From positions 2,557-66,556 of the forward strand of contig JACJWG010000015.1 of NCBI GenBank assembly GCA_020637235.1: DNA of 64,000 nucleotides. The letters run 5' to 3'. This document shows, in pieces, positions 1 to 64,000 of the stretch. The position numbers and the translations under genes were made by a program. The notes under the pieces were generated by a model, which saw nothing but the letters and a program-made list of their open reading frames with translations, did no database searches and was not told where the DNA came from. This DNA comes from Acidimicrobiaceae bacterium. Lineage in GTDB: Bacteria > Actinomycetota > Acidimicrobiia > Acidimicrobiales > Ilumatobacteraceae. Positions within the stretch are counted from its first letter, which is position 1, and each line of letters begins with the position of its first letter.

Positions 1-202
1 TGGCTGTCGCCGCCAAAGCTCAGCGTACTCGACGGCGAACGCCTCGTGCTCGATCTGCTCCTCGAACAGGCTCGGCAGCACGATGGCCCCGGCACCGGCG
101 CCTCAGGCCGCTCCCACATCGCCGGGTCGCCAGTGACGGGACCGGGCGAGGCGACGAGCAGGCTGTGCAGCTCGAGACCGAGGTAGGTGGTGGACAGATC
201 GA

Positions 203-206
<4 letters not shown>
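1..206 (-). pseudogene. dihydroorotate dehydrogenase-like protein (usual PFOR neighbour), 5' fragment running off the window, frame broken
   Basis: The ATG at 206 overlaps the reconstructed nifJ stop (ATGA). Translation begins MIDLSTTYLGLELHSLLVASPGPVTGD. The expected continuation AGAGAIVLPSLFEEQIEHEAFAVEYAELW is in another frame, consistent with a 1-nt deletion near position 100. Confidence 0.45.
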
Positions 207-3846
<3,640 letters not shown>

Positions 3847-3862
<16 letters not shown>

Positions 3863-4080
3863 CCCGGGACTCGATCGCTGCGCCAGAACAGCTCCAGGCC
3901 GGTGAGGACGTCGCGGATCGACTCCTTGCGCTGCCAGCCGTCGGGGACCGGCAGTTCGTCGGCGGCGGCCTTGGCGGCCTCGACCGAGACGAATCGGCGT
4001 GGGGCGAGCTCGGTGCCGTCGATGGCAGGGGGTTCACCCTCGTGTGGGACGGTGTGGATGACCAGTTCGACTTCCGGCAT
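3847..4080 (-). CDS. small hypothetical protein (77 aa) upstream of and overlapping the nifJ start
   Basis: ATG start, strong G/C bias at third codon positions, 16-nt overlap with nifJ. No family recognised. Confidence 0.5.
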
Positions 4081-4157
4081 GCCCCCAGCCTGCGCCGCCG
4101 CCCCTGCGATCAGTAGGGCCGATGGTCACGGCGACCCCGTGTCCAGGTCCCATGTGG

Positions 4158-4254
4158 CTTCGTGAGCGAGATGCGCAGCCGGTGCGCATCCGGCTCACGG
4201 ACCGACGTGGTCCGTGAGCGAGATGCGCAGCCGGTGCGCATCCGGCTCACGAAG
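4158..4254. repeat. 97-nt composite palindromic element: two identical 39-nt hairpin units (4161-4199, 4213-4251) inside CTTCGTGAGC...GCTCACGAAG termini
   Basis: The unit CGTGAGCGAGATGCGCAGCCGGTGCGCATCCGGCTCACG folds as CGTGAGC/GCTCACG plus GATGCGC/GCGCATC stems. A second 97-nt copy of the same architecture is at 61018-61114. Confidence 0.85.
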
Positions 4255-4639
4255 GGGTCGATCGGTACTCGGACACCAGGGCCGGCGGGGCGGTGCACAG
4301 CCAGGCGTCCTCGATCGCCTCGGCGAGATGCCCGGGGCCCACCACGTCGAGTTGCACCAGCACGGCGGCGTAGCCGTCGAAGTGCGGGATCGTGAAGAAG
4401 CCGGGATGGCCCTCGGCGAGCACCGCCTCCTTCTCGCCGAGGTCGTCCACCCGCAACGCCACGATCGGCCCCGACGGTGGGGTGTCCGCGCCGAAGCGCT
4501 TCAGGTCGGCCTTGCTGAACGGGCGCTCCCAGGCGAAGTGGGTCCCCCCGACGAACCAGGCCCGGTTGCGGTAGCTGGTGCCTTCGGTCACCCCCGGGAA
4601 CGAGAGCGCCAGCGAGGCCACGTCGTCGACGGTGATCAT
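4247..4639 (-). CDS. MmcQ/YjbR family DNA-binding protein
   Basis: 130 aa. The pattern LALSFPGVTEGTSYRNRAWFVGG ... GFFTIPHFDGYAAVLVQLD ... IEDAW is typical of this family. The stop codon lies inside the palindromic element. Confidence 0.65.
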   Translation of the reverse strand: MITVDDVASLALSFPGVTEGTSYRNRAWFVGGTHFAWERPFSKADLKRFGADTPPSGPIVALRVDDLGEKEAVLAEGHPGFFTIPHFDGYAAVLVQLDVVGPGHLAEAIEDAWLCTAPPALVSEYRSTPS

Positions 4640-4667
4640 CGGACCACCGTAGACGCGACGTCGCTCC

Positions 4668-5921
4668 TCAGTTGCCGAAGTCCCAGCCCATGCCCTTCGC
4701 GTACTGGCCGAGCACGTTCTTCGCGATCAGGATCTTGTGCACCTCGTCGGGCCCGTCGGCGATCCGCAGCGTGCGCGCCCCCTGGTACATGCCCCACAAC
4801 GGCAGGTCGTTGCTCACCCCGGCCGCGCCCCACACCTGGATCGCCCGGTCCACCACCCGGGTGTAGGCGGCCGGCACGTGCACCTTGATCGCGCTGATGT
4901 CGGTGCGGGCGGCCTGCAGGCCCTGGTCGATCTTCTCCGCGGCGTGGATCGTGAACAGGCGGGAGGTCTGGATGTCGATGTAGCTGTCGGCGATCGCCCC
5001 CTGGGTGAACTGCTTGTCGGCGAGCACGCCGCCGTGCACCTGACGGCTCGCCGCCCGCTCCACCATCAGGTCGAACGCCCGCCACATCTGCCCCACGCAG
5101 TTCATGCAGTGGTAGATCCGGCCGGCACCGAGCCGGTCCTGTGCCGCCTGGTGTCCCTCACCCACCCGGCCGAGCGCGTTGGCCACCGGCACCCGCACGT
5201 CGTCGTACTTCACCTCGCAGTGGTCGCTCTCCTTTCGACCCCACACGCCGATACCACGCACGATGTTCACACCCTTCGTGGCGGTCGGCACGATGATCTG
5301 CACCATCGGCCCGCTCCGGCGGTCGGTGGCGTCCTGCTCGACCACGCGGCACATCACGATGAAGAAGTCGGCGTCGATGCCGTTGCTGGTGAACCACTTG
5401 TGTCCGTTGATGACGAAGTGGTCGCCGTCGATCACCGCGGTCGTGTCGAGCGATCGCGGGTCGCTCCCGGGGTTGTGCGGCTCCGTCATCGAGAACCCCG
5501 ACTCGATCACCCCGTCGATCAGCGGCAGCAGCCACTGCTGCTTCTGCTCCTCGGTGCCGTACTTCACGAGGATCGACTGGTTGCCGGAGTTGGGCGCGAC
5601 GACGCCGAACAGGCTCGCCGCACCGATCGCGTAGGCAAGTACCTCGTTCATGTACGCGTGGGCCAGGAAGTCGAGGCCCATCCCGCCGTACTCCTTCGGC
5701 AGGTGGGGCGCCCACAACCCGGCCTGCTTCACCTTCTCCTTGATGTCGGCACGCAGCTCGAGCACCTCGGTGTGGTCGTGGAAGCTGTCCCCCTCCCGAC
5801 GCTCGCGCCACAGCCGCTGCTCGTTCGGCAGGATGTGGTCGTTGACGATCTCGGCGGTGCGCATGCGGATGTCGTTGATCCGCTCGTCCAGCGTGGGCAC
5901 GGGCTTGCAGTTCATGGCCAT
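4668..5921 (-). CDS. acyl-CoA dehydrogenase family protein
   Basis: 417 aa with ACAD-like motifs (GFSMTEPHNPGSDP, INGHKWFTSNG, C-terminal ADGPDEVH). Confidence 0.9.
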   Translation of the reverse strand: MAMNCKPVPTLDERINDIRMRTAEIVNDHILPNEQRLWRERREGDSFHDHTEVLELRADIKEKVKQAGLWAPHLPKEYGGMGLDFLAHAYMNEVLAYAIGAASLFGVVAPNSGNQSILVKYGTEEQKQQWLLPLIDGVIESGFSMTEPHNPGSDPRSLDTTAVIDGDHFVINGHKWFTSNGIDADFFIVMCRVVEQDATDRRSGPMVQIIVPTATKGVNIVRGIGVWGRKESDHCEVKYDDVRVPVANALGRVGEGHQAAQDRLGAGRIYHCMNCVGQMWRAFDLMVERAASRQVHGGVLADKQFTQGAIADSYIDIQTSRLFTIHAAEKIDQGLQAARTDISAIKVHVPAAYTRVVDRAIQVWGAAGVSNDLPLWGMYQGARTLRIADGPDEVHKILIAKNVLGQYAKGMGWDFGN

Positions 5922-5968
5922 GGGCCGACGCTACGCACGACGACCCAGACGCTCCGGGTCGGAGGTGA

Positions 5969-6802
5969 TCAGGCGAAGAGTTGCGCCAGCGACGCCTCGG
6001 CAGCCGCGAGGTCGTCGCGCTGCTGGGCTTCGAGGCGGCTGAGGTAACTCACGGCGACGATCCCCTCTTCCACCATGCCGCCGTCGGTGTCGGACGGCAG
6101 CTCGATCGCGTCGCCCCACTCCATCCTCACCTGATACGCACCCTGGTGACCTTCCTTCGGCACCAGCTCGGCACTCGACATGCGCCGCGGCGGCTCGAGA
6201 CCCACACGGGCGTGACCCCAGCCCTTCACGTCGGCGAGATCGCAGTTGGGCACGTTGATGTTGACCACCGCGGCATCGGTGAGGGTGCCGGCCTCGATGT
6301 CGCGCACCATGCCGCCCACGAAGGCGCTCGCCACCTGGGCGGCGGTGTCCCAGTTCTGCCCGACGAGCATCTCGTCCCAGCCCTGACCCTCGACGCCGAA
6401 CCCGGCGACCGCCTGGCTGACCGCCACACCGGGGATGAAGCCGTTGCGCCCGCTGAGGCAGGCGCCGACGGTGCCGGAGTGGTACACCGACCGGCCGACG
6501 TTGACCCCCGGGTTGATGCCCGACACGATCAGGTCGAACTTCGGGCCGAACGCACCCAGACGGGCGAACATCACGCACAGCGCGGGCGGGCCGGACACCG
6601 ACCAGGCCTCGTCGATCCCGTCGAGCTGGTGGCGGCACACCGACGGTTGGATGAGATGCAACGCGCCGAGCGCCGCACCCGCACCCGAGTACTCCTGATC
6701 GGGAGCGATCACCACCACGTCACCGTGGGCCCGCATCGCCCGAGCGAGTACGTGCAAGCCGATCGAGTCGATGCCGTCGTCGTTGGTCAGCAAGATCCTC
6801 AT
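5969..6802 (-). CDS. surE: 5'/3'-nucleotidase SurE
   Basis: The last 277 codons of ORF 5969..8248 begin MRILLTNDDGIDSIGL and contain SGINPGVNVGRSVYHSGTVGA. A GGGAG RBS lies 4 nt upstream of the ATG at 6802; an alternative ATG is at 6811. Confidence 0.9.
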   Translation of the reverse strand: MRILLTNDDGIDSIGLHVLARAMRAHGDVVVIAPDQEYSGAGAALGALHLIQPSVCRHQLDGIDEAWSVSGPPALCVMFARLGAFGPKFDLIVSGINPGVNVGRSVYHSGTVGACLSGRNGFIPGVAVSQAVAGFGVEGQGWDEMLVGQNWDTAAQVASAFVGGMVRDIEAGTLTDAAVVNINVPNCDLADVKGWGHARVGLEPPRRMSSAELVPKEGHQGAYQVRMEWGDAIELPSDTDGGMVEEGIVAVSYLSRLEAQQRDDLAAAEASLAQLFA

Positions 6803-6904
6803 CGCTCCCATCTTGGCGCGTCGACGGCACCGGTGCGCCGACCGTGCGTGAGCAGCGGGCGAGCACGGTGTGAACGCGCCGTGAACGTTGCCACGTGACA
6901 CCAT

Positions 6905-8206
6905 GTGGTCATGCGTCCGTCGGCCGTCCTCAGCTCGCTGCCCGCCCCGGCGGCGCGCCGTCTGGCGGTGCGAGCCACGCCCGATGCGATCCGCCGCCTG
7001 AAGGCCGGTCATCCGTGGCTGTTCGAGGGCTCGATCCGCTCGGTCAGCCACGAGGGCTCCCCCGGCGACCTGGCGGTCGTGTTCGACGACGACCGCCAGT
7101 TCGTGGCCATCGGGCTGTGGGACCCCGATTCGCCGATCCGGCTGAAGGTGCTCCACCAGGGCAAGCCGGCGCCGATCGACGAGGCCTGGATGCGGGCCCG
7201 GATCGAGGCCGCCGTCGCCCGCCGTCATCCGATCGCGATGCCGCCGCCCGACACGCCGCCCACCACCGCCTACCGAGTGGTGCACGGCGAGAACGACGGG
7301 CTGCCCGGCCTGGTGGTCGACCGCTACGCGCACGTCGCCGTGGTGAAGCTCTACAGCGCCGCGTGGGTGGCCCACCTGCCGGTGGTGGTGCCGATCCTGC
7401 GCGAGGTGGTGTCGGTCAGTTCGATCGTGTTGCGGCTCGCCCGCTCGATCCCGCCCCATCACCTGCACGGCCTGGAGGAGGGCCAGTCGCTCGTCGGTCC
7501 GGAGATCTCGGCGCCGGTGTCGTTCCTCGAACACGGGCTCCGCTTCGAAGCCGACGTGGTGGCCGGGCAGAAGACCGGCCACTTCCTCGACCAGCGTGAC
7601 AACCGGATCGAGGTGGGCCGTCGGGCCCGGGGCGCACGGGTGCTCGACGTGTTCTCGTGCACCGGCGGCTTCGGCGTGCACGCCGCGGCGGGCGGCGCTC
7701 GCTCGGTGCTGAGCGTCGACGCGAACCCACAGGCGATCGCCATGGCGGAGCGGCACATGTCGCTCAACATGGACCGTCCCGACGTTGCTGCGTGCCGCCA
7801 CGAGACCGTCACCGGCGACGCGTTCGGTGCCCTCGAACGGCTCGCCGCGGCGCGCCGACGCTTCGACATCGTCGTCGTCGACCCGCCGTCGTTCGCACCC
7901 AACGCGGCCTCGGTCCCCCGCGCGCTGTCCGCCTACGAGCGACTCGCCCAGCTCTCGGCGCCGCTCGTGGAGATCGGCGGGCTGCTCGTGTCGGCGTCGT
8001 GCTCGTCGCGCGTGACGCTGCCCGACTTCGTGCGTGCGGTGCACGCTGGCGCCGCGAAGGCCGGCTTCGAGCTCGACGAAGAACGACGTACCGAGCACCC
8101 GATCGACCATCCGATCGGGTTCGCCGAGGGCGCCTACCTCAAGGCGGTGTGGTCGCGCCCGCGCAAGTCGTCCGGCGCGTTCCCGCCGTTCGATCCCCTC
8201 CGATGA
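6905..8206 (+). CDS. class I SAM-dependent rRNA methyltransferase (RlmI/RlmK-like, PUA-type N-terminus)
   Basis: 433 aa with HPWLFEGSI, GLPGLVVDRY, QKTGHFLDQRDNR, VLDVFSCTGGFG and IVVVDPPSF motifs. Start is GTG at 6905 or ATG at 6911. Confidence 0.8.
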   Translation: MVMRPSAVLSSLPAPAARRLAVRATPDAIRRLKAGHPWLFEGSIRSVSHEGSPGDLAVVFDDDRQFVAIGLWDPDSPIRLKVLHQGKPAPIDEAWMRARIEAAVARRHPIAMPPPDTPPTTAYRVVHGENDGLPGLVVDRYAHVAVVKLYSAAWVAHLPVVVPILREVVSVSSIVLRLARSIPPHHLHGLEEGQSLVGPEISAPVSFLEHGLRFEADVVAGQKTGHFLDQRDNRIEVGRRARGARVLDVFSCTGGFGVHAAAGGARSVLSVDANPQAIAMAERHMSLNMDRPDVAACRHETVTGDAFGALERLAAARRRFDIVVVDPPSFAPNAASVPRALSAYERLAQLSAPLVEIGGLLVSASCSSRVTLPDFVRAVHAGAAKAGFELDEERRTEHPIDHPIGFAEGAYLKAVWSRPRKSSGAFPPFDPLR

Positions 8207-9168
8207 TCCCGACGATCGACCTCCGCCGCGCCGACGCGCCAGCGGCACTCGGCGCCGCGTGTGCCTCCGTCGGCTTCTTCCAGATCACCGGGCACGGCGT
8301 CGACCCGGGCGTGATCGACGCCGCGTGGCGGGCGGCGCGTGCGTTCTTCGATCTGCCCGAGGCCGAACGCGACACCGTCCGGCAACGTCCCGGCGACGCC
8401 TACGGGTACGTGCCGATGGAACACGAGTCGCTCGAACGGTCGCTCCGTGACGGCGCCGCACCAGCCGATCTGAAGCAGACGTTCAACGTCGGCCCGCTCG
8501 CCCACCCGTCGGTCGACCTCGCCGATCCGGTGGCGGCATGGGCGTTCGGCCCGACCCCGTGGCCGCCTGCGCTGCCCGAGCTCGAGCCGGCGATGCGCGC
8601 CTCCTTCGCCGCCATGGACGACCTCGTCCGTCGCCTGCTCGCGATCCTCGCGGTGGCGCTCGACCAGCCCCCGACGTTCTTCGAACCGTACGTCGACCGT
8701 GCGCCCGGTGCGTTGCGCGCGCTCGACTACCCCGACCTCGGCGATCGCGCGCCCGAGCCCGGCCAGCTGCGCGCCGGGGCCCACACCGACTACGGCACGC
8801 TCACCGTGCTGCGCCAGGACGACGCCCCAGGTGGGCTCGAAGTGCTCGACCCGCGCACCGACTCCTGGGTGGCCGTACCTGCGGATCCCGACGCCTTCGT
8901 GGTGAACCTCGGCGATCTGATGCAGCGGTGGACCGGCGACCGGTGGCGCTCGACGCTGCACCGCGTGGTGGTGCCGCCAGCTCAGCCGACGGGCTCCGAT
9001 CACCGCAGCACACGCCGCCAGAGCATGGCGTTCTTCCACAACGCGAACGTCGACGCGCGTATCGAGGTGATCCCCACGTGCGTCCCCGACGGCGAGACCG
9101 CCCGCCACGAGCCGGTGATCGCCGGACCGCATCTCATGTCGAAGTTCCACCGCGCCACCTCGATCTGA
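8203..9168 (+). CDS. 2-oxoglutarate/Fe(II)-dependent oxygenase (isopenicillin-N-synthase-like)
   Basis: The ATG at 8203 overlaps the upstream stop (ATGA). Motifs: MIPTIDLRR, GFFQITGHGV, HTDYGTLTVL, W.STLHRV. Confidence 0.8.
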   Translation: MIPTIDLRRADAPAALGAACASVGFFQITGHGVDPGVIDAAWRAARAFFDLPEAERDTVRQRPGDAYGYVPMEHESLERSLRDGAAPADLKQTFNVGPLAHPSVDLADPVAAWAFGPTPWPPALPELEPAMRASFAAMDDLVRRLLAILAVALDQPPTFFEPYVDRAPGALRALDYPDLGDRAPEPGQLRAGAHTDYGTLTVLRQDDAPGGLEVLDPRTDSWVAVPADPDAFVVNLGDLMQRWTGDRWRSTLHRVVVPPAQPTGSDHRSTRRQSMAFFHNANVDARIEVIPTCVPDGETARHEPVIAGPHLMSKFHRATSI

Positions 9169-9199
9169 TCGCGCTCGCCCGGATCGCTACGGTTCGGCC

Positions 9200-11395
9200 A
9201 TGACCACCGAGTTCGAGCAGGCCGCAGCCCGAGTGGCCGCAGGCGCCGACCACCACGCCGAAGCCGCAGCGCTCGTCGCACAGATGACCCTCGACGAGCA
9301 GCTGTGGTGTCTCGACGGCGACACCGAAGCGTGGCCCGGGCTGTTCGACATGATGCAGGGCGGCTACCACCGGCACACGTTCCCCGCCGCCGTGGTCGAG
9401 CGGCTCGGCATCCCCGGCATCCACTTCAGCGACGGCCCGCGTGGGTGCGTGGTCGGGCCGAAGACGTGCTTCCCGGTGAGCATGGCGCGCGCCGCATCGT
9501 TCGACGTCGACCTCGAGCGCCGCATCGGCGAGGCGATCGGCGCCGAGCTGCGCGACGTCGGTGCCACCTACTACGGCGGGGTGTGCGTCAACCTGCTGCG
9601 CCACCCCGGCTGGGGCCGCGCCCAGGAGACCTACGGCGAGGAGCCGATGCTCGTCGGCGAGATGGGTCACGCGCTCGCCTCCGGCGCCCAGCAGCACGTG
9701 ATGGCCTGCGTGAAGCACTTCGCGCTGAACTCGATGGAGAACGCCCGCTTCCGCGTCGACGTGCGCGCCGACGAGCGGGCGCTGCACGAGGTGTACCTCC
9801 CCCACTTCCGCCGCATCGTCGACGGCGGGGTGGCGAGCGTGATGAGCGCCTACAACGCCGTCAACGGTGCGTTCTGCGGCGAGCACCACGAACTGCTCAC
9901 CGGCGTGCTGCGCGGCGAGTGGGGCTTCGACGGCTTCGTCACGAGCGACTTCATCTTCGGCCTCCGCGACCCCGTCGGGTCGGTGCGCGCCGGGCTCGAC
10001 ATCGAGATGCCATTCCGCCAACAGCGCGCCCCGGTGCTCGCCGACGCGATCGCCGACGGCCGTCTCGACCGCAGCGAGGTGGTCGCCGCCGTCGAACGGA
10101 TCGTGGCCACGCTGTTGCGCTTCCATCCGGTCACGTCGCGCCCGGCCGACCCCGGCCGTGTGCTGAGCGACGCCCACCGAGCGCTGGCCCGCGAGGCTGC
10201 ACAGCGGTCGATGGTGCTGCTGCGCAACGACGGTGTCCTCCCGCTCCCTGCTCGCGACCTACGGCGCGTGGCCGTGCTCGGCCGGCTGGCCGCGGTGCCC
10301 AACCTGGGCGACCGTGGCTCGAGCGACGTGATCGCACCGGCGGTGGTCACCCCGCTCGACGGGCTGCGCGCCGCCCTGCCCGACGTCGACGTGGTGCACG
10401 ACGCCCGCGACACGTCGATCGCCGAGAACGCCGACGTGGCGATCGTCGTGGTCGGGTACACCCACGTCGACGAGGGCGAGTACATCGACGCCGCCGGCAC
10501 CGCCGGGCTGATGGGCGATCACTTCCCACCGATGAGCGACGCCGACCGCGCGGCGATCGCCGCTGCGAGCCCAGCGCCTGCGCCGGCGCCTCCCGCGGCG
10601 CCGGCCGACGGCGACGACGAAATGGCCGAACTGCCCGACACGAGCGGCTTCGCCCCGGGCGGTGACCGGCGCAACCTGCGGCTCTCGAGCGACGACGAGG
10701 CGCTCGTGCGCGCCGTGGCCGCCACCAACCCGAACACCGTGGTGGTGGTGATGGGCGGCAGTGCGGTGGTGATGGAGGCGTGGCGCCACGACGTCGCTGC
10801 GATCGTGCTGCTCTGGTATCCGGGCATGGAGGGTGGCCACGCACTCGCCGACGTGCTGCTCGGCCACGTCGCCCCGAGCGGGCGGTTGCCGTTCAGCATC
10901 CCGAGCGACGAGGCACACCTCCCCCACTGGGACCCTGACGCCGGCACCGAGGTGTACGACCTGTGGCACGGCCACTGGAAGCTCACCCGCGACGGCCACA
11001 CCGCCGCGTACCCGTTCGGCTACGGCCTCAGCTACACGACGTTCGCGCTGCGCGAACTGGTGGTGGACGCCGACGGTCACGCGGCGGAGGTGGCAGTGGA
11101 GAACACCGGCGCGGTGGACGCCGACGCGGTGGTGCAGTTCTACGGCGGGATGCCCGAGTCGCGCCACGAGCGACCGGCCGAGCGGCTGATCGGCTTCGTC
11201 CGGGTGCACGTGCCTGCCGGCGACGTGGTGCGCGTGGAGACCCCGCTCGACCTGCGCCAACTCGACGTGCGCGACGGCACCACGTGGATCACCGAGGGTG
11301 GCACGTACCGGATCACCGCGGCGTTGCACGTCGGCGACCCACACGCCCTGCACACCGACCTCGTCCGCCACGCGGCGAGCGTGCCCGCCCGCTGA
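9200..11395 (+). CDS. glycoside hydrolase family 3 (beta-glucosidase-like)
   Basis: 731 aa with GH3 motifs (RHPGWGRAQETYGEEP, KHFALNSMEN, VMSAYNAVNG, GFVTSDF). Confidence 0.9.
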   Translation: MTTEFEQAAARVAAGADHHAEAAALVAQMTLDEQLWCLDGDTEAWPGLFDMMQGGYHRHTFPAAVVERLGIPGIHFSDGPRGCVVGPKTCFPVSMARAASFDVDLERRIGEAIGAELRDVGATYYGGVCVNLLRHPGWGRAQETYGEEPMLVGEMGHALASGAQQHVMACVKHFALNSMENARFRVDVRADERALHEVYLPHFRRIVDGGVASVMSAYNAVNGAFCGEHHELLTGVLRGEWGFDGFVTSDFIFGLRDPVGSVRAGLDIEMPFRQQRAPVLADAIADGRLDRSEVVAAVERIVATLLRFHPVTSRPADPGRVLSDAHRALAREAAQRSMVLLRNDGVLPLPARDLRRVAVLGRLAAVPNLGDRGSSDVIAPAVVTPLDGLRAALPDVDVVHDARDTSIAENADVAIVVVGYTHVDEGEYIDAAGTAGLMGDHFPPMSDADRAAIAAASPAPAPAPPAAPADGDDEMAELPDTSGFAPGGDRRNLRLSSDDEALVRAVAATNPNTVVVVMGGSAVVMEAWRHDVAAIVLLWYPGMEGGHALADVLLGHVAPSGRLPFSIPSDEAHLPHWDPDAGTEVYDLWHGHWKLTRDGHTAAYPFGYGLSYTTFALRELVVDADGHAAEVAVENTGAVDADAVVQFYGGMPESRHERPAERLIGFVRVHVPAGDVVRVETPLDLRQLDVRDGTTWITEGGTYRITAALHVGDPHALHTDLVRHAASVPAR

Positions 11396-11430
11396 CGACG
11401 CCGCTCCGGGGCGTGCCGTACGATCCGGTG

Positions 11431-12111
11431 ATGGCACTGCACCCCAACGGCGTCCACCACCTCGCGATCGCCACGCGCGACATGAAGGCGCAGATCGAGT
11501 TCTTCACCGACGTGCTCGGCGGCGAGCTGAAGGCCCTGTACTGGATGCACGGCGTCGCGAACACCTATCACGGCTTCGTCGAGCTGAGCCCCCAGTGCTA
11601 CATCGCCTTCCAGCAGCACCCCGACAACCCGGCCGACGCGCAGATCGGCGTCACCCACGCCGGCAACGCCGGCGGCACGGTCACCGCCGGCACGATGCAG
11701 CACCTCGCGCTCAACGTCGACTCGCTCGACGAGCTGTACGCGATGCGCGACCGCATCCGCAGCCGCGGCGTGCCAGTGATCGGCCCGATGAACCACGGCA
11801 TGTGCCAGAGCATGTACTTCGCCGGACCCGAGGGGCTCGCGCTCGAGATCGCCACCGGCGGCGGCATCGACGAACGTGCGTGGATCGATCCGGAGGTGCA
11901 GGCACTGTGTGGCATCGACGACGACGAGCTCGGCCGCTACACCGCACCGGCGGCGTACGAACGTCCGGCCGAGGCGGTGGCCCAGCCGGCGTACGATCCG
12001 GCGAAGCCGAACCTGGTGTACCCGGCGCCGGTGTGGCAGTCGATGCTCGCCGCGCCGGACGAGGCGATGTGGAGCGCCGTCACGTCCGAGCCGCCCGTCT
12101 CGGTGAGCTGA
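11431..12111 (+). CDS. VOC (glyoxalase/bleomycin-resistance/dioxygenase) family protein
   Basis: ATG at 11431 within ORF 10963..12111. GVHHLAIATRDMKAQIEFFTDVLG and HLALNV are typical of the VOC fold. Confidence 0.7.
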   Translation: MALHPNGVHHLAIATRDMKAQIEFFTDVLGGELKALYWMHGVANTYHGFVELSPQCYIAFQQHPDNPADAQIGVTHAGNAGGTVTAGTMQHLALNVDSLDELYAMRDRIRSRGVPVIGPMNHGMCQSMYFAGPEGLALEIATGGGIDERAWIDPEVQALCGIDDDELGRYTAPAAYERPAEAVAQPAYDPAKPNLVYPAPVWQSMLAAPDEAMWSAVTSEPPVSVS

Positions 12112-12133
12112 CGCTCCGCTACCGTCGTCGCCG

Positions 12134-13522
12134 ATGGAACCCCAGTTCGAGCACTACGACCTGATCATCGTCGGCGCCGGGAGCGGCAACTCGATCGTCA
12201 CCCCTGCCCTCGACACGTGGAAGATCGCGATGGTCGAGGAGTGGGTGTTCGGCGGTACGTGCCTCAACCGCGGCTGCATCCCGACGAAGATGTTCGTGCA
12301 CGCCGCCGACATCGTGCAGACGGTGGCGCACTCGGCGATGCTCGGCGTCGACGCCCACGTCGACCAGGTGCGCTGGCTCGACATCCGCGACCGGGTGTTC
12401 GGTCGGATCGACCCGATCGCCGAAGGTGGCGAGCGCTACCGGGTCGGCGACGAGTGCCCCAACATCACCGTGCACCAGGGCCGCGGCCGCTTCGTCGACG
12501 TGCGCAGGATGCGCGTCGACGGGCCCACCGGCACCACCTTCATCGAGGCCGACCAGATCGTCGTCGCCGCCGGCGCCCGACCGATGGTGCCCGACATCCC
12601 GGGTCTGGCCGAGGTGGGGTATCACACCAGCGACGACATCATGCGGCTCGACCACGTGCCCGAGCACCTGATCGTGCTCGGCGGCGGCTTCATCGCCTGC
12701 GAGCTCGCCCACGTGTTCGGCTCGTTCGGTGCCGACGTCACGATCGTGCAGCGCGGCCAGTACCTCCTGCGGGCCGAGGACCACGACGTGAGCCGGGCGA
12801 TCACCGAGATCTTCGCGAAACGGTTCGACCTGCGCTGCGGCACGTCGGTCGACTCGGTCGAGCGGCGGGGCGACCGGGTGCACCTCACCTTGCGCGACGG
12901 CAGTGTGCTCGAGGGCACCGACATCCTGGTCGCCACCGGACGGGTGCCCAACAGCGACGTGCTCGACGCCGTGGCCGGCGGCCTGGCGCTGCATCCCGAC
13001 GGCCGGATCGTGGCCGACGAGACCGGGGCGACGTCGGTGCCGGGCGTGTGGGCGCTGGGCGACATCAGCTCGCCGTACATGCTGAAGCACGTCGCCAACC
13101 ACGAGGCCCGCACGGTGGCGCACAACATCACCGGGCCCGACGTGTTGCGCACCAACGACTACCACGCCGTGCCGCACGCGGTGTTCACCAACCCGCAGAT
13201 CGCGAGCGTCGGGCTCACCGAGCACGAGGCCCGCGCCCAGGGGCTCGACACGATGGTGACGATCCAGCGCTACGCCGACGTCGCGTACGGCTGGGCGCTC
13301 GAGGACACCACCAGCTTCTGCAAGCTCGTCGCCGATCGTGCCACCCGCCACCTCGTGGGTGCCCACATCATCGGCCCGCACGCATCGAGCCTGATCCAGC
13401 AGCTCATCCAGGGCATCCGCTACGAGCGCTCGATCGACGACATGGCTCGCGGCCAGTACTACATCCACCCCGCCCTCGGTGAGGTGGTCGAGAACGCCCT
13501 GCTGCAGTTCCCCGGCGTCTGA
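12134..13522 (+). CDS. mtr: mycothione reductase (FAD/NAD(P) disulfide oxidoreductase)
   Basis: 462 aa. HYDLIIVGAGSGNSI plus the redox-active GGTCLNRGCIPTK and the C-terminal dimerisation region. The SGNS N-terminus is characteristic of Mtr rather than Lpd. Confidence 0.7.
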   Translation: MEPQFEHYDLIIVGAGSGNSIVTPALDTWKIAMVEEWVFGGTCLNRGCIPTKMFVHAADIVQTVAHSAMLGVDAHVDQVRWLDIRDRVFGRIDPIAEGGERYRVGDECPNITVHQGRGRFVDVRRMRVDGPTGTTFIEADQIVVAAGARPMVPDIPGLAEVGYHTSDDIMRLDHVPEHLIVLGGGFIACELAHVFGSFGADVTIVQRGQYLLRAEDHDVSRAITEIFAKRFDLRCGTSVDSVERRGDRVHLTLRDGSVLEGTDILVATGRVPNSDVLDAVAGGLALHPDGRIVADETGATSVPGVWALGDISSPYMLKHVANHEARTVAHNITGPDVLRTNDYHAVPHAVFTNPQIASVGLTEHEARAQGLDTMVTIQRYADVAYGWALEDTTSFCKLVADRATRHLVGAHIIGPHASSLIQQLIQGIRYERSIDDMARGQYYIHPALGEVVENALLQFPGV

Positions 13523-13552
13523 GCGCCGCGGTCGGCGAGTTCCTGCTGGGCG

Positions 13553-14122
13553 TCAGCCGGCCGCGTCGACGCCGACCGGATCGGTGACCACCACGAGTGG
13601 CGCACCGTCCGCGTCGTGGTCCTCGTCGTCGTGGTCCTCGTCGTCGTGGTCCGCGTCGTCGTGGTCGCCCTCGTCCCACACCTGCTCGGCGCCGCTGTGG
13701 CCGGCCTGCACCACCGTCGCGAAGCTGCCGACACCGGCGAGCACCACGAGCGCGGCGATCACCGGACGGAACCAGCGCGGCGATGCGGCGGCCCGCCGCC
13801 GCAGCAGCTTCGGCACCACAATCCAGGCGATCACCACGAGCAGGAACACGAGCCCGAGGTTGCGTGCCATCTCGCCGGCCTCGGCGTGGTCGTGGATCCC
13901 CGCGCTGCGCTCGCCGGCCTCCTCGAGTTCCTCCCCGGACGCTGCCGCCAACACGGCGCCGATCGCACCGGCGCCGACGATGCCGAGCAGCACCCACTGG
14001 TAGCGCTCGAACCAGGCCTGCTTCACCAGCAGCGCGATCGCGAGCAGCGCCCCGAGCGGCAGCAGCACCACCGGGACGTGCACGAAGAGCGGATGAGCGG
14101 GGATGCCGGAGATGGTGTCCAT
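13553..14122 (-). CDS. DUF2231-type integral membrane protein with acidic His/Asp-rich C-terminal tail
   Basis: 189 aa with four hydrophobic segments. Starts MDTISGIPAHPLFVHVPVVLLP. The tail is DEGDHDDADHDDEDHDDEDHDADG, encoded by 15-nt tandem units at about 13611-13675. Confidence 0.6.
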   Translation of the reverse strand: MDTISGIPAHPLFVHVPVVLLPLGALLAIALLVKQAWFERYQWVLLGIVGAGAIGAVLAAASGEELEEAGERSAGIHDHAEAGEMARNLGLVFLLVVIAWIVVPKLLRRRAAASPRWFRPVIAALVVLAGVGSFATVVQAGHSGAEQVWDEGDHDDADHDDEDHDDEDHDADGAPLVVVTDPVGVDAAG

Positions 14123-14202
14123 GGCCGGGACGGTACGGGCACCACGCCGACCCGTTGATGCGGTTGGCCGGATCTTGGACGATCCGTTACCGAACGCTTA
14201 CC

Positions 14203-14925
14203 TCAGGTCGTGCGGACCGTGAGACGCGACCACGCGCCGAGGAACACCTGATCGCCGTCGGACAGCAGGTGGGGCACGCCACCGACGAGCGGGGCGAGGG
14301 CGTCGGTCGGCACCTCGCCCGCCGGCACGACGTGGGTGCCGTTGGTGGACGACAGGTCGACGACGCTCAGGTCGTCGCCTTCCACCACGAACTGGGCGTG
14401 ACGGCGAGACACCGCGGTGTCGGTGTCGAGCGCGATCTCGGGTCGAGATGCACGCGACTGGCTGGTGCGGCCGACCAGTGCCACATGACCGAACACCGGC
14501 ACGGTGCTGGTGGACGGTGGCGGCAGCGGACGGTCGGCGAGCTCGCCCTTCAGCGAGTACCACACCGGATCGACCTCGACGATCACCGTCCAGCGACTCG
14601 GCGCGCCGGCGGGTGCCGCGGGTTCGACCGGTTCCGGATCCGCCGGCGCCGGTCCGGCCGGATCCGGTGGCGGCGGTTCGGGGGCCTGACCGGTGACGAA
14701 GTCGTAGCCGCACGATTCGCAGAACAGGTTGTCGGCTGCGTTGAGCGACCCGCAGTTCGGGCAGGTGACCGGCGCAGCGGCGACGCTGCTCCCGCCCGCG
14801 CTCGGTGGCGGCGCGGTGGACTGCGCCTGTGCCTCGGCGCTCGGGCCGTTCATCGGCGCCCCGCACGTGTCGCACCACTCCGGGTCGGTCGACACGTGGC
14901 CGTTGGGGCAGGTGGCGGTGCTCAT
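14203..14925 (-). CDS. FHA-domain protein with two N-terminal zinc ribbons
   Basis: 240 aa. CPNGH..WCDTCG and CPNCG..FCESCG, then a Pro-rich linker, then an FHA core (VALVGRTS ... VSRRHAQF ... DLSSTNGTHV). The ATG overlaps the vWA gene stop (ATGA). Confidence 0.85.
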   Translation of the reverse strand: MSTATCPNGHVSTDPEWCDTCGAPMNGPSAEAQAQSTAPPPSAGGSSVAAAPVTCPNCGSLNAADNLFCESCGYDFVTGQAPEPPPPDPAGPAPADPEPVEPAAPAGAPSRWTVIVEVDPVWYSLKGELADRPLPPPSTSTVPVFGHVALVGRTSQSRASRPEIALDTDTAVSRRHAQFVVEGDDLSVVDLSSTNGTHVVPAGEVPTDALAPLVGGVPHLLSDGDQVFLGAWSRLTVRTT

Positions 14926-16202
14926 GGCTCGCGCCGGATGCGGGTGGTCTTGGTGCTGCGGGTGTCGAGCGCCATCTCGTCGCTCTTGGCCACCTGTTGC
15001 TTCAGCCGCACCGTGCCGGCCTCGACGTCCACCACGTCGACCACCTTGGCGAGCAGCCGGGTGGTCTGCTCGTTGCCCGAGTCGTGCGCGAGCTTGGCCG
15101 CCTCGCCGAGCAGCACCGTCGCCGTGCGTTCGTCGCCGGCCGACTTCGCGGCGAGACCTCGTTGGATCACGTCGGCGAGCTGTGCCTGCCCGGTGTAGTG
15201 CGCGACCGCCGGATCGATGCGGGTGGTGAGGTTCGTGTCGGCGCTCCAGATGGCCTTCACCAGTCCCTTGGCCATCACCTGGTCGTCGACGACGAGCTCG
15301 ACCCGAGCGGCCAGGCGTTCGTTGCCGACCGGTGCCGGCGGTACCCGGACCGACACGTGGTAGTCGCGCGACTCGTCGCTCCACGCACCGGTGGGGAACT
15401 CGACGACCAACGGGCTGATGCGCGTGGCTCGCGACGTCAGGTCGTCCACCTGGGGGGCCACCTGGCGGACGAACATCACCTCGCTGCCCTGCGGCGCCCA
15501 CACCCGCAGCCGAGCGTCGGCCACGCCACGGCTCATGGCGTTGCGCATCATCGCCTCGAAGTCGGCTTCCAGGTCCTCCGGCGCGGCGACGATGTCGACC
15601 GTGCCGAGCAGGGCGGTCGCGATCGTGCGGAGCTCCTCGACCACCCAGTCGCTGCCGATGCCGCGGCAGTCGCACTGGAAGACGCCCCTGGCGCGTTCGA
15701 GTGCGGCGGCGAGCGCACCGGCGGGCTCGCCCTCGATCTTGCCGTCGGTGAGCAAGATGGCGTGCCGCTGCCCGGCGGGTGCCTGGTTGAACAACTCGGT
15801 GGCCGCGGTGATCCAGGCACCGATCGCCGTGGCGCCGCCGCTGCGCAACCGCGACACCGCCTCGCTCGCCTCGCGCCGGGTGACGTCGGACATCTTCGCG
15901 AGGCCGGGGTGCGGTGGGAACACCATCTGGGCGACGGTGTGGCCCGACATCACGGCGAACCACGTGCCGTCGACGATCTCGTCGATCGCCACCTTCGCCG
16001 CCCGGCGGGCCGCAGCGATCTTCGCCGGCGGCATGTCCATCGAGCCGGACGTGTCGACGATGATCACCTCGGCCGCGGCGGTACCCGACGACTGGCCGGC
16101 GATGCCGGCACCCGAGCAGGTGATCGACACGACGCCGTGCACGTCGGTCGCACCGTCGCTCAGGTACTCGTTCTGGAAGACCTCGGCCTGGAACTCGGCC
16201 AC
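14922..16202 (-). CDS. von Willebrand factor A (vWA) domain protein
   Basis: GTG start at 16202 with an AGGAGG RBS 6 nt upstream. MIDAS motif VIIVDTSGSMD. 426 aa. Confidence 0.85.
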   Translation of the reverse strand: MAEFQAEVFQNEYLSDGATDVHGVVSITCSGAGIAGQSSGTAAAEVIIVDTSGSMDMPPAKIAAARRAAKVAIDEIVDGTWFAVMSGHTVAQMVFPPHPGLAKMSDVTRREASEAVSRLRSGGATAIGAWITAATELFNQAPAGQRHAILLTDGKIEGEPAGALAAALERARGVFQCDCRGIGSDWVVEELRTIATALLGTVDIVAAPEDLEADFEAMMRNAMSRGVADARLRVWAPQGSEVMFVRQVAPQVDDLTSRATRISPLVVEFPTGAWSDESRDYHVSVRVPPAPVGNERLAARVELVVDDQVMAKGLVKAIWSADTNLTTRIDPAVAHYTGQAQLADVIQRGLAAKSAGDERTATVLLGEAAKLAHDSGNEQTTRLLAKVVDVVDVEAGTVRLKQQVAKSDEMALDTRSTKTTRIRREP

Positions 16203-16252
16203 CTGTTCCCTCCTGGGCTCGTTCGTGGACGCCGTCGGACGATGCGTTCCGT

Positions 16253-17383
16253 TCAGGGTAGTTGCGGGACGCAACGTGCCAGCGCCACCGTGATGTTGTC
16301 GCGCCCGCCGCGCTCGTTCGCGAACGCGGCGAGCGACTCGGCGAGTGCCGTCGGCGAGGTGGCGCCCGCAGCCGCGGCGTCGGCCATCAGGGCCTGCAGG
16401 CGTTCGGGTTCGGACGCCTCGTTCCACAGCCCGTCGCTGCAGACGAGCAGCCAGCCGGGTCGGTCGACGGCCAACGCACGGAACTCGGGGGTGGGATCGA
16501 GCGAGTCGGCACCGAGCCAGCGGGTGATCGTGTGGCTCGTCGCATCGGCTTCGGCGTCGGAGCGAGCCATGCCACGCCGGATCATCTCGGTGCCGAGGGA
16601 GTGATCGAGGCTGAGCTGCTCGCCCGGTGCGCCGTCGGGCAGCCAGTAGGCCCGAGAGTCGCCGCACCACGCCGTGGCCACCAGGTCGCGGTCGACCACG
16701 GCGGCGACGAACGTGCACGACGGCGGTTCGGGCGGATCGCCGAGCGCCCGGGCCACGGCGACCGCTTCGCCGTTGGCCGCCCGACAGGCCAGGTGCAAGG
16801 TGCGCTCCCAGGCGCTCAGCCGCGCCGCGAACGCGCCCTCGACCGGTGGGTTCGCCGCGAGCACGTCGCGCGCCGCTCGTGAGGCGGCGAGGCTCGCCCG
16901 GTCGCTGTCGGGAGCGGTGGTCACCCCGTCACACACCACCAGCACCACCAGTCCGGCATCGGTGACCGCGGTGGCCATCGCGTCCTCGTTGCGGGCGTGG
17001 GTGATGCCGCGGTCGCACACGGCACCCACGTGGTCGCCGTGGGTCTCGGTCCAGTGCTCGCGTCGGGTGCGCGCCTTGTGACCGCACTGGGTGCAGAAGC
17101 CGTCGTCGGCGACGGCGGCGCCGCACGCGGCGCACGGTGCGAACACGTCGACGCCGAACTCGTCGTCGAGGTCGACGCCATCGGTCCCGGACGTCGGCGT
17201 GAGCAGATGGGTGCGGGGCACGTCGGCGGTCGGGTCGCCGTCGGCCGTCGGGTCGTCGACGATCGGCGACGCCGGGGGGACGTCGAGCAGCGACGGCGAC
17301 GAGGGCGGCGCGAGATCGGCGCCGCACGCCTCGCAGAACGTGTCGCCGGCGAGCGACTCGGCGCCACAGGACGAGCACGTCAT
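16253..17383 (-). CDS. PP2C-family Ser/Thr phosphatase with two N-terminal zinc ribbons
   Basis: 376 aa. CSSCG..FCEACG and CAACG..FCTQCG, then PP2C motifs (NEDAMA, VVCDGVTTAP, LVCSDGLWNE, GGRDNITVAL). The ATG overlaps the pknG stop (ATGA). Confidence 0.85.
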   Translation of the reverse strand: MTCSSCGAESLAGDTFCEACGADLAPPSSPSLLDVPPASPIVDDPTADGDPTADVPRTHLLTPTSGTDGVDLDDEFGVDVFAPCAACGAAVADDGFCTQCGHKARTRREHWTETHGDHVGAVCDRGITHARNEDAMATAVTDAGLVVLVVCDGVTTAPDSDRASLAASRAARDVLAANPPVEGAFAARLSAWERTLHLACRAANGEAVAVARALGDPPEPPSCTFVAAVVDRDLVATAWCGDSRAYWLPDGAPGEQLSLDHSLGTEMIRRGMARSDAEADATSHTITRWLGADSLDPTPEFRALAVDRPGWLLVCSDGLWNEASEPERLQALMADAAAAGATSPTALAESLAAFANERGGRDNITVALARCVPQLP

Positions 17384-19599
17384 GTGAGCGTCCGGACCCT
17401 CACCCGGTTGGCCTCGTCGACGAGCGCGACACGCCGGCCGCGCTCGGCGGCGAGCGACGCCGCCTCCCGGTAGGCGTGCTCGAGGCCGGTGCGCAGGCTG
17501 CGCTCGTCGGCCGCGACGCCGCCGATCGACGCTCCGGGGACGGCACCGTGCGCGAGCACCTCCTGCAGCGCGGCGGCGAGGATGTCGATCCGGAGCGCGG
17601 CCCGTTCCTGCGGCTCGATCGTCGCCTGTGCCAACTCGCTCGCCGCGGCGTCGAGGGTCTGCATCGTGCGCCGGTCGTCGGGCACCGAGGCGAGGATCGT
17701 GGCCCGCTTGCGCCGCGACTCGCCGAACGCGCGGCTCGTGGACGGGATCCCGTCGAGGGCGGCCAGCGCATCGGTGGTGCGCCCGTCGAGGGTGGCCACC
17801 CGGGCCCGCCCGAACAGCGCCGGCGCCACGTAGGCGGCGTCGGTGCGGGCACACACCTGGTACAGGCGGTCGGCCACATCGTGGTCGCCCGACAACTCGC
17901 ACGCACGAGCCAGCGCGAGCTTCGGGGCGAGTTCGCCGGGCAGGGTGCCGTACACCGTGTTGAACGCACCGACGGCGTGCGACGCATCGCCTCGCGACAG
18001 CGCCACCAGACCCTGCAACCACACGCCACGCCAGTCCCACGGGTCGGCGGCGAGCACCGCGTCGGCGGCGGCCCACGCCGCCTCGCCGTTGCCGGTCGCG
18101 AGTGCGGCGTATGCCTGCTCGATCGACACCATCGGCGACGGTTCGGGTGGCGAGGCGAGCAACGCGCGGCGCTGCACAGGATCGTCGGTGGTGATCGACT
18201 GCAACCACACCGCGTTGGGGTCGGTGGCGTCGGGCACCAGCCGCGGCAGGTCGTCCCACTCGAGCCGGTCGCCGGCGACGGTCGGTGTGGTGAACACCGT
18301 CGACGGGGTGCTGCGCGACACCGCGCCAGCGGTGGTCGCCGACACCTCGCGCAACACGCCGAGCATCTGCTGGCGCAGCTCCTCGGCGCTGTGGAACCGG
18401 TCTTCGGGGCGCGGGGCGGTGGCCCGCAACAGCAACCGGTAGAGCGAGTCGTGCTCCACGAACAGGGGCACCTCGTCGGGTGACGGCAGCCGATCGACGT
18501 ACTGGTTCTGGTAGCCCTTGAACTCGAAGATCAGCACCGCCAGGGTGCGGGCGACGGTGTAGATGTCGCTGGCGATCGACGTGCCGTCGGCGGGCACCTC
18601 CGGCGCCTGGAACCCCACCGTGCCGTAGATCGGGGTGACGTCGTCGTCGATGCGACGCACACCGCCGAGGTCGATCAGCTTGATGCCGTCGCCGACCTGG
18701 ATGACGTTGGCCGGCTTGAAGTCGCAGTACAGCAGGCCGAGGCCGTGCAGGTACGAGAACGCCGGCAGCACCTCGATCATGAACGCCAGCGCCTGGTCGA
18801 CCGGGATCGGTGAGAACCGCCCACCGGCATCTTTCATCCGGCTCTTCAACAGGTTGTTGAGCGACTGGCCGCCGACGTACTCCATGATGATGTACGAGGC
18901 GCCGTCGGCGGCGGCGACGAAGTTGTAGATCTCGACGATCACCGGGTGTTCCACCTCGGCGAGGAACTGCTTCTCGGCCACGGCGGCGCGGAACGCGTCC
19001 GGATCGCCGGCGTTGAGCAGGCCCTTCACCACCACCCAGCGGTCGTTCACGTTGCGGTCGCGGGCGAGGTAGATCCAGCCCATGCCGCCGTGGGCGAGGC
19101 AGCCGACGATCTCGTACTGCCCGCCGAGCAGGGTGCCCGGCGACAGCTTCGGGTCGAAGTCGAACGGGGTGCGGCACTTCGGGCAGAACCCCTTGGTGCG
19201 CCCGGGCGACCCGTCGCGGGCACGACCGACCGGCGACTGGCACACCGAGCAGAAGCGCTTCTCCTCGGCGACGACGGCTGGGTCCATCAGCGCCTGGCGT
19301 GGATCGAGGATCGGCACCGGCGGCACGTGCACGAACCCGGCGCCGAGGCGCGAGGCCGAGCCGGCGCTGCCGAGCCGTCGCGTGGGACGGCTGCCGCCCG
19401 CGGTGCGCGCCGAGCCGAGCGGCACCTGGCCGAGCCGGTTGGTGACCGAGCTGCTGCGGGTGGACGACGGGTTGGTGCTCGGTGCGGCGGATGCGTTCGG
19501 GGCGGCGGCCGCGACCGCCGGTGCCTCGGCGGCCATGCCGCACACGTCGCAGTAGCCGTCGACGATGCTCCCGGTGCAGCCCGGCTGCGTGCAGCGCAT
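17380..19599 (-). CDS. pknG: Ser/Thr protein kinase PknG (zinc ribbon + rubredoxin-like + kinase + TPR-like domains)
   Basis: 739 aa. Contains FCSVCQSPVGR...GFCPKCRTPFDF followed by GQYEIVGCLAHGGMGWIYLARDRNVNDRWVVVKGL, YCDFKPANV and a long helical C-terminus. Order and motifs are as in mycobacterial PknG. RBS GGGAGAGGG upstream. Confidence 0.85.
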   Translation of the reverse strand: MRCTQPGCTGSIVDGYCDVCGMAAEAPAVAAAAPNASAAPSTNPSSTRSSSVTNRLGQVPLGSARTAGGSRPTRRLGSAGSASRLGAGFVHVPPVPILDPRQALMDPAVVAEEKRFCSVCQSPVGRARDGSPGRTKGFCPKCRTPFDFDPKLSPGTLLGGQYEIVGCLAHGGMGWIYLARDRNVNDRWVVVKGLLNAGDPDAFRAAVAEKQFLAEVEHPVIVEIYNFVAAADGASYIIMEYVGGQSLNNLLKSRMKDAGGRFSPIPVDQALAFMIEVLPAFSYLHGLGLLYCDFKPANVIQVGDGIKLIDLGGVRRIDDDVTPIYGTVGFQAPEVPADGTSIASDIYTVARTLAVLIFEFKGYQNQYVDRLPSPDEVPLFVEHDSLYRLLLRATAPRPEDRFHSAEELRQQMLGVLREVSATTAGAVSRSTPSTVFTTPTVAGDRLEWDDLPRLVPDATDPNAVWLQSITTDDPVQRRALLASPPEPSPMVSIEQAYAALATGNGEAAWAAADAVLAADPWDWRGVWLQGLVALSRGDASHAVGAFNTVYGTLPGELAPKLALARACELSGDHDVADRLYQVCARTDAAYVAPALFGRARVATLDGRTTDALAALDGIPSTSRAFGESRRKRATILASVPDDRRTMQTLDAAASELAQATIEPQERAALRIDILAAALQEVLAHGAVPGASIGGVAADERSLRTGLEHAYREAASLAAERGRRVALVDEANRVRVRTLT

Positions 19600-19604
19600 C
19601 TGCG

Positions 19605-20681
19605 TCACCCTCTCCCTCTCGGGCGGCCACCGGCCGCGTCGATCCTGGCGTTCACGGCCTCGGTGTACCGACGCACGAGTTCCTCGGCTCGTGCCACGTC
19701 GCACGGGGCCGACCACAACTCGCCCTCGGCGTCGCGCAGCAGCGGCTCGAGCGCGGCGTCCTCGCCGAGACCGACCGCTGCCGCCTTGTCGCGGTAGGCG
19801 TGCAGCAACCCGCGCAACTCGTCGCGGCGGGCGAGCACCCCGCCGAAGCGTTGCTCGACCTGGTCGAACGCAGCGCCGAGCCGGTCGATGCGGGTGAGGT
19901 ACGGCTCCATCACCGCTCGGGCGCTCGGCCAGGTCATCGCCTCCAACTCGGCGAGCGGACGTGGCACGCCGAGCGCGGCCACCGACGGGATGGCGAGCGT
20001 GGGCAGCGGCCGCACCTTCGCACGGCTGCGGTCGACGATCGCTCGCACCTCCACTTCGCGGGCGGCGAGCCCCTCGAGGTGCTCGGGCAGGGTGCGCCAG
20101 CGTTCGAACGACGACGTGCGCAGGGTCGCCAGCCGCTCCAGCTCGGTGCGGATCGCCCGTGCCTCCGCCGCCACCGCGCGCCAGGCATCGGCACTCGTGC
20201 CCGCTGCTTCGGCCTGCCGCTCGGCCGCGGCGCAGCGCTGCACGTGGTGGCCGAGGTCGTCGGCGAGCCGGCGGGCGACGGCGAGGTCGTCGTGAGCCGA
20301 GATGCGATGCTCGGCCAGCGTGCGGTGGGCGGTCTCGGCGGTGGCGAGCTCGCGATACACCTTGTCGAGCACCGCCTGCAGCAGCGCCGCGGCGTCGGCG
20401 AGGTTCGCGCCCACCGGGTCGCCGCGGTCGTCGACCACCGGGCGGGCGCTCAGCTCCGAACCGCGGCCGGGGTCGGCGCGGAGCTCGTCCACCCGGGCCG
20501 CGATCGCCTTGCGGCACACGAACGCCGCGGCGATGTCGAGCGCGGCGGGCGAGGTCGGGTCGCCGGTGACGGCGGTGACCCGCTCGTCGAGCTGCATCAG
20601 CCGGTCGGTGGCCGCGGCCAGCCAGTCGTCCCATTGGGAGAGCACCGCCGATGCCGCGGCCTGCGCGCCCCGATCGGTCAC
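19605..20681 (-). CDS. hypothetical all-helical Ala/Arg/Glu-rich protein inserted between glnH and pknG
   Basis: GTG at 20681 overlaps the glnH stop (GTGA). 358 aa with no hydrophobic segment. The pknG RBS lies in its last codons. No family recognised. Confidence 0.55.
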   Translation of the reverse strand: MTDRGAQAAASAVLSQWDDWLAAATDRLMQLDERVTAVTGDPTSPAALDIAAAFVCRKAIAARVDELRADPGRGSELSARPVVDDRGDPVGANLADAAALLQAVLDKVYRELATAETAHRTLAEHRISAHDDLAVARRLADDLGHHVQRCAAAERQAEAAGTSADAWRAVAAEARAIRTELERLATLRTSSFERWRTLPEHLEGLAAREVEVRAIVDRSRAKVRPLPTLAIPSVAALGVPRPLAELEAMTWPSARAVMEPYLTRIDRLGAAFDQVEQRFGGVLARRDELRGLLHAYRDKAAAVGLGEDAALEPLLRDAEGELWSAPCDVARAEELVRRYTEAVNARIDAAGGRPRGRG

Positions 20682-21697
20682 GGCATCGCCCGTGAGTAGT
20701 CGGGCTCGGGCAGCGGTGGGATGTCCTCCGGGTCGAGCGCGCCGGTGTCGACCAGCCACCGCTGCGCGATCGCATCGAGGGTGCCGTCGGCCCGGAGTCG
20801 TTCGAGCACCCCGTTCACGAACCGCACCAGGTCGACGTCGGCCGCGTTCATCCCGAGGCCGTAGGGCTCCGCGGTGAACGTCGGGCCGACGACCTCGGTG
20901 CTCGGATCCTGTGCGGCGAAACCGGCGAGCACCGTGTCGTCGCCGGTGGTGGCGTCGGCCTCACCCTGTTGCATCGCGACGAGGCAGTCGGTGATGTCGG
21001 GCTTGGCCACCACGACCAACCCCGGATACTTCTCGGTGTCGCGGATCTCGTCGATGTTGGTGCTGCCCTCGGGCGCACACACCCGGGCGCCGGCGGCGTC
21101 GAGATCGGCGATCGTGTCGAACCCGGAGCCGGTCTTCACGAGCACCTTCTGGCCGGCCTGGTAGTACACCGACGAGAACGCGATCCGCAGCCAGCGGTTG
21201 CAGTTGATCGTCATCGTGTGGGCGACGAGGTCGACCTCTCGGGCCTCGAGCGCGGGGAGCCGCTGCGCGTAGGTGATCACCTTGTAGACGATCCGGTCCT
21301 CGAGCTCCTCGCCCGCGACGTCGAAGATCGCCTTCGCCACTTCCTGCACCACGGAGATGTCGAACCCCTCGATGGTGTCGGTGAGCGGGTTGCGCGACCC
21401 GAACAGCAGCGTGTCGCCCGACACCCCGACGACGAGCTGGCCGCGCTCGGCGATCTCGGCCATCGTCGAACCGGCCGGCATCTCGCCCGGTGCCGGCTGC
21501 TCGTCGAGCGGCGCATAGGTACGCGTCGCCGGCTCGGCGGCTTCGGCGTTGCTGCACGACGGCGGCGCGGTGGTGGGCACGACGGTCGGTTCGACCACCG
21601 AACCCTGCACCTCGTCGGGCAGCCGGGCGTCGCCCGAGCATCCGGCGGCGACCGCGCCGGCGACGACGGCGAGTGCCACGGCCACGAACCGTCTCAT
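20678..21697 (-). CDS. glnH: amino-acid (Glu/Asp/Gln-type) binding lipoprotein, family-3 solute-binding protein, GlnH-like
   Basis: 339 aa. Signal plus lipobox-like AVAAGCSG. Motifs LVVGVSGDTLLFG, VAHTMTINCNRW, AFSSVYYQAGQKVLV. The ATG overlaps the glnX stop (ATGA). Confidence 0.8.
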   Translation of the reverse strand: MRRFVAVALAVVAGAVAAGCSGDARLPDEVQGSVVEPTVVPTTAPPSCSNAEAAEPATRTYAPLDEQPAPGEMPAGSTMAEIAERGQLVVGVSGDTLLFGSRNPLTDTIEGFDISVVQEVAKAIFDVAGEELEDRIVYKVITYAQRLPALEAREVDLVAHTMTINCNRWLRIAFSSVYYQAGQKVLVKTGSGFDTIADLDAAGARVCAPEGSTNIDEIRDTEKYPGLVVVAKPDITDCLVAMQQGEADATTGDDTVLAGFAAQDPSTEVVGPTFTAEPYGLGMNAADVDLVRFVNGVLERLRADGTLDAIAQRWLVDTGALDPEDIPPLPEPDYSRAMP

Positions 21698-22971
21698 CGG
21701 TACTCCCTCAGTCGCTGGCCGTACCCGATCGCGCCGAGCGCGGCGATCGCGAGGCCGGCCAGCACGACGACGATCCGCAGCAGGCCGAGCGCGTCGTCGG
21801 CACGGTCGAACCGGTCCTGGGCGAGCGACGCCTGCTCGGCGAGCGCGTCGGCGGTCGTGTCGGCCACGGCGGCGAAGTCGGTGGCCGGCGCGTCGGAGGT
21901 CGCGAGATCGACGGCGTCGTCCCAGTCGCCGCCGTCGTCGAGCAGGCGCACCTCGGCGTGGCTCGCCGCGTACGCGTCGAAGTCGTCCATCGAGCCGCAC
22001 CCGACCCCGTGTTCGTCGCACGCTCGTTCGAGGGCGATGTCGGCGATGCTGGCCGACAGCTGCCACTGCTGCTCGTACGCCGCGCCGTTGCCGCGATTGA
22101 TGAGCGTGAGCGCTTCGCTCGAGCGGGCGTCGAACGCCGCCACCCGCGCCTGGGCCACCAGGTCGGCTGCCGACAGCGGTTCGCGTACCGCGTCGCCGGC
22201 GCGTCCAGCGGCACGGGCGTTGGTGCCGACGCCGACGGTGAGCACCAAGAACGCGATGAGGGCCGCCACCACCAGTGGCACGTTGAGCAGGCGCCGGAAG
22301 TCGCGCGACAGCCACGCCGAACCGACCAGCAAAGCGGCCAGGGCGAGGAGCGCGGTCACCACCAGCAGCCAGCTCGCCCGGTACGCACGCGACATCGAGT
22401 CGTCCACGCGCTGCCGGGTGTTCTGCTCGACCAGTTGCAGCGTGGCGGCGAGCTCGGAGGCGACGGTGCGTGCCTGGCGCTGGTACGCCGCGCCGACGGG
22501 AAAGCCCTGCCGGTTGTTGGCCCGAGCCTGTTCGACGAGGCCGACGTACCGGGCGAACTGTTGCACCGCGGTGCCGAGCAACGGCTCGTCGGTCTCGGTG
22601 GCATCGCCCGACGCCCTCGACAGCCCGGCGCCGGCGTCGTCGATCCGGTCGTCGTAGGCGGCCCGCAGCTCGGGCGCCTCCTGGCCGCCGAGCAGGTAGG
22701 CGTTGCTCGCGATCGAGTCGGCCTGCACCACCTGCACACGCACGTCCTGCACCTGGATCAGCTGCGCCGCCGCGGCTGCGGCGTCGTCGATCGCCGTGTC
22801 GCGGCGGTCGATCGCGTACCAGCCGCCGATCGACAGCGCGATGCCGACCAGCACCGTCGCCGCGGTGGCGAGGCGGAGCCGGGTGGGCGAATCGGCGGCA
22901 CGCCACGAGACGCGGAAGGGCCGTGCGGCGGGGCCGGTCGTCGGGGGGATGGTCGCCACTCGCCGAAGCAT
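21694..22971 (-). CDS. glnX: GlnX-like integral membrane sensor protein
   Basis: 425 aa. Four hydrophobic segments bracket two large helical extracytoplasmic regions. Positioned upstream of glnH-pknG as in mycobacteria and corynebacteria. The start is uncertain: it abuts the divergent ATG as CATATG, and an in-frame GTG is at 22959. Confidence 0.6.
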   Translation of the reverse strand: MLRRVATIPPTTGPAARPFRVSWRAADSPTRLRLATAATVLVGIALSIGGWYAIDRRDTAIDDAAAAAAQLIQVQDVRVQVVQADSIASNAYLLGGQEAPELRAAYDDRIDDAGAGLSRASGDATETDEPLLGTAVQQFARYVGLVEQARANNRQGFPVGAAYQRQARTVASELAATLQLVEQNTRQRVDDSMSRAYRASWLLVVTALLALAALLVGSAWLSRDFRRLLNVPLVVAALIAFLVLTVGVGTNARAAGRAGDAVREPLSAADLVAQARVAAFDARSSEALTLINRGNGAAYEQQWQLSASIADIALERACDEHGVGCGSMDDFDAYAASHAEVRLLDDGGDWDDAVDLATSDAPATDFAAVADTTADALAEQASLAQDRFDRADDALGLLRIVVVLAGLAIAALGAIGYGQRLREYR

Positions 22972-24255
22972 ATGCGCGGCTTGCTACCGTCGGACGACGT
23001 GCCGTCCGCCCAGCCCGTCCCGTCCGCCCACGCCCTCTCGTCCGCCCTGCCCGCGTTCCTCCACCCGTTCGCGAAGCCCACCCGCGAGTCGTTCGTCCGC
23101 ATCGTGCGCGGCGACGGCGCGCTGGTGTGGGACGCCGACGGTCGCGACCTCGTCGACGGGATGGCCAGCCTCTGGTACTGCGCGATCGGCCACGGCCGCC
23201 AGGAGATGGCCGACACGATCGCCGCCCAGGCGTCGACCCTGGCCGCGTACAGCTGCTTCGACCCGTTCACCAACGATCCGGCCGAACAGCTCGCCGCGGA
23301 GTTGCACGAGATCGCCCCGATGGCCGACAGTCGGGTGTTCCTGTGCTGCTCGGGCTCGGAGGCGGTCGACAGCGCGATGAAGCTCGCCCGCATCGCCCAC
23401 GTGCAGGCCGGTCAGCCGCAGCGCAAGCTGATCATCTCGCGGGTGCGGGGCTACCACGGCGTGGCCTACGGCGGCACCAGCGCCCAGGGCATCGCCCCGA
23501 ACCGCCAGGACTTCGGCCCGTTCGTCGAGGGTGTGGTGCAGGTGCCGTCCGACGACGTCGAGGCGCTCGCGTCGTTGATGGCCGAGCACGGCGACACGGT
23601 GGCCGCGGTGATCACCGAGCCGGTGCAGGGAGCGGGTGGGATCTTCCCGCCCGCCGAGGGCTATCTCGAGTCGTTGCGCAAGCTGTGCGATCAGCACGGC
23701 GCGTTCTTGATCTTCGACGAGGTGATCACCGGGTACGGCCGCCTCGGTAGCTGGTTCGCGGCACACCACTTCGGGGTCCGTCCCGATCTGGTCACGTTCG
23801 CGAAGGCGGTCACGTCGGGCTACCAGCCGCTCGGTGGGGTGTTCGTCGGCCCGGCCGTGCGTGCCGGGCTGGAGGCCGATCCCGACTTCTTCCTCCGCCA
23901 CGGGTTCACCTACTCGGGGCACCCGGTCGCCTGCGCGGCGGGGCTCACCAACCTCGCGATCATCCGCCGTGAGGGTCTCGTCGAGCGGGCGACCCACGTG
24001 GGTGCGCAGCTGAGCGCCGGCCTGCGTTCGCTGGCGAGCGACGGCCAGATCGACCACACCCGCGGCGAGGGCGCGATGTGGGCCGCCGGGCTGCGCGCCG
24101 ACCAGAACGCGATGGCGATCCGCGACGAGATGTTGCGCCGCGGAGTGATCTGTCGCGCGATCAACACCGACACGCTCACGTTCTGCCCGCCGCTCGTGAT
24201 CACCGACGACCAGATCGCCCGCATCGTCGACACCCTCGCCGCGGCCACGGCCTGA
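22972..24255 (+). CDS. class III PLP-dependent aminotransferase (omega-aminotransferase type)
   Basis: ATG at 22972 within ORF 21490..24255. Motifs LWYCAIGHGR, GSEAVDSAMKLAR, LIFDEVITGYGRLG, TFAKAVTSGY, TYSGHP. An alternative GTG start is at 22999. Confidence 0.85.
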   Translation: MRGLLPSDDVPSAQPVPSAHALSSALPAFLHPFAKPTRESFVRIVRGDGALVWDADGRDLVDGMASLWYCAIGHGRQEMADTIAAQASTLAAYSCFDPFTNDPAEQLAAELHEIAPMADSRVFLCCSGSEAVDSAMKLARIAHVQAGQPQRKLIISRVRGYHGVAYGGTSAQGIAPNRQDFGPFVEGVVQVPSDDVEALASLMAEHGDTVAAVITEPVQGAGGIFPPAEGYLESLRKLCDQHGAFLIFDEVITGYGRLGSWFAAHHFGVRPDLVTFAKAVTSGYQPLGGVFVGPAVRAGLEADPDFFLRHGFTYSGHPVACAAGLTNLAIIRREGLVERATHVGAQLSAGLRSLASDGQIDHTRGEGAMWAAGLRADQNAMAIRDEMLRRGVICRAINTDTLTFCPPLVITDDQIARIVDTLAAATA

Positions 24256-24256
24256 C

Positions 24257-24345
24257 CGAGGTCGGAGCGGTCGAGGTCAGCGCGGTCGAGGTCAGCGCGG
24301 TCGAGATCAGAGCGGTCGCGGTCAGAGCGGTCGGATCCAGCCGGT
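24257..24345. repeat. about six tandem 15-nt units (CGAGGTCAGCGCGGT consensus) at a convergent gene junction
   Basis: Read directly from the sequence. Units start at 24257, 24272, 24287, 24302, 24317 and 24332 and degenerate toward the right. The run covers the aminotransferase/GT2 intergenic gap and the last codons of the GT2 gene. Confidence 0.8.
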
Positions 24346-25551
24346 CGACACCGTGCTCACGCCGCGGCTCGTGGCGAGGCCCGCGGGCTGCGCCCCACCG
24401 GCTCCCCGGCTCGGTCGCGCTCGGCGGATCACCCCGACCTTGCGGTCGGCCCAGGCCATCTTCACGTACGTGTACACCCCCGCCGGCACCACGACGAGGC
24501 TGATGAACAACAGGTAGATCGGCATCAGTGCGAGCGCGACGTCGAAGCTGCGCCGGTTCACCCATGCCATCGTCGACAGGTACGTCACGATCGCCGCGAC
24601 CACCGGCCACGACGGGTTGATCAGGTAGTACCACCGCAGCGGCGTGGTGACGAGCGCCAGGAACCCGTACAGGAACAGCGTCGGGTGCCAGCGGGCGAGG
24701 TACAGGTTCACGACGAACAGCCGCACCTCCCCGCCCGACCAGGCGAGGCGTTGGCGCCACCACGCCCGGTAGGTGTCGGGCACGATCGTCGGCACCACGA
24801 ACGGCACGTGCCCGACCCGGTAGCCGAGGGCGTCGCCGAGGACGCCGACCTCGACGTCGTTGCCCTGGAAGAACGTCGAGTGGGCATGCATGATCTCCCG
24901 GTGCACCTTGGTGCGCAGTGCGTGGCAGGCACCCGACACCAGCCACGGCATCAGCACCCGCAGGCGCATCGCCGTGCGGTACTCGTGCGCCTGCAACCGC
25001 TCGAGCATCGTGGTCCGGTTCTGCGCCTCGAGCCGGATCGACACCACGTCGAGCGCCCCCGCCTCCAGCGCACCGACGAGCACCGACAACGGGAGTTCGG
25101 TCTCGGTGTCGGCGTCGATGCACACGACGTACGGGTGCTCCACCACGTCGAGCGCGTCGCGCACGATGATCTCGCGGATCACGCCGCCGGTCGACTTCTT
25201 CCCGCCGCTGCCCGGCACCACACGTCCGGGCACGTGTCCGCGGAAGAGGCGGAAGCCCTCACGATCGCACACCTCCTCGATCGCCGCGTTGAACTCGTCG
25301 GTCTCGGCGGTGGTGGTGGTGATCAGCACCCGCTCGCCGTACTGGCGGAGGTAGTCGACGTTGGTGAGGTACTTGATGTGCCCGTAGATCGGCACGATCA
25401 CCGTGAAGTTCTCGAGTCGTGGGCTGTCGAGGTCGACCCGCAACGTGGCGTGGCGCGACGCCCGCATGTTCGGCGACATCTCCGACAGCGCGAGCAGCAC
25501 CGCCGGCAGGAACAGCACGACGAACATGAGCCACTCGTCCATCGCCATCAC
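24322..25551 (-). CDS. membrane-embedded family-2 glycosyltransferase (processive synthase-like)
   Basis: 409 aa. N-terminal TM, FTVIVPIYG, CIDADTE, a QRLAWSGG variant of Q(R/Q)xRW, and several C-terminal TM segments. Confidence 0.75.
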   Translation of the reverse strand: MMAMDEWLMFVVLFLPAVLLALSEMSPNMRASRHATLRVDLDSPRLENFTVIVPIYGHIKYLTNVDYLRQYGERVLITTTTAETDEFNAAIEEVCDREGFRLFRGHVPGRVVPGSGGKKSTGGVIREIIVRDALDVVEHPYVVCIDADTETELPLSVLVGALEAGALDVVSIRLEAQNRTTMLERLQAHEYRTAMRLRVLMPWLVSGACHALRTKVHREIMHAHSTFFQGNDVEVGVLGDALGYRVGHVPFVVPTIVPDTYRAWWRQRLAWSGGEVRLFVVNLYLARWHPTLFLYGFLALVTTPLRWYYLINPSWPVVAAIVTYLSTMAWVNRRSFDVALALMPIYLLFISLVVVPAGVYTYVKMAWADRKVGVIRRARPSRGAGGAQPAGLATSRGVSTVSTGWIRPL

Positions 25552-25576
25552 GCCGCCGCCCGCCGCCCTGCAGGGT

Positions 25577-26731
25577 TCACACCTGCAACAGCACCTCGTC
25601 GCGAGGCGCCCACACGTCGAGCGGGGCTCGCAGGTCGGCGACGCCGTCGGTGAGCAACGGTCCGACGAAGTCGTCGTCGTCGTGCAGCGCCGCCCGGTAC
25701 AGCACCGGCAACAGGTCGAAGAGCACGTCGATGCGAGCGCCGGTGAGCTGCGTCGGGATCACGCTGATGCGCGGGTGTGCCGTCGACCGCTGTTCCTCGT
25801 GGGTGGCGGCGAGCACCTCGTGCAGCTTCTCCCCCGGCCGCAGCCCGCTGTACACGATCGACTCGATCGGCCATCCGGTGAGTGCGCTGAATCGTTCGAC
25901 CAGATCGACGATCCGGATCGGCTCGCCCATGTCGAACACGTAGGTCTCGCCGTGCTCGGCCATCAGCCCCGCCTCGAGCACCAGCCCGACCGCCTCGGGG
26001 ATCGACATGAAGAACCGGGTGACGTCGCGATCGGTGATCGTGACCGGCAACCCGTTGGCGAGCTGCCAGCGCAGCGTGTCGAGCAGCGACCCGCGGCTGC
26101 CGAGCACGTTGCCGAAGCGCACCGAGGCGACCCGCATGCCGTGATGAGCCGTGCCCTGCATCACGTACTCCGACAGCAGCTTCGACGCCCCGAGCACCGA
26201 CGACGGGTCGGCGGCCTTGTCGGTCGAGATGAGCACCATTCGCTCGGCGCCGGCGGCGAGCGCGGCGTCGACCACGTTCTGCGTGCCGTAGACGTTGGTC
26301 TTGACGGCCTCCGACGGTGCCCGCTCGAGCAGCTGCAGGTGCTTGTGCGCCGCGGCGTGGAACACCACGTCGGGACGCAACCGCTCGAAGGTGCGCATCA
26401 ACCGGGGGCGGTCGCGGATGTCGGCGAGCACCACGGTGTCGGTGTCGAGCAACCCGCTGCCGCTGAGCTCGAGGTGCAGGCCGTGCAAGCGCGATTCGTC
26501 GTGATCGAGCAGGTAGACGTGCGCGCCCAGCCGGTTCATCTGGCGGACGAGCTCACTGCCGATCGAGCCGGCTGCGCCCGTCACCACCACCCGCCGGCCG
26601 GCCACGAGCGCGGACGCTGCGGCGCTGGTCTCGGCGACGCCGTCACGACCGAGCAGCCGGCGGCTGACGTCGGCCATGTCGAGTCGTCGCCGGTTGAACG
26701 GGACCTGAGGAGATGGGGAGTCCGCCTGCAT
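25577..26731 (-). CDS. CapD/WbpM-like NDP-sugar 4,6-dehydratase/epimerase (soluble short form)
   Basis: VVVTGAAGSIGSEL, HAAAHKH, ISTDKAADPSSVLGASK, FGNVLGSRGS, TRFFMSIPEAV. The ATG at 26731 was chosen within ORF 25577..26785. Confidence 0.8.
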   Translation of the reverse strand: MQADSPSPQVPFNRRRLDMADVSRRLLGRDGVAETSAAASALVAGRRVVVTGAAGSIGSELVRQMNRLGAHVYLLDHDESRLHGLHLELSGSGLLDTDTVVLADIRDRPRLMRTFERLRPDVVFHAAAHKHLQLLERAPSEAVKTNVYGTQNVVDAALAAGAERMVLISTDKAADPSSVLGASKLLSEYVMQGTAHHGMRVASVRFGNVLGSRGSLLDTLRWQLANGLPVTITDRDVTRFFMSIPEAVGLVLEAGLMAEHGETYVFDMGEPIRIVDLVERFSALTGWPIESIVYSGLRPGEKLHEVLAATHEEQRSTAHPRISVIPTQLTGARIDVLFDLLPVLYRAALHDDDDFVGPLLTDGVADLRAPLDVWAPRDEVLLQV

Positions 26732-26812
26732 ACCGCAGAGGTGTTCGGCCGATCCGGTGACGGTCTTGACGCCGGCGGCACACACCGCAGACGAACCCCG
26801 CAGATGCGGGTG

Positions 26813-28129
26813 TCAAGTGTCAAGAGTTCGTGTGGTTCCCGCCCGCCGCGACGACACCACGGCGAGCCGCCCGAACGCCACGAACACGACCGCCCACAGC
26901 AACATCCCCGTGACGCTCGACCCGGTGCGCGGGAACCGGTTCGCCACCCCGGTACCGCTCGTCGCCGACCCCGACGAACCCGACGTGCCGGACGAGCTGG
27001 ACGAACCGGTGCCGGCCGCCGACGCGACGGCGATCGTGGTGCTCGGCGTCGGCCCGGCCGCCCCGACGGCCGTCGACGAGGTGGCCGACGTCGACGAGGT
27101 CGGCCCAGCCGTCGTGGTCGGCCCGCCGCTCCCGACGATCGTCGTCGTCGTGGTCGTCGTGGTCGTCGTGGTCGTCGTGGTCGTCGTGGTCGTCGTGGTG
27201 GACCCCGGCACGACCACGAGCACGCCCTGCGTGAGCGCCCCCGGCGCCGTCGGTGCGTCGGCGAGCGCCTCCGCCGCCGGCTCGATCGCAGCATCGGTCG
27301 ACGCGTTCGCCGCGGCGGTCGGGGCATCGAGCACCGCCTCGGTCCGGGCCGCTCGGCCGGTCGCAGCGACAGGTGACGGCGGATCGAGCACGGTCGCCGA
27401 CACGGCGCCGACGCCGAGCCCACCCGACCCGCCCGATCCGTCGGTGTCGTCCGAACCCACCCGCCACACGAACCCCGCCGGCCCACCCTCGCCATCCGCG
27501 GTCACCGTGATCTCGAGCCACCACGTTCGTTCGACCACGTACACGACATCTCCAGAGTCACCAGGGTCACCGGCGTTTCCAGAGTCACCCGAGGGACTAG
27601 CGCCGACGGCCTCCGGCACGACACACACGAACCCGACCCGGTATCGGCCGTCGGGCAGGTCGCCTGGTTCGAGGTGTGTGAAACCGACGAGCGGTGCGGC
27701 GCCGATCGTGCCGTCGGGCTCGGTGGGCCGATGCACGATCGGCACCTCGTCGACGTGTGCCGCCAGCGGGACGATCGGCGAGTCCGGGGTCCACCCGAGC
27801 GGGCCGGTCTCGTCGAATCGAAGGGTCGCGGGATCGACCTCGTCAGGCACTGCGAACGAACTCCACCGTGTGCCCTGCGCATCGGTCGACGACCGACACG
27901 TGCGATCGAACGGCACGATCTGCAGCGAGATCGCGGTCGAGCTGTCGCCGCTGGTGGGTGAGATCACCAGCCCCGACGTCTCCACCCCGAGCGGCAGCGC
28001 TGCGGCGGCGTTCCCGGCGAACATCACACCCGACGCCACCATGCCGATGCGGGCGAGGAGCCGTCCCCAACTGCGGGGCGACGTGCGACGAACTCCCGAT
28101 CTACGTCGCCTCGCCTCGCGTGTGGACAT
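26813..28129 (-). CDS. secreted surface protein: two-Cys N-terminal domain + poly-Thr/Ser stalk + FPRTG sorting-signal-like C-terminus
   Basis: 438 aa with a signal-like N-terminus. The domain with C...RW...DGRYRVGFVC...W.EITVT is homologous to four other proteins in the window. There are 20 consecutive Thr. The C-terminus is FPRTG + hydrophobic segment + RRAG. Confidence 0.7.
   Translation of the reverse strand: MSTREARRRRSGVRRTSPRSWGRLLARIGMVASGVMFAGNAAAALPLGVETSGLVISPTSGDSSTAISLQIVPFDRTCRSSTDAQGTRWSSFAVPDEVDPATLRFDETGPLGWTPDSPIVPLAAHVDEVPIVHRPTEPDGTIGAAPLVGFTHLEPGDLPDGRYRVGFVCVVPEAVGASPSGDSGNAGDPGDSGDVVYVVERTWWLEITVTADGEGGPAGFVWRVGSDDTDGSGGSGGLGVGAVSATVLDPPSPVAATGRAARTEAVLDAPTAAANASTDAAIEPAAEALADAPTAPGALTQGVLVVVPGSTTTTTTTTTTTTTTTTTTTTIVGSGGPTTTAGPTSSTSATSSTAVGAAGPTPSTTIAVASAAGTGSSSSSGTSGSSGSATSGTGVANRFPRTGSSVTGMLLWAVVFVAFGRLAVVSSRRAGTTRTLDT
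27140..27199 (-). repeat. 60-nt ACC/ACG run encoding 20 consecutive Thr
   Basis: The plus strand reads (GTCGTCGTG)n. Frame was checked against ORF 26813..28129. Confidence 0.9.
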
Positions 28130-28369
28130 GCTGCTTTCCTCGTTCGTTCGCCGGCGACTCCGGGCCGTCGACCGACTGCGCCGACGCTAGGCGCCGACGA
28201 TGCAGCTGCGGACGACGGCTCGGTGACCACTGGTCGACCATCAGGTGAACTCTTCTCGAATGAGAGCCGCTCTTCAGTTGTCAAGGTGCCTGCGGTGCGC
28301 TGACGTGTGTCTCCCGGCCGTCGTGGTCTCGGGTCGCGCACCTGATGTGGCCAGGCGGGCCAGCGGGCA

Positions 28370-29746
28370 TCAGGCCCACTGCTGGGCGGGTGGTCCGGTG
28401 GTCATGATCACCTGGCCGTCGCGGCGGACGGTGAGCGACCGGTCGGCCGCCAGGTGCACGTCCCACCGTTCGCGGTGCAACCGGTCGTGATGATGCCGGC
28501 ACAGCGGCAGCAGCAGATGGAGATCGGTCGCCCCGCCGTGTTCCCAGAACTCGACGTGATGGGGTTCGGTGAGCGACACGTGCTGTTCGCACCCGGGCAC
28601 CCCGCAGGAGCGGTACATCGCTCGCAGCGCCCGCCGCTGCACGCGTGACGCATGCCTGCGCGCACGTCCGTGATCGAGCACCACTGGCCGTTCGATCGAG
28701 CCGAGCAGCTCGCCGACGGTTCGTACCGGTCGGCCCTGCGCGACCACCACCCCGTCCGCATCCAGGAGAACCGGGATGAACCGGGCCCGGCCCGCCAGAG
28801 CCAGCAACTCCTCGACCGGGACCTCGAGCCCGGCACCACAATCGACCCGCGACCGGTCGTGACGGCCGTGGAGCAGGGTGTCGTGGTCGATCACCACGAT
28901 GAACTCCGGTTGCCCCACCCCACCCGCCAGTCCGGACATGAGGTCGGCGAGTGCGTGCGCCCGTAGCCAGTCCTGCCCGGCCAGCGGATCGGTCGGGCAC
29001 TCCGGCGGGCGGGCCTGACGGAACCGCACCTCCAACTGGTGAGCGAGGCGTTGCTGCAACGCGATCGCGGAGGCGGGGTCGAACCTGCCGGCGATCCGCC
29101 ACATCCCCTCACGATCGGTCCACGTTCGCAGCCCGGTGTCGCGTCGCTGCCGGGCGAGCCGCGCTCGACCGTCGTCGCCCTCGATCCGGCGCACCTCGGC
29201 ACGCAGTCGGTCGCGGAACCTGGCCACCGACCAGCGACCGTCGATGGCGAGCCGAGCGAGCTCGGGCTCCAACGCACGCAACCGGTCCCGCAACGCGTCG
29301 GGCAACGACGCCACCGCATCGGTGAACGCATCGAGATGCTCACCACCCAACACACCCGCCTCGATCCCGGCCACCACCGACGGCGCCGCAACAGCAGCAC
29401 GCGCTCGACGCATCGACCGCCCCGCAGCCGCAGACGATCGGCCCGTCACCCCGGCATGCACACGATCCGGATCGATCCCCGCACCGGCATCCGCCAACGC
29501 ATCGAGCGCGCGGTTGCAGGCGATCTCGCGCCCGTCCAACACCCGACGACACGCCGTGATCGACGCCAACACCTCCGCCACCCCGTCGGCACCGAGTGCT
29601 TCGTGCGCGTCGAGATCGGCCAACAGCACACGGCGGAACCGTGCGACGAACCCCGACACGCCGTCGAGGGCTTCGCCGTCGCCCCGCAGCCCGTCGATGG
29701 GCGTCGCGTCGCACGAGACCTCATCGACATCGAGCGCCACCGCCAT
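28370..29746 (-). CDS. DUF222/HNH endonuclease-signature protein ('13E12 repeat'-type selfish-element-like gene)
   Basis: ATG at 29746 with a GGAGGTGGGG RBS. The C-terminus RRALRAMYRSCGVPGC...EPHHVEFWEHGGATDLHLLLPLCRHHHDRLH is the HNH signature typical of actinobacterial DUF222 proteins. Confidence 0.85.
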   Translation of the reverse strand: MAVALDVDEVSCDATPIDGLRGDGEALDGVSGFVARFRRVLLADLDAHEALGADGVAEVLASITACRRVLDGREIACNRALDALADAGAGIDPDRVHAGVTGRSSAAAGRSMRRARAAVAAPSVVAGIEAGVLGGEHLDAFTDAVASLPDALRDRLRALEPELARLAIDGRWSVARFRDRLRAEVRRIEGDDGRARLARQRRDTGLRTWTDREGMWRIAGRFDPASAIALQQRLAHQLEVRFRQARPPECPTDPLAGQDWLRAHALADLMSGLAGGVGQPEFIVVIDHDTLLHGRHDRSRVDCGAGLEVPVEELLALAGRARFIPVLLDADGVVVAQGRPVRTVGELLGSIERPVVLDHGRARRHASRVQRRALRAMYRSCGVPGCEQHVSLTEPHHVEFWEHGGATDLHLLLPLCRHHHDRLHRERWDVHLAADRSLTVRRDGQVIMTTGPPAQQWA

Positions 29747-29914
29747 CGCACCCCACCTCCTTCGCCACGGACGTGTCCGACCACGATGCGGAGACCATCC
29801 GACCGTGATCCGACTCTCGTTCGCCATCCGGCCGTCATGCAGCCGCCATCCAGCAACAGGGTCTTGAGGACCGATTCGTCCCGACCGCCACGTCGAGAAC
29901 TGACTCTGACTGTA

Positions 29915-29930
29915 TCGAACAGATGTTCGA
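29915..29930. promoter_or_regulatory. LexA (SOS/Cheo) box TCGAACAGATGTTCGA upstream of the HNH gene
   Basis: Perfect match to the Gram-positive/actinobacterial consensus TCGAAC-N4-GTTCGA. It lies 169 nt upstream of the HNH ATG in a 223-nt noncoding gap. Confidence 0.6.
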
Positions 29931-29938
29931 TCGACAAC

Positions 29939-29954
29939 CCCCGCGATCGCGGGG
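29939..29954 (-). terminator. 16-nt perfect GC palindrome CCCCGCGATCGCGGGG just downstream of the 29970 gene stop
   Basis: Read directly. Located 15 nt after the stop on the minus strand. No T tract, so function is uncertain. Confidence 0.3.
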
Positions 29955-29969
29955 AAGCGGCGGCGCTCG

Positions 29970-31157
29970 TCAGCGGCGACCGGCGACCGCGAAGGCGTCT
30001 TCGCTCGCCGCCGACGCCGCAGCCCCGGGTGCAGCGGCGCCCACCGCCGGCCGCTCGGACGGCATCTCGCGATCGACGAGTTCGCCACGCTCGACCCGCC
30101 GACGCACCCGCCAGCGCATCAGGAGCACACCGATGTTGAACACCACCAGCAGCACCACGCCGATGAGCAGCCACGGGCGATGGGTGGTGGTGAGCTCGTC
30201 GGTGACGGTGGGTCCGGCGCCCGAGGCGACGACCCGCCATTCCACGTCGCCGAACGACGGTGCCGGTACCTCGGCGACGACGCTCTGGCTCCACGTCTGT
30301 CCCACGCCGATCTGGCCGGGATCGTCGAACGGCAAGCTGGCGACGATGTCGGCGCCTCGGGTGGCGGTGGCCGAGAGTTGCACGTCGCGCAGTCCGGATG
30401 TCGACGTGTTCGTGACCCGCACCGTCACCTCGTAGGTGGCCGGTCCGCCGAGCTGGGCTCGGATCCCGCCGATCGCTCCGCTGGCACCGAGACCGGCTTC
30501 GATGGCGACGGTGAGCAAGGGACCGGTGACCTGTGGTTCGACCACCGGCCCGACCGGGTGCCCGGTGATCACGATCGGCGCGATCGCGATCTCACTGGTG
30601 TCGCGACCCACGGCCCGCAGCACGCACGGGCAATCGGTCGGTGGCGCCACGATCGGGATCGACATCCGCAATGGCGATCCGTCGATCGGGAACTCCTTGG
30701 TGACGCTGGCGGTCTGGTTGCAGTCGGGCGAGCCGCGGCGGGCCTCGTTGCCGCACACCGTCACGGTCGCCCAGATCGACTCGAACTGGTCGAGCGTGAC
30801 GATCACGCGCCCGCCCGGCGCCATCTCGGCGGCGTCGATCGACATCGACGGGCCCTCGACGATGCCCGGCGTCGACGACTCCGGCGTCGCGCCGTCAGGG
30901 GCCTGCGACGAGACCGCGGTGTCCGCCGTGGCGACCGTGGCGACCGTGGCAGCGGGGACGATGCTCGTGCCGGCGACGCTCGTGACCGACGCCTCGGCCG
31001 GTACCGACGCTGCGACGGTCGACGCCGGCACGGTCGACGCCGGGCTGGTGTCGGGTGTGGCCTCGTACGAGGCCGCCGCGGCACGCATGGTGACGAAGCC
31101 ACCGAACGCGCCGACGACGATCAGTGCCGCTGCGATCGCCGTGGCGCGTCCCTTCAC
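29970..31157 (-). CDS. bitopic membrane/surface protein (N-terminal anchor or signal, Ig-like middle, C-terminal TM + basic tail)
   Basis: GTG at 31157 overlaps the upstream stop (GTGA). 395 aa. Begins VKGRATAIAAALIVVGAFGG and ends PWLLIGVVLLVVFNIGVLLMRWRVRRR plus tail. Confidence 0.55.
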   Translation of the reverse strand: MKGRATAIAAALIVVGAFGGFVTMRAAAASYEATPDTSPASTVPASTVAASVPAEASVTSVAGTSIVPAATVATVATADTAVSSQAPDGATPESSTPGIVEGPSMSIDAAEMAPGGRVIVTLDQFESIWATVTVCGNEARRGSPDCNQTASVTKEFPIDGSPLRMSIPIVAPPTDCPCVLRAVGRDTSEIAIAPIVITGHPVGPVVEPQVTGPLLTVAIEAGLGASGAIGGIRAQLGGPATYEVTVRVTNTSTSGLRDVQLSATATRGADIVASLPFDDPGQIGVGQTWSQSVVAEVPAPSFGDVEWRVVASGAGPTVTDELTTTHRPWLLIGVVLLVVFNIGVLLMRWRVRRRVERGELVDREMPSERPAVGAAAPGAAASAASEDAFAVAGRR

Positions 31158-32305
31158 CGGAGCTGCGGTTCGCGGTCGCGGTCGTGATCGGTGCCGGGGA
31201 GCGTCCGCACGGCCGGCGCGACGGGCAGGGCGGCCATCCGGCGGCGGCGGTAGGCGCGGCGGGCGAGCAGCGCGAGCACCAGCAGGGCGAGCAGCAGCAG
31301 GATCGTGATCGGCGGTGCGAAGACGTTGGTGGATGCGACGGTGTCCTGCGCTCCCCCACGGGCGTTCGCCTCGTCGATGTCGATGCGCACCTCGGTGCGA
31401 TCGAGGAAGAGCGCCGGCACGCCGTCGAGGCTGGCGGTGAGGTCGATGGCCTGGCCGGGCAGGAGGTCGGTGATCGGGTCGAGCGTGATCTCCTTCTTCA
31501 TGAGACCGAACGGGCCGCCGACGGAGATGACCGGCGTGCCGCCGATGCGCACGTTGCCGCGGTTCTCGACCGAGAAGGTGACGTCGGCGCTGCCGCCGAA
31601 GGGGTTGGCCGAATGGCCGTACTCCGTCGACAGCGACGACACGGCCAGCTCGGCGGTCAGCTCTCCTTCCACCTGCACGTACAGGCGGGTGCCGGTGCGA
31701 CGCTCGACGTCGATCACCTGCCCGCTGCCGGTGTCCTCGGGCGTGACGCTGCCGGCGACGATCGCGCCGACGTGGTCTCCCGGTGCGGCGTCCACCGGAA
31801 CGGTCATCGTGAACGGGATGGTGGCCTGCTTGTTCGGTTCGAGGATGATCCGCTCCTGCACGAGCTGCACCCACGAGCCGGCGTCGACCGGCACGTCGTC
31901 GCCGGGCAGCAGGTCGAACTGGCCGTCGGCGTTGTTGAACGCATCGGTGGCGTACACGCGGAACTCGAGCGGCACGTTGCCGAGGTTGTAGAGCACCACG
32001 GTGTCCTCGATCACGGCTCCCGGCTGCACCTGGTAGGTGAAGTTGGGGCGGCTGCCGGGCTCGGAGCCGTCGGTGCCACCGCCGGTGGTGAGCGTCCAGC
32101 TCTGGACGATCTCGGGCGCGGGCGTAGCCACGTCGGTCTGCGCCGGATCGGTGCCTGCGGGCTCGGACGTCTGTGTTCCGTCGACCGACGTGTCGGGCAC
32201 GCTGGCGCTGGCGAACCCGCCGAGCGGTGCCGCAGGGGCGAGCGTGGACGCAGCGAGCAGGGAGGCGGCGAGCGCGGTGCGGATCGCATGGCGGCGGAAG
32301 TTCAT
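31154..32305 (-). CDS. DUF916/DUF3324-type cell-surface protein (CscA-like partner of WxL proteins), C-terminal TM anchor
   Basis: 383 aa with a signal peptide. FTYQVQPGAVIEDTVVLYNLGNVPLEFRVYATDAFNNADGQFDL, a second beta-sandwich-like half, then ITILLLLALLVLALLARRAYRRRR. Confidence 0.65.
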   Translation of the reverse strand: MNFRRHAIRTALAASLLAASTLAPAAPLGGFASASVPDTSVDGTQTSEPAGTDPAQTDVATPAPEIVQSWTLTTGGGTDGSEPGSRPNFTYQVQPGAVIEDTVVLYNLGNVPLEFRVYATDAFNNADGQFDLLPGDDVPVDAGSWVQLVQERIILEPNKQATIPFTMTVPVDAAPGDHVGAIVAGSVTPEDTGSGQVIDVERRTGTRLYVQVEGELTAELAVSSLSTEYGHSANPFGGSADVTFSVENRGNVRIGGTPVISVGGPFGLMKKEITLDPITDLLPGQAIDLTASLDGVPALFLDRTEVRIDIDEANARGGAQDTVASTNVFAPPITILLLLALLVLALLARRAYRRRRMAALPVAPAVRTLPGTDHDRDREPQLR

Positions 32306-32456
32306 GTATCGATCGCTCTCTGTGTGGCTCGAGCCGATGATGCGGCGAGCGGACCGGCGCAACGTAGCGAGGCTGTCTGGACGTCCGGTTGCCGCCGGGT
32401 GAACGGAGGTGGATGCGCGCATGAGCGCGCGAGGAATCGTCGGAGTCGTCGATGGC

Positions 32457-34433
32457 TCAGATGATGGTGAAGGTGAGCACACCGGAGTAGGTGCCGGCGT
32501 CGGCCGAGACCGGGATGAGCAGGTTGATGCGGGCATCCATCACAGCCATGCCGAGACCCGCACCAGCGTTCGCCTTCGACAGCGAGTTCGCCAGCGTGGT
32601 GTTGGTGCTGTTCGACGCATCACCCAGACCAGCCGTCGAGCTCGACGCGACCGGGAGGCGGGTGTCGCCCGCTGCCACCGTCATGTCGTAGCCGTCGAGG
32701 TTCGGGTTCGAGTCCCACGTCACCTCGGGCACCCAACCGAGCAGGTTGCCCGAGAAGCTGTCCGTGCCGCTGTTGAAGTTGCTCATCCGACCGTTCAACG
32801 TCCAGCCAGCATCGATGTCGCGGGTGTCCACGACCGTCAACTGAGCGATCCGACCCGTGCTGCGGAAGTACTGACCAGCCGACGGACCGCTCGTGACCAA
32901 CGAGGCGGTGCCGAGATCGATACCGCAGTTCGTGGCGTACGTCGCGATCGAGTCGCCGCTGCCGTCCACCGGGTACGGATACTGATCGAACAACCCATCA
33001 GGCTGACCAGCCGTCTCGGTCCCGACCGAGCCCACCCCGAACTCTCCCGAAACCTCCGGCAACGCATCCGCAACCGGAGCCGCGCCCATCGCAGCCGGCG
33101 GCACGACGTTCGGAGCCACGCCGGTGGGGTCGGCACCCGCAGTGGCCGCAAGGGCCGGCAACGTCGAGCCGAACAGGGCGTTCGAGTAGGCAGGGGCCGA
33201 ACCATGCACCCCACAGCGCTGCGTCAACACGAGCGCACCCTGCGGACGCACAACCGTGATGTCCTGCACCACGACCTGAGCGTTCACACAGGTGAACGTC
33301 GCCATGCCGGGAACCGTGACCTGACCGTTGCTGTAGTTGCCGACGACCTCGACCACGTAGCTGTCGGGTACCGCGCAGGCCACGCTGATGCTGTTGGTTG
33401 GTGCCGGGAGGGTTTGCGAGGCGATCGGCGCGGCCGAGCCGACGGGCACGAACGTGACCGTGTGGCTCACCAGCGTCGCGCCGCCCACCGGGCTACCGGT
33501 GCTCGGGGTCCACGACACCGTCACCGGGCTCGGACCGCTTGCAACTGCCACGACGGGGCGTGGGGCGAGCCAACCGTGGCACATGCAGACGGCCTGGGCG
33601 GCGGCAGCGGTGCTGCCGGCGTCGTTGGTCGCCGTGGCGACGATGTCGTACACGTCACCGTTGTTCAGACCGGTGAAACTGTAGGTGTACGGACCACCAG
33701 CCGGAATGCTCACCGGAGGCAGCGCCGGGCCAGCCGGGCTGGTCGGAGTCGCCGTCACCGTGTAACCCGTCACCGCAGGCGTCGCCGTCACCGGCGTGAT
33801 CTCACCCGTGATCTCCTGGAAACCGGCATCCGCGGTGAACACCGGAGCGGCCGGCTTGGTGCCGACGACCCAGTTGAGCGACGTGGTCGGGACCGTGTCC
33901 TTCACCGTGATCGTCGTCTCCCAGTACTTCTCCGTACCGGTCGCCGTCTTGTAGCACGCGAACCCGATCTTGTACTGACCATCGACCAGACCAGCAGCCA
34001 GGTTCGTGTTCAGGTTCAACGTCGACGTCCCCGAGATCGTGTACGGCGAGGCGGTGCCGATCGTCGTCTTCGCGATCTGCGGCGAACCCGTCGTCGAGTA
34101 CAACGGCTGGGCGATCGCACCAGCCGGCGCACCCGCCGGCAACTGCGGACCCGACGCAGTCCAGGTGAGCGTGCCCGCATCCACCGACGCCGACGTCAGA
34201 TACTGACCCCACCGGAAACCGTCCACCGAGGCATTCCCCGGGCAACCGTTGTTCGGCGCGGTCAAGGTCAACGAGAACGTCGTCGAGTTCGTACCCGAGT
34301 TCACGCTGATGTTCTGGCCCGGCGTCGCCGGCGTACCCGGAGGCAACGCCGACACACCCCCGACACCAACCACACTCGCCGACACCAGCGCCCCGACCAA
34401 CAGCCACCCCGACCTCGAGCCACGACCCACCAC
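32457..34433 (-). CDS. WxL-type surface protein, paralogue 1 (two-Cys N-domain + FN3-like repeats + C-terminal WxL-like domain)
   Basis: GTG at 34433 with GGAGGT 8 nt upstream, giving a signal-like N-terminus RGSRSGWLLVGALVSASVVGVGGVSA. The C-terminus has DTRDIDAGWTLNGRMSNF...GNLLGWVPEV...AGTYSGVLTFTII. Confidence 0.7.
   Translation of the reverse strand: MVGRGSRSGWLLVGALVSASVVGVGGVSALPPGTPATPGQNISVNSGTNSTTFSLTLTAPNNGCPGNASVDGFRWGQYLTSASVDAGTLTWTASGPQLPAGAPAGAIAQPLYSTTGSPQIAKTTIGTASPYTISGTSTLNLNTNLAAGLVDGQYKIGFACYKTATGTEKYWETTITVKDTVPTTSLNWVVGTKPAAPVFTADAGFQEITGEITPVTATPAVTGYTVTATPTSPAGPALPPVSIPAGGPYTYSFTGLNNGDVYDIVATATNDAGSTAAAAQAVCMCHGWLAPRPVVAVASGPSPVTVSWTPSTGSPVGGATLVSHTVTFVPVGSAAPIASQTLPAPTNSISVACAVPDSYVVEVVGNYSNGQVTVPGMATFTCVNAQVVVQDITVVRPQGALVLTQRCGVHGSAPAYSNALFGSTLPALAATAGADPTGVAPNVVPPAAMGAAPVADALPEVSGEFGVGSVGTETAGQPDGLFDQYPYPVDGSGDSIATYATNCGIDLGTASLVTSGPSAGQYFRSTGRIAQLTVVDTRDIDAGWTLNGRMSNFNSGTDSFSGNLLGWVPEVTWDSNPNLDGYDMTVAAGDTRLPVASSSTAGLGDASNSTNTTLANSLSKANAGAGLGMAVMDARINLLIPVSADAGTYSGVLTFTII
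33228..34357. repeat. 1.13-kb near-identical copy A of the duplicated tract (partner at 35446-36575, offset 2218)
   Basis: Identical embedded ORFs sit at offset 2218 (33388..33684 = 35606..35902; 34006..34206 = 36224..36424). I saw one mismatch (34275 vs 36493). Both tract boundaries are sharp. Confidence 0.85.
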
Positions 34434-34547
34434 GACACAGCACCTCCGACGAGAACCACTCCCCCACACCACAGCACCCGCACCGATCACCCGCCACCAC
34501 ACGACGATGGACGTTGGATGAACAACGGACCACACCCGAAAACGTGA

Positions 34548-34586
34548 CCGGCGGTGTGGGGCGCAAGGATCGCCCCACACCGCCGG
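34548..34586 (-). terminator. strong hairpin (16-bp perfect stem CCGGCGGTGTGGGGCG / CGCCCCACACCGCCGG, 7-nt loop) followed on the minus strand by a TTTT tract
   Basis: Read directly. Located about 65 nt downstream of the WxL paralogue-2 stop, between the two paralogues. Confidence 0.6.
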
Positions 34587-34650
34587 CCGGTGTCAGCACA
34601 TGACAACTGTGCGATTCAGATGTGAACCGTCACCGCTGCCTGATCGAGGA

Positions 34651-36657
34651 TCAGACGATGGTGAACGTGAGCACACCCTTGTAGGTGCCGGCGTCTGCCG
34701 AGACCGGGATCAACAGGTTGATCCGGGCATCCATCACAGCCATACCCAGACCTGCACCAACATTGGCCTTCGACAGCGAGTTTGCCAGCGTGGTGTTCGC
34801 CGGGTCCTGAGCGCCGAGACCGGCCGCCGAGGTCGACGCGACCGGCAAGCGCTCACCGCCCGCCGTGACGGTCATGTCATAGCCGTCGAGGTTCGGGTTC
34901 GAGTCCCACGTTACCTCGGGCACCCAACCGAGCAGGTTGCCCGAGAACTTCTCCGTCGCGGCGGTGTTGCCACCGAGGAAGAAGTCGCCCATCCGACCGT
35001 TCAACGTCCAGCCGGCGTCAGCGTCGCGGGTGTCCACGACGGTCAGCTGAGCGATCCGACCGGTGCTGCGGAAGTACTGACCAGCCGACGGACCGCTCGT
35101 GATCAGGCGAGCCTGCTCGAGAGTGATGCCGCAGTTGGTCGGGTAGGTGGCGATCGAGTCACCGTTGCCGTCCACCGGGTACGGGTACTGGTTGAACAGC
35201 ACGTCACCCGCACCAGGGGCGGTTTGCTGGCCGAGCGGGCCGACCGGGTTGGTCCCGAACGAGTTCGGGTCCGCAGCAGCGTCGTCACCCACCGGAGCCG
35301 TGCCCACCGCTGCCGGCGGCAGGATGTTCGGAGCCGTGCCGGTCGGATCGGCATCCGTGGTCGCCGTCAGAGCCGGGAACTGCGGGCCGAACAGGGCATT
35401 CGAGTACGCCGGGGCCGAGCCGTGCACGCCGCAGCGCTGGGTGAGCACGAGCGCACCCTGCGGACGCACAACCGTGATGTCCTGCACCACGACCTGAGCG
35501 TTCACACAGGTGAACGTCGCCATGCCGGGAACCGTGACCTGACCGTTGCTGTAGTTGCCGACGACCTCGACCACGTAGCTGTCGGGTACCGCGCAGGCCA
35601 CGCTGATGCTGTTGGTTGGTGCCGGGAGGGTTTGCGAGGCGATCGGCGCGGCCGAGCCGACGGGCACGAACGTGACCGTGTGGCTCACCAGCGTCGCGCC
35701 GCCCACCGGGCTACCGGTGCTCGGGGTCCACGACACCGTCACCGGGCTCGGACCGCTTGCAACTGCCACGACGGGGCGTGGGGCGAGCCAACCGTGGCAC
35801 ATGCAGACGGCCTGGGCGGCGGCAGCGGTGCTGCCGGCGTCGTTGGTCGCCGTGGCGACGATGTCGTACACGTCACCGTTGTTCAGACCGGTGAAACTGT
35901 AGGTGTACGGACCACCAGCCGGAATGCTCACCGGAGGCAGCGCCGGGCCAGCCGGGCTGGTCGGAGTCGCCGTCACCGTGTAACCCGTCACCGCAGGCGT
36001 CGCCGTCACCGGCGTGATCTCACCCGTGATCTCCTGGAAACCGGCATCCGCGGTGAACACCGGAGCGGCCGGCTTGGTGCCGACGACCCAGTTGAGCGAC
36101 GTGGTCGGGACCGTGTCCTTCACCGTGATCGTCGTCTCCCAGTACTTCTCCGTACCGGTCGCCGTCTTGTAGCACGCGAACCCGATCTTGTACTGACCAT
36201 CGACCAGACCAGCAGCCAGGTTCGTGTTCAGGTTCAACGTCGACGTCCCCGAGATCGTGTACGGCGAGGCGGTGCCGATCGTCGTCTTCGCGATCTGCGG
36301 CGAACCCGTCGTCGAGTACAACGGCTGGGCGATCGCACCAGCCGGCGCACCCGCCGGCAACTGCGGACCCGACGCAGTCCAGGTGAGCGTGCCCGCATCC
36401 ACCGACGCCGACGTCAGATACTGACCCCACCGGAAACCGTCCACCGAGGCATTCCCCGGGCAACCGTTGTTCGGCGCGGTCAAGGTCAACGAAAACGTCG
36501 TCGAGTTCGTACCCGAGTTCACGCTGATGTTCTGGCCCGGCGTCGCCGGCGTACCCGGAGGCAACGCCGACACACTCCCGGTGCCGAAGACGCTCACCGA
36601 CGCGGCGGCTGCGAGTGCCGTCGTGATGGCGAGCGAACGCTTCATGTTGATACGCAT
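34651..36657 (-). CDS. WxL-type surface protein, paralogue 2
   Basis: 668 aa with a classical signal peptide MRINMKRSLAITTALAAAASVSVFGTGSVSA. Same architecture as paralogue 1. The C-terminus is ...GWTLNGRMGDF...GNLLGWVPEV...AGTYKGVLTFTIV. Confidence 0.8.
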   Translation of the reverse strand: MRINMKRSLAITTALAAAASVSVFGTGSVSALPPGTPATPGQNISVNSGTNSTTFSLTLTAPNNGCPGNASVDGFRWGQYLTSASVDAGTLTWTASGPQLPAGAPAGAIAQPLYSTTGSPQIAKTTIGTASPYTISGTSTLNLNTNLAAGLVDGQYKIGFACYKTATGTEKYWETTITVKDTVPTTSLNWVVGTKPAAPVFTADAGFQEITGEITPVTATPAVTGYTVTATPTSPAGPALPPVSIPAGGPYTYSFTGLNNGDVYDIVATATNDAGSTAAAAQAVCMCHGWLAPRPVVAVASGPSPVTVSWTPSTGSPVGGATLVSHTVTFVPVGSAAPIASQTLPAPTNSISVACAVPDSYVVEVVGNYSNGQVTVPGMATFTCVNAQVVVQDITVVRPQGALVLTQRCGVHGSAPAYSNALFGPQFPALTATTDADPTGTAPNILPPAAVGTAPVGDDAAADPNSFGTNPVGPLGQQTAPGAGDVLFNQYPYPVDGNGDSIATYPTNCGITLEQARLITSGPSAGQYFRSTGRIAQLTVVDTRDADAGWTLNGRMGDFFLGGNTAATEKFSGNLLGWVPEVTWDSNPNLDGYDMTVTAGGERLPVASTSAAGLGAQDPANTTLANSLSKANVGAGLGMAVMDARINLLIPVSADAGTYKGVLTFTIV
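35446..36575. repeat. 1.13-kb near-identical copy B of the duplicated tract
   Basis: See 33228-34357. Confidence 0.85.
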
Positions 36658-36698
36658 GATGTTTGATTCGTTCCTTCTGTGGTGGTTCGAGGGGAGGC

Positions 36699-37889
36699 TC
36701 AGAGCTGACCCGAGACGAGGTCACCGGTGATGGTGGTGACGCCGCAGTCGGGGGCGACGAGGAAGCCGAAGGTGTTGATGGTCGCGGTGGCCTGGCAGAT
36801 CTGCGAGGTCGGTCCGACGAACAGGTCCTTCAGGTCGGCGTTGCCGAAGCCGGTGATGATGCCGGTCGGGAACACGTTGTAGATGCGGCGACCGAACACC
36901 GAGTCGGCGAAGAACGTCGCGTTCGGGGCCAGGTTCGGGGCGGTGCCGGTGATCGGCGAACCGAGGTTGGTGCCCGAACCGTTGTTGCTCACCGAGCCGA
37001 TGAGCACCTCGGCCGGCGGGGTGGGCACGGCGACGCCGTTCGACTTGGCGATGTAGGCGCCAGCCGAGAAGCCGATCACGACCTGGCTGTTGGCCTCACC
37101 GGCCAGCGCGACGAGGGCGTCTCCGGCGGCCTTGAGCTCCACCGCGTTGTTCTCCTGCAGGCGGCCGTTCGGCTGGCTGCCGGCGTTGAGGCTGCGGCAC
37201 AGCGTGGTGGCGCTGGCCTCGTCGCTGACGCTCACACCTGCAGCGGTGTTCCAGAAGGCGTAGGTACCCGAGCCATCCTGGATGCCACAGGGCACCATGC
37301 GGACGCCACCGATCTCCTGCGGGCCCGTGGTGAACAGCGCGTCGAGCTCGGCGCGGGTCATCGTGGTGACCGGCGAACCGGCCGGACGATAGACCGCGAA
37401 GCTGATGCCGTCACGTGCGAACGGGATGTAGGTCAGCGCACCCGAGTTGCCCGAGGGACCCGACGACGAGCGGGCGAAGTCGACCAGACCCGAGACGTCG
37501 GCGATGCCGCACTCGGCGCTGCCGTAGCCGGTGCCGTCCTGCGCGCGGCTGAGCGCACGGCGGCCCTGGGTCGAACCGTTGGGGCGGGTGAAGGTCGGCG
37601 CACCGATCTTCGGGGTGACGCAGTTGTCGGCGGCGCCGGCCGGAGGCGTGGCGTCGAACGAGATGACCTGACGACCACCGGTCGCGGCCGAGCTCTGGAT
37701 CGGCGTGTACAGGATGCCGTTGGACTTGCCCGCCAGGGCGTTCAGCACGTCCTGGCTCGTGTCGGAGCCGAAGCCCGCAAGTGCGCCGAACTGGGCGGGG
37801 TCGGCGCTCGCCGATCCCACCATCGTGCTGGCTGCCAGCGCCGTGGCGACGAGGCCGAAGCCGAGCCGCTTCTTCTTGGAAATGAACAT
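36699..37889 (-). CDS. secreted PstS-fold (PBP-like type 2) substrate-binding-domain protein
   Basis: ATG at 37889 gives the signal peptide MFISKKKRLGFGLVATALAASTMVGSASA. GSDTSQDVLNALAG, FARSSSGPS, IPFARDGISFAV and GSGTYAFW resemble the phosphate-binding-protein superfamily. Confidence 0.65.
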   Translation of the reverse strand: MFISKKKRLGFGLVATALAASTMVGSASADPAQFGALAGFGSDTSQDVLNALAGKSNGILYTPIQSSAATGGRQVISFDATPPAGAADNCVTPKIGAPTFTRPNGSTQGRRALSRAQDGTGYGSAECGIADVSGLVDFARSSSGPSGNSGALTYIPFARDGISFAVYRPAGSPVTTMTRAELDALFTTGPQEIGGVRMVPCGIQDGSGTYAFWNTAAGVSVSDEASATTLCRSLNAGSQPNGRLQENNAVELKAAGDALVALAGEANSQVVIGFSAGAYIAKSNGVAVPTPPAEVLIGSVSNNGSGTNLGSPITGTAPNLAPNATFFADSVFGRRIYNVFPTGIITGFGNADLKDLFVGPTSQICQATATINTFGFLVAPDCGVTTITGDLVSGQL

Positions 37890-38153
37890 GTTCTGGACGA
37901 TCCCTTCGATCGGTTGTTCTCCGCCCACTCGCTGAGTGGCGGGGGGATCGTGACAGGGCGAACTTTCGTCCAGTTGGCCTCAAGATGAACACAGACAGTG
38001 ATTTCGAAGTGTTCATCTCCGCGTCGTGCAGCGCTCAACCAACCACCACCGTCCCGTCGTCTCGTGCCGGAGCACGCGTCGCGCGACGCGCTAGGGCATG
38101 CACACGCGACGATGACCCGATGCCATCCAGGCGCACCGGGTCATTGAGATCAG

Positions 38154-38171
38154 GTCGAGCAATTGCTCGAC
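38154..38171 (-). terminator. perfect 18-nt palindrome GTCGAGCAATTGCTCGAC 8 nt after the pstB stop
   Basis: Read directly. It forms a 7-bp stem with an AATT loop and has no U tract. It is followed by a ~260-nt lower-GC noncoding region. Confidence 0.4.
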
Positions 38172-38178
38172 TTCGTGG

Positions 38179-39654
38179 TCAGCCGAAACGACCGTTGACG
38201 TAGTCGAAGGTTCGCGGGTCCTGTGGGTCCTCGAACATCAGGTTGGTGGGGCCGTGCTCGACGATCACGCCTGGCGTGCCCTGCTCGGCGAGGAAGAACG
38301 CACAATGGTCCGACACGCGGTTCGCTTGTTGCATGTTGTGGGTGACGATCACGATCGTCACTTCGGAGACGATCTGCATGATCGTCTCCTCGATCCGTCG
38401 GGTCGACGTGGGGTCGAGTGCGGAGCACGGCTCGTCCATCAACAGCACACGCGGTGTCAGCGCCAGCGCCCGAGCGATGCAGAGTCGCTGTTGCTGGCCA
38501 CCGCTCAAGCCGCCACCTGGTTGCCTCAGTCGGTCCTTCACCTCGTTCCAGAGTCCGGCCTTGGTGAGGCACGACTCGACGATCTCGTCCTTCAGCGACG
38601 GGCTCGCCTTCACGCCGGTGAGCCGGAAGCTCGCGAGGACGTTGTCGTAGATCGACATCGCCGGGAACGGATTGGGTTTCTGAAACACCATGCCCACCTC
38701 CCGACGTGCGTCGGTGAGCTTGCGTTCCGGGTCGTAGATGTCGTGTCCGTCGACGAGGACCTGCCCGCCCATCTGGGCGCCGGGGATCATCTCGTGCATG
38801 CGGTTCAGGATCCGCAAGAACGTCGACTTGCCGCACCCGGACGGACCGATGAGCGCGGTCACCCTGCCCGGCTCCATCGTCAGCGACACACGGTCGAGCA
38901 CCAACCGAGAGCCGAACCACGCCGAGATGTTGCGGGCGTCGATGCCGGCGAGCGCCTGGTTCGGCGGTGTGAGGTCTGCCATCGACATCGCTTGTGAACG
39001 ACGGCCACGGCGGCCTGGCGTCTCCCCGCCGACGGACGCCGGCGCCAGCGGCCCCGGGGCGGTGCGTCGCGGCACCGTGTCGAACCCGAGATCCGGCTGG
39101 ACGACGAACGCACCGTTCGGCGGCGGCGGGGCGCCGAACACCAGCTCGTCGGTGAGCGGCAGCGAACCCGGCTCGTTCGTCACCGTGATGGGCGCGATCA
39201 GCGTCGGAGGCGGCGGCGCGAACTGGACCGCCGACGGCCACCCCGCCTCCGGCATCGAGACGGGTGCGGCGATGGCAGCCCGCTGATGGCGGACGTGCAC
39301 GCGGTGCATCCCGTCGAACAAGCCGCGGAACTCCGCGACACGGTCGGCCGGCACCGTGACGCCGAAGTCGGGGATGTCCGGCACCACCATGATCGACCAC
39401 GTGCCGTTGGATGCGTGCACGATGGCCTCGAGGTCGTCGAGGTGCCACGCCCACACGTCGTCGCCAACGTCGGCGACCACCCGCCGGTTCGTGACCGTCA
39501 CCTCGGCCGGCTGCAGCTCGACGACCATCGAGTCGGGATCGTCGGGCTGGCCGTGCACCACCTGGACGACCGCAGCGCCCGGGAACCGAGCGAAGGTGGT
39601 CTCTCCGGTGGGCCCGTCGGTCGGCGGGCGCATCGAGGGCGGATCGATGGTCAT
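38179..39654 (-). CDS. pstB: phosphate ABC transporter ATP-binding protein PstB with 222-aa N-terminal extension
   Basis: The C-terminal 269 aa (from MSMADL, codon at 38988) are canonical PstB: GPSGCGKSTFLR, MVFQKPNPFP, LSGGQQQRLCIARAL, LLMDEPCSALDP, THNMQQA. The upstream 222 codons are in the same frame without a stop and show the same strong third-position GC bias. Confidence 0.85.
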   Translation of the reverse strand: MTIDPPSMRPPTDGPTGETTFARFPGAAVVQVVHGQPDDPDSMVVELQPAEVTVTNRRVVADVGDDVWAWHLDDLEAIVHASNGTWSIMVVPDIPDFGVTVPADRVAEFRGLFDGMHRVHVRHQRAAIAAPVSMPEAGWPSAVQFAPPPPTLIAPITVTNEPGSLPLTDELVFGAPPPPNGAFVVQPDLGFDTVPRRTAPGPLAPASVGGETPGRRGRRSQAMSMADLTPPNQALAGIDARNISAWFGSRLVLDRVSLTMEPGRVTALIGPSGCGKSTFLRILNRMHEMIPGAQMGGQVLVDGHDIYDPERKLTDARREVGMVFQKPNPFPAMSIYDNVLASFRLTGVKASPSLKDEIVESCLTKAGLWNEVKDRLRQPGGGLSGGQQQRLCIARALALTPRVLLMDEPCSALDPTSTRRIEETIMQIVSEVTIVIVTHNMQQANRVSDHCAFFLAEQGTPGVIVEHGPTNLMFEDPQDPRTFDYVNGRFG

Positions 39655-39691
39655 GTGGTCGGTTCTCCTCGGTCGTCGCAGCGGCGAGCGA

Positions 39692-40654
39692 TCACGTCAG
39701 GTTCGGGAGCAGTTTGGCGATCTCCGCGCTCGCGCTGATGCCGACGAGCGTGAGGGGCGGCGTGAACACGATCCACGCCTGCGCACGTCCCCAACGAGTC
39801 CATGCCCAGATCGCAAGGACGGAGAGCACGGTGAGCGCCTGCATCCACAACGCCAGCGCCCACACGGTGTCGGTCTGATTGCCCATGGCGCGTTCGTGCT
39901 CGCCGAGCGCAGCAGCACTGATGGCGCGTGCGTCTCCCACGACCGCTTGGCCGACGAGATCGGCGTCGACACGGAGCACGCCGCTCGACAGGAACGGTGA
40001 TCCATCGGCGGTGACGAGCATCAGTCGAGATCCGCCGGCAGGCGCTGCGGGCGGCAGAGGGTCCCCGGCTCGTCGCACGCCGATCACTGCGTACTCGAAG
40101 GTGCCTTGGCCGGTCGTCACGACGATCCGGTCGTCGACTCGGAGATCGCCGAGGTCGTCGAAGGGTCCGCCATAGGTGGAGGCCCGTCCGAACAGCACCG
40201 TCGATCCGACCTGTCCGGGAAGCTGCGTGTCCCGGCGGTGCCCCGGACCGTCGAACAGCACCTCGGCCGAGGTGCCTTCGGCGACGATCGTCTCGAGCCC
40301 GATCGCGCGGATCTCCATGTACGCCACCGGCGTTCCGTCGGCGAGCTCGACGCCGTCTGCGTCGGCTGGACCGATCGGGGCAGTGCCCTGGGCCAGCTCT
40401 GATCGGAACTCGTTGTACATGCGCGTCTGCGCAGAGCGCTGCTGGAGCCCGCTCACGAGACCGAGGTGCAGCAGCAGTGACACCGACAACACGAGGGCCA
40501 TGATCAGCATCGCCCGGACCAACTGAAGTCGAGGGCTGAGAGGCGGGATGCCGCTGCGTTCGTGCCGTTCGCTGACCGGCGCGAACCGCCGACGGCTCCC
40601 GCCCCTGCCTCCGCCGTCGCCACGGCCTCGGGCGACGGCCGTCGCGGCGGTCAT
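39692..40654 (-). CDS. sortase-fold protein lacking catalytic His and Cys (pseudo-sortase), extra C-terminal TM segments
   Basis: 320 aa. The ATG overlaps the upstream stop (ATGA). Sortase-like GPGHRRDTQLPGQVGSTVLFGRASTYGGPF (expected ..AGHR..) and RLMLVTADGSPF (expected ..TLxTC..). The conserved Arg is kept in LRVDADLVG. Confidence 0.65.
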   Translation of the reverse strand: MTAATAVARGRGDGGGRGGSRRRFAPVSERHERSGIPPLSPRLQLVRAMLIMALVLSVSLLLHLGLVSGLQQRSAQTRMYNEFRSELAQGTAPIGPADADGVELADGTPVAYMEIRAIGLETIVAEGTSAEVLFDGPGHRRDTQLPGQVGSTVLFGRASTYGGPFDDLGDLRVDDRIVVTTGQGTFEYAVIGVRRAGDPLPPAAPAGGSRLMLVTADGSPFLSSGVLRVDADLVGQAVVGDARAISAAALGEHERAMGNQTDTVWALALWMQALTVLSVLAIWAWTRWGRAQAWIVFTPPLTLVGISASAEIAKLLPNLT

Positions 40655-41643
40655 GCCGATCCGACCGGGATGACGCGGATCGGGCGTGCGAGCAGCACCG
40701 CCATGCGCCCGAACACCACGAGCAGCACCGACCAGACGATGATGCGGATTGTGTGCGACGGCCCGGTCTCCGGGATCGTGCCGCCGGAGCCGGAGCCCGT
40801 TCCGGAGCTGCCGACCGAGAAGCCGCCGCTGGACGACGACGCTGCCGCCGCGCTCGCGACCTGCGTCGTCGAGGTCGTCGTGCTCCCGGCGACGCTGGTG
40901 CTGGTGGTGGAGCCGCCGGCCACCGTCGTCGACGTCGTCGTCGACCCACCGGCGACGGTCGTCGACGTCGTCGAGCTCGTGGACGTGGTGCTGGTGGTGC
41001 TCGACGTCGTACTGGTGGTCGTGGTGGTCGGAGCGATGGCGGCTGCGGTCCACGTGAACTTGGCCGGCCCGCCGGCGTCGGCATCCGGGGTGACGGTGAA
41101 CTGCATCTGCCAGTAGCGCTCGGTCGTGCCCGCCTTCGTGCAGGCGTAGCCGATCTTGTACGTGCCGGCCGTGAGCGCGTTGTCCGGGTACTGGGCGAAG
41201 TTCAGCTCGACGGTGCCGATGATCATGCCCTTGGGCTCGGTGCCGGTGAGCTTGTTCACCTGCGGTGTACCGCCGGTCGCGCTCAGCAGCGGGAAGGCCT
41301 TCGATCCTGCGGGCGCAATCGGTCCGCTCGCGTTGAACTTCAGCACGGCGACGTCGACGTCGTCGGACACCAAGAAGTTGTGCCAGCGATAGCCGTCGAC
41401 CGCCGAGTCGCCCGGACAGACGTTGTTCGGCGCGGCGAGCGCCAACGAGAACGGCGTGGAGCTGTTCCCGGACTCCACCGAGATCGACAGCCCCTCGGTC
41501 GCCGGAGCACCCGCGACGAGTGGTTCGGCCGATGCGCCGAACGCGCCGACGACGCTGATCGCGAGCATCGCTGCGGAGAGGACGGCACCGCCGCGCGCTG
41601 CAGCGAGCAACGCCCGTCGGCGGGCGAAGGAATTCGTGTTCAT
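40651..41643 (-). CDS. secreted surface protein: two-Cys N-domain + Thr/Ser stalk + IPETG sorting signal
   Basis: 330 aa with a signal peptide. Domain: NNVCPGDSAVDGYRWHNFL...GTYKIGYACTK...RYWQMQFTV. The C-terminus is IPETG + IIVWSVLLVVFGRMAVLLA + RPIR. Confidence 0.75.
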   Translation of the reverse strand: MNTNSFARRRALLAAARGGAVLSAAMLAISVVGAFGASAEPLVAGAPATEGLSISVESGNSSTPFSLALAAPNNVCPGDSAVDGYRWHNFLVSDDVDVAVLKFNASGPIAPAGSKAFPLLSATGGTPQVNKLTGTEPKGMIIGTVELNFAQYPDNALTAGTYKIGYACTKAGTTERYWQMQFTVTPDADAGGPAKFTWTAAAIAPTTTTTSTTSSTTSTTSTSSTTSTTVAGGSTTTSTTVAGGSTTSTSVAGSTTTSTTQVASAAAASSSSGGFSVGSSGTGSGSGGTIPETGPSHTIRIIVWSVLLVVFGRMAVLLARPIRVIPVGSA

Positions 41644-42419
41644 CGGAGTGCTCCTGCGCGAGACGATGTGGACGAAGGGGGGTTCTGTGAACGGCGGCGG
41701 ACCATCCACCAACCGCCGCCAAGGGCGATCGCCAGCGCCGCGGCCCCGGCGATGTAGGGCCAGCGGCGAGACTCGGGCTCGAGGGTCTGCGCCGCGATCG
41801 CGTCGGCGGGAGCATCGACAGCGGTCCAGGTGAACTGCGCCGGCTCGTCGTCGGGATCGGCCACGATCTCGATCTCGGCGTCCCAGTACCTGGCGGTCTG
41901 GCGGAAGTACGTGCACGCGACCCCGATGCGGTAGCGGCCTGGTGCCACCGCATCGGGTGGGAAGATGGTGAAGGTCAGCTCGGGCAGCAGTGGGATCCGC
42001 GCCTCCATGCCCGGGCCGGCGTTCACCGGCAGCAGCTGATGGGCGTACGGCTTGGTGTCGAAGGCGAAGAGGGGGAACTGCGTGCCCTCCGGGCCGATCA
42101 CGCCGTACTCGACCTGCCCCGGATCGTGCGACGCCGGGATCAGGAAGGTCTGCACGCGCCAGTCGTCGTTGGCGCTGTCGCCAGGACAGGTGGACCCTTC
42201 GGGCAGGACCAGCGTGTACGGCGTCGCACTCCCTCCGCTCGCGAGCGGAGTGCCGTCTGGTGCGGCGATCACGACCGACCCCTCGTCGACCGCTGGTCCC
42301 ACGTCCTCCGGCACGAGGCCCCCGGCCGCCGCCGCACTCGCGACTGCCAGACCACCGATCGTGCCGAGGATCGCGGAACGGCCCCACCGCCTGCGAGTTC
42401 GCATGATGTCACCGCTCAT
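41640..42419 (-). CDS. secreted/anchored protein with divergent two-Cys N-domain and C-terminal TM
   Basis: 259 aa. STCPGDSANDDWRVQTFL...GRYRIGVACT...RYWDAEIEI...AQFTWTAV, then WPYIAGAAALAIALGGGWWMVRRR. ATGA overlaps on both sides. Confidence 0.7.
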   Translation of the reverse strand: MSGDIMRTRRRWGRSAILGTIGGLAVASAAAAGGLVPEDVGPAVDEGSVVIAAPDGTPLASGGSATPYTLVLPEGSTCPGDSANDDWRVQTFLIPASHDPGQVEYGVIGPEGTQFPLFAFDTKPYAHQLLPVNAGPGMEARIPLLPELTFTIFPPDAVAPGRYRIGVACTYFRQTARYWDAEIEIVADPDDEPAQFTWTAVDAPADAIAAQTLEPESRRWPYIAGAAALAIALGGGWWMVRRRSQNPPSSTSSRAGALR

Positions 42420-45325
42420 GACCTGACTCCCGTGAGTTCGAGGACAACATCGTCTTCCTCCACATCGTCGAACAGGTCGTCGTCGTCCATCGGTGGTGCA
42501 GTCGCCTTCCGGGCACGTTTGGTGATCTCGAGCGCCACGTAGGCCGATGCGATGGCGAGCACCCCGATCAGGACGATCAGGTACCGGTTGAGGCTCAGCT
42601 TCATCCCTGGCGTGGTGGGGGTCGCGGCGATGGTGGTCGACGGCGGAACGGCGTCTGCCTCCGGCGTCGTGGTCGCCGTCGTCTCGTCGACGGTCGCGGT
42701 GTTCTCGGTCGGCTCCGCGGACGTCGGTGGCGCAGACTCGACCGTGGTCTCCTCGGTCACGGCGGAGGATGAGCCGGCTGACGAGCCCGAGCTCGAGCTG
42801 CTGCCGACCGAGGTCGGGCGAGCGGAGCTCGTGCCGCCGCTCGTGCCACCGGTGGCGGAGGTCGATGTGCTGCCATTGCTCGACACCCCCTGTCGGCGCG
42901 CGTTCGTCACGCCCGGCGACGCGCCGACGACGACCGTGGTGGTGCTGGCAGCCGTGGTGGTGGTTGCCGCCGGCTCGGCCGGCACGAGCGAACTCGGGTC
43001 CTTGATCAAGGCCACCGTGGCTGATGCGTTCGTCCGGAGCGCGGCCGGAAGCGGCACATAGCCGGCCGGCAGATCCCCGAAATCGAAGCCGGGGTTTTGA
43101 CCCGCGCCGGTCGCGAACTCGAGAAAGGCGGCGTACTGGCTGCGTGCAGTCGCGTCCAGTGACAGGGGCTTCACGGTTGCGTAGGTGATCATGGTCAACG
43201 GGTAGGCGCCGTCGACGAGCGCTGCGAAGTCGGGCTCGAGGACGGTGGCGACGGACTTCGGCTTCATCGCCGCCGCACCCTTGGTCAGCCCGGCGGCGTC
43301 CGGTGCGATGAACGTGCGCGCCGCACCATTGTCGCCGGCACGACTGAGCCGCGCCGTCTGCAGTCCGAACCGTGCCGCCGAGGCGGTGTCGGTCAACGTC
43401 ATGATGGCTCGCGAGCCCGGAGCCTGGGGCACGTCACGCTTCCAGACGTCGCTGGGCACGATCGCAAACGGATTGCTGACGATCTTCGCCTCGTCGTTGC
43501 CCATCCGCGTGCTCCGCGCGCCGTCGATCAAGCCCCGAGTGTTCGGCATCCAGTCGGTGCCACACAGAGGTGTGGGCGTGACCGATCCGCCCGGACCCAT
43601 GTTCGGTGCCTGGTAGCAGTACGGGTCGGCCTTGGGAAACGAATTGGGGATCGGCGAGCCGAAGGCAACACCGTTGGTGTTGGTCGAGGCGTCTGTCGAG
43701 TAGGCCGGATTGACGCGCATCCCGTACTCGTCCGGCTCGCCGGCGAGCCACCGCGCCGCCTCGGGATCGGAGAAGATCCATTCCCAGACGAGTTGTGCTG
43801 CATCGGAGGTGCCCGGCGGCAACAGCAGACCCCCGAGCAGCCTGCCGCTGGCCTGCAGCAGCTCGAACTCGGGGTTGAAGCGGAGGAAGTCGGGATCCCC
43901 GCCGAGCGCGACCGGATTTTCGGCGGCCCACTCGTAGCCGGGCGGCTGCTGATTCCCGACGGTGATCTGAGATCGATACGACTGGGTGAGCAGTTTCGCG
44001 ACGATGCGCGGCGTCAGGTTGATCGCCCCCACCCGCACCCCTCGGAGAGCTTGCGCCTCCGGGGGCGCGTTCGTCTTGGGGATGCGCTCGATGTTGAAAC
44101 CGATCGTGATGCCCGAGAGCGAGACCGGCGAGTACACCGCAGGGCTCTGCGCACTGCTCGATGCAGCGTTCAGCGGTCGCGACACGATCGCCATCCCCGG
44201 CCCGCCTGCCACCGACGACGAGATCTGCTGTCGAGCCGTCGCATCGGCGATGGTCGCGAACGAGTACGGCGGCAGGTCGCCCTGTGAGCACAACGCCGGT
44301 TGCCAGCTGGCGATCGCACTGATCGCCACCTCGGAGCCGACGATGCGCCGCTCCTCGGCACCGATCTCGCACGGCGAATCGACGGGCAAGAACTCGAGCG
44401 GGATCGCGATGCGGTTCTTCCATGCCGCCGGGGTGAGCGGCGACGAGTACACACCGAACGAGTCCGCCTCGTCCTCGAAGTTGCCCATGCCCTCGTTCTC
44501 GTCCTCGGGCTCTCCTCTCGGCACGATCACCAGCCAGCACTTCGGCACCTTCTTCGTACCGTCGCCCACGGGCTGCACCTGCTGACCGCAGCCGAGCCCG
44601 GACGACTCACGCCCGGTGTTCACCTGGAACAGCTCGCTGCCCCGACCGTCCGAGCCGGTTCTCGCTGCGGCGATCTCGTTGGTCTTGACGATGTCGTAGT
44701 ACGGGTTGAGCCAGAAGTTGCCGCCCTGCACCGCCGGGTTGAACGTCGGGTCGTCCTGCACCTCGATCACCTGACCGTTGACCGCTCGGAAGGGCATCCA
44801 GATGTTGCTCGTGCGTGGGTCGACGACGCCGATGTCCTTCAGCTCGTCACCGTTCGGCAGGGTGGTTTTGCTGATGATGCGGTACAGCGAGAACCCGTTC
44901 GGATACGTGGTGCCGAACACACCGCCAGGCTGGCCCGCCGTCGCTCCTTGCTGGCACTGCTCGGGCGGCGGCCCAGGGTTGGACGCGACGGTCCCGTCGT
45001 CGTCGCCCCAGCACTGGAACATCTGGAGGTAGTGCGCGCCGAAGTCACCCGGGCCTTGCCGGGTCTCGGTGCCTCCCTTCCACGACACGGACACCGCTTG
45101 GTTGGCGAGGTTCCGCGTCTGGTTGACGGTGATGGTGAGATCGTCGAACGTGCCTCGGCCCTTCACGGTGACCGCCGAGTCGGTCAGCGGGAGATCGGTG
45201 TCCGTGCCCGCAGACCCGGCGACGGGTTCGGCCGAGCTCGAGCCTCCCGGCGACAGCAGGGTGACGGCGAGCAGGACCGCGGGACCGATGAGCAGCCACG
45301 CACCTCGGATCGTGCTCCGCCTCAT
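42416..45325 (-). CDS. 969-aa secreted protein: novel N-terminal half + PstS-fold (PBP-like) C-terminal half + Ser/Thr stalk + TM + acidic tail
   Basis: The ATG at 45325 overlaps the pstS stop (ATGA). Signal MRRSTIRGAWLLIGPAVLLAVTLL. PBP-like stretch RIVGSEVAISAIASWQ ... AYPLTMITYATV ... GDLPAGYVPLP. C-terminal YLIVLIGVLAIASAYVAL, then DDDDLFDDVEEDD. Confidence 0.7.
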   Translation of the reverse strand: MRRSTIRGAWLLIGPAVLLAVTLLSPGGSSSAEPVAGSAGTDTDLPLTDSAVTVKGRGTFDDLTITVNQTRNLANQAVSVSWKGGTETRQGPGDFGAHYLQMFQCWGDDDGTVASNPGPPPEQCQQGATAGQPGGVFGTTYPNGFSLYRIISKTTLPNGDELKDIGVVDPRTSNIWMPFRAVNGQVIEVQDDPTFNPAVQGGNFWLNPYYDIVKTNEIAAARTGSDGRGSELFQVNTGRESSGLGCGQQVQPVGDGTKKVPKCWLVIVPRGEPEDENEGMGNFEDEADSFGVYSSPLTPAAWKNRIAIPLEFLPVDSPCEIGAEERRIVGSEVAISAIASWQPALCSQGDLPPYSFATIADATARQQISSSVAGGPGMAIVSRPLNAASSSAQSPAVYSPVSLSGITIGFNIERIPKTNAPPEAQALRGVRVGAINLTPRIVAKLLTQSYRSQITVGNQQPPGYEWAAENPVALGGDPDFLRFNPEFELLQASGRLLGGLLLPPGTSDAAQLVWEWIFSDPEAARWLAGEPDEYGMRVNPAYSTDASTNTNGVAFGSPIPNSFPKADPYCYQAPNMGPGGSVTPTPLCGTDWMPNTRGLIDGARSTRMGNDEAKIVSNPFAIVPSDVWKRDVPQAPGSRAIMTLTDTASAARFGLQTARLSRAGDNGAARTFIAPDAAGLTKGAAAMKPKSVATVLEPDFAALVDGAYPLTMITYATVKPLSLDATARSQYAAFLEFATGAGQNPGFDFGDLPAGYVPLPAALRTNASATVALIKDPSSLVPAEPAATTTTAASTTTVVVGASPGVTNARRQGVSSNGSTSTSATGGTSGGTSSARPTSVGSSSSSGSSAGSSSAVTEETTVESAPPTSAEPTENTATVDETTATTTPEADAVPPSTTIAATPTTPGMKLSLNRYLIVLIGVLAIASAYVALEITKRARKATAPPMDDDDLFDDVEEDDVVLELTGVRS

Positions 45326-47295
45326 GTCGGATGCTCCACGGCGAAGTAGCGCCACGCCATGGCAGGGACCACGACCACCGCCATCATCAGCAGCACGATC
45401 AGCACGATCAGCGCCAGTGAGCCGTTCCAACCCGACCCGTTCCGAAGTGTCGCGGTCACCACCGGCCCAGCGGACGCGACCTGAGCTGCGTTCGCAGCCT
45501 GCTGGCCCACCTGCGCACTGGCGCCACCGCAGAGTCCTGTGTCCGGGTCGCATGTCGTCGGGTCGATCACACCGCCGGCGGTGAGCGTGGGATCGACCAC
45601 GGGCGCCCCAGTGACCGCATCGACCGGTGCGCCGCTCGCGTCGAGCACCGTGTTCACCGTGGCGCCGCCAGCAGTCGGGGTCGCGCCGCCGGCAGTCGGG
45701 GTCGCACCGCCAGCAGTCGGCGTCGCACCGCCAGCAGTCGGCGTCGCACCGCCAGCAGTCGGCGTCGCACCGCCAGCAGTCGGCGTCGCACCGCCAGCAG
45801 TCGGCGTCGCACCGCCAGCAGTCGGCGTCGCGGCCCCACCGGCCGCCGGTGACGATGCTCCGCCAGCCGGATTGGCGCTGCTCGCCACCGATCCGCTTCC
45901 GGCTGCCGGCGCGGCTGCCTGTGCACTGGGGTTCACCGCTGTCGGGACGTTCGCCAACCCGGCGGTGCCGTTCGGGCACTGCAGTGGGCCCTGCTTGTCG
46001 CAGGCCTGCGGCTGTGGTGCACGTTCGGCGAGCAGGTTGCCGCCATCGGGTGAGAACGTCGGGTTCTTGCACTGCGTGATGTCGATGTCCTGCACCTGGA
46101 CCCCAGGGATCTTGCGGATCTGCTCGAAACTGGCCTCCACGAGGTTCACCGGCATCGGCGAATAGCCGAGTGATGCCGACGACTGCTGTGCCTGACACAT
46201 CGCGTAGTACGCGAAGTCGCCGAGTGTTCGCCCCTTCGCCTCGTTGAACTGGCCACCGACCTTCGTCGGCAGGATCAGGTACGAGTACGACGACAGCTGG
46301 TAGCTGCGGGGATCGGTGTCGGTGTAGACGCCGGAGAGGTCCTGCGTCAGATACGTCTGCGGATTGCTCTCGTTGGTGTTGATCTTCGCCTTCAGCAACG
46401 ACACGGCGACGTTCTCCGGAGTGGGCTCCACGTAGTAGCCGGCAGCGTTGAGCAGCTTCACCACCGGGAACTGAGTGCCGAGCGCGTACGAGTAGTTCAC
46501 GTATCCGATCGCACCCTCGGCGAAGCTCTGGCTCACGTATTGCGACACGCCGACATCGCCCGATTGGGAGATCATCCCGCTGATCGTCGGGTAGAACGAC
46601 GTCGGGCCGCACGCCGGCGCCCGCCCCGAACGCTCGCAGAAGCTCTGCCAGACGGCTGGGTGGCGGTCGATCATCCACATCGTGAGTTGCTGTGTCGAAC
46701 CGGAGCCCTCCGCTCGTACCACCGGCACGATGTTGCGCGCCGGCATGTTCAGGCCAGGGTTGTCCGCTTGAATCGCCGGGTCGTTCCACGTCTTGATCGC
46801 GCCTGTGAAGATCTTCGCGATGTTCTCGCCCGAGAGGCGCAGGTTCGTCACCTGCGCGCCGTTGATCCGGAGGTTGTACATGAATGCTGTGCCGCCGGCG
46901 GTGATCGGCATGTACGCGTAGCTTCCGGGAGCCGGCCGCTCGGGTGCGGAGCCGTCCTCCGGTTCGAACTGGAACGGGATGTCGGATGCTGCGAAATCGA
47001 CCGTGCCGTTGAGGAAGTTCTTGCGGCCGGCGGTGGAGCCCGTGGGGTTGTAGTCGATGGTGATGCCGAACTGCTGCACGTTGACACGCATTGCGTCGAT
47101 GGCGTTCGCCGACCACGAGGATCCCTCGCCGGAGATGCGTTGGTACTCCTGGGCGACGGCGGCGGGCGTCGATGCCGAAGCGACGCACAACGATGCGATC
47201 AACAGGCTCCACACACCGATCGCAGCCGACGCGAGGCTGCGCGAGCGCCGCGGCCGGACGCGGGGACCCGCCGGAGAGTCGGTCGAGGGATTCAC
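45322..47295 (-). CDS. pstS: PstS-family phosphate-binding protein with (GGATPTA)8 stalk and C-terminal TM anchor
   Basis: GTG at 47295 with a GAGGAAG RBS. ISGEGSSWSANAIDAM, GSTAGRKNFLNGTVDFAASDIP, RAEGSGSTQQ and SYSYLILP match actinobacterial PstS. The protein is 657 aa because of the repeat stalk and the TM segment LALIVLIVLLMMAVVVVPAMAW. Confidence 0.8.
   Translation of the reverse strand: MNPSTDSPAGPRVRPRRSRSLASAAIGVWSLLIASLCVASASTPAAVAQEYQRISGEGSSWSANAIDAMRVNVQQFGITIDYNPTGSTAGRKNFLNGTVDFAASDIPFQFEPEDGSAPERPAPGSYAYMPITAGGTAFMYNLRINGAQVTNLRLSGENIAKIFTGAIKTWNDPAIQADNPGLNMPARNIVPVVRAEGSGSTQQLTMWMIDRHPAVWQSFCERSGRAPACGPTSFYPTISGMISQSGDVGVSQYVSQSFAEGAIGYVNYSYALGTQFPVVKLLNAAGYYVEPTPENVAVSLLKAKINTNESNPQTYLTQDLSGVYTDTDPRSYQLSSYSYLILPTKVGGQFNEAKGRTLGDFAYYAMCQAQQSSASLGYSPMPVNLVEASFEQIRKIPGVQVQDIDITQCKNPTFSPDGGNLLAERAPQPQACDKQGPLQCPNGTAGLANVPTAVNPSAQAAAPAAGSGSVASSANPAGGASSPAAGGAATPTAGGATPTAGGATPTAGGATPTAGGATPTAGGATPTAGGATPTAGGATPTAGGATVNTVLDASGAPVDAVTGAPVVDPTLTAGGVIDPTTCDPDTGLCGGASAQVGQQAANAAQVASAGPVVTATLRNGSGWNGSLALIVLIVLLMMAVVVVPAMAWRYFAVEHPT
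45659..45826 (-). repeat. eight tandem 21-nt units (GTCGCACCGCCAGCAGTCGGC) encoding GGATPTA repeats
   Basis: Read directly. Six units are identical and the first two are slightly diverged. Confidence 0.9.
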
Positions 47296-47299
47296 GTCG

Positions 47300-48601
47300 T
47301 CACTTCCTCTGCAAGATGGCGGGGAGACGCCCGGCTCGCTCGCCGAGCTGTGGTGCCTCGGGCACCGACTCGGGCTCGATGCGGGCGAGGTCGGCCAGCG
47401 ACTGCGCCGCAGCCCGGCGAGCTTGACGCGTCGACTGGCGGCCTGCCGGCCGGCCGCCGAGCACGCGGGCGATCGTGAACAGCACGAGCACCATCACCAT
47501 GAGCACCGAGGCCGCCCCGAAGCCGCGAGCGATCTGGTTCGGTTCGGGTGAGCTGACGAGTTTGAACGCCGTCACCGGCAGCGACGCCATCGGGTTGTTG
47601 GTCGGATCGAGGTTGAGCGAGGTGGCGTACCCAGAGGTCAACAGCACCGGAGCCGTCTCGCCGATGCCTCTGGCCACCCCGAGGATCACCGAGGTCGTCA
47701 GACCGGATCGTGCCGTCGGGAGGACCACGTGCCAGACGGTCCGCCACCGCGGTGCGCCGAGGGCGGCAGCAGCCTCCCGCAGGCTGCCGGGCACCAGCCG
47801 CAGCACCACGTCCGCCGAGCGGATGATGATCGGCAGCATCATGATCGAGATCGAGATCGATGCTGCGAGACCGCTTCGTGGGAAGCCCAGCACGAGCACC
47901 CAGGTGGCGAAGATGAACAGACCTGCGACGATCGACGGCAGCGCGGTCATCGCTGTCACGATCGTGCGGACCGCATTCACCGCGCGGCTCTTGCTCTCGG
48001 TCAGGAACACCGCGCACGTGACCGCCAGCGGCACGGTGAGCACGAGGCTGATCGCTGTCATGATCAGCGTTCCGACGATCGCGTGCAGCACGCCGCCACT
48101 CGTCAACGGTTGTTCCGGACCGGTGACGCGGAGGTCCTCGGTGTAGAAGTTGAGGTGACGCAACGCGGTCCAGCCGCGCTTGAACGTGAAGAAGATCACC
48201 GAGCCGAGCGCCACGAGCGCGACGGCAGCGGCAGCCGTCAGGAGCACCGTCATCACCCGGTCGATCACTGCAGGTCGCGACTCGGTGAACGACGACATCA
48301 CGGCATACGTGACGACGAAGAGGACGAACGCGGTGACTGCGAACCCGAGACGACCGTGCAGCGGCGTGAGACGGCCGAAGATCAGCGCCGCCATGCAGAT
48401 GCTGCTGAGACCGACACCAGCCAACATCTGCGCGTCGCGCTTCGAGAACGACGAGATCGATCGCGGCACCGCCACTCCGCGGGGCGGCGAGTCACGCAGA
48501 GGCAACGAGGTCCTGCGCTGCGCTCGCGCGGACGGAGCCAGGACTGCGGCGGCGGGCGCCGGAGAGGTCTCGACCTCCCCTGACCAGACGGTGGAGGTCA
48601 T
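47300..48601 (-). CDS. pstA: phosphate ABC transporter permease PstA (long N-terminal extension)
   Basis: 433 aa. GGVLHAIVGTLIMTAISLVLTVPLAV, TALPSIVAGLFIF, GIGETAPVLLTSG. The ATG overlaps the pstC stop (ATGA). Confidence 0.85.
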   Translation of the reverse strand: MTSTVWSGEVETSPAPAAAVLAPSARAQRRTSLPLRDSPPRGVAVPRSISSFSKRDAQMLAGVGLSSICMAALIFGRLTPLHGRLGFAVTAFVLFVVTYAVMSSFTESRPAVIDRVMTVLLTAAAAVALVALGSVIFFTFKRGWTALRHLNFYTEDLRVTGPEQPLTSGGVLHAIVGTLIMTAISLVLTVPLAVTCAVFLTESKSRAVNAVRTIVTAMTALPSIVAGLFIFATWVLVLGFPRSGLAASISISIMMLPIIIRSADVVLRLVPGSLREAAAALGAPRWRTVWHVVLPTARSGLTTSVILGVARGIGETAPVLLTSGYATSLNLDPTNNPMASLPVTAFKLVSSPEPNQIARGFGAASVLMVMVLVLFTIARVLGGRPAGRQSTRQARRAAAQSLADLARIEPESVPEAPQLGERAGRLPAILQRK

Positions 48602-49623
48602 GCTTCGCTGTCCGCTCCGGAACGAGAACGTGCGACGAACCACGACGCCGTGAAGTTGACCACCAACGTGATGAGGAACAGCGACAGTCCGGCCGAGAAC
48701 AGCGCTGACAGACCGAAGTCCGACGCCTCCGCATAGCGAAGCGCGATCAGCGCGGACACCGAGTTGCTCCCCGACTCGAGCACGTGGAACGAGATGTCGA
48801 ACCGAGAGGAGATGATCATGTAGACCGCGATCGTCTCGCCGAGCGCCCGGCCGAGGCCGAGCATGGTGCCGCCGATGATGCCACCGCGGCCGAACGGCAA
48901 GGTGACCACTCGGATCATGCCCCACCGGGTTGCTCCAAGTGCGAACGCACCCTCGCGCTCACCTGGCGGCACCTGCGAGAACACCTCGCGCATCACGACG
49001 CACTGGATGGGCATCACCATCATGGCGACGACGACACCGGCGACGAACGTGGACGCCGTGTACACCGTGGCGTTCGACAGCGGATTGCCCGGGTCGGCAC
49101 CATCGACCGAGAACAGCGGAATCCAGCCGAACCAGGTGTTGATCCATCGTGACAGACCGATCACCTGTCCCTGCATCAAGAACGCGCCCCAGAGGCCGTA
49201 GACCACGCTCGGCACCGCTGCCATGAGGTCGACGAGCGAGACGAGCCACGACTTGACGCGCCTCGGTGCGATCTCCACGATGAACAGCGCCGTCGCCATC
49301 GAGATCGGGAAGGCGATCGCCACTGCCACGAGCGCGATGAGCACCGTGAAGGTGAGCACGGCCTTGATCCCGAACTCACCGCGGTCCGGCTCCCACACCG
49401 ACGTGGTGAGGAACGAGAACCCGACCCTTCCGAGGGCATCGGTCGACTCGAGCGTGAGGAAGAAGCCGACCGCACCCATGATCGCGAGCACGGCAACGCC
49501 ACTGAGGAACGTGACCCGCGTGAACACCTTGTCGCTGCGACCTTGCCGGCCTGCGAACGGCCGCGGTTCGGGTTCGCCCACGCGCTCCTGGGGCGGCAGG
49601 ACGGTGCGGAGTTCGGCGGTCAT
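48598..49623 (-). CDS. pstC: phosphate ABC transporter permease PstC
   Basis: 341 aa. AVPSVVYGLWGAF, REGAFALGATRWGMI, LGRALGETIAVYM. The ATG overlaps the upstream stop (ATGA). Confidence 0.85.
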   Translation of the reverse strand: MTAELRTVLPPQERVGEPEPRPFAGRQGRSDKVFTRVTFLSGVAVLAIMGAVGFFLTLESTDALGRVGFSFLTTSVWEPDRGEFGIKAVLTFTVLIALVAVAIAFPISMATALFIVEIAPRRVKSWLVSLVDLMAAVPSVVYGLWGAFLMQGQVIGLSRWINTWFGWIPLFSVDGADPGNPLSNATVYTASTFVAGVVVAMMVMPIQCVVMREVFSQVPPGEREGAFALGATRWGMIRVVTLPFGRGGIIGGTMLGLGRALGETIAVYMIISSRFDISFHVLESGSNSVSALIALRYAEASDFGLSALFSAGLSLFLITLVVNFTASWFVARSRSGADSEA

Positions 49624-50876
49624 GCCAGCCACGCCGCCAGCACCACGAGCACGATCGCGGTGGTGAGCCCGAGCAGGAGGACGTCGAGGTGGCGGGCATT
49701 GGCCCAGAAGCCGCTCTTCACCGGCACTGCCGGCGCGGTCTGGACGACCACCTGCTGCGGCACGGCCGGACCGCGCTCGCCGATCACCGCCGACACGACG
49801 GTGGCGACCGCGCGGGCGAACACCTCGGGATCGTTCATCGGCACCGCACCCATCGCCGGCGGCGGCACCGGGGCGGCGGGCGTCTCGCGCCGATCGGCCG
49901 GCGCCCACGGCGAGCGCCGCTCGGCAGTGGTCTCATCGGCGGATCCCAGGATCACCACGGGAGCGACCGGCGACGGTGCGATCGGTGCACCACCCGGGAG
50001 CGAGTCGGGCGGCGGGGTGCCGAGCACGATCGCTCGCTCGGGTGCGGGCGCAGCCGCCGCGCGACGCACCTCCTCGGCCCGACGCACCATGTCGGAACGG
50101 CGCACCGTCTCGGCCCGATCGTGCTCCTCGGCCCGACGCAGTTCGTCGACCCGACGCTGTTCCTCGGCCCGACGCATCTCCTCAGCGCGACGCATCTCCT
50201 CGACCCGACGCATCTCCTCAGCGCGACGCATCTCCTCGACCCGACGCATCTCCTCAGCGCGACGCATCTCCTCGACGCGACGCGACTCCTCAGCGCGACG
50301 CGACTCCTCGGCCCGCTGGAGATCTTCGGCCCGCTGGAGTTCCTCGGCCTCACGGGCGGCCTCGGCTCGGCGCATCTCCTCGAAGCGACGCTCTTCGTCG
50401 AGCCGACGCTGCTGCTCGGCGAGTGCCCGCTCGGCCGCCATGCGGGCCTCACGCGCCCGCTCCTCGGCGGCGCGACGCTCGTCCTCGAGACGCGCCCATT
50501 CGGCCAGCCGCTGCTCCTCGGCTACGCGCGCTCGCTCGGCGGCCTCGGCCTCCTCCGCCACCCGCTGCTGCTCGCGGCGCACCACCTGCTCGGCCTGCTC
50601 GACGATCGCGTCGGCCTGTGCGCGCGCCGTGTCGACCACCGCGGCAGCGGCCGCTCGTGCGGCATCGAGCTCGGCGTCCATCTCCTGGCGGCGCTGGTCG
50701 AGCAAGGGGCCGAGCTGTGCGACGAGCGCAGCCCGGGCCTCTTCGGGATCGGACGGCTGACCGTCCTCGGCCACCCGTACCCGGCGTTCCGCCTGACGCA
50801 GCCGCAGCTGCAGCCGCGCGAACTCGGCTCGCCGATCGGCAGTCGACGCGCCTCGACGTGAGCTGTCAGCCGACAT
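49620..50876 (-). CDS. coiled-coil protein with Glu/Arg-rich hexapeptide repeats, Pro-rich region and C-terminal TM anchor
   Basis: 418 aa. (EEMRRA/EEMRRV)n core, then GFWANARHLDVLLLGLTTAIVLVVLAAWLA. Translationally coupled to pstC. Confidence 0.6.
   Translation of the reverse strand: MSADSSRRGASTADRRAEFARLQLRLRQAERRVRVAEDGQPSDPEEARAALVAQLGPLLDQRRQEMDAELDAARAAAAAVVDTARAQADAIVEQAEQVVRREQQRVAEEAEAAERARVAEEQRLAEWARLEDERRAAEERAREARMAAERALAEQQRRLDEERRFEEMRRAEAAREAEELQRAEDLQRAEESRRAEESRRVEEMRRAEEMRRVEEMRRAEEMRRVEEMRRAEEMRRAEEQRRVDELRRAEEHDRAETVRRSDMVRRAEEVRRAAAAPAPERAIVLGTPPPDSLPGGAPIAPSPVAPVVILGSADETTAERRSPWAPADRRETPAAPVPPPAMGAVPMNDPEVFARAVATVVSAVIGERGPAVPQQVVVQTAPAVPVKSGFWANARHLDVLLLGLTTAIVLVVLAAWLA
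50170..50313 (-). repeat. eight tandem 18-nt units (CGACGCATCTCCTC[AG/GA]CS) encoding EEMRRA/V repeats
   Basis: Read directly. The units alternate, giving a 36-nt super-unit. Confidence 0.85.
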
Positions 50877-51354
50877 CGCCCAACCCCTGTTCGTAGGACG
50901 GACGCACTCCCGCGAGCAACGAGTCGGCGCGGCGACGGCCGTCGGCCATGATCCGCTTCGCTTCCGACTCGGCGCCGATGCGGATCGTCTCGAGGCGGCG
51001 CACGTGCTCGGCCTCCATGTCGGCCAGCTGCGTCTCGAAGGTCTCGATCACGGCGCGCAGCGCCGCATCGCGCTCCTCGGCGCGCCGCTCCGCAGCGGCG
51101 GCGCGCTGCGTCGCGTCGCGCACCTCTGCCTCCAGCGCCGCCAGATCGGCGTCGGTCGAGGGACGTGGCCCGTCGGTCGGCGGCGGCGGGGTGGGCCCCG
51201 ACACGATCGGCATCCGGTGGGTGACCTCGGCAGCCGGCGGCAAGGCCGTCGGCGGCACGGACGTCGGTGACACGGCCGGCGGTGGCGGTGGCACCATGCC
51301 GAGCAGCTCGTCCTGGCGCCGCCAGAACTCGTCGTCGAACGGTGAGCTCGTCAT
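50866..51354 (-). CDS. Pro-rich + coiled-coil hypothetical protein
   Basis: ATG at 51354; 162 aa. MTSSPFDDEFWRRQDELLG, a PPPPP tract, then a helical AEVRDATQRAAAAERRAEERDAALRAVIETFETQLADMEAEH. It overlaps the next gene by 11 nt. Confidence 0.5.
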   Translation of the reverse strand: MTSSPFDDEFWRRQDELLGMVPPPPPAVSPTSVPPTALPPAAEVTHRMPIVSGPTPPPPTDGPRPSTDADLAALEAEVRDATQRAAAAERRAEERDAALRAVIETFETQLADMEAEHVRRLETIRIGAESEAKRIMADGRRRADSLLAGVRPSYEQGLGDVG

Positions 51355-51380
51355 GTGGACTCCGTTGGTCGACGACATGA

Positions 51381-52394
51381 TCAGCCGATCAGCGCCATGG
51401 CAGCGGTCAGGGCTGCCGTCGCCGCCGCGATCGACACCACCGCTTGCGTGGGGAACCACCCGCCGTCCTGCTCGTCCGCCCCGCCATCGCTCCAGAACCG
51501 CCGCCGATCCTGCTCGAGCAGCTCCAGCCGTGCGAGCGACTGGTCGCGGTCGACACCGATCTCCCGCACCGTCGGTGCCTCTTCGAGGATCACCAGATCT
51601 CGCGGGCTCGCGCTGCGCGTCGTCGCCGGCGCATGGTGCGCCACGGCCTCGCGCCGCATCGTCAGCTGAGGCTGCTGAGGCTCGGTCGGCGCCACCGACC
51701 CGGTCCCCGCCATCGCCGGCATCGGTGTGGGCATCGGCCGCAGCACGTCGCCGAGCGCCGACAGCAGCGACCGCAGATCGACGCCGTCGGAGTGGTCGAG
51801 CACCTCCCGCACCGCTCCGGGCAGCGCGGCCTGCGTCGCTGGACGCGATCGAGGAGGGATCGCCGCCGCCTGCGTCCCCCGGCTCGCCGCAGGGGCTGGC
51901 AGTGCGACGCCGGCGCGTGCCACGGTCGCGGGTGCGGCCGGCACCGCGGCCGGCGAGCTGTGTCGAGCCTCGATCAGCTCCACCTGGCGCACCAGCGCCC
52001 GGCGCGCCGTGGCCTCGTCCATCGCCTGCCCGGCGCTCGAGTTGAGCGCCGACCACCAGCCATCGAGCAACGCAGCCAGCTGGCGCGTCGCCGCGCCGGC
52101 ATCCCAGGCGTCGAGGTCGAGCAGGTCGTCGGCGGCGTGCTGGTCGAGCAGCGCTGCCTCGTGGCGACCCACCTTCGACACGATCGCCCGCTGGGCGTCG
52201 AAGAACTGGCGCGACAGCTGCATCGTCGATGCGGCCACGCCCTCGAGCTGGCCGGTGCCGCGCACGATCACCGCCGCATCGCCGACCGCTTCGAGGTAGC
52301 GCTGCTGGTGGTCGCGGAGGGCGTCGAGGTAGCGCTCGGTGGCCTCGCGGGTGGAGGCCGCCGAAGCTCGGAGTGCGGAGGGGGCAGCGCTCAC
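51381..52394 (-). CDS. hypothetical protein with C-terminal TM segment
   Basis: Codon bias supports this frame from about 52394 (GTG; an alternative ATG is at 52223). It ends with WFPTQAVVSIAAATAALTAAMALIG. No family recognised. Confidence 0.45.
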   Translation of the reverse strand: MSAAPSALRASAASTREATERYLDALRDHQQRYLEAVGDAAVIVRGTGQLEGVAASTMQLSRQFFDAQRAIVSKVGRHEAALLDQHAADDLLDLDAWDAGAATRQLAALLDGWWSALNSSAGQAMDEATARRALVRQVELIEARHSSPAAVPAAPATVARAGVALPAPAASRGTQAAAIPPRSRPATQAALPGAVREVLDHSDGVDLRSLLSALGDVLRPMPTPMPAMAGTGSVAPTEPQQPQLTMRREAVAHHAPATTRSASPRDLVILEEAPTVREIGVDRDQSLARLELLEQDRRRFWSDGGADEQDGGWFPTQAVVSIAAATAALTAAMALIG

Positions 52395-52537
52395 GGCGGC
52401 GAAGGTACGAGCCGCACATGTCCACCATCTGAACAACGGTGAACGTCCGCTGGACGAACGGGTGAAACCTCGCGCTGCGTCCTTCAGCCAGCGCTCAGCG
52501 CAGCCGATGAGCCACGCCTCGCTGCGGCTCTTGACGA

Positions 52538-53128
52538 TCAGCCGGCCGCGGCCCGCTCCGCCCAGCGTTGCACGGTGGCGCGCACCCCGTCGACCAGCAT
52601 CATCAGGCACTCGTCGTCGCGCGCCGGGTCGCCGTCGTCGAGCCAGAGGCAGATGCTCTCGTGCAGAAACGTCACCAGCGACTCGGCCGCCCACAGCCGC
52701 AGCACCGGATCGTCGAACACGTCGCGCAACAGGTCGAGCGCGAACTCGGTGACGGCCACCTTCGCCACCGCGGCGGTGTCGGCGAACGCCGGCTCGTGGG
52801 CCGCGTGGCGCCACAGCAGCCGGAATCCGTCGGGTTGCCGCCTGGCCACGCCGAACACGCGCCCGACGACGCTGCGCCGCGGATCGTCCGCGCCATCGCC
52901 GAGCGGCTCGTCGAACTCGCCCGCCACGTCGTCGAGCACGGCGTCGAGCACGGCCCGGTACAGGTCGTCCTTCGTCTCGAAGATCCGGTACACGATCAAC
53001 CTGGTGACGCCGGCCTCACGCGCGACGTCGTCCATCGACGTCGCCCCGAAGCCGCCACGCACGAACACCGACGCGGCGCACCGCACCAACTGCTCACGCC
53101 GTTCGGCCCGGGGCATCCGCACTGCCAT
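52538..53128 (-). CDS. TetR/AcrR family transcriptional regulator
   Basis: HTH region REQLVRCAASVFVRGGFGATSMDDVAREAGVTRLIVYRIFETKDDLY. ATG at 53128; the track's 53134 is a GTG. Confidence 0.85.
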   Translation of the reverse strand: MAVRMPRAERREQLVRCAASVFVRGGFGATSMDDVAREAGVTRLIVYRIFETKDDLYRAVLDAVLDDVAGEFDEPLGDGADDPRRSVVGRVFGVARRQPDGFRLLWRHAAHEPAFADTAAVAKVAVTEFALDLLRDVFDDPVLRLWAAESLVTFLHESICLWLDDGDPARDDECLMMLVDGVRATVQRWAERAAAG

Positions 53129-53132
53129 TGAC

Positions 53133-53143
53133 ACATGTATACA
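53133..53143. promoter_or_regulatory. AT-rich palindromes (ACATGT / TGTATACA) in the TetR-P450 divergent gap
   Basis: This is the only AT-rich stretch in the 35-nt gap between the two start codons, and a typical position for a TetR operator. Inference only. Confidence 0.3.
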
Positions 53144-53163
53144 CCCGTGTTTACATCGATGCC

Positions 53164-54396
53164 ATGACCTCGTCGTCGACGGCCCCGCTGTTCAATCCCT
53201 TCGACCCTGCGTTCCGGGCCGACCCGTACCCGTTCTACGACCAGCTGCGCGAACTCGACCCGGTGCACGTGTCGCCGATGGGCTTCACCGTGCTCACGCG
53301 ATACGAGGACGTGGCCCGCGCCCTGCGCGGCGCCGAGTTCGCCCGCGACATCGAGGCCCACACGCCGCCGCCCGTCGACCCGATCCGTCTGCGCCGCCGC
53401 GACAACTTCCAGCGTCGCGTCGAGGAGGGCCGGGCGTCGAAGTCGATCCTGAACCTCGATCCTCCGGACCACACCCGCATCCGCCGACTCGTCACCCAGG
53501 CGTTCACCCCCTCGGCGATCGAGCGCCTGCGCCCCCGGGTGCAGCAGCTGGTGGACGACGTGCTCGACCGGGCGGCCGAGCGCGGCGAGATCGAGCTCGT
53601 CGACGAACTCGCGTTCACCGTGCCGTTCCAGGTGATCAGCGACCTGCTCGACATGCCGATGGACATGAGCGATCAGGTGCGCGACTGGTCGCAGGCCCTG
53701 ACGGCCTCGCTCGAGCCGACGGCCGACGACGCGACGCTCGACGCCTCCGAGGAGGCCGCCGAGGGCATGAGCGAGTACCTCCGCGGCGTCGTCGCGCACC
53801 GCCGCCAGCACCTCGGCGACGACCTCCTGTCGGCGTTGTTGCAAGTGGAAGAACAGGGCGACCGGCTCAGCACCGCCGAGCTCCTCTCGTTCACGCTGCT
53901 GCTGTACGTGGCCGGCCACGAGACCACCGTGAACCTGATCGGCAACGGCACCCTGGCCCTGCTGCGCCACCGCGACGAACTGCGCCGCTGGGCGAACGAC
54001 CCGACGATGGACGTCCAGGCGATCGACGAGCTGCTGCGCTACGACGGCCCCGTGCAGCAGACCGTCCGCGTGCCGCTGCAGCCGGTGCGCTTCGGCGACG
54101 TCGAGGTGCCCGCCAACTCGATGGTGATGACCGTGCTCGGCGCGGCGAACCACGACCCCGCCGTGTTCGACGATCCCCACGCGCTGCGGCTCGACCGCCC
54201 GAACGCCCGCAACCACCTCGCCTTCGCCGCCGGCATCCACTACTGCCTCGGCGCGTCGCTCGCGAAGCTCGAGGGCTCGGTCGCGATCGGCACGCTGATC
54301 CGTCGCTTCCCCGACCTCGAGCTCGCCGGCGAACCGCACTGGCGCGACCGGCTCACCATCCGCGGCGTCGACCGCCTGCCGCTGTCGCTGCGCTGA
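53164..54396 (+). CDS. cytochrome P450
   Basis: ATG at 53164; 410 aa. AGHETT I-helix, ELLRY (ExxR) and the heme loop LAFAAGIHYCLGASLA. Confidence 0.9.
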   Translation: MTSSSTAPLFNPFDPAFRADPYPFYDQLRELDPVHVSPMGFTVLTRYEDVARALRGAEFARDIEAHTPPPVDPIRLRRRDNFQRRVEEGRASKSILNLDPPDHTRIRRLVTQAFTPSAIERLRPRVQQLVDDVLDRAAERGEIELVDELAFTVPFQVISDLLDMPMDMSDQVRDWSQALTASLEPTADDATLDASEEAAEGMSEYLRGVVAHRRQHLGDDLLSALLQVEEQGDRLSTAELLSFTLLLYVAGHETTVNLIGNGTLALLRHRDELRRWANDPTMDVQAIDELLRYDGPVQQTVRVPLQPVRFGDVEVPANSMVMTVLGAANHDPAVFDDPHALRLDRPNARNHLAFAAGIHYCLGASLAKLEGSVAIGTLIRRFPDLELAGEPHWRDRLTIRGVDRLPLSLR

Positions 54397-54432
54397 ACGC
54401 GGCGCGCGTCGAGAGCGCGACCTCGTCGGCGT

Positions 54433-55326
54433 TCAGTCGTTGGCGAGCAGGTGGATGAGGCTGCTGGTGTCCCACCGACGGCCGCCACGCGCGATCACCT
54501 GCGCGTAGAACTGGTCGATCAGTGCGGTCACCGGCAGGCGCGCGCCGTTGCGATCGGCCTCGGCGAGCACGATGCCGAGGTCCTTGCGCATCCACTCGAC
54601 CGCGAAGCCGAAGTCGAACTCGCCCTTGGCCATCGTGTGCCCGCGGTTCTCCATCTGCCAGCTCTGCGCGGCTCCGTAGCGAATCACGTCGATCACCGCA
54701 TCGGGATCGAGACCGGCCTTCGCGGCGAAGTTGATGCCTTCCGCCAGGCCCTGCACCACACCGGCGATGCAGATCTGGTTCACCATCTTGGTGAGCTGCC
54801 CCGACCCCGCCGGGCCCATCAGCGACGTCGCCTTCGCGTACGCCTCCATCACGGGGCGGGCGAGCTCGTAGAAGGCCTCGTCGTCGCTGCCGCACATCAC
54901 CGTCAGCTGCCCGTTCTCGGCGCCGGCCTGACCACCCGACACGGGGGCGTCGACGAAGCCCACACCGAACTCGGCGGCGGCCTCGGCGAGTTCCTTGGCC
55001 ACCTCGGCCGAGGCGGTGGTGTGATCCACCAGTACCGCACCGGCCGCCACGCCGGCGAGCACGCCGTCGGGGCCGTACACCACTTGGCGCACGTCGTCGT
55101 CGTTGCCGACACACAGGAGCACGAACTCGGCGCCGTCGGCCGCCTCGCGTGGCGTCGGCGCCGCCCTGTTGCCGTACAACGCCACCCAGGCGAGTGCTTT
55201 CTCGGGCGTGCGGTTGTAGACGGTGACCTGATGGCCGGCGGCGGCGAGGTGACGGGCCATCGGCGTGCCCATCACGCCGAGCCCGATGAAGGCGACGTTG
55301 CTCACCGAGCCAGTCTTGCCGGTCAC
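54433..55326 (-). CDS. NAD(P)-dependent 3-hydroxyisobutyrate/6-phosphogluconate dehydrogenase-family oxidoreductase
   Basis: GTG at 55326 overlaps the upstream stop (GTGA). VAFIGLGVMGTPMARHL, DAPVSGGQAGAENG, GSGQLTKMVNQ. Confidence 0.85.
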   Translation of the reverse strand: MTGKTGSVSNVAFIGLGVMGTPMARHLAAAGHQVTVYNRTPEKALAWVALYGNRAAPTPREAADGAEFVLLCVGNDDDVRQVVYGPDGVLAGVAAGAVLVDHTTASAEVAKELAEAAAEFGVGFVDAPVSGGQAGAENGQLTVMCGSDDEAFYELARPVMEAYAKATSLMGPAGSGQLTKMVNQICIAGVVQGLAEGINFAAKAGLDPDAVIDVIRYGAAQSWQMENRGHTMAKGEFDFGFAVEWMRKDLGIVLAEADRNGARLPVTALIDQFYAQVIARGGRRWDTSSLIHLLAND

Positions 55327-56549
55327 GATCGCACGTGCGGTCCACCCCGATGCTCCGAGGCCGGCAGCTGGCGGGCGACCACCGAACCCGGCCCGGCCAC
55401 CAGGGTGGCGATCACCACACCGACCGCCGCCACGGCTGCCGCCGGCGTGACGCCGAACGACGACAGCGCGATCGCGATCGCCGTTCGCGGGGTGCCGTGC
55501 CCGGCGGCGAGCACGCAACACGCCCCGATCCCGACGCAGGCGACGAACGGCACGCCGGGCAGCCAGGCCCGCCCGACCAGCGTGCCGAGCAGCGCACCGA
55601 TCGCGAGTAACGGCACCACAGCGCCGCCCACCACCCCGCAGCCGATCTGCACCAGTAGCAACGTCACGAACACCAGCGTGGCCGCCAGCACCGGTAGCTG
55701 GCCCTGCTGGGCCGACCACGTGCGTAGCTGCTCGCCGCTGCCGAGCAGGATCGGCGCACCCGTCAGCCACCATGCGAGCGGCACGGCGGCACCGAGCGAC
55801 AACGCTGCGGCGACGAGCCGTCGGCGCAGGGCTCCGCCGTACAACGGACGGACCACCTCCACCCGGCGCACTGCGGTCGCGAACAGTCGCCCCACCAGAC
55901 CGGCGACCCCGGCGATGGTGATCACGCCGATCACCATGTCGTCGACGTCGAGTCCGAGGTCGACACCGACGATGCCGCCCCGCTCCCCCGTCAGCCGCAA
56001 CGCCACCCAGGCCGCCACACCACCGAGCGCGAGCGGGACGACGTCGCGTCGGGCCGGACGCCTGCGCCAGGCGATCTCCGACGTCGCGAGTGCGCCAGCC
56101 AACGGCGCACCGATCACCATGGCCAGCACCGCCGCCGACGTCGCGATCATCAGCCAGCGCTCGGGCCGCCGGGTGCGTCGGGCGACGACGCCACCCAACG
56201 CGCCACCCACCGACATGAGCGGCGTGTCGGCCCCGAGCGGCCCACCGGCACCCACCGAGGCGAACAGCGCGAACAGCCGTGCTGGCGCGCCGCGCAGGTC
56301 GAGCGACCCGTCGTTCATCGCCTCCGCGTGCACCGCGGTGGCGCTCGGCGCGGCTCGTGCGACGGACACGATCACGATCGCCACCACGGCCCCGGCGGCA
56401 GGGAGCGCCGCCCACCACATCGACGCGCCGGCGGGCCGATCGCGCACCCACTGCAGCCATTGCACGATCCGTCCGGCCGACAGGGCGGCGACGAAGGCGA
56501 CGACCCACGTGAGCGCCACGTCGGTGGCCCATCGAGTCCGGCGCCCCAT
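55323..56549 (-). CDS. divergent ClC-family chloride channel-like membrane protein
   Basis: 408 aa and highly hydrophobic. GAGGPLGADTPLMSVGGALG occupies the position of the ClC GREGP motif, and GGAVVPLLAIGALLG that of GxFxP. The motifs are degenerate, so confidence is moderate. Confidence 0.5.
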   Translation of the reverse strand: MGRRTRWATDVALTWVVAFVAALSAGRIVQWLQWVRDRPAGASMWWAALPAAGAVVAIVIVSVARAAPSATAVHAEAMNDGSLDLRGAPARLFALFASVGAGGPLGADTPLMSVGGALGGVVARRTRRPERWLMIATSAAVLAMVIGAPLAGALATSEIAWRRRPARRDVVPLALGGVAAWVALRLTGERGGIVGVDLGLDVDDMVIGVITIAGVAGLVGRLFATAVRRVEVVRPLYGGALRRRLVAAALSLGAAVPLAWWLTGAPILLGSGEQLRTWSAQQGQLPVLAATLVFVTLLLVQIGCGVVGGAVVPLLAIGALLGTLVGRAWLPGVPFVACVGIGACCVLAAGHGTPRTAIAIALSSFGVTPAAAVAAVGVVIATLVAGPGSVVARQLPASEHRGGPHVRS

Positions 56550-56610
56550 CGCCGGGCGAGGCTACCGATCCCGTTGCGGTCGGCCGGTGACGCCCGCGTA
56601 CGCTTCGCCC

Positions 56611-57252
56611 ATGTCGGGCATCATCGACCACCTCGTCTACGCGACCGACGATCTCGCACGCACGGTCGAGTCGCTCGGCGAGCGGCTCGGCGCCACGCCG
56701 ACACCCGGCGGGCAGCACCTGGGGCGCGGCACCCGCAACGAGCTCGTCGCGCTCGGCGGGGGCTCGTACCTCGAGATCATCGGTCCCGATCCCGACCAGC
56801 GCCATCACGAGGGTCCGATGCCGTTCGGCATCGACACCCTGGAGGGCGAACGGCTGGTCACCTGGTGTGCCCGACCGACGGGCGAGCTCGACCATGTGGT
56901 ACGAGTGATCGCCGCCGCCGACGGCGACCCGGGCGAGATCGTCGACATGTGGCGCGCTCGCCCCGACGGCGAACTGCTGTCGTGGCGGCTGACGCTCACC
57001 CGGCTCGACCACCACCTCGGCCCGATGCCGTTCCTCATCGACTGGCTCGACAGCGAGCACCCGACGGCGTCGCTGCACCAACCGGTCGTGCTGCGCTCGC
57101 TGCGACTCACCTCGTACGACCACCGGCATCTCGCTCGTCTGCTGGCGATCATGGGCGGCGACGACGATCCCCGCCTGCAGCTCGACGACGGCGACCCGGC
57201 GATCGCCGCCGTCCTCGACACACCGAACGGCGAGGTCGTGCTCGAGGGCTGA
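56611..57252 (+). CDS. VOC/glyoxalase-like domain protein
   Basis: ATG at 56611; 213 aa. IIDHLVYATDDLARTVESLGERLG and SYLEIIGPDP. Confidence 0.6.
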   Translation: MSGIIDHLVYATDDLARTVESLGERLGATPTPGGQHLGRGTRNELVALGGGSYLEIIGPDPDQRHHEGPMPFGIDTLEGERLVTWCARPTGELDHVVRVIAAADGDPGEIVDMWRARPDGELLSWRLTLTRLDHHLGPMPFLIDWLDSEHPTASLHQPVVLRSLRLTSYDHRHLARLLAIMGGDDDPRLQLDDGDPAIAAVLDTPNGEVVLEG

Positions 57253-57265
57253 GCCCGGCCACCGA

Positions 57266-58657
57266 TCAGGCCAGGGTTGCGGCCAATTCGTCGATCACCG
57301 ACTCGGGCGTGCGCGGGTGCAAGAACACCAGCCGCCCCACCGGCTCACCCTTCCAGGTCGACGGCGCCACGAACGCGATCCCGTCGCTCAGCACGCGAGA
57401 CGCCCATGCGCCCCACTCGTCACGCCCCCAGCCGGCACGACGGAACAGCAACACCCCGAGCGTGGGCTCCATCACGAGCGACACACCGGACACCGATGCC
57501 AGGCGGTGCGCAGCCAGCCGGGTGAGCTCGACGCCCCGCCGGATCGCGGCAGCGTGCGCATCGGTGCCGTGCACCGCGAGGGCGAACCACAACGGCATGC
57601 CGGTGGCCCGACGGGTGAGCTGGTAGCCGTAGTCGCTCGGGTTCCAGAGCGGCTCGTCGCCGTGGAGGATGTCGATGTACGGACCGTGCTGGGTGTGCAC
57701 CTCGGCCGCGAGTTCGGGCCGCCGGTACAACAGCGCGCACGAACCCTCGGGGGCGAACAGCCACTTGTGCGGGTCGACGATCACCGAGTCGGCGCGTCCG
57801 ATGCCATCGAACACCGACGCCATCTCGGGCAGCATCGCCGCCGCCGCACCGTAGGCACCGTCGACGTGCAACCAGGCGCCGAGCCGTTCGGCCACGTCGG
57901 CCAGCCCGGCGAGATCGTCCACCACACCTGCGTTGGTGGAACCCGCCGCCGCCACGATCAACCCGACATCGTGCCGGTCGCCCACCGCGGCGTCGAGCGC
58001 CGCCCCGGTGAAGCGTCCGTCGTCGCCGGTGGGGACGACGATCAGCTCGTAGCCGGGCTCGCGAGTGAGCCCCAGCATGCGCAGCGAGTTGAACACCGAG
58101 GCGTGCGCGGTGTCGGCGACGGCCACCGAGCGCCGGTCGCCCATCTGCTCGCGGGCGACCGCGAGGGCGCTGAGGTTGCCGATCGAGCCGCCGCTCATGA
58201 AGCACCCACCGGCCGACGCCGGCATGCCGAACAGGTCGGCCAACCAGCGCAACACCTGGTTCTCGGCCGCCACCACACCGGCGGCCTCCAGCCACGACTC
58301 GGCGCTGAACGTGGCCGCGCCCACGGCCGCCTCCATCCACACTCCGGCCGCGCTGGGCGACACGGGGATGAACGCGAGGTATCGCTCGCTGTCGAGCGCC
58401 ACCGTGTTCGGCACCACGTCGTCGACGAACCGCCGCCAGGCAGCGTCGGGCCCCAAGCCGCTGGCGGTGATCACCCCGTCGAGCAACGGGTTCATCTGCG
58501 ACGGCGGCAACGTGCGGCCGAGGGGTGCGTGGGCGATGCGGTCGCGGACGAACCCGGCCACGTCCCGCCCGAGTGCGTCGGGCACCGCTCCGGCACCGTG
58601 GAGCGTGCTCCACGGCGGGCGATCGTCCCTCGTCCCCGAGCCGTCCGGCGCTGTCAC
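57266..58657 (-). CDS. PLP-dependent group II amino-acid decarboxylase
   Basis: 463 aa. SGGSIGNLSALAVAR, HVDGAYGAAA and the PLP-lysine motif VDPHKWLFAP. Confidence 0.85.
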   Translation of the reverse strand: MTAPDGSGTRDDRPPWSTLHGAGAVPDALGRDVAGFVRDRIAHAPLGRTLPPSQMNPLLDGVITASGLGPDAAWRRFVDDVVPNTVALDSERYLAFIPVSPSAAGVWMEAAVGAATFSAESWLEAAGVVAAENQVLRWLADLFGMPASAGGCFMSGGSIGNLSALAVAREQMGDRRSVAVADTAHASVFNSLRMLGLTREPGYELIVVPTGDDGRFTGAALDAAVGDRHDVGLIVAAAGSTNAGVVDDLAGLADVAERLGAWLHVDGAYGAAAAMLPEMASVFDGIGRADSVIVDPHKWLFAPEGSCALLYRRPELAAEVHTQHGPYIDILHGDEPLWNPSDYGYQLTRRATGMPLWFALAVHGTDAHAAAIRRGVELTRLAAHRLASVSGVSLVMEPTLGVLLFRRAGWGRDEWGAWASRVLSDGIAFVAPSTWKGEPVGRLVFLHPRTPESVIDELAATLA

Positions 58658-58664
58658 CGCGCGC

Positions 58665-59450
<786 letters not shown>

Positions 59451-59487
59451 GGCGAGGAAGGTAGCGGAGCGACCAGACTGGACCCGC

Positions 59488-60180
59488 ATGTCCTGGCGCG
59501 TCCTCACGTGGAACCTGCGTGGCTCGCACCGCCCCGACCTCGGCGCGGTGGCGGAGGTGGTGCGCGAGCACGCGCCCGACGTGGTGGCGGTGCAGGAGAT
59601 CCGACGCGCACAGGCCGCACAGCTCGGCTCGCTGCTCGGTTGGCAGGCGCGCTGGGCCCGCAAGCACCACCCGTACACACCGCTCGTGTGGTGGCTCGCC
59701 GAAGGGCTGGCGATCCTCAGCCCGCACGCGCTGAGCCAGGTGGTGCGGCGGACGATCTCGCCCGGCGTGTCGACCTGGACGTACCGGCACCGGATCGTGC
59801 TCGCCGCCACCGTCACCCGGGGCGACGAGAGCCTCCGGGTGTACGACACGCACCTCGCCGCGCACCATCGTCCGGACGAGCGGATCGAGCAGGCGGCCCG
59901 GGTGGCGGGGTTCGTGCGCGACGACGATGCCGTGCTGCGCGTGGTGGCCGGCGACCTGAACGCACCCGGCGAGGTGGAGGTGATCCGCGAGTTCCACCCG
60001 GTCGGCCTGCGCGATCCGGGCGGCGGGCCGACCAACCCGGCGATCGCACCCCGGTCGCGGCTCGACTACGTGCTGGTGCCCGAGTCGAGCCGGGTGACGC
60101 ACCAGTGGGAGTCGCCGGGCGGCGAGTGGTGGTGGGCGATCAGCGACCACGTGCCCGTCGTCGTGGAGTTCGAGCCATGA
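59488..60180 (+). CDS. endonuclease/exonuclease/phosphatase (EEP) family protein
   Basis: MSWRVLTWNLRG, DVVAVQE, GDLNA, SDHVPV. An alternative ATG is at 59449. Confidence 0.75.
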   Translation: MSWRVLTWNLRGSHRPDLGAVAEVVREHAPDVVAVQEIRRAQAAQLGSLLGWQARWARKHHPYTPLVWWLAEGLAILSPHALSQVVRRTISPGVSTWTYRHRIVLAATVTRGDESLRVYDTHLAAHHRPDERIEQAARVAGFVRDDDAVLRVVAGDLNAPGEVEVIREFHPVGLRDPGGGPTNPAIAPRSRLDYVLVPESSRVTHQWESPGGEWWWAISDHVPVVVEFEP

Positions 60181-61025
60181 GCGACGCCGCACCACCGCCG
60201 GACGGTGAAGCCCGGGTGGTGGCGCGCACCGAACGCCCGATCACCCCGGCCGACGTGACCGCCGCGCTCCACGCCGCCGGGGTGTCGCCCGGGGATGTGG
60301 TGATCGTGCACTCGGCGATGTCGCGGCTCGGGTGGGTGGTGGGCGGTGCTCAGGGCGTGGTGTCCGGTCTGCTCGACGCGGTCGGGGCAGACGGCACGAT
60401 CGTGATGCCCGCCCAGACCGGCGTGAGCGACCCGTCCACCTGGCAGCACCCACCCGTCCCCGAGTCGTGGTGGCCGGCCATCCGCGACACCTGGCCGCCG
60501 TTCGACCCGCGACTCACGCCGATGCGCGGCATGGGCGCGGTGGTGGCGTGCTTCGCCCGCCTGCCCGGCTCGGTGCACAGCGGGCACCCAGCGGTCGGGT
60601 TCGTCGCCCACGGCCCACTCGCCGAGGGGCTGATGCACCCGCACACCCTGGAGGCCGGGCTCGGCGACGACGGCCCGCTCGGCCGGCTCGAGGCAGCGGG
60701 CGCCCGGATCGTGCTGCTCGGGGTGGGGCACGAGCACGACACGTCGATGCATCTGGCCGAGCACCGCGCCGAGTGGCCGGGGAAGTCGTGGCGCACCGAC
60801 GGTGCCCCGGTGCTCGTCGACGGCCAGCGCCGTTGGGTCGAATACCGGACGCTCGATCTGGACGAGGACGACTTCCCGCTGATCGCCGCAGCCTTCGAGG
60901 CCGAAGGCGGCGAGGTGCACCGATCGCGCCTCGGCCACGGGGTGATCACCACGTGCGACCTGCGCGCGCTGGTGGGGTTCGCCGTGCCGTGGATCGCCAC
61001 CCACCGCCACACAACCCCTTCGTGA
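60177..61025 (+). CDS. aminoglycoside N(3)-acetyltransferase (AAC(3)) family protein
   Basis: The ATG overlaps the EEP stop (ATGA). 282 aa. VVIVHSAMSRLGWVVGGAQGVVSGLLDAVGADGTIVMP and TSMHLAEHRA. The stop codon lies inside the palindromic element. Confidence 0.8.
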   Translation: MSDAAPPPDGEARVVARTERPITPADVTAALHAAGVSPGDVVIVHSAMSRLGWVVGGAQGVVSGLLDAVGADGTIVMPAQTGVSDPSTWQHPPVPESWWPAIRDTWPPFDPRLTPMRGMGAVVACFARLPGSVHSGHPAVGFVAHGPLAEGLMHPHTLEAGLGDDGPLGRLEAAGARIVLLGVGHEHDTSMHLAEHRAEWPGKSWRTDGAPVLVDGQRRWVEYRTLDLDEDDFPLIAAAFEAEGGEVHRSRLGHGVITTCDLRALVGFAVPWIATHRHTTPS

Positions 61026-61114
61026 GCGCGATGCGCACCGGCAGCGCATCCGGCTCACGGACACCGTGACTTCGTGAGCGCGATGCGCACCGGCTGCGCA
61101 TTTGGCTCACGAAG
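61018..61114. repeat. second copy of the 97-nt composite palindromic element (units 61021-61059 and 61073-61111)
   Basis: Same CTTCGTGAGC...GCTCACGAAG termini, same 39+13+39 architecture, and about 85-90% identity to 4158-4254 with the loop orientation flipped. It fills a convergent gene gap. Confidence 0.85.
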
Positions 61115-61122
61115 GACATGGG

Positions 61123-62508
61123 CTAGATGCGTTCCCAGTAGCGGCGGAGCTCCCAGTCGGTGACGGTCTGGTTGAACGCCAGCCACTCGGCTTTCGCCAT
61201 CGTGAGGATGTGGTGGTGCACGTCGTCGCCGAAGCACTCGCGGGCGGCGGCCGACTGCTCCCACAGGGCGATCGCGTCGGGCAGGTTCCACGGGATCCGG
61301 TCGATCTCGGGTGCGGTGTAGCCGTTGCCGACGAACGGCTCGGGCAGCTCGAGCCGGTGGCGGATGCCGTACATCCCACCGGCGAGCTGGCCGGCGAACG
61401 CGAAGTACGAGTTCGCGTCGGCGCCGGGGATGCGGCACTCGACCCGCGTGCCCGCCCCGTGGCCCACCTTACGGAACCCCAGCGTGCGGTTGTCGATCCC
61501 CCACCCGATGCCCGTCGGCGCCCACGATCCCGGCTGGAACCGCTTGTAGCTGTTGATCGTCGGCGCCCACAGCAGGCTGAACTCGCGTGCCGTGGCGATC
61601 AGGCCGGCCAGGTAGTGCCGGAACAGCTCGCTCATCCCGTGCGGGCCGTGGTGGTCGTCGAACAGCGCGGTCCGGCCGTCGAGGCTCCACAGGCTCGAGT
61701 GGATGTGGCACGACGAGCCGGTGTCGGCGAAGTCGTACTTGGCCATGAAGCTCACCGACCGGCCGTTCAGGTGGGCGATCTCCTTCGCCGCGGTCTTGTA
61801 CACGCTGTTGCGGTCGGCCATCTCGACCGCCGTCGTGTAGTCGAGGTTGATCTCGTGCTGGCCCTTGCCGGCCTCGCCCTTCGAGAACTCCACCGGCACC
61901 CCGGCCGCTTCGAGGTTGCGGCGGATCTGGCCGAGGATGTACTCGTCCTTGGTGGTCTGCAGCACGTGGTAGTCCTCGATCCACGGCGAGTGCGGACGCA
62001 GGTCGCGATAGCCCTTCTCGTGGGCCTCGTCGTAGGTGTCCTTGAACAGGAAGAACTCGATCTCGCTCGCCACCATCGGCACGAACCCCAGCTCGGCGGC
62101 AGCCTCCACCTGGCGGCGCAGCATCGTGCGCGGCGCGACCTCGATCAGCTCGCCGGTCGTCACGTCGTACAGGTCGCAGAAGATCATCGCCGTCCGGTCG
62201 ACCCACGGGATCAGCCGCACCGTGTCCCAGTCGGCCCGGGCGAGCATGTCGCCGTACCCCTGCTCGTAGCTGGTGAACCGGTACCCGTCGACCGGGTTGT
62301 CGTCCATGTCGCAGGCGATGAGGTAGTCGCAGTTCTCGGTGCCGTCGTCGGCCACCTTGTCGAGGAAGAACCGACCCGTGGTGCGCTTGCCCACCAGGCG
62401 ACCCTGCAGGTCGGGGAACGCCATCACCACCGTGTCGACCTCGCCGCTGCGGATCAGCCCCTCCAACGCCTCGCGGGACACCTGCACTCGTGACGACTCT
62501 GCGGACAT
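61123..62508 (-). CDS. glutamine synthetase family protein (GlnA3-like gamma-glutamyl-amine ligase type)
   Basis: ATG at 62508; 461 aa. EIEFFLF, KGEAGKGQHEINL, SFMAKY, GSSCHIHSSLW, NSYKR. Confidence 0.85.
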   Translation of the reverse strand: MSAESSRVQVSREALEGLIRSGEVDTVVMAFPDLQGRLVGKRTTGRFFLDKVADDGTENCDYLIACDMDDNPVDGYRFTSYEQGYGDMLARADWDTVRLIPWVDRTAMIFCDLYDVTTGELIEVAPRTMLRRQVEAAAELGFVPMVASEIEFFLFKDTYDEAHEKGYRDLRPHSPWIEDYHVLQTTKDEYILGQIRRNLEAAGVPVEFSKGEAGKGQHEINLDYTTAVEMADRNSVYKTAAKEIAHLNGRSVSFMAKYDFADTGSSCHIHSSLWSLDGRTALFDDHHGPHGMSELFRHYLAGLIATAREFSLLWAPTINSYKRFQPGSWAPTGIGWGIDNRTLGFRKVGHGAGTRVECRIPGADANSYFAFAGQLAGGMYGIRHRLELPEPFVGNGYTAPEIDRIPWNLPDAIALWEQSAAARECFGDDVHHHILTMAKAEWLAFNQTVTDWELRRYWERI

Positions 62509-62594
62509 GGCCGACGACCGTAGCGCCTCACCACCAACGGCCCCGCACGACCATCCCCTGGAAATCACCCTTCAGGGCGAGCCCTCACGTTCCG

Positions 62595-64000
62595 ATGACA
62601 CGTCATGCTGCCAGCGGCGGAACGGGCTCGATGACTCGCGCGCCCGCGCCCGGGGTCACGAGCGAACGCCGCGCCCAGTTCGACCGCACCCAGTTCCGAG
62701 CCCGGCTCGCCGTCGTCGCCGTCCTCACCGCCGGCCTCGCGTTCCTCCCCGCCGCCGGACCGAACGGACCCACCGCCGCCGTCGTCGTCGGCATCGGGGC
62801 CGGCACCGCGCACTTCCTCGCCCGTTGGGTGACCGGTGTGCCCAACCCCACCGGCTGGCTCGACCTCATCGCGGTCGTCACCGCCACCGTGGCAGCGGCG
62901 ATCGCCCCGGACGTGTGGGCCGCGGCGCTGCTGTTCCAGATGCTCGTGCTCGGAGGGGCGGTGTCGTTCCTGCCACCGGGCTGGACCGCTTCGATGGGCG
63001 GTTGGTCGGTCATCTCGATGGCGGTCGTCTCTTGGTACGTCGAGCCGCAGCAGGCGACGTCGATGTTGGTGGTGGCCACCGTGTTCTTCCCCGTGCTGTT
63101 GAGCGGGTCGCGCCGCAAGCAGGCCCGCATCAAGCGGGCCTCGCACCGGATGGAGGCAGTCGCCGCGTCGTTGCCGATGGTGGTGTGGGAGTGGGACATC
63201 GGCCGGCACAAGATGGGCGCAGTCGTGGGACGCACGGAGGAGGTGTTCGGTCGCTCCACGGGCGAGGTGCTCGCCCGCGGGCTGATCGCCGACGTCCACC
63301 CCCACGATCGCATCGTGTTCGGTGGCACCTACGACCGGCTGGCCGACCAGCGGCCCGGTGCCGAACGGACCGAAATCGAGTACCGGTACGTGCGGCCCGA
63401 CGGCATCGAGGTGTGGCTGCGCGACCAGGCGACCGTGGCGCGCGGTATCGACGGCCCGGTGCTCCGCGGCGTGACGATCGACATCACCGAATCGCGAGCC
63501 AAGGAGCTCGACCTGCACCGCCACCGCCAGATCGTCGAGCGCATGCCAGCGGTGACGATCGTGCTCGACCACCAGCACGACACCCTGGCCAGCACCGTCG
63601 TCCAGGTGGTCGATCCGATCGGCTGGGGCCCGGGCCCCGAGGTGGTGGGCGAGGTGTTCGCGACGGCGTTCCCCGAGCTCGCCGCCCACACCGAGTTGAT
63701 CCGAGCGATCGAGGGTCTCGAACCGGGCGGCGTCGCCGAACTCGGACCGTTCGCACTCACCGGCGGCGACGGCGACCAGCGCCACGTCGAGGTGGACGCC
63801 TTCCCGCTGCCCGGCCGATCGGTGGCGCTGCTGGTGAACGACGTCACCGACCGCGAGCTCATGATGTCGCACGTGCGACACCAGGCGAGCCACGACGACC
63901 TCACCGGGCTGCTCAACCGCGCTGCGCTCCTCCAGGCTGCGGGTGACGCGCTCGCCGCCGGCCGGCACTGCACCCTGTTGCTCATCGACCTGAACGACTT
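62595..64000 (+). CDS. membrane-associated PAS/GGDEF sensor (diguanylate cyclase type), 5' part, runs off the window
   Basis: Not in the ORF track because there is no stop in the window. My translation from the ATG at 62595 gives hydrophobic N-terminal segments and PAS-like blocks (EIEYRYVRPDGIEVWLRDQATV...GVTIDITE). It then gives HQASHDDLTGLLNRAAL, the start of a GGDEF domain. Third-position GC bias is strong. Confidence 0.7.
   Translation, partial: MTRHAASGGTGSMTRAPAPGVTSERRAQFDRTQFRARLAVVAVLTAGLAFLPAAGPNGPTAAVVVGIGAGTAHFLARWVTGVPNPTGWLDLIAVVTATVAAAIAPDVWAAALLFQMLVLGGAVSFLPPGWTASMGGWSVISMAVVSWYVEPQQATSMLVVATVFFPVLLSGSRRKQARIKRASHRMEAVAASLPMVVWEWDIGRHKMGAVVGRTEEVFGRSTGEVLARGLIADVHPHDRIVFGGTYDRLADQRPGAERTEIEYRYVRPDGIEVWLRDQATVARGIDGPVLRGVTIDITESRAKELDLHRHRQIVERMPAVTIVLDHQHDTLASTVVQVVDPIGWGPGPEVVGEVFATAFPELAAHTELIRAIEGLEPGGVAELGPFALTGGDGDQRHVEVDAFPLPGRSVALLVNDVTDRELMMSHVRHQASHDDLTGLLNRAALLQAAGDALAAGRHCTLLLIDLND

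Follow-up and report, generated by a model that had tools for sequence, protein, structure and literature searches.

An array of pst-type transporter genes interleaved with genes for anchored binding proteins, a catalytically dead sortase and cell-surface proteins raises the question of whether it forms one conserved unit or an ordinary pstSCAB operon split by a recent insertion, and of what such a unit might do. The array lies in a window of 64,000 nucleotides from an Acidimicrobiaceae bacterium, this being the whole stretch of DNA analysed, and includes the following features, listed in the order of transcription.

51381..52394, minus strand: g0, 337-aa tail-anchored membrane protein, GTG start; first in the chain and a putative member
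50866..51378, minus strand: g1, 170-aa coiled-coil protein without a transmembrane segment (TM), a lineage-specific accessory; start uncertain
49620..50876, minus strand: g2, protein of 418 aa in which an E/R-rich coiled coil precedes a C-terminal TM; ATGA overlap with pstC
48598..49623, minus strand: g3, pstC-type permease, 341 aa, TIGR02138
47300..48601, minus strand: g4, pstA-type permease, 433 aa, TIGR00974
45322..47295, minus strand: g5, PstS-type phosphate-binding protein, 657 aa, PBP_like_2 (2.5e-34)
42416..45325, minus strand: g6, 969-aa secreted protein with a C-terminal anchor
41640..42419, minus strand: g7, two-Cys-domain protein of 259 aa, anchored by a plain C-terminal TM, an Acidimicrobiia-specific accessory
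40651..41643, minus strand: g8, 330-aa two-Cys-domain protein
39692..40654, minus strand: g9, pseudo-sortase, 320 aa, Pfam Sortase (1.2e-13)
38179..39654, minus strand: g10, pstB-type ATPase, with the ATPase at residues 238-491 behind an N-terminal extension of ~237 aa
37890..38178, minus strand: intergenic region between pstB and g11, 289 nt
36699..37889, minus strand: g11, 396-aa secreted PstS-family protein without an anchor; start uncertain
34651..36657, minus strand: g12, 668-aa surface protein built of a two-Cys domain, fn3 domains and, C-terminally, a WxL-like domain
34548..34586, minus strand: strong GC-rich hairpin in the g12-g13 gap, CCGGCGGTGTGGGGCG-N7-CGCCCCACACCGCCGG, then TTTT
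32457..34433, minus strand: g13, paralogue in tandem with g12, ~658 aa, with a GTG start codon at 34433 or 34430
31154..32305, minus strand: g14, WxLIP-like protein, 383 aa, with DUF916/WxLIP_PGBD followed by a second, Ig-like domain and a C-terminal TM
29970..31157, minus strand: g15, 395-aa bitopic membrane protein; start uncertain
26813..28129, minus strand: g16, 438-aa fifth two-Cys-domain protein, matched by the two-Cys HMM, just outside 29970-52394

Gene order and conservation of the array

The minus strand carries every gene from 52394 to 29970, a claim of an earlier, sequence-only reading that is borne out by the homology-supported genes tiling this range, and the seven overlaps listed there were all found in the sequence: one of 11 nt between g1 and g2 (ATGTCGGCTGA, 50866-50876) and six of the ATGA type (49620-49623, 48598-48601, 45322-45325, 42416-42419, 41640-41643 and 40651-40654). 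The remaining junctions include spacings of 2 nt between g0 and g1 and of 4 nt between pstA and pstS (g4/g5), as well as a GTGA overlap between g14 and g15 (31154-31157), and the pseudo-sortase gene lies 37 nt upstream of pstB within the same tight chain. Downstream of pstB, the intergenic region contains stable hairpins (38154-38171 and 38112-38144) and a palindrome (GATGAACAC, 38009-38017; GTGTTCATC, 37984-37992), its RNA fold reaching -64.4 kcal/mol (z = -2.4 versus shuffles); no T-run terminator was called there, and the structure is possibly a terminator, a processing site or an operator before g11. The hairpin between g12 and g13 is likely a terminator. Phosphate regulation is unsupported, because a strict scan without a positive control found no PHO box in the DNA ahead of pstC at 20 loci of the Streptomyces type.

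The same reading had called for a survey of gene neighbourhoods in relatives. Because loci were picked via the pseudo-sortase, Pst paralogues of this type lacking one fall outside the sample, which comprises the 80 closest matches among at least 493, each with 10-kb flanks. Dead sortase and pstB occur together, the latter following the former, in 70 of the 72 testable loci, and the 48 well-covered loci encode an anchored PstS (47/48), g6 (47/48) and g11 (48/48). The hosts, belonging to at least five actinobacterial orders, comprise Acidimicrobiia, Streptomyces, Streptosporangiales, Micromonosporales, Micrococcales and Pseudonocardiaceae, and the same gene order recurs in dozens of genomes, being kept in Acidimicrobiia, Streptomyces, Planotetraspora, Plantactinospora, Microbacterium, Cryobacterium, Leucobacter and Pseudonocardiaceae. 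The array is one conserved unit, beyond chance. An ordinary pstSCAB split by recent insertion is ruled out, as the anchored PstS, g6 and g11 are present in 47-48 of 48 well-covered loci across these orders. The universal core consists of pstC, pstA, anchored pstS, g6, g11, the pseudo-sortase and pstB, and the rest are lineage-specific accessories. Of the two kinds of gene whose co-occurrence with pst was to be surveyed, the dead sortase accompanies pstB, and the two-Cys genes occur, among the loci surveyed, in Acidimicrobiia only.

A distinct Pst transporter and its binding proteins

The earlier calls of PstC, PstA, PstB, an anchored PstS, a third PstS-family protein, a dead sortase and a DUF916 protein hold on domain checks. 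Both permeases exceed their NCBIfam equivalog cut-offs, g3 with 236.7 bits against TIGR02138 (cut-off 196.45) and g4 with 222.5 bits against TIGR00974 (cut-off 193.45), the latter being longer at its N-terminus by ~100 residues, among them two additional hydrophobic segments. The determinants of Pi specificity are PstC-Arg237 and PstA-Arg220 (PMC12976172); alignment with the E. coli proteins (4.5e-45 for PstC, 2.8e-31 for PstA) reveals both equivalents in g3 and g4, and neither varies among the orthologs compared (43/43 and 45/45, respectively). The ATPase g10 matches ABC_tran (8.8e-35) and scores 331.7 bits against TIGR00972, just under the equivalog cut-off of 343.2. Its extension, formerly given as 222 aa, has to be lengthened to the value listed above, since the TIGR00972 match starts at residue 238; it is conserved in Acidimicrobiia orthologs, where a Pfam search found no family, and is mainly confined to that class, its model also matching the pstB frame at L038 and L040, two loci from Streptomyces.

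Across classes, the cluster PstC proteins are 60-72% and the PstS proteins 58-64% identical, versus 37% and 30%, respectively, in comparison with the ordinary proteins of the same genome, whose genes lie a few kb off; in three genomes, an ordinary pstS-pstC-pstA adjoins the cluster as a separate operon. Judged by these identities, the cluster transporter is an old, distinct Pst paralogue, and probably a second, specialised phosphate-type ABC importer. The ordinary neighbouring PstS lacks a C-terminal TM, whereas g5 has one, as do the g5 and g6 proteins of all lineages compared. In g5, a signal peptide and a PBP domain are followed by a Cys-containing linker, a PTAGGAT x9 stalk (21-nt DNA repeats at 45637-45867), a 'GW..' juxtamembrane motif and the TM. 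The protein remains below the TIGR00975 equivalog cut-off (176.8 bits versus 205), matches PstS structures in the PDB (best 5e-25) and keeps its phosphate ligand positions, unchanged or with conservative replacements, in 49/49 orthologs. Since these ligands and the PstCA arginines are kept, orthophosphate is the most likely substrate, or else an oxyanion very close to it.

The second binding protein, g6, is built of a ~300-aa beta-sandwich N-domain, a PstS-fold domain with insertions, an S/T-rich stalk and a TM. It has ~955 homologues, and among the 120 listed none has a Pfam domain and all named ones are "hypothetical". The PstS-fold half ascribed to it earlier is confirmed at the level of an AF2 model (pLDDT 88.4, pTM 0.88), for which the top 43 Foldseek matches in the PDB are all PstS, PhoX or DING proteins (E down to 3.7e-12, TM-score to target up to 0.79). 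The N-domain alone (model pLDDT 82) gave no significant PDB match and, as modelled, is a novel beta-sandwich. The third PstS-fold protein, g11, was likewise recovered at the profile level: it aligns with the g5 family (hhalign 81%, E 1.2e-5), all PDB matches of its profile are phosphate-binding proteins (2.4e-8), and PBP_like_2 is matched by 5/26 orthologs, with 36.5 bits for the one in Streptomyces (cut-off 27). Its anion pocket is remodelled, with Asp56 replaced by Ser, Arg135 lost and a new invariant Arg140, and because Asp56 and Arg135 are missing it might not bind phosphate; g6 and g11 may bind a non-phosphate ligand, or none.

Pseudo-sortase and lineage-specific surface proteins

The g9 protein combines an N-terminal TM, a class-E-like sortase fold and a Trp-rich C-terminal membrane hairpin; its Pfam match spans model positions 1-83 of 125, and it scores 65.8 bits against the class E NCBIfam model (cut-off 160). 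In alignment with solved class E sortases, the catalytic His is replaced by Arg and the Cys by Ala, which bears out the sequence-only reading of a sortase homologue without His/Cys. The loss of both holds for the whole family (~241 clusters at 50% identity): R157 is kept in 77/77 orthologs and A216 in 74/77, and Cys is absent from the fold. Across these 77 orthologs plus 150 diverse representatives, the His position holds Arg or Lys throughout and no Cys stands at the Cys position; the motifs flanking the lost catalytic positions are invariant. Directly upstream, and always so in Acidimicrobiia, lies g8, whose C-terminus resembles an LPxTG-type signal (S/T-rich stalk, IPETG, a conserved TM 'VWSVLLVVFGRMAVLLARP' and a basic tail). 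Its orthologs end in L[PAV]xTG plus the conserved TM, and this tail is the best-conserved part (0.57, versus 0.41 for the ectodomain). None of 90 g8 homologues has a Pfam domain, all named ones being "hypothetical", and a profile search of the PDB gave no match. As the sole or universal partner of the pseudo-sortase, g8 is ruled out, since Streptomyces and others have the pseudo-sortase without it.

The other two-Cys protein upstream of the pseudo-sortase, g7, has no Pfam match and aligns with the g8 and g12 N-termini (hhalign probability 100%). The two secreted two-Cys proteins described earlier are both present, but they are not alike, g7 orthologs ending in a TM and a '...LSKE'-type tail instead of the LPxTG-type signal. 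The reading of g12 and g13 as WxL-type is supported at sub-threshold profile scores, Pfam WxL being matched by 6/23 g12 orthologs (best E 3e-4), and the g12 C-terminus aligns with Microbacterium WxL-like domains; fn3 is found in all of these orthologs (23/23). The two genes share a perfectly identical 1,047-bp block, their WxL-like parts being 80-91% identical. The DUF916 assignment of g14 (TM at residues 323-341) is upheld by PF06030 (33.7 bits, cut-off 27.3), matched by 28/28 orthologs; in profile searches of these 28, the second domain matches NPCBM_assoc/DUF7507/CARDB and is not DUF3324. It is homologous to the C-terminal domain of g15 (hhalign 97%, g15 residues 236-363 versus 236-365), which is kept after g14 in Acidimicrobiia, a shorter protein of the g14 C-terminal type taking the equivalent place in Micrococcales. 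Beyond g15 and an HNH-type gene, g16 ends in a poly-Thr stalk and a sorting signal of FPRTG, TM (residues 405-423) and basic residues, and its counterpart, a two-Cys gene, stands after g15 in loci L002 and L020 as well.

WxL/DUF916 genes occur in Acidimicrobiia, Micrococcales and Micromonosporales and are absent from Streptomyces; together with the two-Cys genes they are lineage-specific accessories. Firmicutes hold over 91% of known WxL sequences (PMC9772566), in agreement with the earlier statement that such clusters are mainly from that phylum. Three Microbacterium loci (L058, L075, L080) encode PstS::WxL-like fusion proteins, which tie the phosphate-binding fold directly to a wall-binding module. 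The coiled-coil proteins at the head of the array were met in Acidimicrobiia only, among the loci surveyed. The coiled coil of g2 consists of EEMRRA hexapeptide repeats (18-nt DNA periodicity at 50044-50439) and precedes a TM at residues 394-412; its C-terminal ~70 residues are kept upstream of pstC in ~15 Acidimicrobiia loci. All Pfam matches of g1 are sub-threshold, and tblastn found no match in the 80 loci, g1 sitting at or beyond their upstream edge. ORF analysis gives g0 one hydrophobic segment only, C-terminal, and a Pfam search no match.

A proposed tethered Pst importer

On balance, we lean slightly towards reading the locus as a "tethered Pst", that is, a paralogous, specialised Pst-type importer with anchored receptors and a pseudo-sortase. 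A literature search found no published description of a tethered Pst with a dead sortase, just as the sequence-only reading knew of no system with this composition. That reading had proposed one cell-envelope machine; the conserved gene unit stands, and a capture complex feeding a Pst importer is still something we infer. The machine would have as its core PstC, PstA, PstB, the stalked and anchored g5, the anchored g6, the unanchored g11 and the membrane-embedded pseudo-sortase. Its binding proteins would be held at the membrane or wall.

From the sequences, the most likely function is that of a phosphate-scavenging importer with tethered or wall-displayed receptors and the pseudo-sortase as a non-catalytic membrane adaptor. 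The g5 protein would capture phosphate near the membrane and dock on PstCA like ordinary PstS, its tether keeping the local concentration high. Within or beyond the wall, g6 and g11 would be outer receptors, joined in some lineages by PstS::WxL fusions or an Ig-repeat-extended g11, and these may hand phosphate on inward or else bind phospho-ligands of other kinds. In Acidimicrobiia, Micrococcales and Micromonosporales, the WxL-like/WxLIP-like module would hold part of the apparatus on peptidoglycan, supplemented in Acidimicrobiia by the stalked two-Cys proteins. The pseudo-sortase, apparently co-inherited with pstB, would have kept a peptide-binding fold and lost cleavage, and may hold C-terminal tails beside the transporter, the tail in Acidimicrobiia probably being the L[PAV]xTG plus conserved TM of g8.

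A Pst importer within a long minus-strand array

Every gene from 52394 down to 29970 lies on the minus strand, in a window whose G+C content is about 70%. Genes were defined by reading frames, junctions and homology, because codon-position GC and GC3 statistics are too noisy and ambiguous at 70% GC.

Features of the array (window coordinates)
51381-52394, minus strand: g0, tail-anchored membrane protein
50866-51378, minus strand: g1, coiled coil
49620-50876, minus strand: g2, E/R-rich coiled coil with a C-terminal transmembrane (TM) segment
48598-49623, minus strand: pstC
47300-48601, minus strand: pstA
45322-47295, minus strand: g5, anchored PstS
42416-45325, minus strand: g6, protein of 969 aa
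41640-42419, minus strand: g7, two-Cys-domain protein
40651-41643, minus strand: g8, two-Cys-domain protein
39692-40654, minus strand: g9, sortase homologue
38179-39654, minus strand: pstB (g10)
Spacer between pstB and g11: 289 nt, with hairpins
36699-37889, minus strand: g11, third PstS-family protein
34651-36657, minus strand: g12, WxL-like protein
Between g12 and g13: strong hairpin
32457 to about 34433, minus strand: g13, WxL-like protein
31154-32305, minus strand: g14, DUF916 protein
29970-31157, minus strand: g15, bitopic membrane protein

All gene overlaps that the sequence-only reading had listed were found on direct reading of the sequence, and further junctions are likewise tight, namely a 2-nt gap between g0 and g1, a 4-nt gap between pstA and g5, and a GTGA overlap of g14 with g15. 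The nearest regulator gene is of the TetR family; it lies on the minus strand, ends 143 nt upstream of g0 and is divergent from a plus-strand gene read, from its translation alone, as cytochrome P450-like (pair 52538-54396), which it probably regulates rather than the pst array. At the other end, between g15 and a fifth two-Cys gene, an open reading frame on the minus strand (28370-30088) carries a C-terminal His-rich, HNH-like motif (…HHVEFWEHGG…CRHHHDRLH). It looks like one of the DUF222/HNH genes that are frequent in actinobacteria, and possibly arrived as a mobile insertion; a Pfam scan of its first 476 residues, a stretch that stops short of the motif, gave no match.

The transporter core is readily recognised. 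PstC and PstA score above their equivalog cut-offs (TIGR02138, 236.7 bits against 196.45; TIGR00974, 222.5 bits against 193.45). A 2026 cryo-EM study (PMC12976172) identifies PstA Arg220 and PstC Arg237 as the membrane-domain residues that determine phosphate (Pi) specificity, and the equivalents of both are present in the window proteins and invariant among orthologs (45/45 and 43/43, respectively). As far as sequence tells, the two permeases are true PstC and PstA. The pstA product also begins with about 100 residues beyond E. coli PstA (48300-48601), including two additional hydrophobic segments. For the ATPase g10 the top model is that of PstB (TIGR00972), at 331.7 bits and 12 bits under the cut-off of 343.2. 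An N-terminal extension, previously put at 222 aa, is indeed there and measures about 237 aa, because the model match covers residues 238-491; Pfam found nothing in the extensions of its orthologs.

The receptor g5 is a PBP_like_2/PstS protein with a signal peptide, nine PTAGGAT repeats and a C-terminal TM segment. It stays under the TIGR00975 cut-off (176.8 bits against 205) and aligns with solved PstS proteins; the phosphate ligands Thr10, Ser38, Asp56, Arg135, Ser139, Gly140 and Thr141 (E. coli numbering) are identical or Thr/Ser-exchanged in 49/49 orthologs. Since both these ligand positions and the arginines of PstC and PstA are conserved, the transported species is most likely orthophosphate. 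The C-terminal anchor is found on the cluster PstS of every lineage, preceded by a conserved GW..Q..ML motif. The stalk is encoded by in-frame tandem repeats with a 21-nt period (45637-45867; PTAGGAT x9), and similar in-frame repeats, with an 18-nt period, encode EEMRRA-type hexapeptides in the coiled coil of g2 (50044-50439); length differences between strains are likely in both arrays.

Conservation was followed from the sortase homologue g9. A scan of one genome per species gave at least 493 loci with a g9 relative, and the best, that is most similar, 80 of these were examined with tblastn and with domain HMMs built from orthologs, up to 10 kb on each side. Where enough sequence was available, pstB comes after the g9-type gene in 70 of 72 loci. 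Of the two exceptions, L034 has its pstB, pstA and pstC in inverted orientation on the opposite strand, downstream of g15, pointing to a local rearrangement, and in L077 (Pseudonocardiaceae) pstB was not found within 10 kb. Among the 48 widest loci, the anchored PstS is found in 47, g6 in 47 and g11 in 48. The compact pstS-pstC-pstA-pstB order is absent and the order is non-canonical in all lineages, the window reading pstC-pstA-pstS-g6-(g7-g8)-g9-pstB. Three layouts can be distinguished: Acidimicrobiia, including Ca. Microthrix and Iamiaceae, match the window almost exactly; Streptomyces, Planotetraspora and one Pseudonocardiaceae genome have a bare core (pstC-pstA-pstS-g6-g11-g9-type gene-pstB); and Microbacterium, Cryobacterium, Leucobacter and Plantactinospora add WxL-like and DUF916 genes to that core. 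No two-Cys, WxL-like or DUF916 gene was found in the Streptomyces loci examined.

The cluster can coexist with an ordinary operon. In three Acidimicrobiia loci (L005, 18578-20809; L016, 18154-20883; L019, 18882-20925), an ordinary pstS-pstC-pstA adjoins g15 downstream; its PstS has a lipoprotein-like signal at the N-terminus and lacks the C-terminal anchor. Cluster and ordinary proteins of a single genome share 37% (PstC) and 30% (PstS) identity; identity to the cluster proteins of Streptomyces, Planotetraspora and Cryobacterium is 60-72% for cluster PstC and 58-64% for cluster PstS. By these comparisons the cluster Pst genes form a separate paralogous lineage.

The sequence-only reading had named, as the outcome that would speak against it, an ordinary contiguous pstSCAB in relatives, with the intervening genes absent or variable. 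In the neighbourhoods surveyed the pst genes co-occur with the dead sortase and, because the arrangement recurs, a pstSCAB interrupted by a variable insert is not what was found. That an ordinary pst operon was broken by recently arrived, unrelated surface-protein genes is therefore scarcely credible: an HNH-type gene does sit at the downstream edge, and g12 and g13 show signs of a very recent duplication or gene conversion, but order and content are conserved in at least five orders and two classes, the Pst genes belong to their own paralogous lineage, fusion proteins exist, and base composition runs without an island-like break (GC 0.66-0.74 along the array, about 0.70-0.72 in the flanks). 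The earlier proposal of one envelope machine around a Pst importer, its mechanism being predicted, gains support from the comparison, provided that it is split into a universal core and lineage-specific accessories.

When set beside PstSCAB of E. coli and M. tuberculosis, the array is alike in its PstC and PstA scores, in PstB as best ATPase match, and in the g5 ligands and two Pi-specificity arginines, and it is predicted to work in the same way. It differs in gene order (pstC-pstA-pstS-...-pstB, pstS and pstB being separated by 1 to about 5 genes), in a stalked PstS with a C-terminal TM segment that is neither a lipoprotein nor free in the periplasm, in two added, obligatory PstS-fold proteins (g6 and g11), in the sortase-like gene ahead of pstB, in the lack of phoU from the cluster, and in its coexistence with an ordinary pst operon.

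The pseudo-sortase and the g8 tail

The closest sequence relatives of g9 are class E sortases, such as Streptomyces SrtE (PDB 5GO5) and a Corynebacterium diphtheriae sortase-like protein (PDB 5UUS); class E sortases in the PDB are matched at 2.4e-11, and members of the g9 family are annotated by NCBI as 'class E sortase'. An N-terminal TM segment and the 'GPGH...PGQ.G' region of the sortase beta-barrel are shared with these enzymes, and the flanking motif GPGHRRD..LPGQ.G is invariant in the g9 family. Unlike them, g9 matches the Pfam Sortase model (PF04203; 1.2e-13, 51.3 bits, cut-off 26.6) over positions 1-83 of 125 only, its gene is linked to pstB, and its C-terminal part adds a Trp-rich membrane hairpin conserved in every lineage. 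The class E model NF033747 gives 65.8 bits, under the cut-off of 160.

A further difference lies in the catalytic residues. In an alignment with solved class E sortases, the position of the catalytic His is Arg in g9 and in 77/77 orthologs; across 151 aligned sequences (150 diverse representatives and the window protein) it is Arg in 147 and Lys in 4. The Cys position of the TLxTC motif is occupied by Ala (74), Ser (2) or Thr (1) in the 77 orthologs and never by Cys in the 150 representatives, and no cysteine was found anywhere in the sortase fold of the 77. The third triad residue, Arg, is retained in about one third of the 150. The family comprises about 241 clusters at 50% identity, and this pattern of substitution identifies it as an old pseudo-enzyme under purifying selection rather than a decayed gene; judged by these residues, the array does not count as an enzymatic sortase system. 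Because the substitutions are family-wide, g9 is not a true enzyme misread through a sequencing or annotation error.

In Acidimicrobiia, a g8-type gene always lies directly upstream of g9. Its product consists of a two-Cys domain, a poly-Thr/Ser stalk, an L[PAV]xTG motif and a TM segment of near-constant sequence (VWAxLLLVFGRMAxLLxRP), and the tail is its most conserved part (pairwise identity 0.57, with 0.41 in the ectodomain). Were this segment cut off and discarded, the reverse would be expected, so the tail appears to be kept and recognised, the simplest candidate for its partner being the neighbouring sortase fold, which does not cleave. The pseudo-sortase is present also in lineages without g8 and should therefore have an additional partner, for which the conserved tails of g5 and g6, or PstCA itself, may be put forward as candidates.

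A former sortase that abandoned catalysis could have become a permanent receptor for C-terminal tails resembling sorting signals, its old substrate groove and extra membrane hairpin docking stalked or wall-bound PstS-fold receptors onto PstCA. Tentatively, then, the pseudo-sortase may be a new ABC-importer subunit with this docking role, and the array a wall-spanning, multi-receptor apparatus for nutrient capture peculiar to Actinomycetota.

Further receptors and surface proteins

Two other cluster proteins have a PstS fold. The sequence of g6 gave no match in Pfam, NCBIfam or the PDB. Its AlphaFold model (pLDDT 88, pTM 0.88) found phosphate-binding proteins as all of the top 43 Foldseek matches (E down to 3.7e-12; TM-score to target at most 0.79), and by this model g6 is so diverged that structure alone reveals its fold. 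The N-terminal 300 residues form a beta-sandwich in the model, for which Foldseek found no significant structural relative; homology to Cu/Zn-SOD was not accepted, the Greek-key matches being only marginal (E about 0.02). The idea of g6 as an enzyme, a phosphatase or nuclease, was dropped as no such fold was found. A search of the PDB with the g11 sequence returned nothing and a profile was required: hhalign relates g11 to the PstS family at 81%, the family profile matches phosphate-binding proteins only in the PDB, and PBP_like_2 is reached by 5/26 orthologs, the Streptomyces one above threshold. Thus g11 is, by profile comparison, a diverged PstS-family protein. In all lineages g6 is C-terminally anchored and g11 unanchored. 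The pocket of g11 keeps Ser38 and the Ser-Gly-Thr turn, with Asp56 replaced by Ser, Arg135 absent and a new invariant Arg in 'FARSS', so its ligand may differ from phosphate.

This pocket bears on the cargo of the whole machine. The same apparatus might carry, besides or instead of orthophosphate, phosphite, arsenate, sulfate-like anions, glycerol-phosphate or pieces of phosphate-rich wall polymers, with g6 and g11 as the specific receptors. The loss of the phosphate-discriminating Asp56 and Arg135 from g11 would fit, as would a PstS fold in g6 too diverged to be seen by sequence, the PstS and PstB scores under equivalog cut-offs, and the ordinary pstSCA kept alongside in several genomes, which suggests non-redundant roles. 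It is nevertheless rather unlikely, as the two membrane-domain arginines are invariant, g5 keeps all phosphate ligands including the Asp56 equivalent, and neither domain-model searches nor Foldseek found a hydrolase fold (phosphatase or nuclease) in any cluster protein.

The accessory proteins of the window share a two-Cys domain of about 170 aa with an invariant Cys pair, common to g7, g8, g12, g13 and a fifth protein; no named relative was found by profile against the PDB or among homologue names. The fifth gene (26813-28129, minus strand), outside the range of the earlier reading, encodes a run of about 20 Thr followed by an FPRTG, TM and basic sorting signal. Similar genes come after g15 in two other loci (L002 and L020), so the array may reach further downstream than first proposed.

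In g12 and g13 the two-Cys domain is followed by fn3 domains and a C-terminal WxL-like domain, which retains the first WxL motif and has a degenerate second one (T[FLV]T[ILV]). Matches to the Pfam WxL model stay under the threshold, in 6/23 orthologs (best 3e-4) and in one Microbacterium protein (6.7e-4). The window has two WxL-like proteins, both large, and no small protein consisting of a WxL domain alone; most relatives have one WxL-like protein. A 1,047-bp block of perfect DNA identity joins g12 and g13 (33228-34274 and 35446-36492) in the two-Cys/fn3 part, the 3' WxL-like parts being 80-91% identical, consistent with a recent gene conversion of the tandem paralogues or with a collapsed assembly. 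The g14 protein combines DUF916/WxLIP_PGBD (PF06030, 33.7 bits, cut-off 27.3; matched by 28/28 orthologs) with an Ig-like domain and a TM segment. DUF3324 was not found as second domain in the 28 orthologs at E <= 0.1, generic Ig-like families matching instead, and the C-terminal domain of g15 is homologous to this second domain.

Fusions link receptors and wall modules directly. In three Microbacterium loci (L058, L075 and L080), the gene after pstB encodes a PstS domain (PBP_like_2, 1e-35 to 1e-39) and a C-terminal domain alignable to the WxL-like domain of g12 and to that of the locus's own WxL-like protein (custom HMM, domain E about 6e-8), with the common motif VVDDR..GW.L..DF..DA.L.L.IP..A..G.Y..TLT.TL. 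In Streptomyces loci (L050, 7737-9770, and others), a g11-type protein is fused to fn3 and several Big_3_5 Ig-like repeats, without an anchor. Both kinds of protein argue for a common theme, in which PstS-fold receptors would be displayed on or through the wall.

The WxL/WxLIP (Csc) clusters of Lactobacillales and Bacillales (PMC9772566, PMC10599100) resemble the array in a DUF916, Ig-like and TM protein, in large proteins with C-terminal WxL-like domains and in an LPxTG-type protein within the cluster. The array differs in belonging to Actinomycetota, in lacking the small WxL protein and a detectable DUF3324, in its degenerate second WxL motif, in the placement of the module in an ABC importer operon, with the WxL-like domain fused to PstS in Microbacterium, and in its hosts, which are free-living aquatic and soil bacteria rather than gut commensals.

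Such a resemblance raises the possibility that the Pst-like ABC module mainly energises, or serves as a platform for, the assembly or regulation of a two-Cys, WxL and WxLIP layer and does not import a nutrient. Stalked surface proteins account for many of the array's genes, a sortase fold usually serves the assembly of surface proteins, the g8 tail resembles a sorting signal, and the Firmicutes WxL/WxLIP clusters form surface complexes (PMC10599100). A surface-assembly function is still improbable: the surface genes are lineage-specific and wholly missing from the Streptomyces-type core, PstCA are type I importer permeases with intact Pi-specificity residues, and transpeptidation is beyond a sortase whose catalytic residues are replaced.

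Regulation, related systems and significance

Canonical Pst signals to PhoR, a precedent for reading this Pst paralogue as a sensing complex whose extra receptors report external phosphate with little flux. Multiple receptors and, in Acidimicrobiia, the cytoplasmic N-extension of PstB could serve such a role. It is highly improbable here, as the cluster has no conserved gene for a kinase, PhoU or a regulator, and the extension is lineage-specific and has no recognisable signalling domain. With regard to non-coding elements, 20 Streptomyces-type loci were scanned with strict criteria for PHO boxes upstream of pstC, without a positive control, and none was found, and the true promoter might be more distant; in these loci pstC has a variable 5' end rich in repeats. 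Sites matching sigma-70 or terminator consensus were no more frequent than in shuffled sequence. About 100 nt before g11, the spacer that follows pstB contains a palindrome, GATGAACAC-N16-GTGTTCATC (37984-38017, minus strand), that may be an operator; the GTTCA at its core is reminiscent of PHO boxes in actinobacteria, the arrangement being inverted rather than direct.

Receptors attached near their permease are known from GlnPQ and OpuA of Gram-positives and from archaeal membrane-anchored binding proteins, where they are fused or held by a lipid or N-terminal helix. The principle of an attached receptor would be shared by analogy, whereas the array uses separate proteins, C-terminal helices, long low-complexity stalks and a pseudo-enzyme subunit. 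Pseudomonas aeruginosa is reported to bear PstS/DING proteins on surface appendages under phosphate limitation (PMC2242829, PMC3949141), so there is a precedent for exposing phosphate-binding proteins at a distance from the transporter. The likeness is a functional analogy only: those appendages belong to a Gram-negative outer surface, depend on unrelated display machinery and do not form one operon with the importer.

The engine is a known one, the Pst importer, and for the pseudo-sortase subunit, the tethered set of PstS-fold receptors and their arrangement no published description was found in the literature searched, the parts being labelled in databases as 'class E sortase' or 'hypothetical protein'. 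A conserved pseudo-sortase family, likewise not found described there, acquires a clear genomic partner, and the role of a dead sortase becomes directly testable. WxL/WxLIP wall-binding modules are extended to Actinomycetota and to a nutritional rather than a host-adhesion setting, and three uncharacterised domains, namely the g6 N-domain, the two-Cys domain and the PstB N-extension, are offered for structural work. In lakes, oceans and soils, growth is often held back by a shortage of phosphate, and Acidimicrobiia, Microbacteriaceae and Streptomyces are numerous there; a second Pst of wide occurrence, with tethered and wall-displayed receptors, would, if true, change both the view and the annotation of phosphate scavenging in thick-walled bacteria.

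Follow-up and report, generated by a model that had tools for sequence, protein, structure and literature searches.

A cysteine-free sortase homologue is a conserved component of a second, specialised Pst-type gene cluster in Actinomycetota

We found that a sortase homologue that lacks the catalytic histidine and cysteine, referred to below as the pseudo-sortase, is a conserved and selected component of a second, specialised Pst-type gene cluster, and synteny shows that this holds across Actinomycetota. The gene was encountered in a 64-kb window, the whole stretch of 64,000 nucleotides of acidimicrobial DNA that was analysed. Judged from its sequence, the protein is not able to act as a cysteine transpeptidase of the thioester-based kind. 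Our preferred reading, to which we give slightly less than even confidence, is that, at PstCAB, it receives or organises stalked PstS-like proteins through their C-terminal anchors, without catalysis. The sortase superfamily itself is known; what is new in the pseudo-sortase is the lost catalytic pair, a C-terminal TM hairpin and the genomic role. Neither catalytically dead sortases nor this pst cluster turned up in searches of the full-text literature, and the family is apparently large, conserved and undescribed.

The pseudo-sortase gene spans positions 39692–40654 of the minus strand, which carries every gene between about 26.8 and 50.9 kb and to which all coordinates below refer. It runs from an ATG at 40654–40652 to a stop codon at 39694–39692 and encodes 320 residues, none of them cysteine; retranslation reproduced the coordinates, strand and frame given in a first-pass annotation of this DNA. 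The start codon shares an ATGA with the TGA of the upstream IPETG gene (junction GCATGACC), and this coupling, like the extra C-terminal TM segments described in the same annotation, was seen again in the sequence and in an AF2 model. An Arg-rich cytoplasmic tail precedes the N-terminal TM helix (residues about 41–68; 40451–40534), which was placed from the sequence and the AF2 helix 41–89. The extracytoplasmic sortase-fold domain (residues about 100–240; 39935–40357) is defined by Pfam/NCBIfam, PDB sequence matches and Foldseek, and the protein ends with a Trp-rich TM hairpin (residues about 261–319; 39698–39874), modelled as helices 261–288 and 290–319. The hairpin terminates in an invariant PN motif, and the conservation of TM2 is merely moderate in the widest family sample.

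The assignment to the sortases is supported by both sequence and predicted structure. PF04203 matches the pseudo-sortase with 51.3 bits, well above its gathering score (26.6), over profile positions 1–83 of 125 only. The best NCBIfam class is class E (NF033747) with 65.8 bits, below its cutoff of 160, and HMMER searches of PDB sequences (phmmer and profile) matched sortases of classes E, D and C. A phmmer search of the PDB restricted to the C-terminal half of the domain gave no matches; this half is too divergent for sequence search. The AF2 model, computed with 42 homologues in the alignment (mean pLDDT 82), places a beta domain at residues 109–233 between the N- and C-terminal helices. When this model was submitted to Foldseek, 50 of the 50 matches listed were sortases (classes D, E and C) with a TMt, the TM-score normalised to the target, of 0.5–0.79, the best being the class D structure 4d70 at 0.79. 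The eight-stranded sortase beta-barrel is thus predicted to be present, and the earlier claim that the protein is a sortase homologue stands, with no sign of a different fold among these matches.

Arg157 (codon CGG, 40184–40186) takes the catalytic His column in all alignments, whether by HMMER against 5go5, 5uus and 4d70, by hhalign against class E or by MAFFT E-INS-i, and the position is Arg or Lys in 270 of 270 homologues, in line with the His-to-Arg substitution first proposed. The catalytic Cys column falls on one of two neighbouring residues, Ala216 and Asp217 (codons 40004–40009; Ala216 is GCC, 40009–40007): on Ala216 by hhalign against class A (S. aureus SrtA) and by HMMER against class D, and on Asp217 by MAFFT/HMMER against class E and a B. 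breve sortase. Global and local hhalign runs against a small class E alignment misaligned the C-terminal half owing to the class E beta6/beta7 insertion (the hhalign references were four class E/D sortases from plasmid records), and the column was judged from MAFFT E-INS-i, HMMER against class D and hhalign against SrtA. The register is therefore uncertain by one residue, which is immaterial because the pseudo-sortase has no cysteine at all; the proposed Cys-to-Ala change is upheld insofar as the column contains no Cys, with Ala216 or Asp217 in its place. The segment equivalent to the TLxTC motif reads LMLVTAD. The sole His within the domain, His139 of GPGH, equals the non-catalytic His of the GxGHY motif of classes D and E, and none of the alignments with sortase families placed a His or a Cys at the active-site columns.

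It had also been claimed that the Arg of the catalytic triad alone remains, and this we could not sustain. In the MAFFT alignment, Val226 falls in the canonical catalytic Arg column. Arg228, two residues along on the same face of the strand, is invariant in close homologues, but about half of the wider family have Tyr, Phe or Leu there. Survival of the triad Arg is doubtful on these alignments. The Tyr of the class E GHY motif is replaced as well: in SrtE1 this residue, Y229 of the beta3/beta4 loop, contacts position P3 of LAXTG (PMC5148588), and its equivalent in the pseudo-sortase is Arg140, with R, L, Q, E or K found across the family.

The substitutions are a property of the family rather than of one protein, as a sample of 270 homologues (120 close, at 55–67% identity, and 150 diverse) makes clear. 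In the close set, 121 of 121 sequences have Arg at position 157, and position 216 is Ala, Ser or Thr and never Cys; among the best 150 profile matches, position 157 is Arg in 147 sequences and Lys in 4, and position 216 is A, S, T, V or G. Columns 213–220 contain no Cys in any of the 270 homologues, no domain column has a conserved Cys in the best 150 profile matches, and 92 of the 120 close homologues are Cys-free throughout. The residues H139, R140, R141, D142, Q148, R157, R210, T215, A216, D230 and A231 are identical in Acidimicrobiia, Streptomyces, Microbacteriaceae and Micromonosporaceae. Since the 18 most conserved positions across the wider family include Arg157 and Asp230, the old active site seems to have been rebuilt, not abandoned, possibly around an Arg–Asp pair.

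The family is widespread. A profile search of 1.84 billion cluster representatives returned about 444 clusters (50% identity) at E<1e-30, and, when GTDB species representatives were scanned, at least 542 loci or species proved to carry it. The best 80 of these comprise Acidimicrobiia (Ilumatobacteraceae and Microthrix-like), Streptomyces, Planotetraspora, Microbacterium, Cryobacterium, Arthrobacter, Micromonospora, Plantactinospora and Pseudonocardiaceae. Pairwise dN/dS is 0.06–0.23 in 12 pairs, and the gene is under purifying selection. A tblastn search against plasmids found canonical sortases only and no member of this family. NCBIfam has no dedicated model for it, and its members bear the public names "class E sortase", "sortase A" or "LPXTG-site transpeptidase". 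One metagenome-assembled genome (L042) encodes a His at position 157 without a Cys.

The neighbourhood of the gene in the window is that of a Pst-type phosphate transporter. pstC (48598–49620; TIGR02138, 236.7 bits, cutoff 196.45) and pstA (47300–48466; TIGR00974, 223 bits, cutoff 193.45) are followed by a gene for a 657-aa protein (45322–47295), referred to below as the anchored PstS, which has a PBP_like_2/PstS domain, a stalk of 8 x GGATPTA and a C-terminal TM anchor, and for which the PstS model is still the best match at 176.8 bits, below the cutoff of 205. Next comes a "hypothetical" protein of about 970 aa (42416–45343) with an N-terminal beta domain, a PstS-fold domain, a disordered stalk and a C-terminal TM. 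A C-terminally anchored protein of 259 aa (41640–42419) is a paralogue of the N-terminal domain of the IPETG protein (hhalign probability 100). The IPETG surface protein itself (40651–41706) lies directly upstream of the pseudo-sortase and carries a Thr/Ser-rich stalk; as first described, it ends in an IPETG signal and a TM segment (40654–40776, IIVWSVLLVVFGRMAVLLARPIRV), and the sequence of this TM is conserved across Acidimicrobiia loci.

Downstream of the pseudo-sortase, and separated from it by 37 nt, is a pstB-like ATPase gene (38179–39654) whose product carries an N-terminal extension of about 235 aa; TIGR00972 is its best match at 331.7 bits, below the cutoff of 343.2. A secreted protein of about 396 aa (36699–37889), whose counterparts in distant clusters are PBP_like_2 proteins, is followed by two fn3-containing paralogues and, further on, by a second signal protein (26813–28129) with the same N-terminal domain as the IPETG protein, a poly-Thr stalk and FPRTG plus LLWAVVFVAFGRLAVV. 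Pfam and NCBIfam contain no family for the IPETG, 259-aa, 396–398-aa and about 970-aa proteins.

Many of these genes travel with the pseudo-sortase. In jackhmmer searches of 82 related loci, the pstB-like gene was present in 80, the family of about 396–398 aa in 71, the family of the protein of about 970 aa (below, the 900-aa protein) in 65 and the anchored PstS in 63, and pstC/pstA were present in 51, counted where the flank extends far enough. Pst-type neighbours (PBP_like_2, BPD_transp_1, ABC_tran) also accompany five of six distant representatives, the contig of the sixth being too short. Three distant clusters read pstC, pstA, PBP_like_2, the 900-aa gene, pseudo-sortase and PBP_like_2, with a 4-nt overlap between the pseudo-sortase and the 900-aa gene, and these three contain no LPXTG gene. 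The AF2 model of the 900-aa protein (pLDDT 76.5) has a PstS fold (Foldseek: M. tuberculosis PstS3, TMt 0.79; PstS-1, E 9e-11) with a stalk predicted to be disordered at residues 792–913 and then a C-terminal TM, and its sequence profile matches PstS-1 at E 0.003. The cluster is predicted to encode up to three PstS-fold receptors.

Because one related genome (L009) also has a canonical lipoprotein pstS-pstC immediately downstream of the cluster, we regard the Pst-type cluster as an additional, specialised system. It shares with canonical PstSCAB a pstC and a pstA that pass the equivalog cutoffs and a pstB and PstS that score just below them. In contrast to the canonical system, the order here is pstC, pstA, the anchored pstS and, further on, pstB; the PstS is held by a C-terminal TM on a stalk, whereas canonical PstS is a lipoprotein; and two PstS-fold proteins and the pseudo-sortase are added.

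We compared the C-terminal anchors encoded beside the pseudo-sortase in the different clades. At Acidimicrobiia loci the gene directly upstream always ends in [LIVF]-[P/A/V/S/T]-x-T-G, with Pro at the second position in only about half and Ala and Val common, and the TM that follows is conserved as W..LLLVFGRMA.LL.RP. To our knowledge, the TM segments of ordinary sorting signals are not conserved in sequence; since those vary, the conserved TM suggests that the Acidimicrobiia upstream protein is a dedicated partner. The upstream gene ends in a [FL]PW[LI]L-type TM anchor in Microbacteriaceae and Micromonosporaceae and in an Ig-like domain without an anchor in Streptomyces, and no LPXTG-type neighbour was found in these three groups or in distant metagenomic members. 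The anchor of the anchored PstS, P(-8)-[TV]-x-[LV]-x4-G-W-x3-Q-T-L-M-L-L...P(+22)...R(+27), is kept from Acidimicrobiia to Streptomyces and Microbacteriaceae; some clades have LPTTL or LPFTL, which is LPxT followed by Leu in place of Gly. The 900-aa protein has an anchor of its own, R[FY]AVP..G...KRPRRR, conserved in Acidimicrobiia and Streptomyces. Both proteins have the layout of a sortase substrate (signal peptide, domain, Pro/Thr stalk, juxtamembrane motif, TM and basic tail) without a cleavable LPXTG. Sortase-type anchoring probably exists in the Ilumatobacter group, because 13 LPXTG-motif ORFs were reported in an Ilumatobacter genome (PMC3910706).

If the pseudo-sortase is a receptor for such anchors, the dead sortase would still recognise a juxtamembrane peptide and the adjoining TM helix without cutting, and would hold the stalked phosphate receptors, non-covalently, beside PstC, PstA and PstB. 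In Ilumatobacteraceae-type clusters the upstream-encoded xPxTG proteins may be held likewise, and the Trp-rich TM hairpin would supply contacts within the membrane. Anchor binding, complex formation and a part in phosphate capture are what we infer for the pseudo-sortase. Inactive rhomboids (iRhoms and Derlins) are dead relatives of membrane proteases that have kept client binding. By analogy, the pseudo-sortase may follow the same logic, that of a dead homologue of an enzyme recognising TM-adjacent segments, held under purifying selection, which binds or organises clients; the rhomboids differ in their unrelated fold and kingdom, and client binding by the pseudo-sortase is putative. Several observations weigh against a receptor. 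The partner anchors vary by clade, so that no single recognised motif is established; Arg157 and Asp230 could merely form a structural salt bridge; TM2, as noted above, is moderately conserved at most in the widest sample; and the invariant T-G of the Acidimicrobiia neighbours suggests cleavage by some active sortase, for which a pure tether would have no need.

A more specific history is possible but doubtful, namely that a dedicated sortase of the stalked PstS-type receptors lost its Cys and His as the LPXTG of its substrates decayed to LPxT-L or P-x-x-L...GW, and that the dead enzyme is now a non-covalent anchor receptor assembling a wall-spanning, multi-receptor phosphate capture system round PstCAB. 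If true, a role would for the first time be defined for a pseudo-sortase, and for one that is widespread in Actinomycetota, including Streptomyces.

Other explanations assign the old active site a different task. The first-pass annotation had suggested a binding, chaperone or gatekeeper role for an inert sortase beside sorting-signal proteins, of which the inert sortase fold, the purifying selection and the T-G neighbour in Acidimicrobiia are supportive. A gatekeeper or decoy would bind the xPxTG signal of its neighbour and shield it from, or hand it over to, a housekeeping sortase; this would suit the Acidimicrobiia upstream gene, which always encodes Phi-x-x-T-G with its dedicated conserved TM and is often translationally coupled, and class E sortases do recognise LAXTG/LPXTG (PMC5148588). 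We nonetheless consider it unlikely, as Streptomyces, Microbacteriaceae, Micromonosporaceae and distant members keep the site residues without an xPxTG neighbour, and no active sortase was found in the 64-kb window or within 10 kb across the 82 related loci. A gatekeeper or hand-over role is plausible for the Acidimicrobiia subset only. Because the invariant partners are Pst genes, accompanied by anchored PstS-fold proteins, the conserved role is tied to the Pst-type transporter complex and not to sorting-signal gatekeeping. The location inside a Pst-type operon would also fit an anion or phosphate module, in which a former groove relined by R140, R141, R157, often R158, and R228 is a binding site for phosphate, for a phosphoester or for a polyanionic polymer of the wall and gives the transporter a further means of capture or gating. 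R141 and R157 are nearly invariant, and R140 stands in for the class E Tyr that contacts substrate (SrtE1 Y229; PMC5148588). This proposal, which draws on composition and context, seems improbable to us: R140 (Leu/Gln) and R228 (Tyr/Phe) vary in the wider family, salt bridges with the conserved Asp142 and Asp230 could offset the charge of the arginines, and three PstS-fold phosphate binders are already encoded in the cluster.

That the protein is still an enzyme, processing xPxTG-like anchors with a nucleophile other than cysteine, is very unlikely. At position 215, one candidate, 147 of 151 sequences have Thr or Ser, conservation across the former active site is strong and T-G is invariant in the Acidimicrobiia neighbours; yet Thr215 is simply the ancestral Thr of TLxTC, the catalytic column has no conserved His and no general base is evident, and the T-G partner is absent in many clades. 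We know of no sortase with a non-cysteine nucleophile. A decaying pseudogene, a sequencing error or a mis-assembly would account for the loss of catalytic residues and nothing more. It is refuted by an intact ORF in hundreds of species, by the number of clusters and the dN/dS values given above and by the conserved synteny, and its probability is negligible; the earlier argument that a single sequencing error does not explain the Cys-to-Ala change agrees with this.

The pseudo-sortase can be placed among known sortases. With class E (S. coelicolor SrtE1, 5CUW; S. avermitilis SrtE, 5GO5; C. diphtheriae SrtF, 5UUS) it shares the N-terminal TM, the beta-barrel, the G-x-G-H...T..PG..G and (Y/F)GxPF motifs and the phylum, and class E is its best NCBIfam class. 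Unlike class E, it has Arg for His, no Cys and Arg140 for the class E Tyr, lacks the long beta6/beta7 insertion, carries a C-terminal TM hairpin of two helices and is encoded in a pst operon, whereas class E genes adjoin chaplin-type substrates. Class D (C. perfringens SrtD, 4D70) matches it best in both structure (TMt 0.79) and profile (E 1e-15) and has a similarly compact domain without the class E insertion; SrtD, however, is an active Firmicutes enzyme with a His/Cys/Arg triad and no C-terminal TM hairpin. Dedicated sortase and exosortase systems (class GN, TIGR03784; PEP-CTERM) are alike in that an enzyme homologue adjoins conserved C-terminal signals that include the TM, but there the enzyme is intact, whereas the pseudo-sortase has lost its catalytic residues and a cleavable motif is lacking from most of the partner anchors.

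Sortases have been treated as uniformly catalytic, and a nucleophile-free family selected across a phylum would add a pseudoenzyme branch to them; hundreds of annotations as "class E sortase", "sortase A" or "LPXTG-site transpeptidase" would need correction. The cluster also represents an undescribed elaboration of Pst uptake in Gram-positive actinobacteria, with three PstS-fold receptors, two of which have long stalks and C-terminal TM anchors. The cluster is relevant to phosphate scavenging across a thick wall, both in Streptomyces and in the Acidimicrobiia that abound in freshwater and soil. Since cultivable, genetically tractable Streptomyces, Microbacterium, Micromonospora and Arthrobacter carry the family, these hypotheses are directly testable.

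The pstB-like ATPase carries an N-terminal extension of ~235 residues (window 38950–39654, minus strand) that has no Pfam match. The NCBI product is shorter, at 406 residues. A jackhmmer search found the extension in 50 of the related loci, and we therefore conclude that it is a conserved additional cytoplasmic domain and does not stem from a mis-called start.

The start of the pseudo-sortase (39692–40654, minus strand) also differs from the NCBI annotation, which begins at Met49 and yields a protein of 272 residues. Comparison with its counterpart in another DNA record (L002:10001–10819) revealed a conserved PPLSPRLQL.RA motif N-terminal to Met49. Together with the ATGA overlap, this sequence conservation supports the 320-residue start. 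One MAG member of the family (L042:4–831) has a His in the catalytic-His column (IMGHRAIYGGPF) but retains LLLVTADG and lacks the Cys, and is possibly an intermediate or a reversion. A 402-residue sortase on the B. breve megaplasmid pMP7017 (L087:526–1734), with GHR and TLTTC intact, is apparently active as judged from these motifs. It has a long, Trp-rich, multi-TM C-terminal extension, so that actinobacterial sortases with an intact catalytic site likewise bear additional TM helices at the C terminus. This extension shows no detectable sequence homology to the pseudo-sortase hairpin.

Five paralogues in the window, all on the minus strand, share an N-terminal domain of ~160 residues with the motif SG.SST.FSL.L.APNN.CPGDS..DGYRW and without a Pfam family: the FPRTG protein (26813–28129), two further proteins (32460–34592 and 34651–36657), the IPETG protein (40651–41706) and the 259-residue protein (41640–42419). 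Three of the paralogue families align with one another at an hhalign probability of 100. Their C-terminal ends differ, being an xPxTG signal, a plain TM segment, or fn3 and beta domains. Past the C-terminal TM segment, most Acidimicrobiia homologues of the 259-residue anchored protein (records L003–L051) terminate in a cytoplasmic motif, (T)LSKE(S/P), that is conserved among them and apparently absent from the window protein.

The stalk of the FPRTG protein contains 20 consecutive Thr codons (27139–27199), which form a repeat of the TCG/ACC type in the coding strand. In PstS*, the GGATPTA stalk is encoded by a 21-nt tandem repeat (45658–45831; 8.3 copies, 96% identity), whose copy number could vary among strains and determine stalk length. 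Tandem repeats of 18/72 nt (50062–50349) are also found in the gene upstream of pstC (49620–50876, minus strand). Its 418-residue product, an Arg/Glu-rich predicted coiled coil with EEMRRAEEMRRV repeats and a C-terminal TM segment, may be part of the Pst-type cluster.
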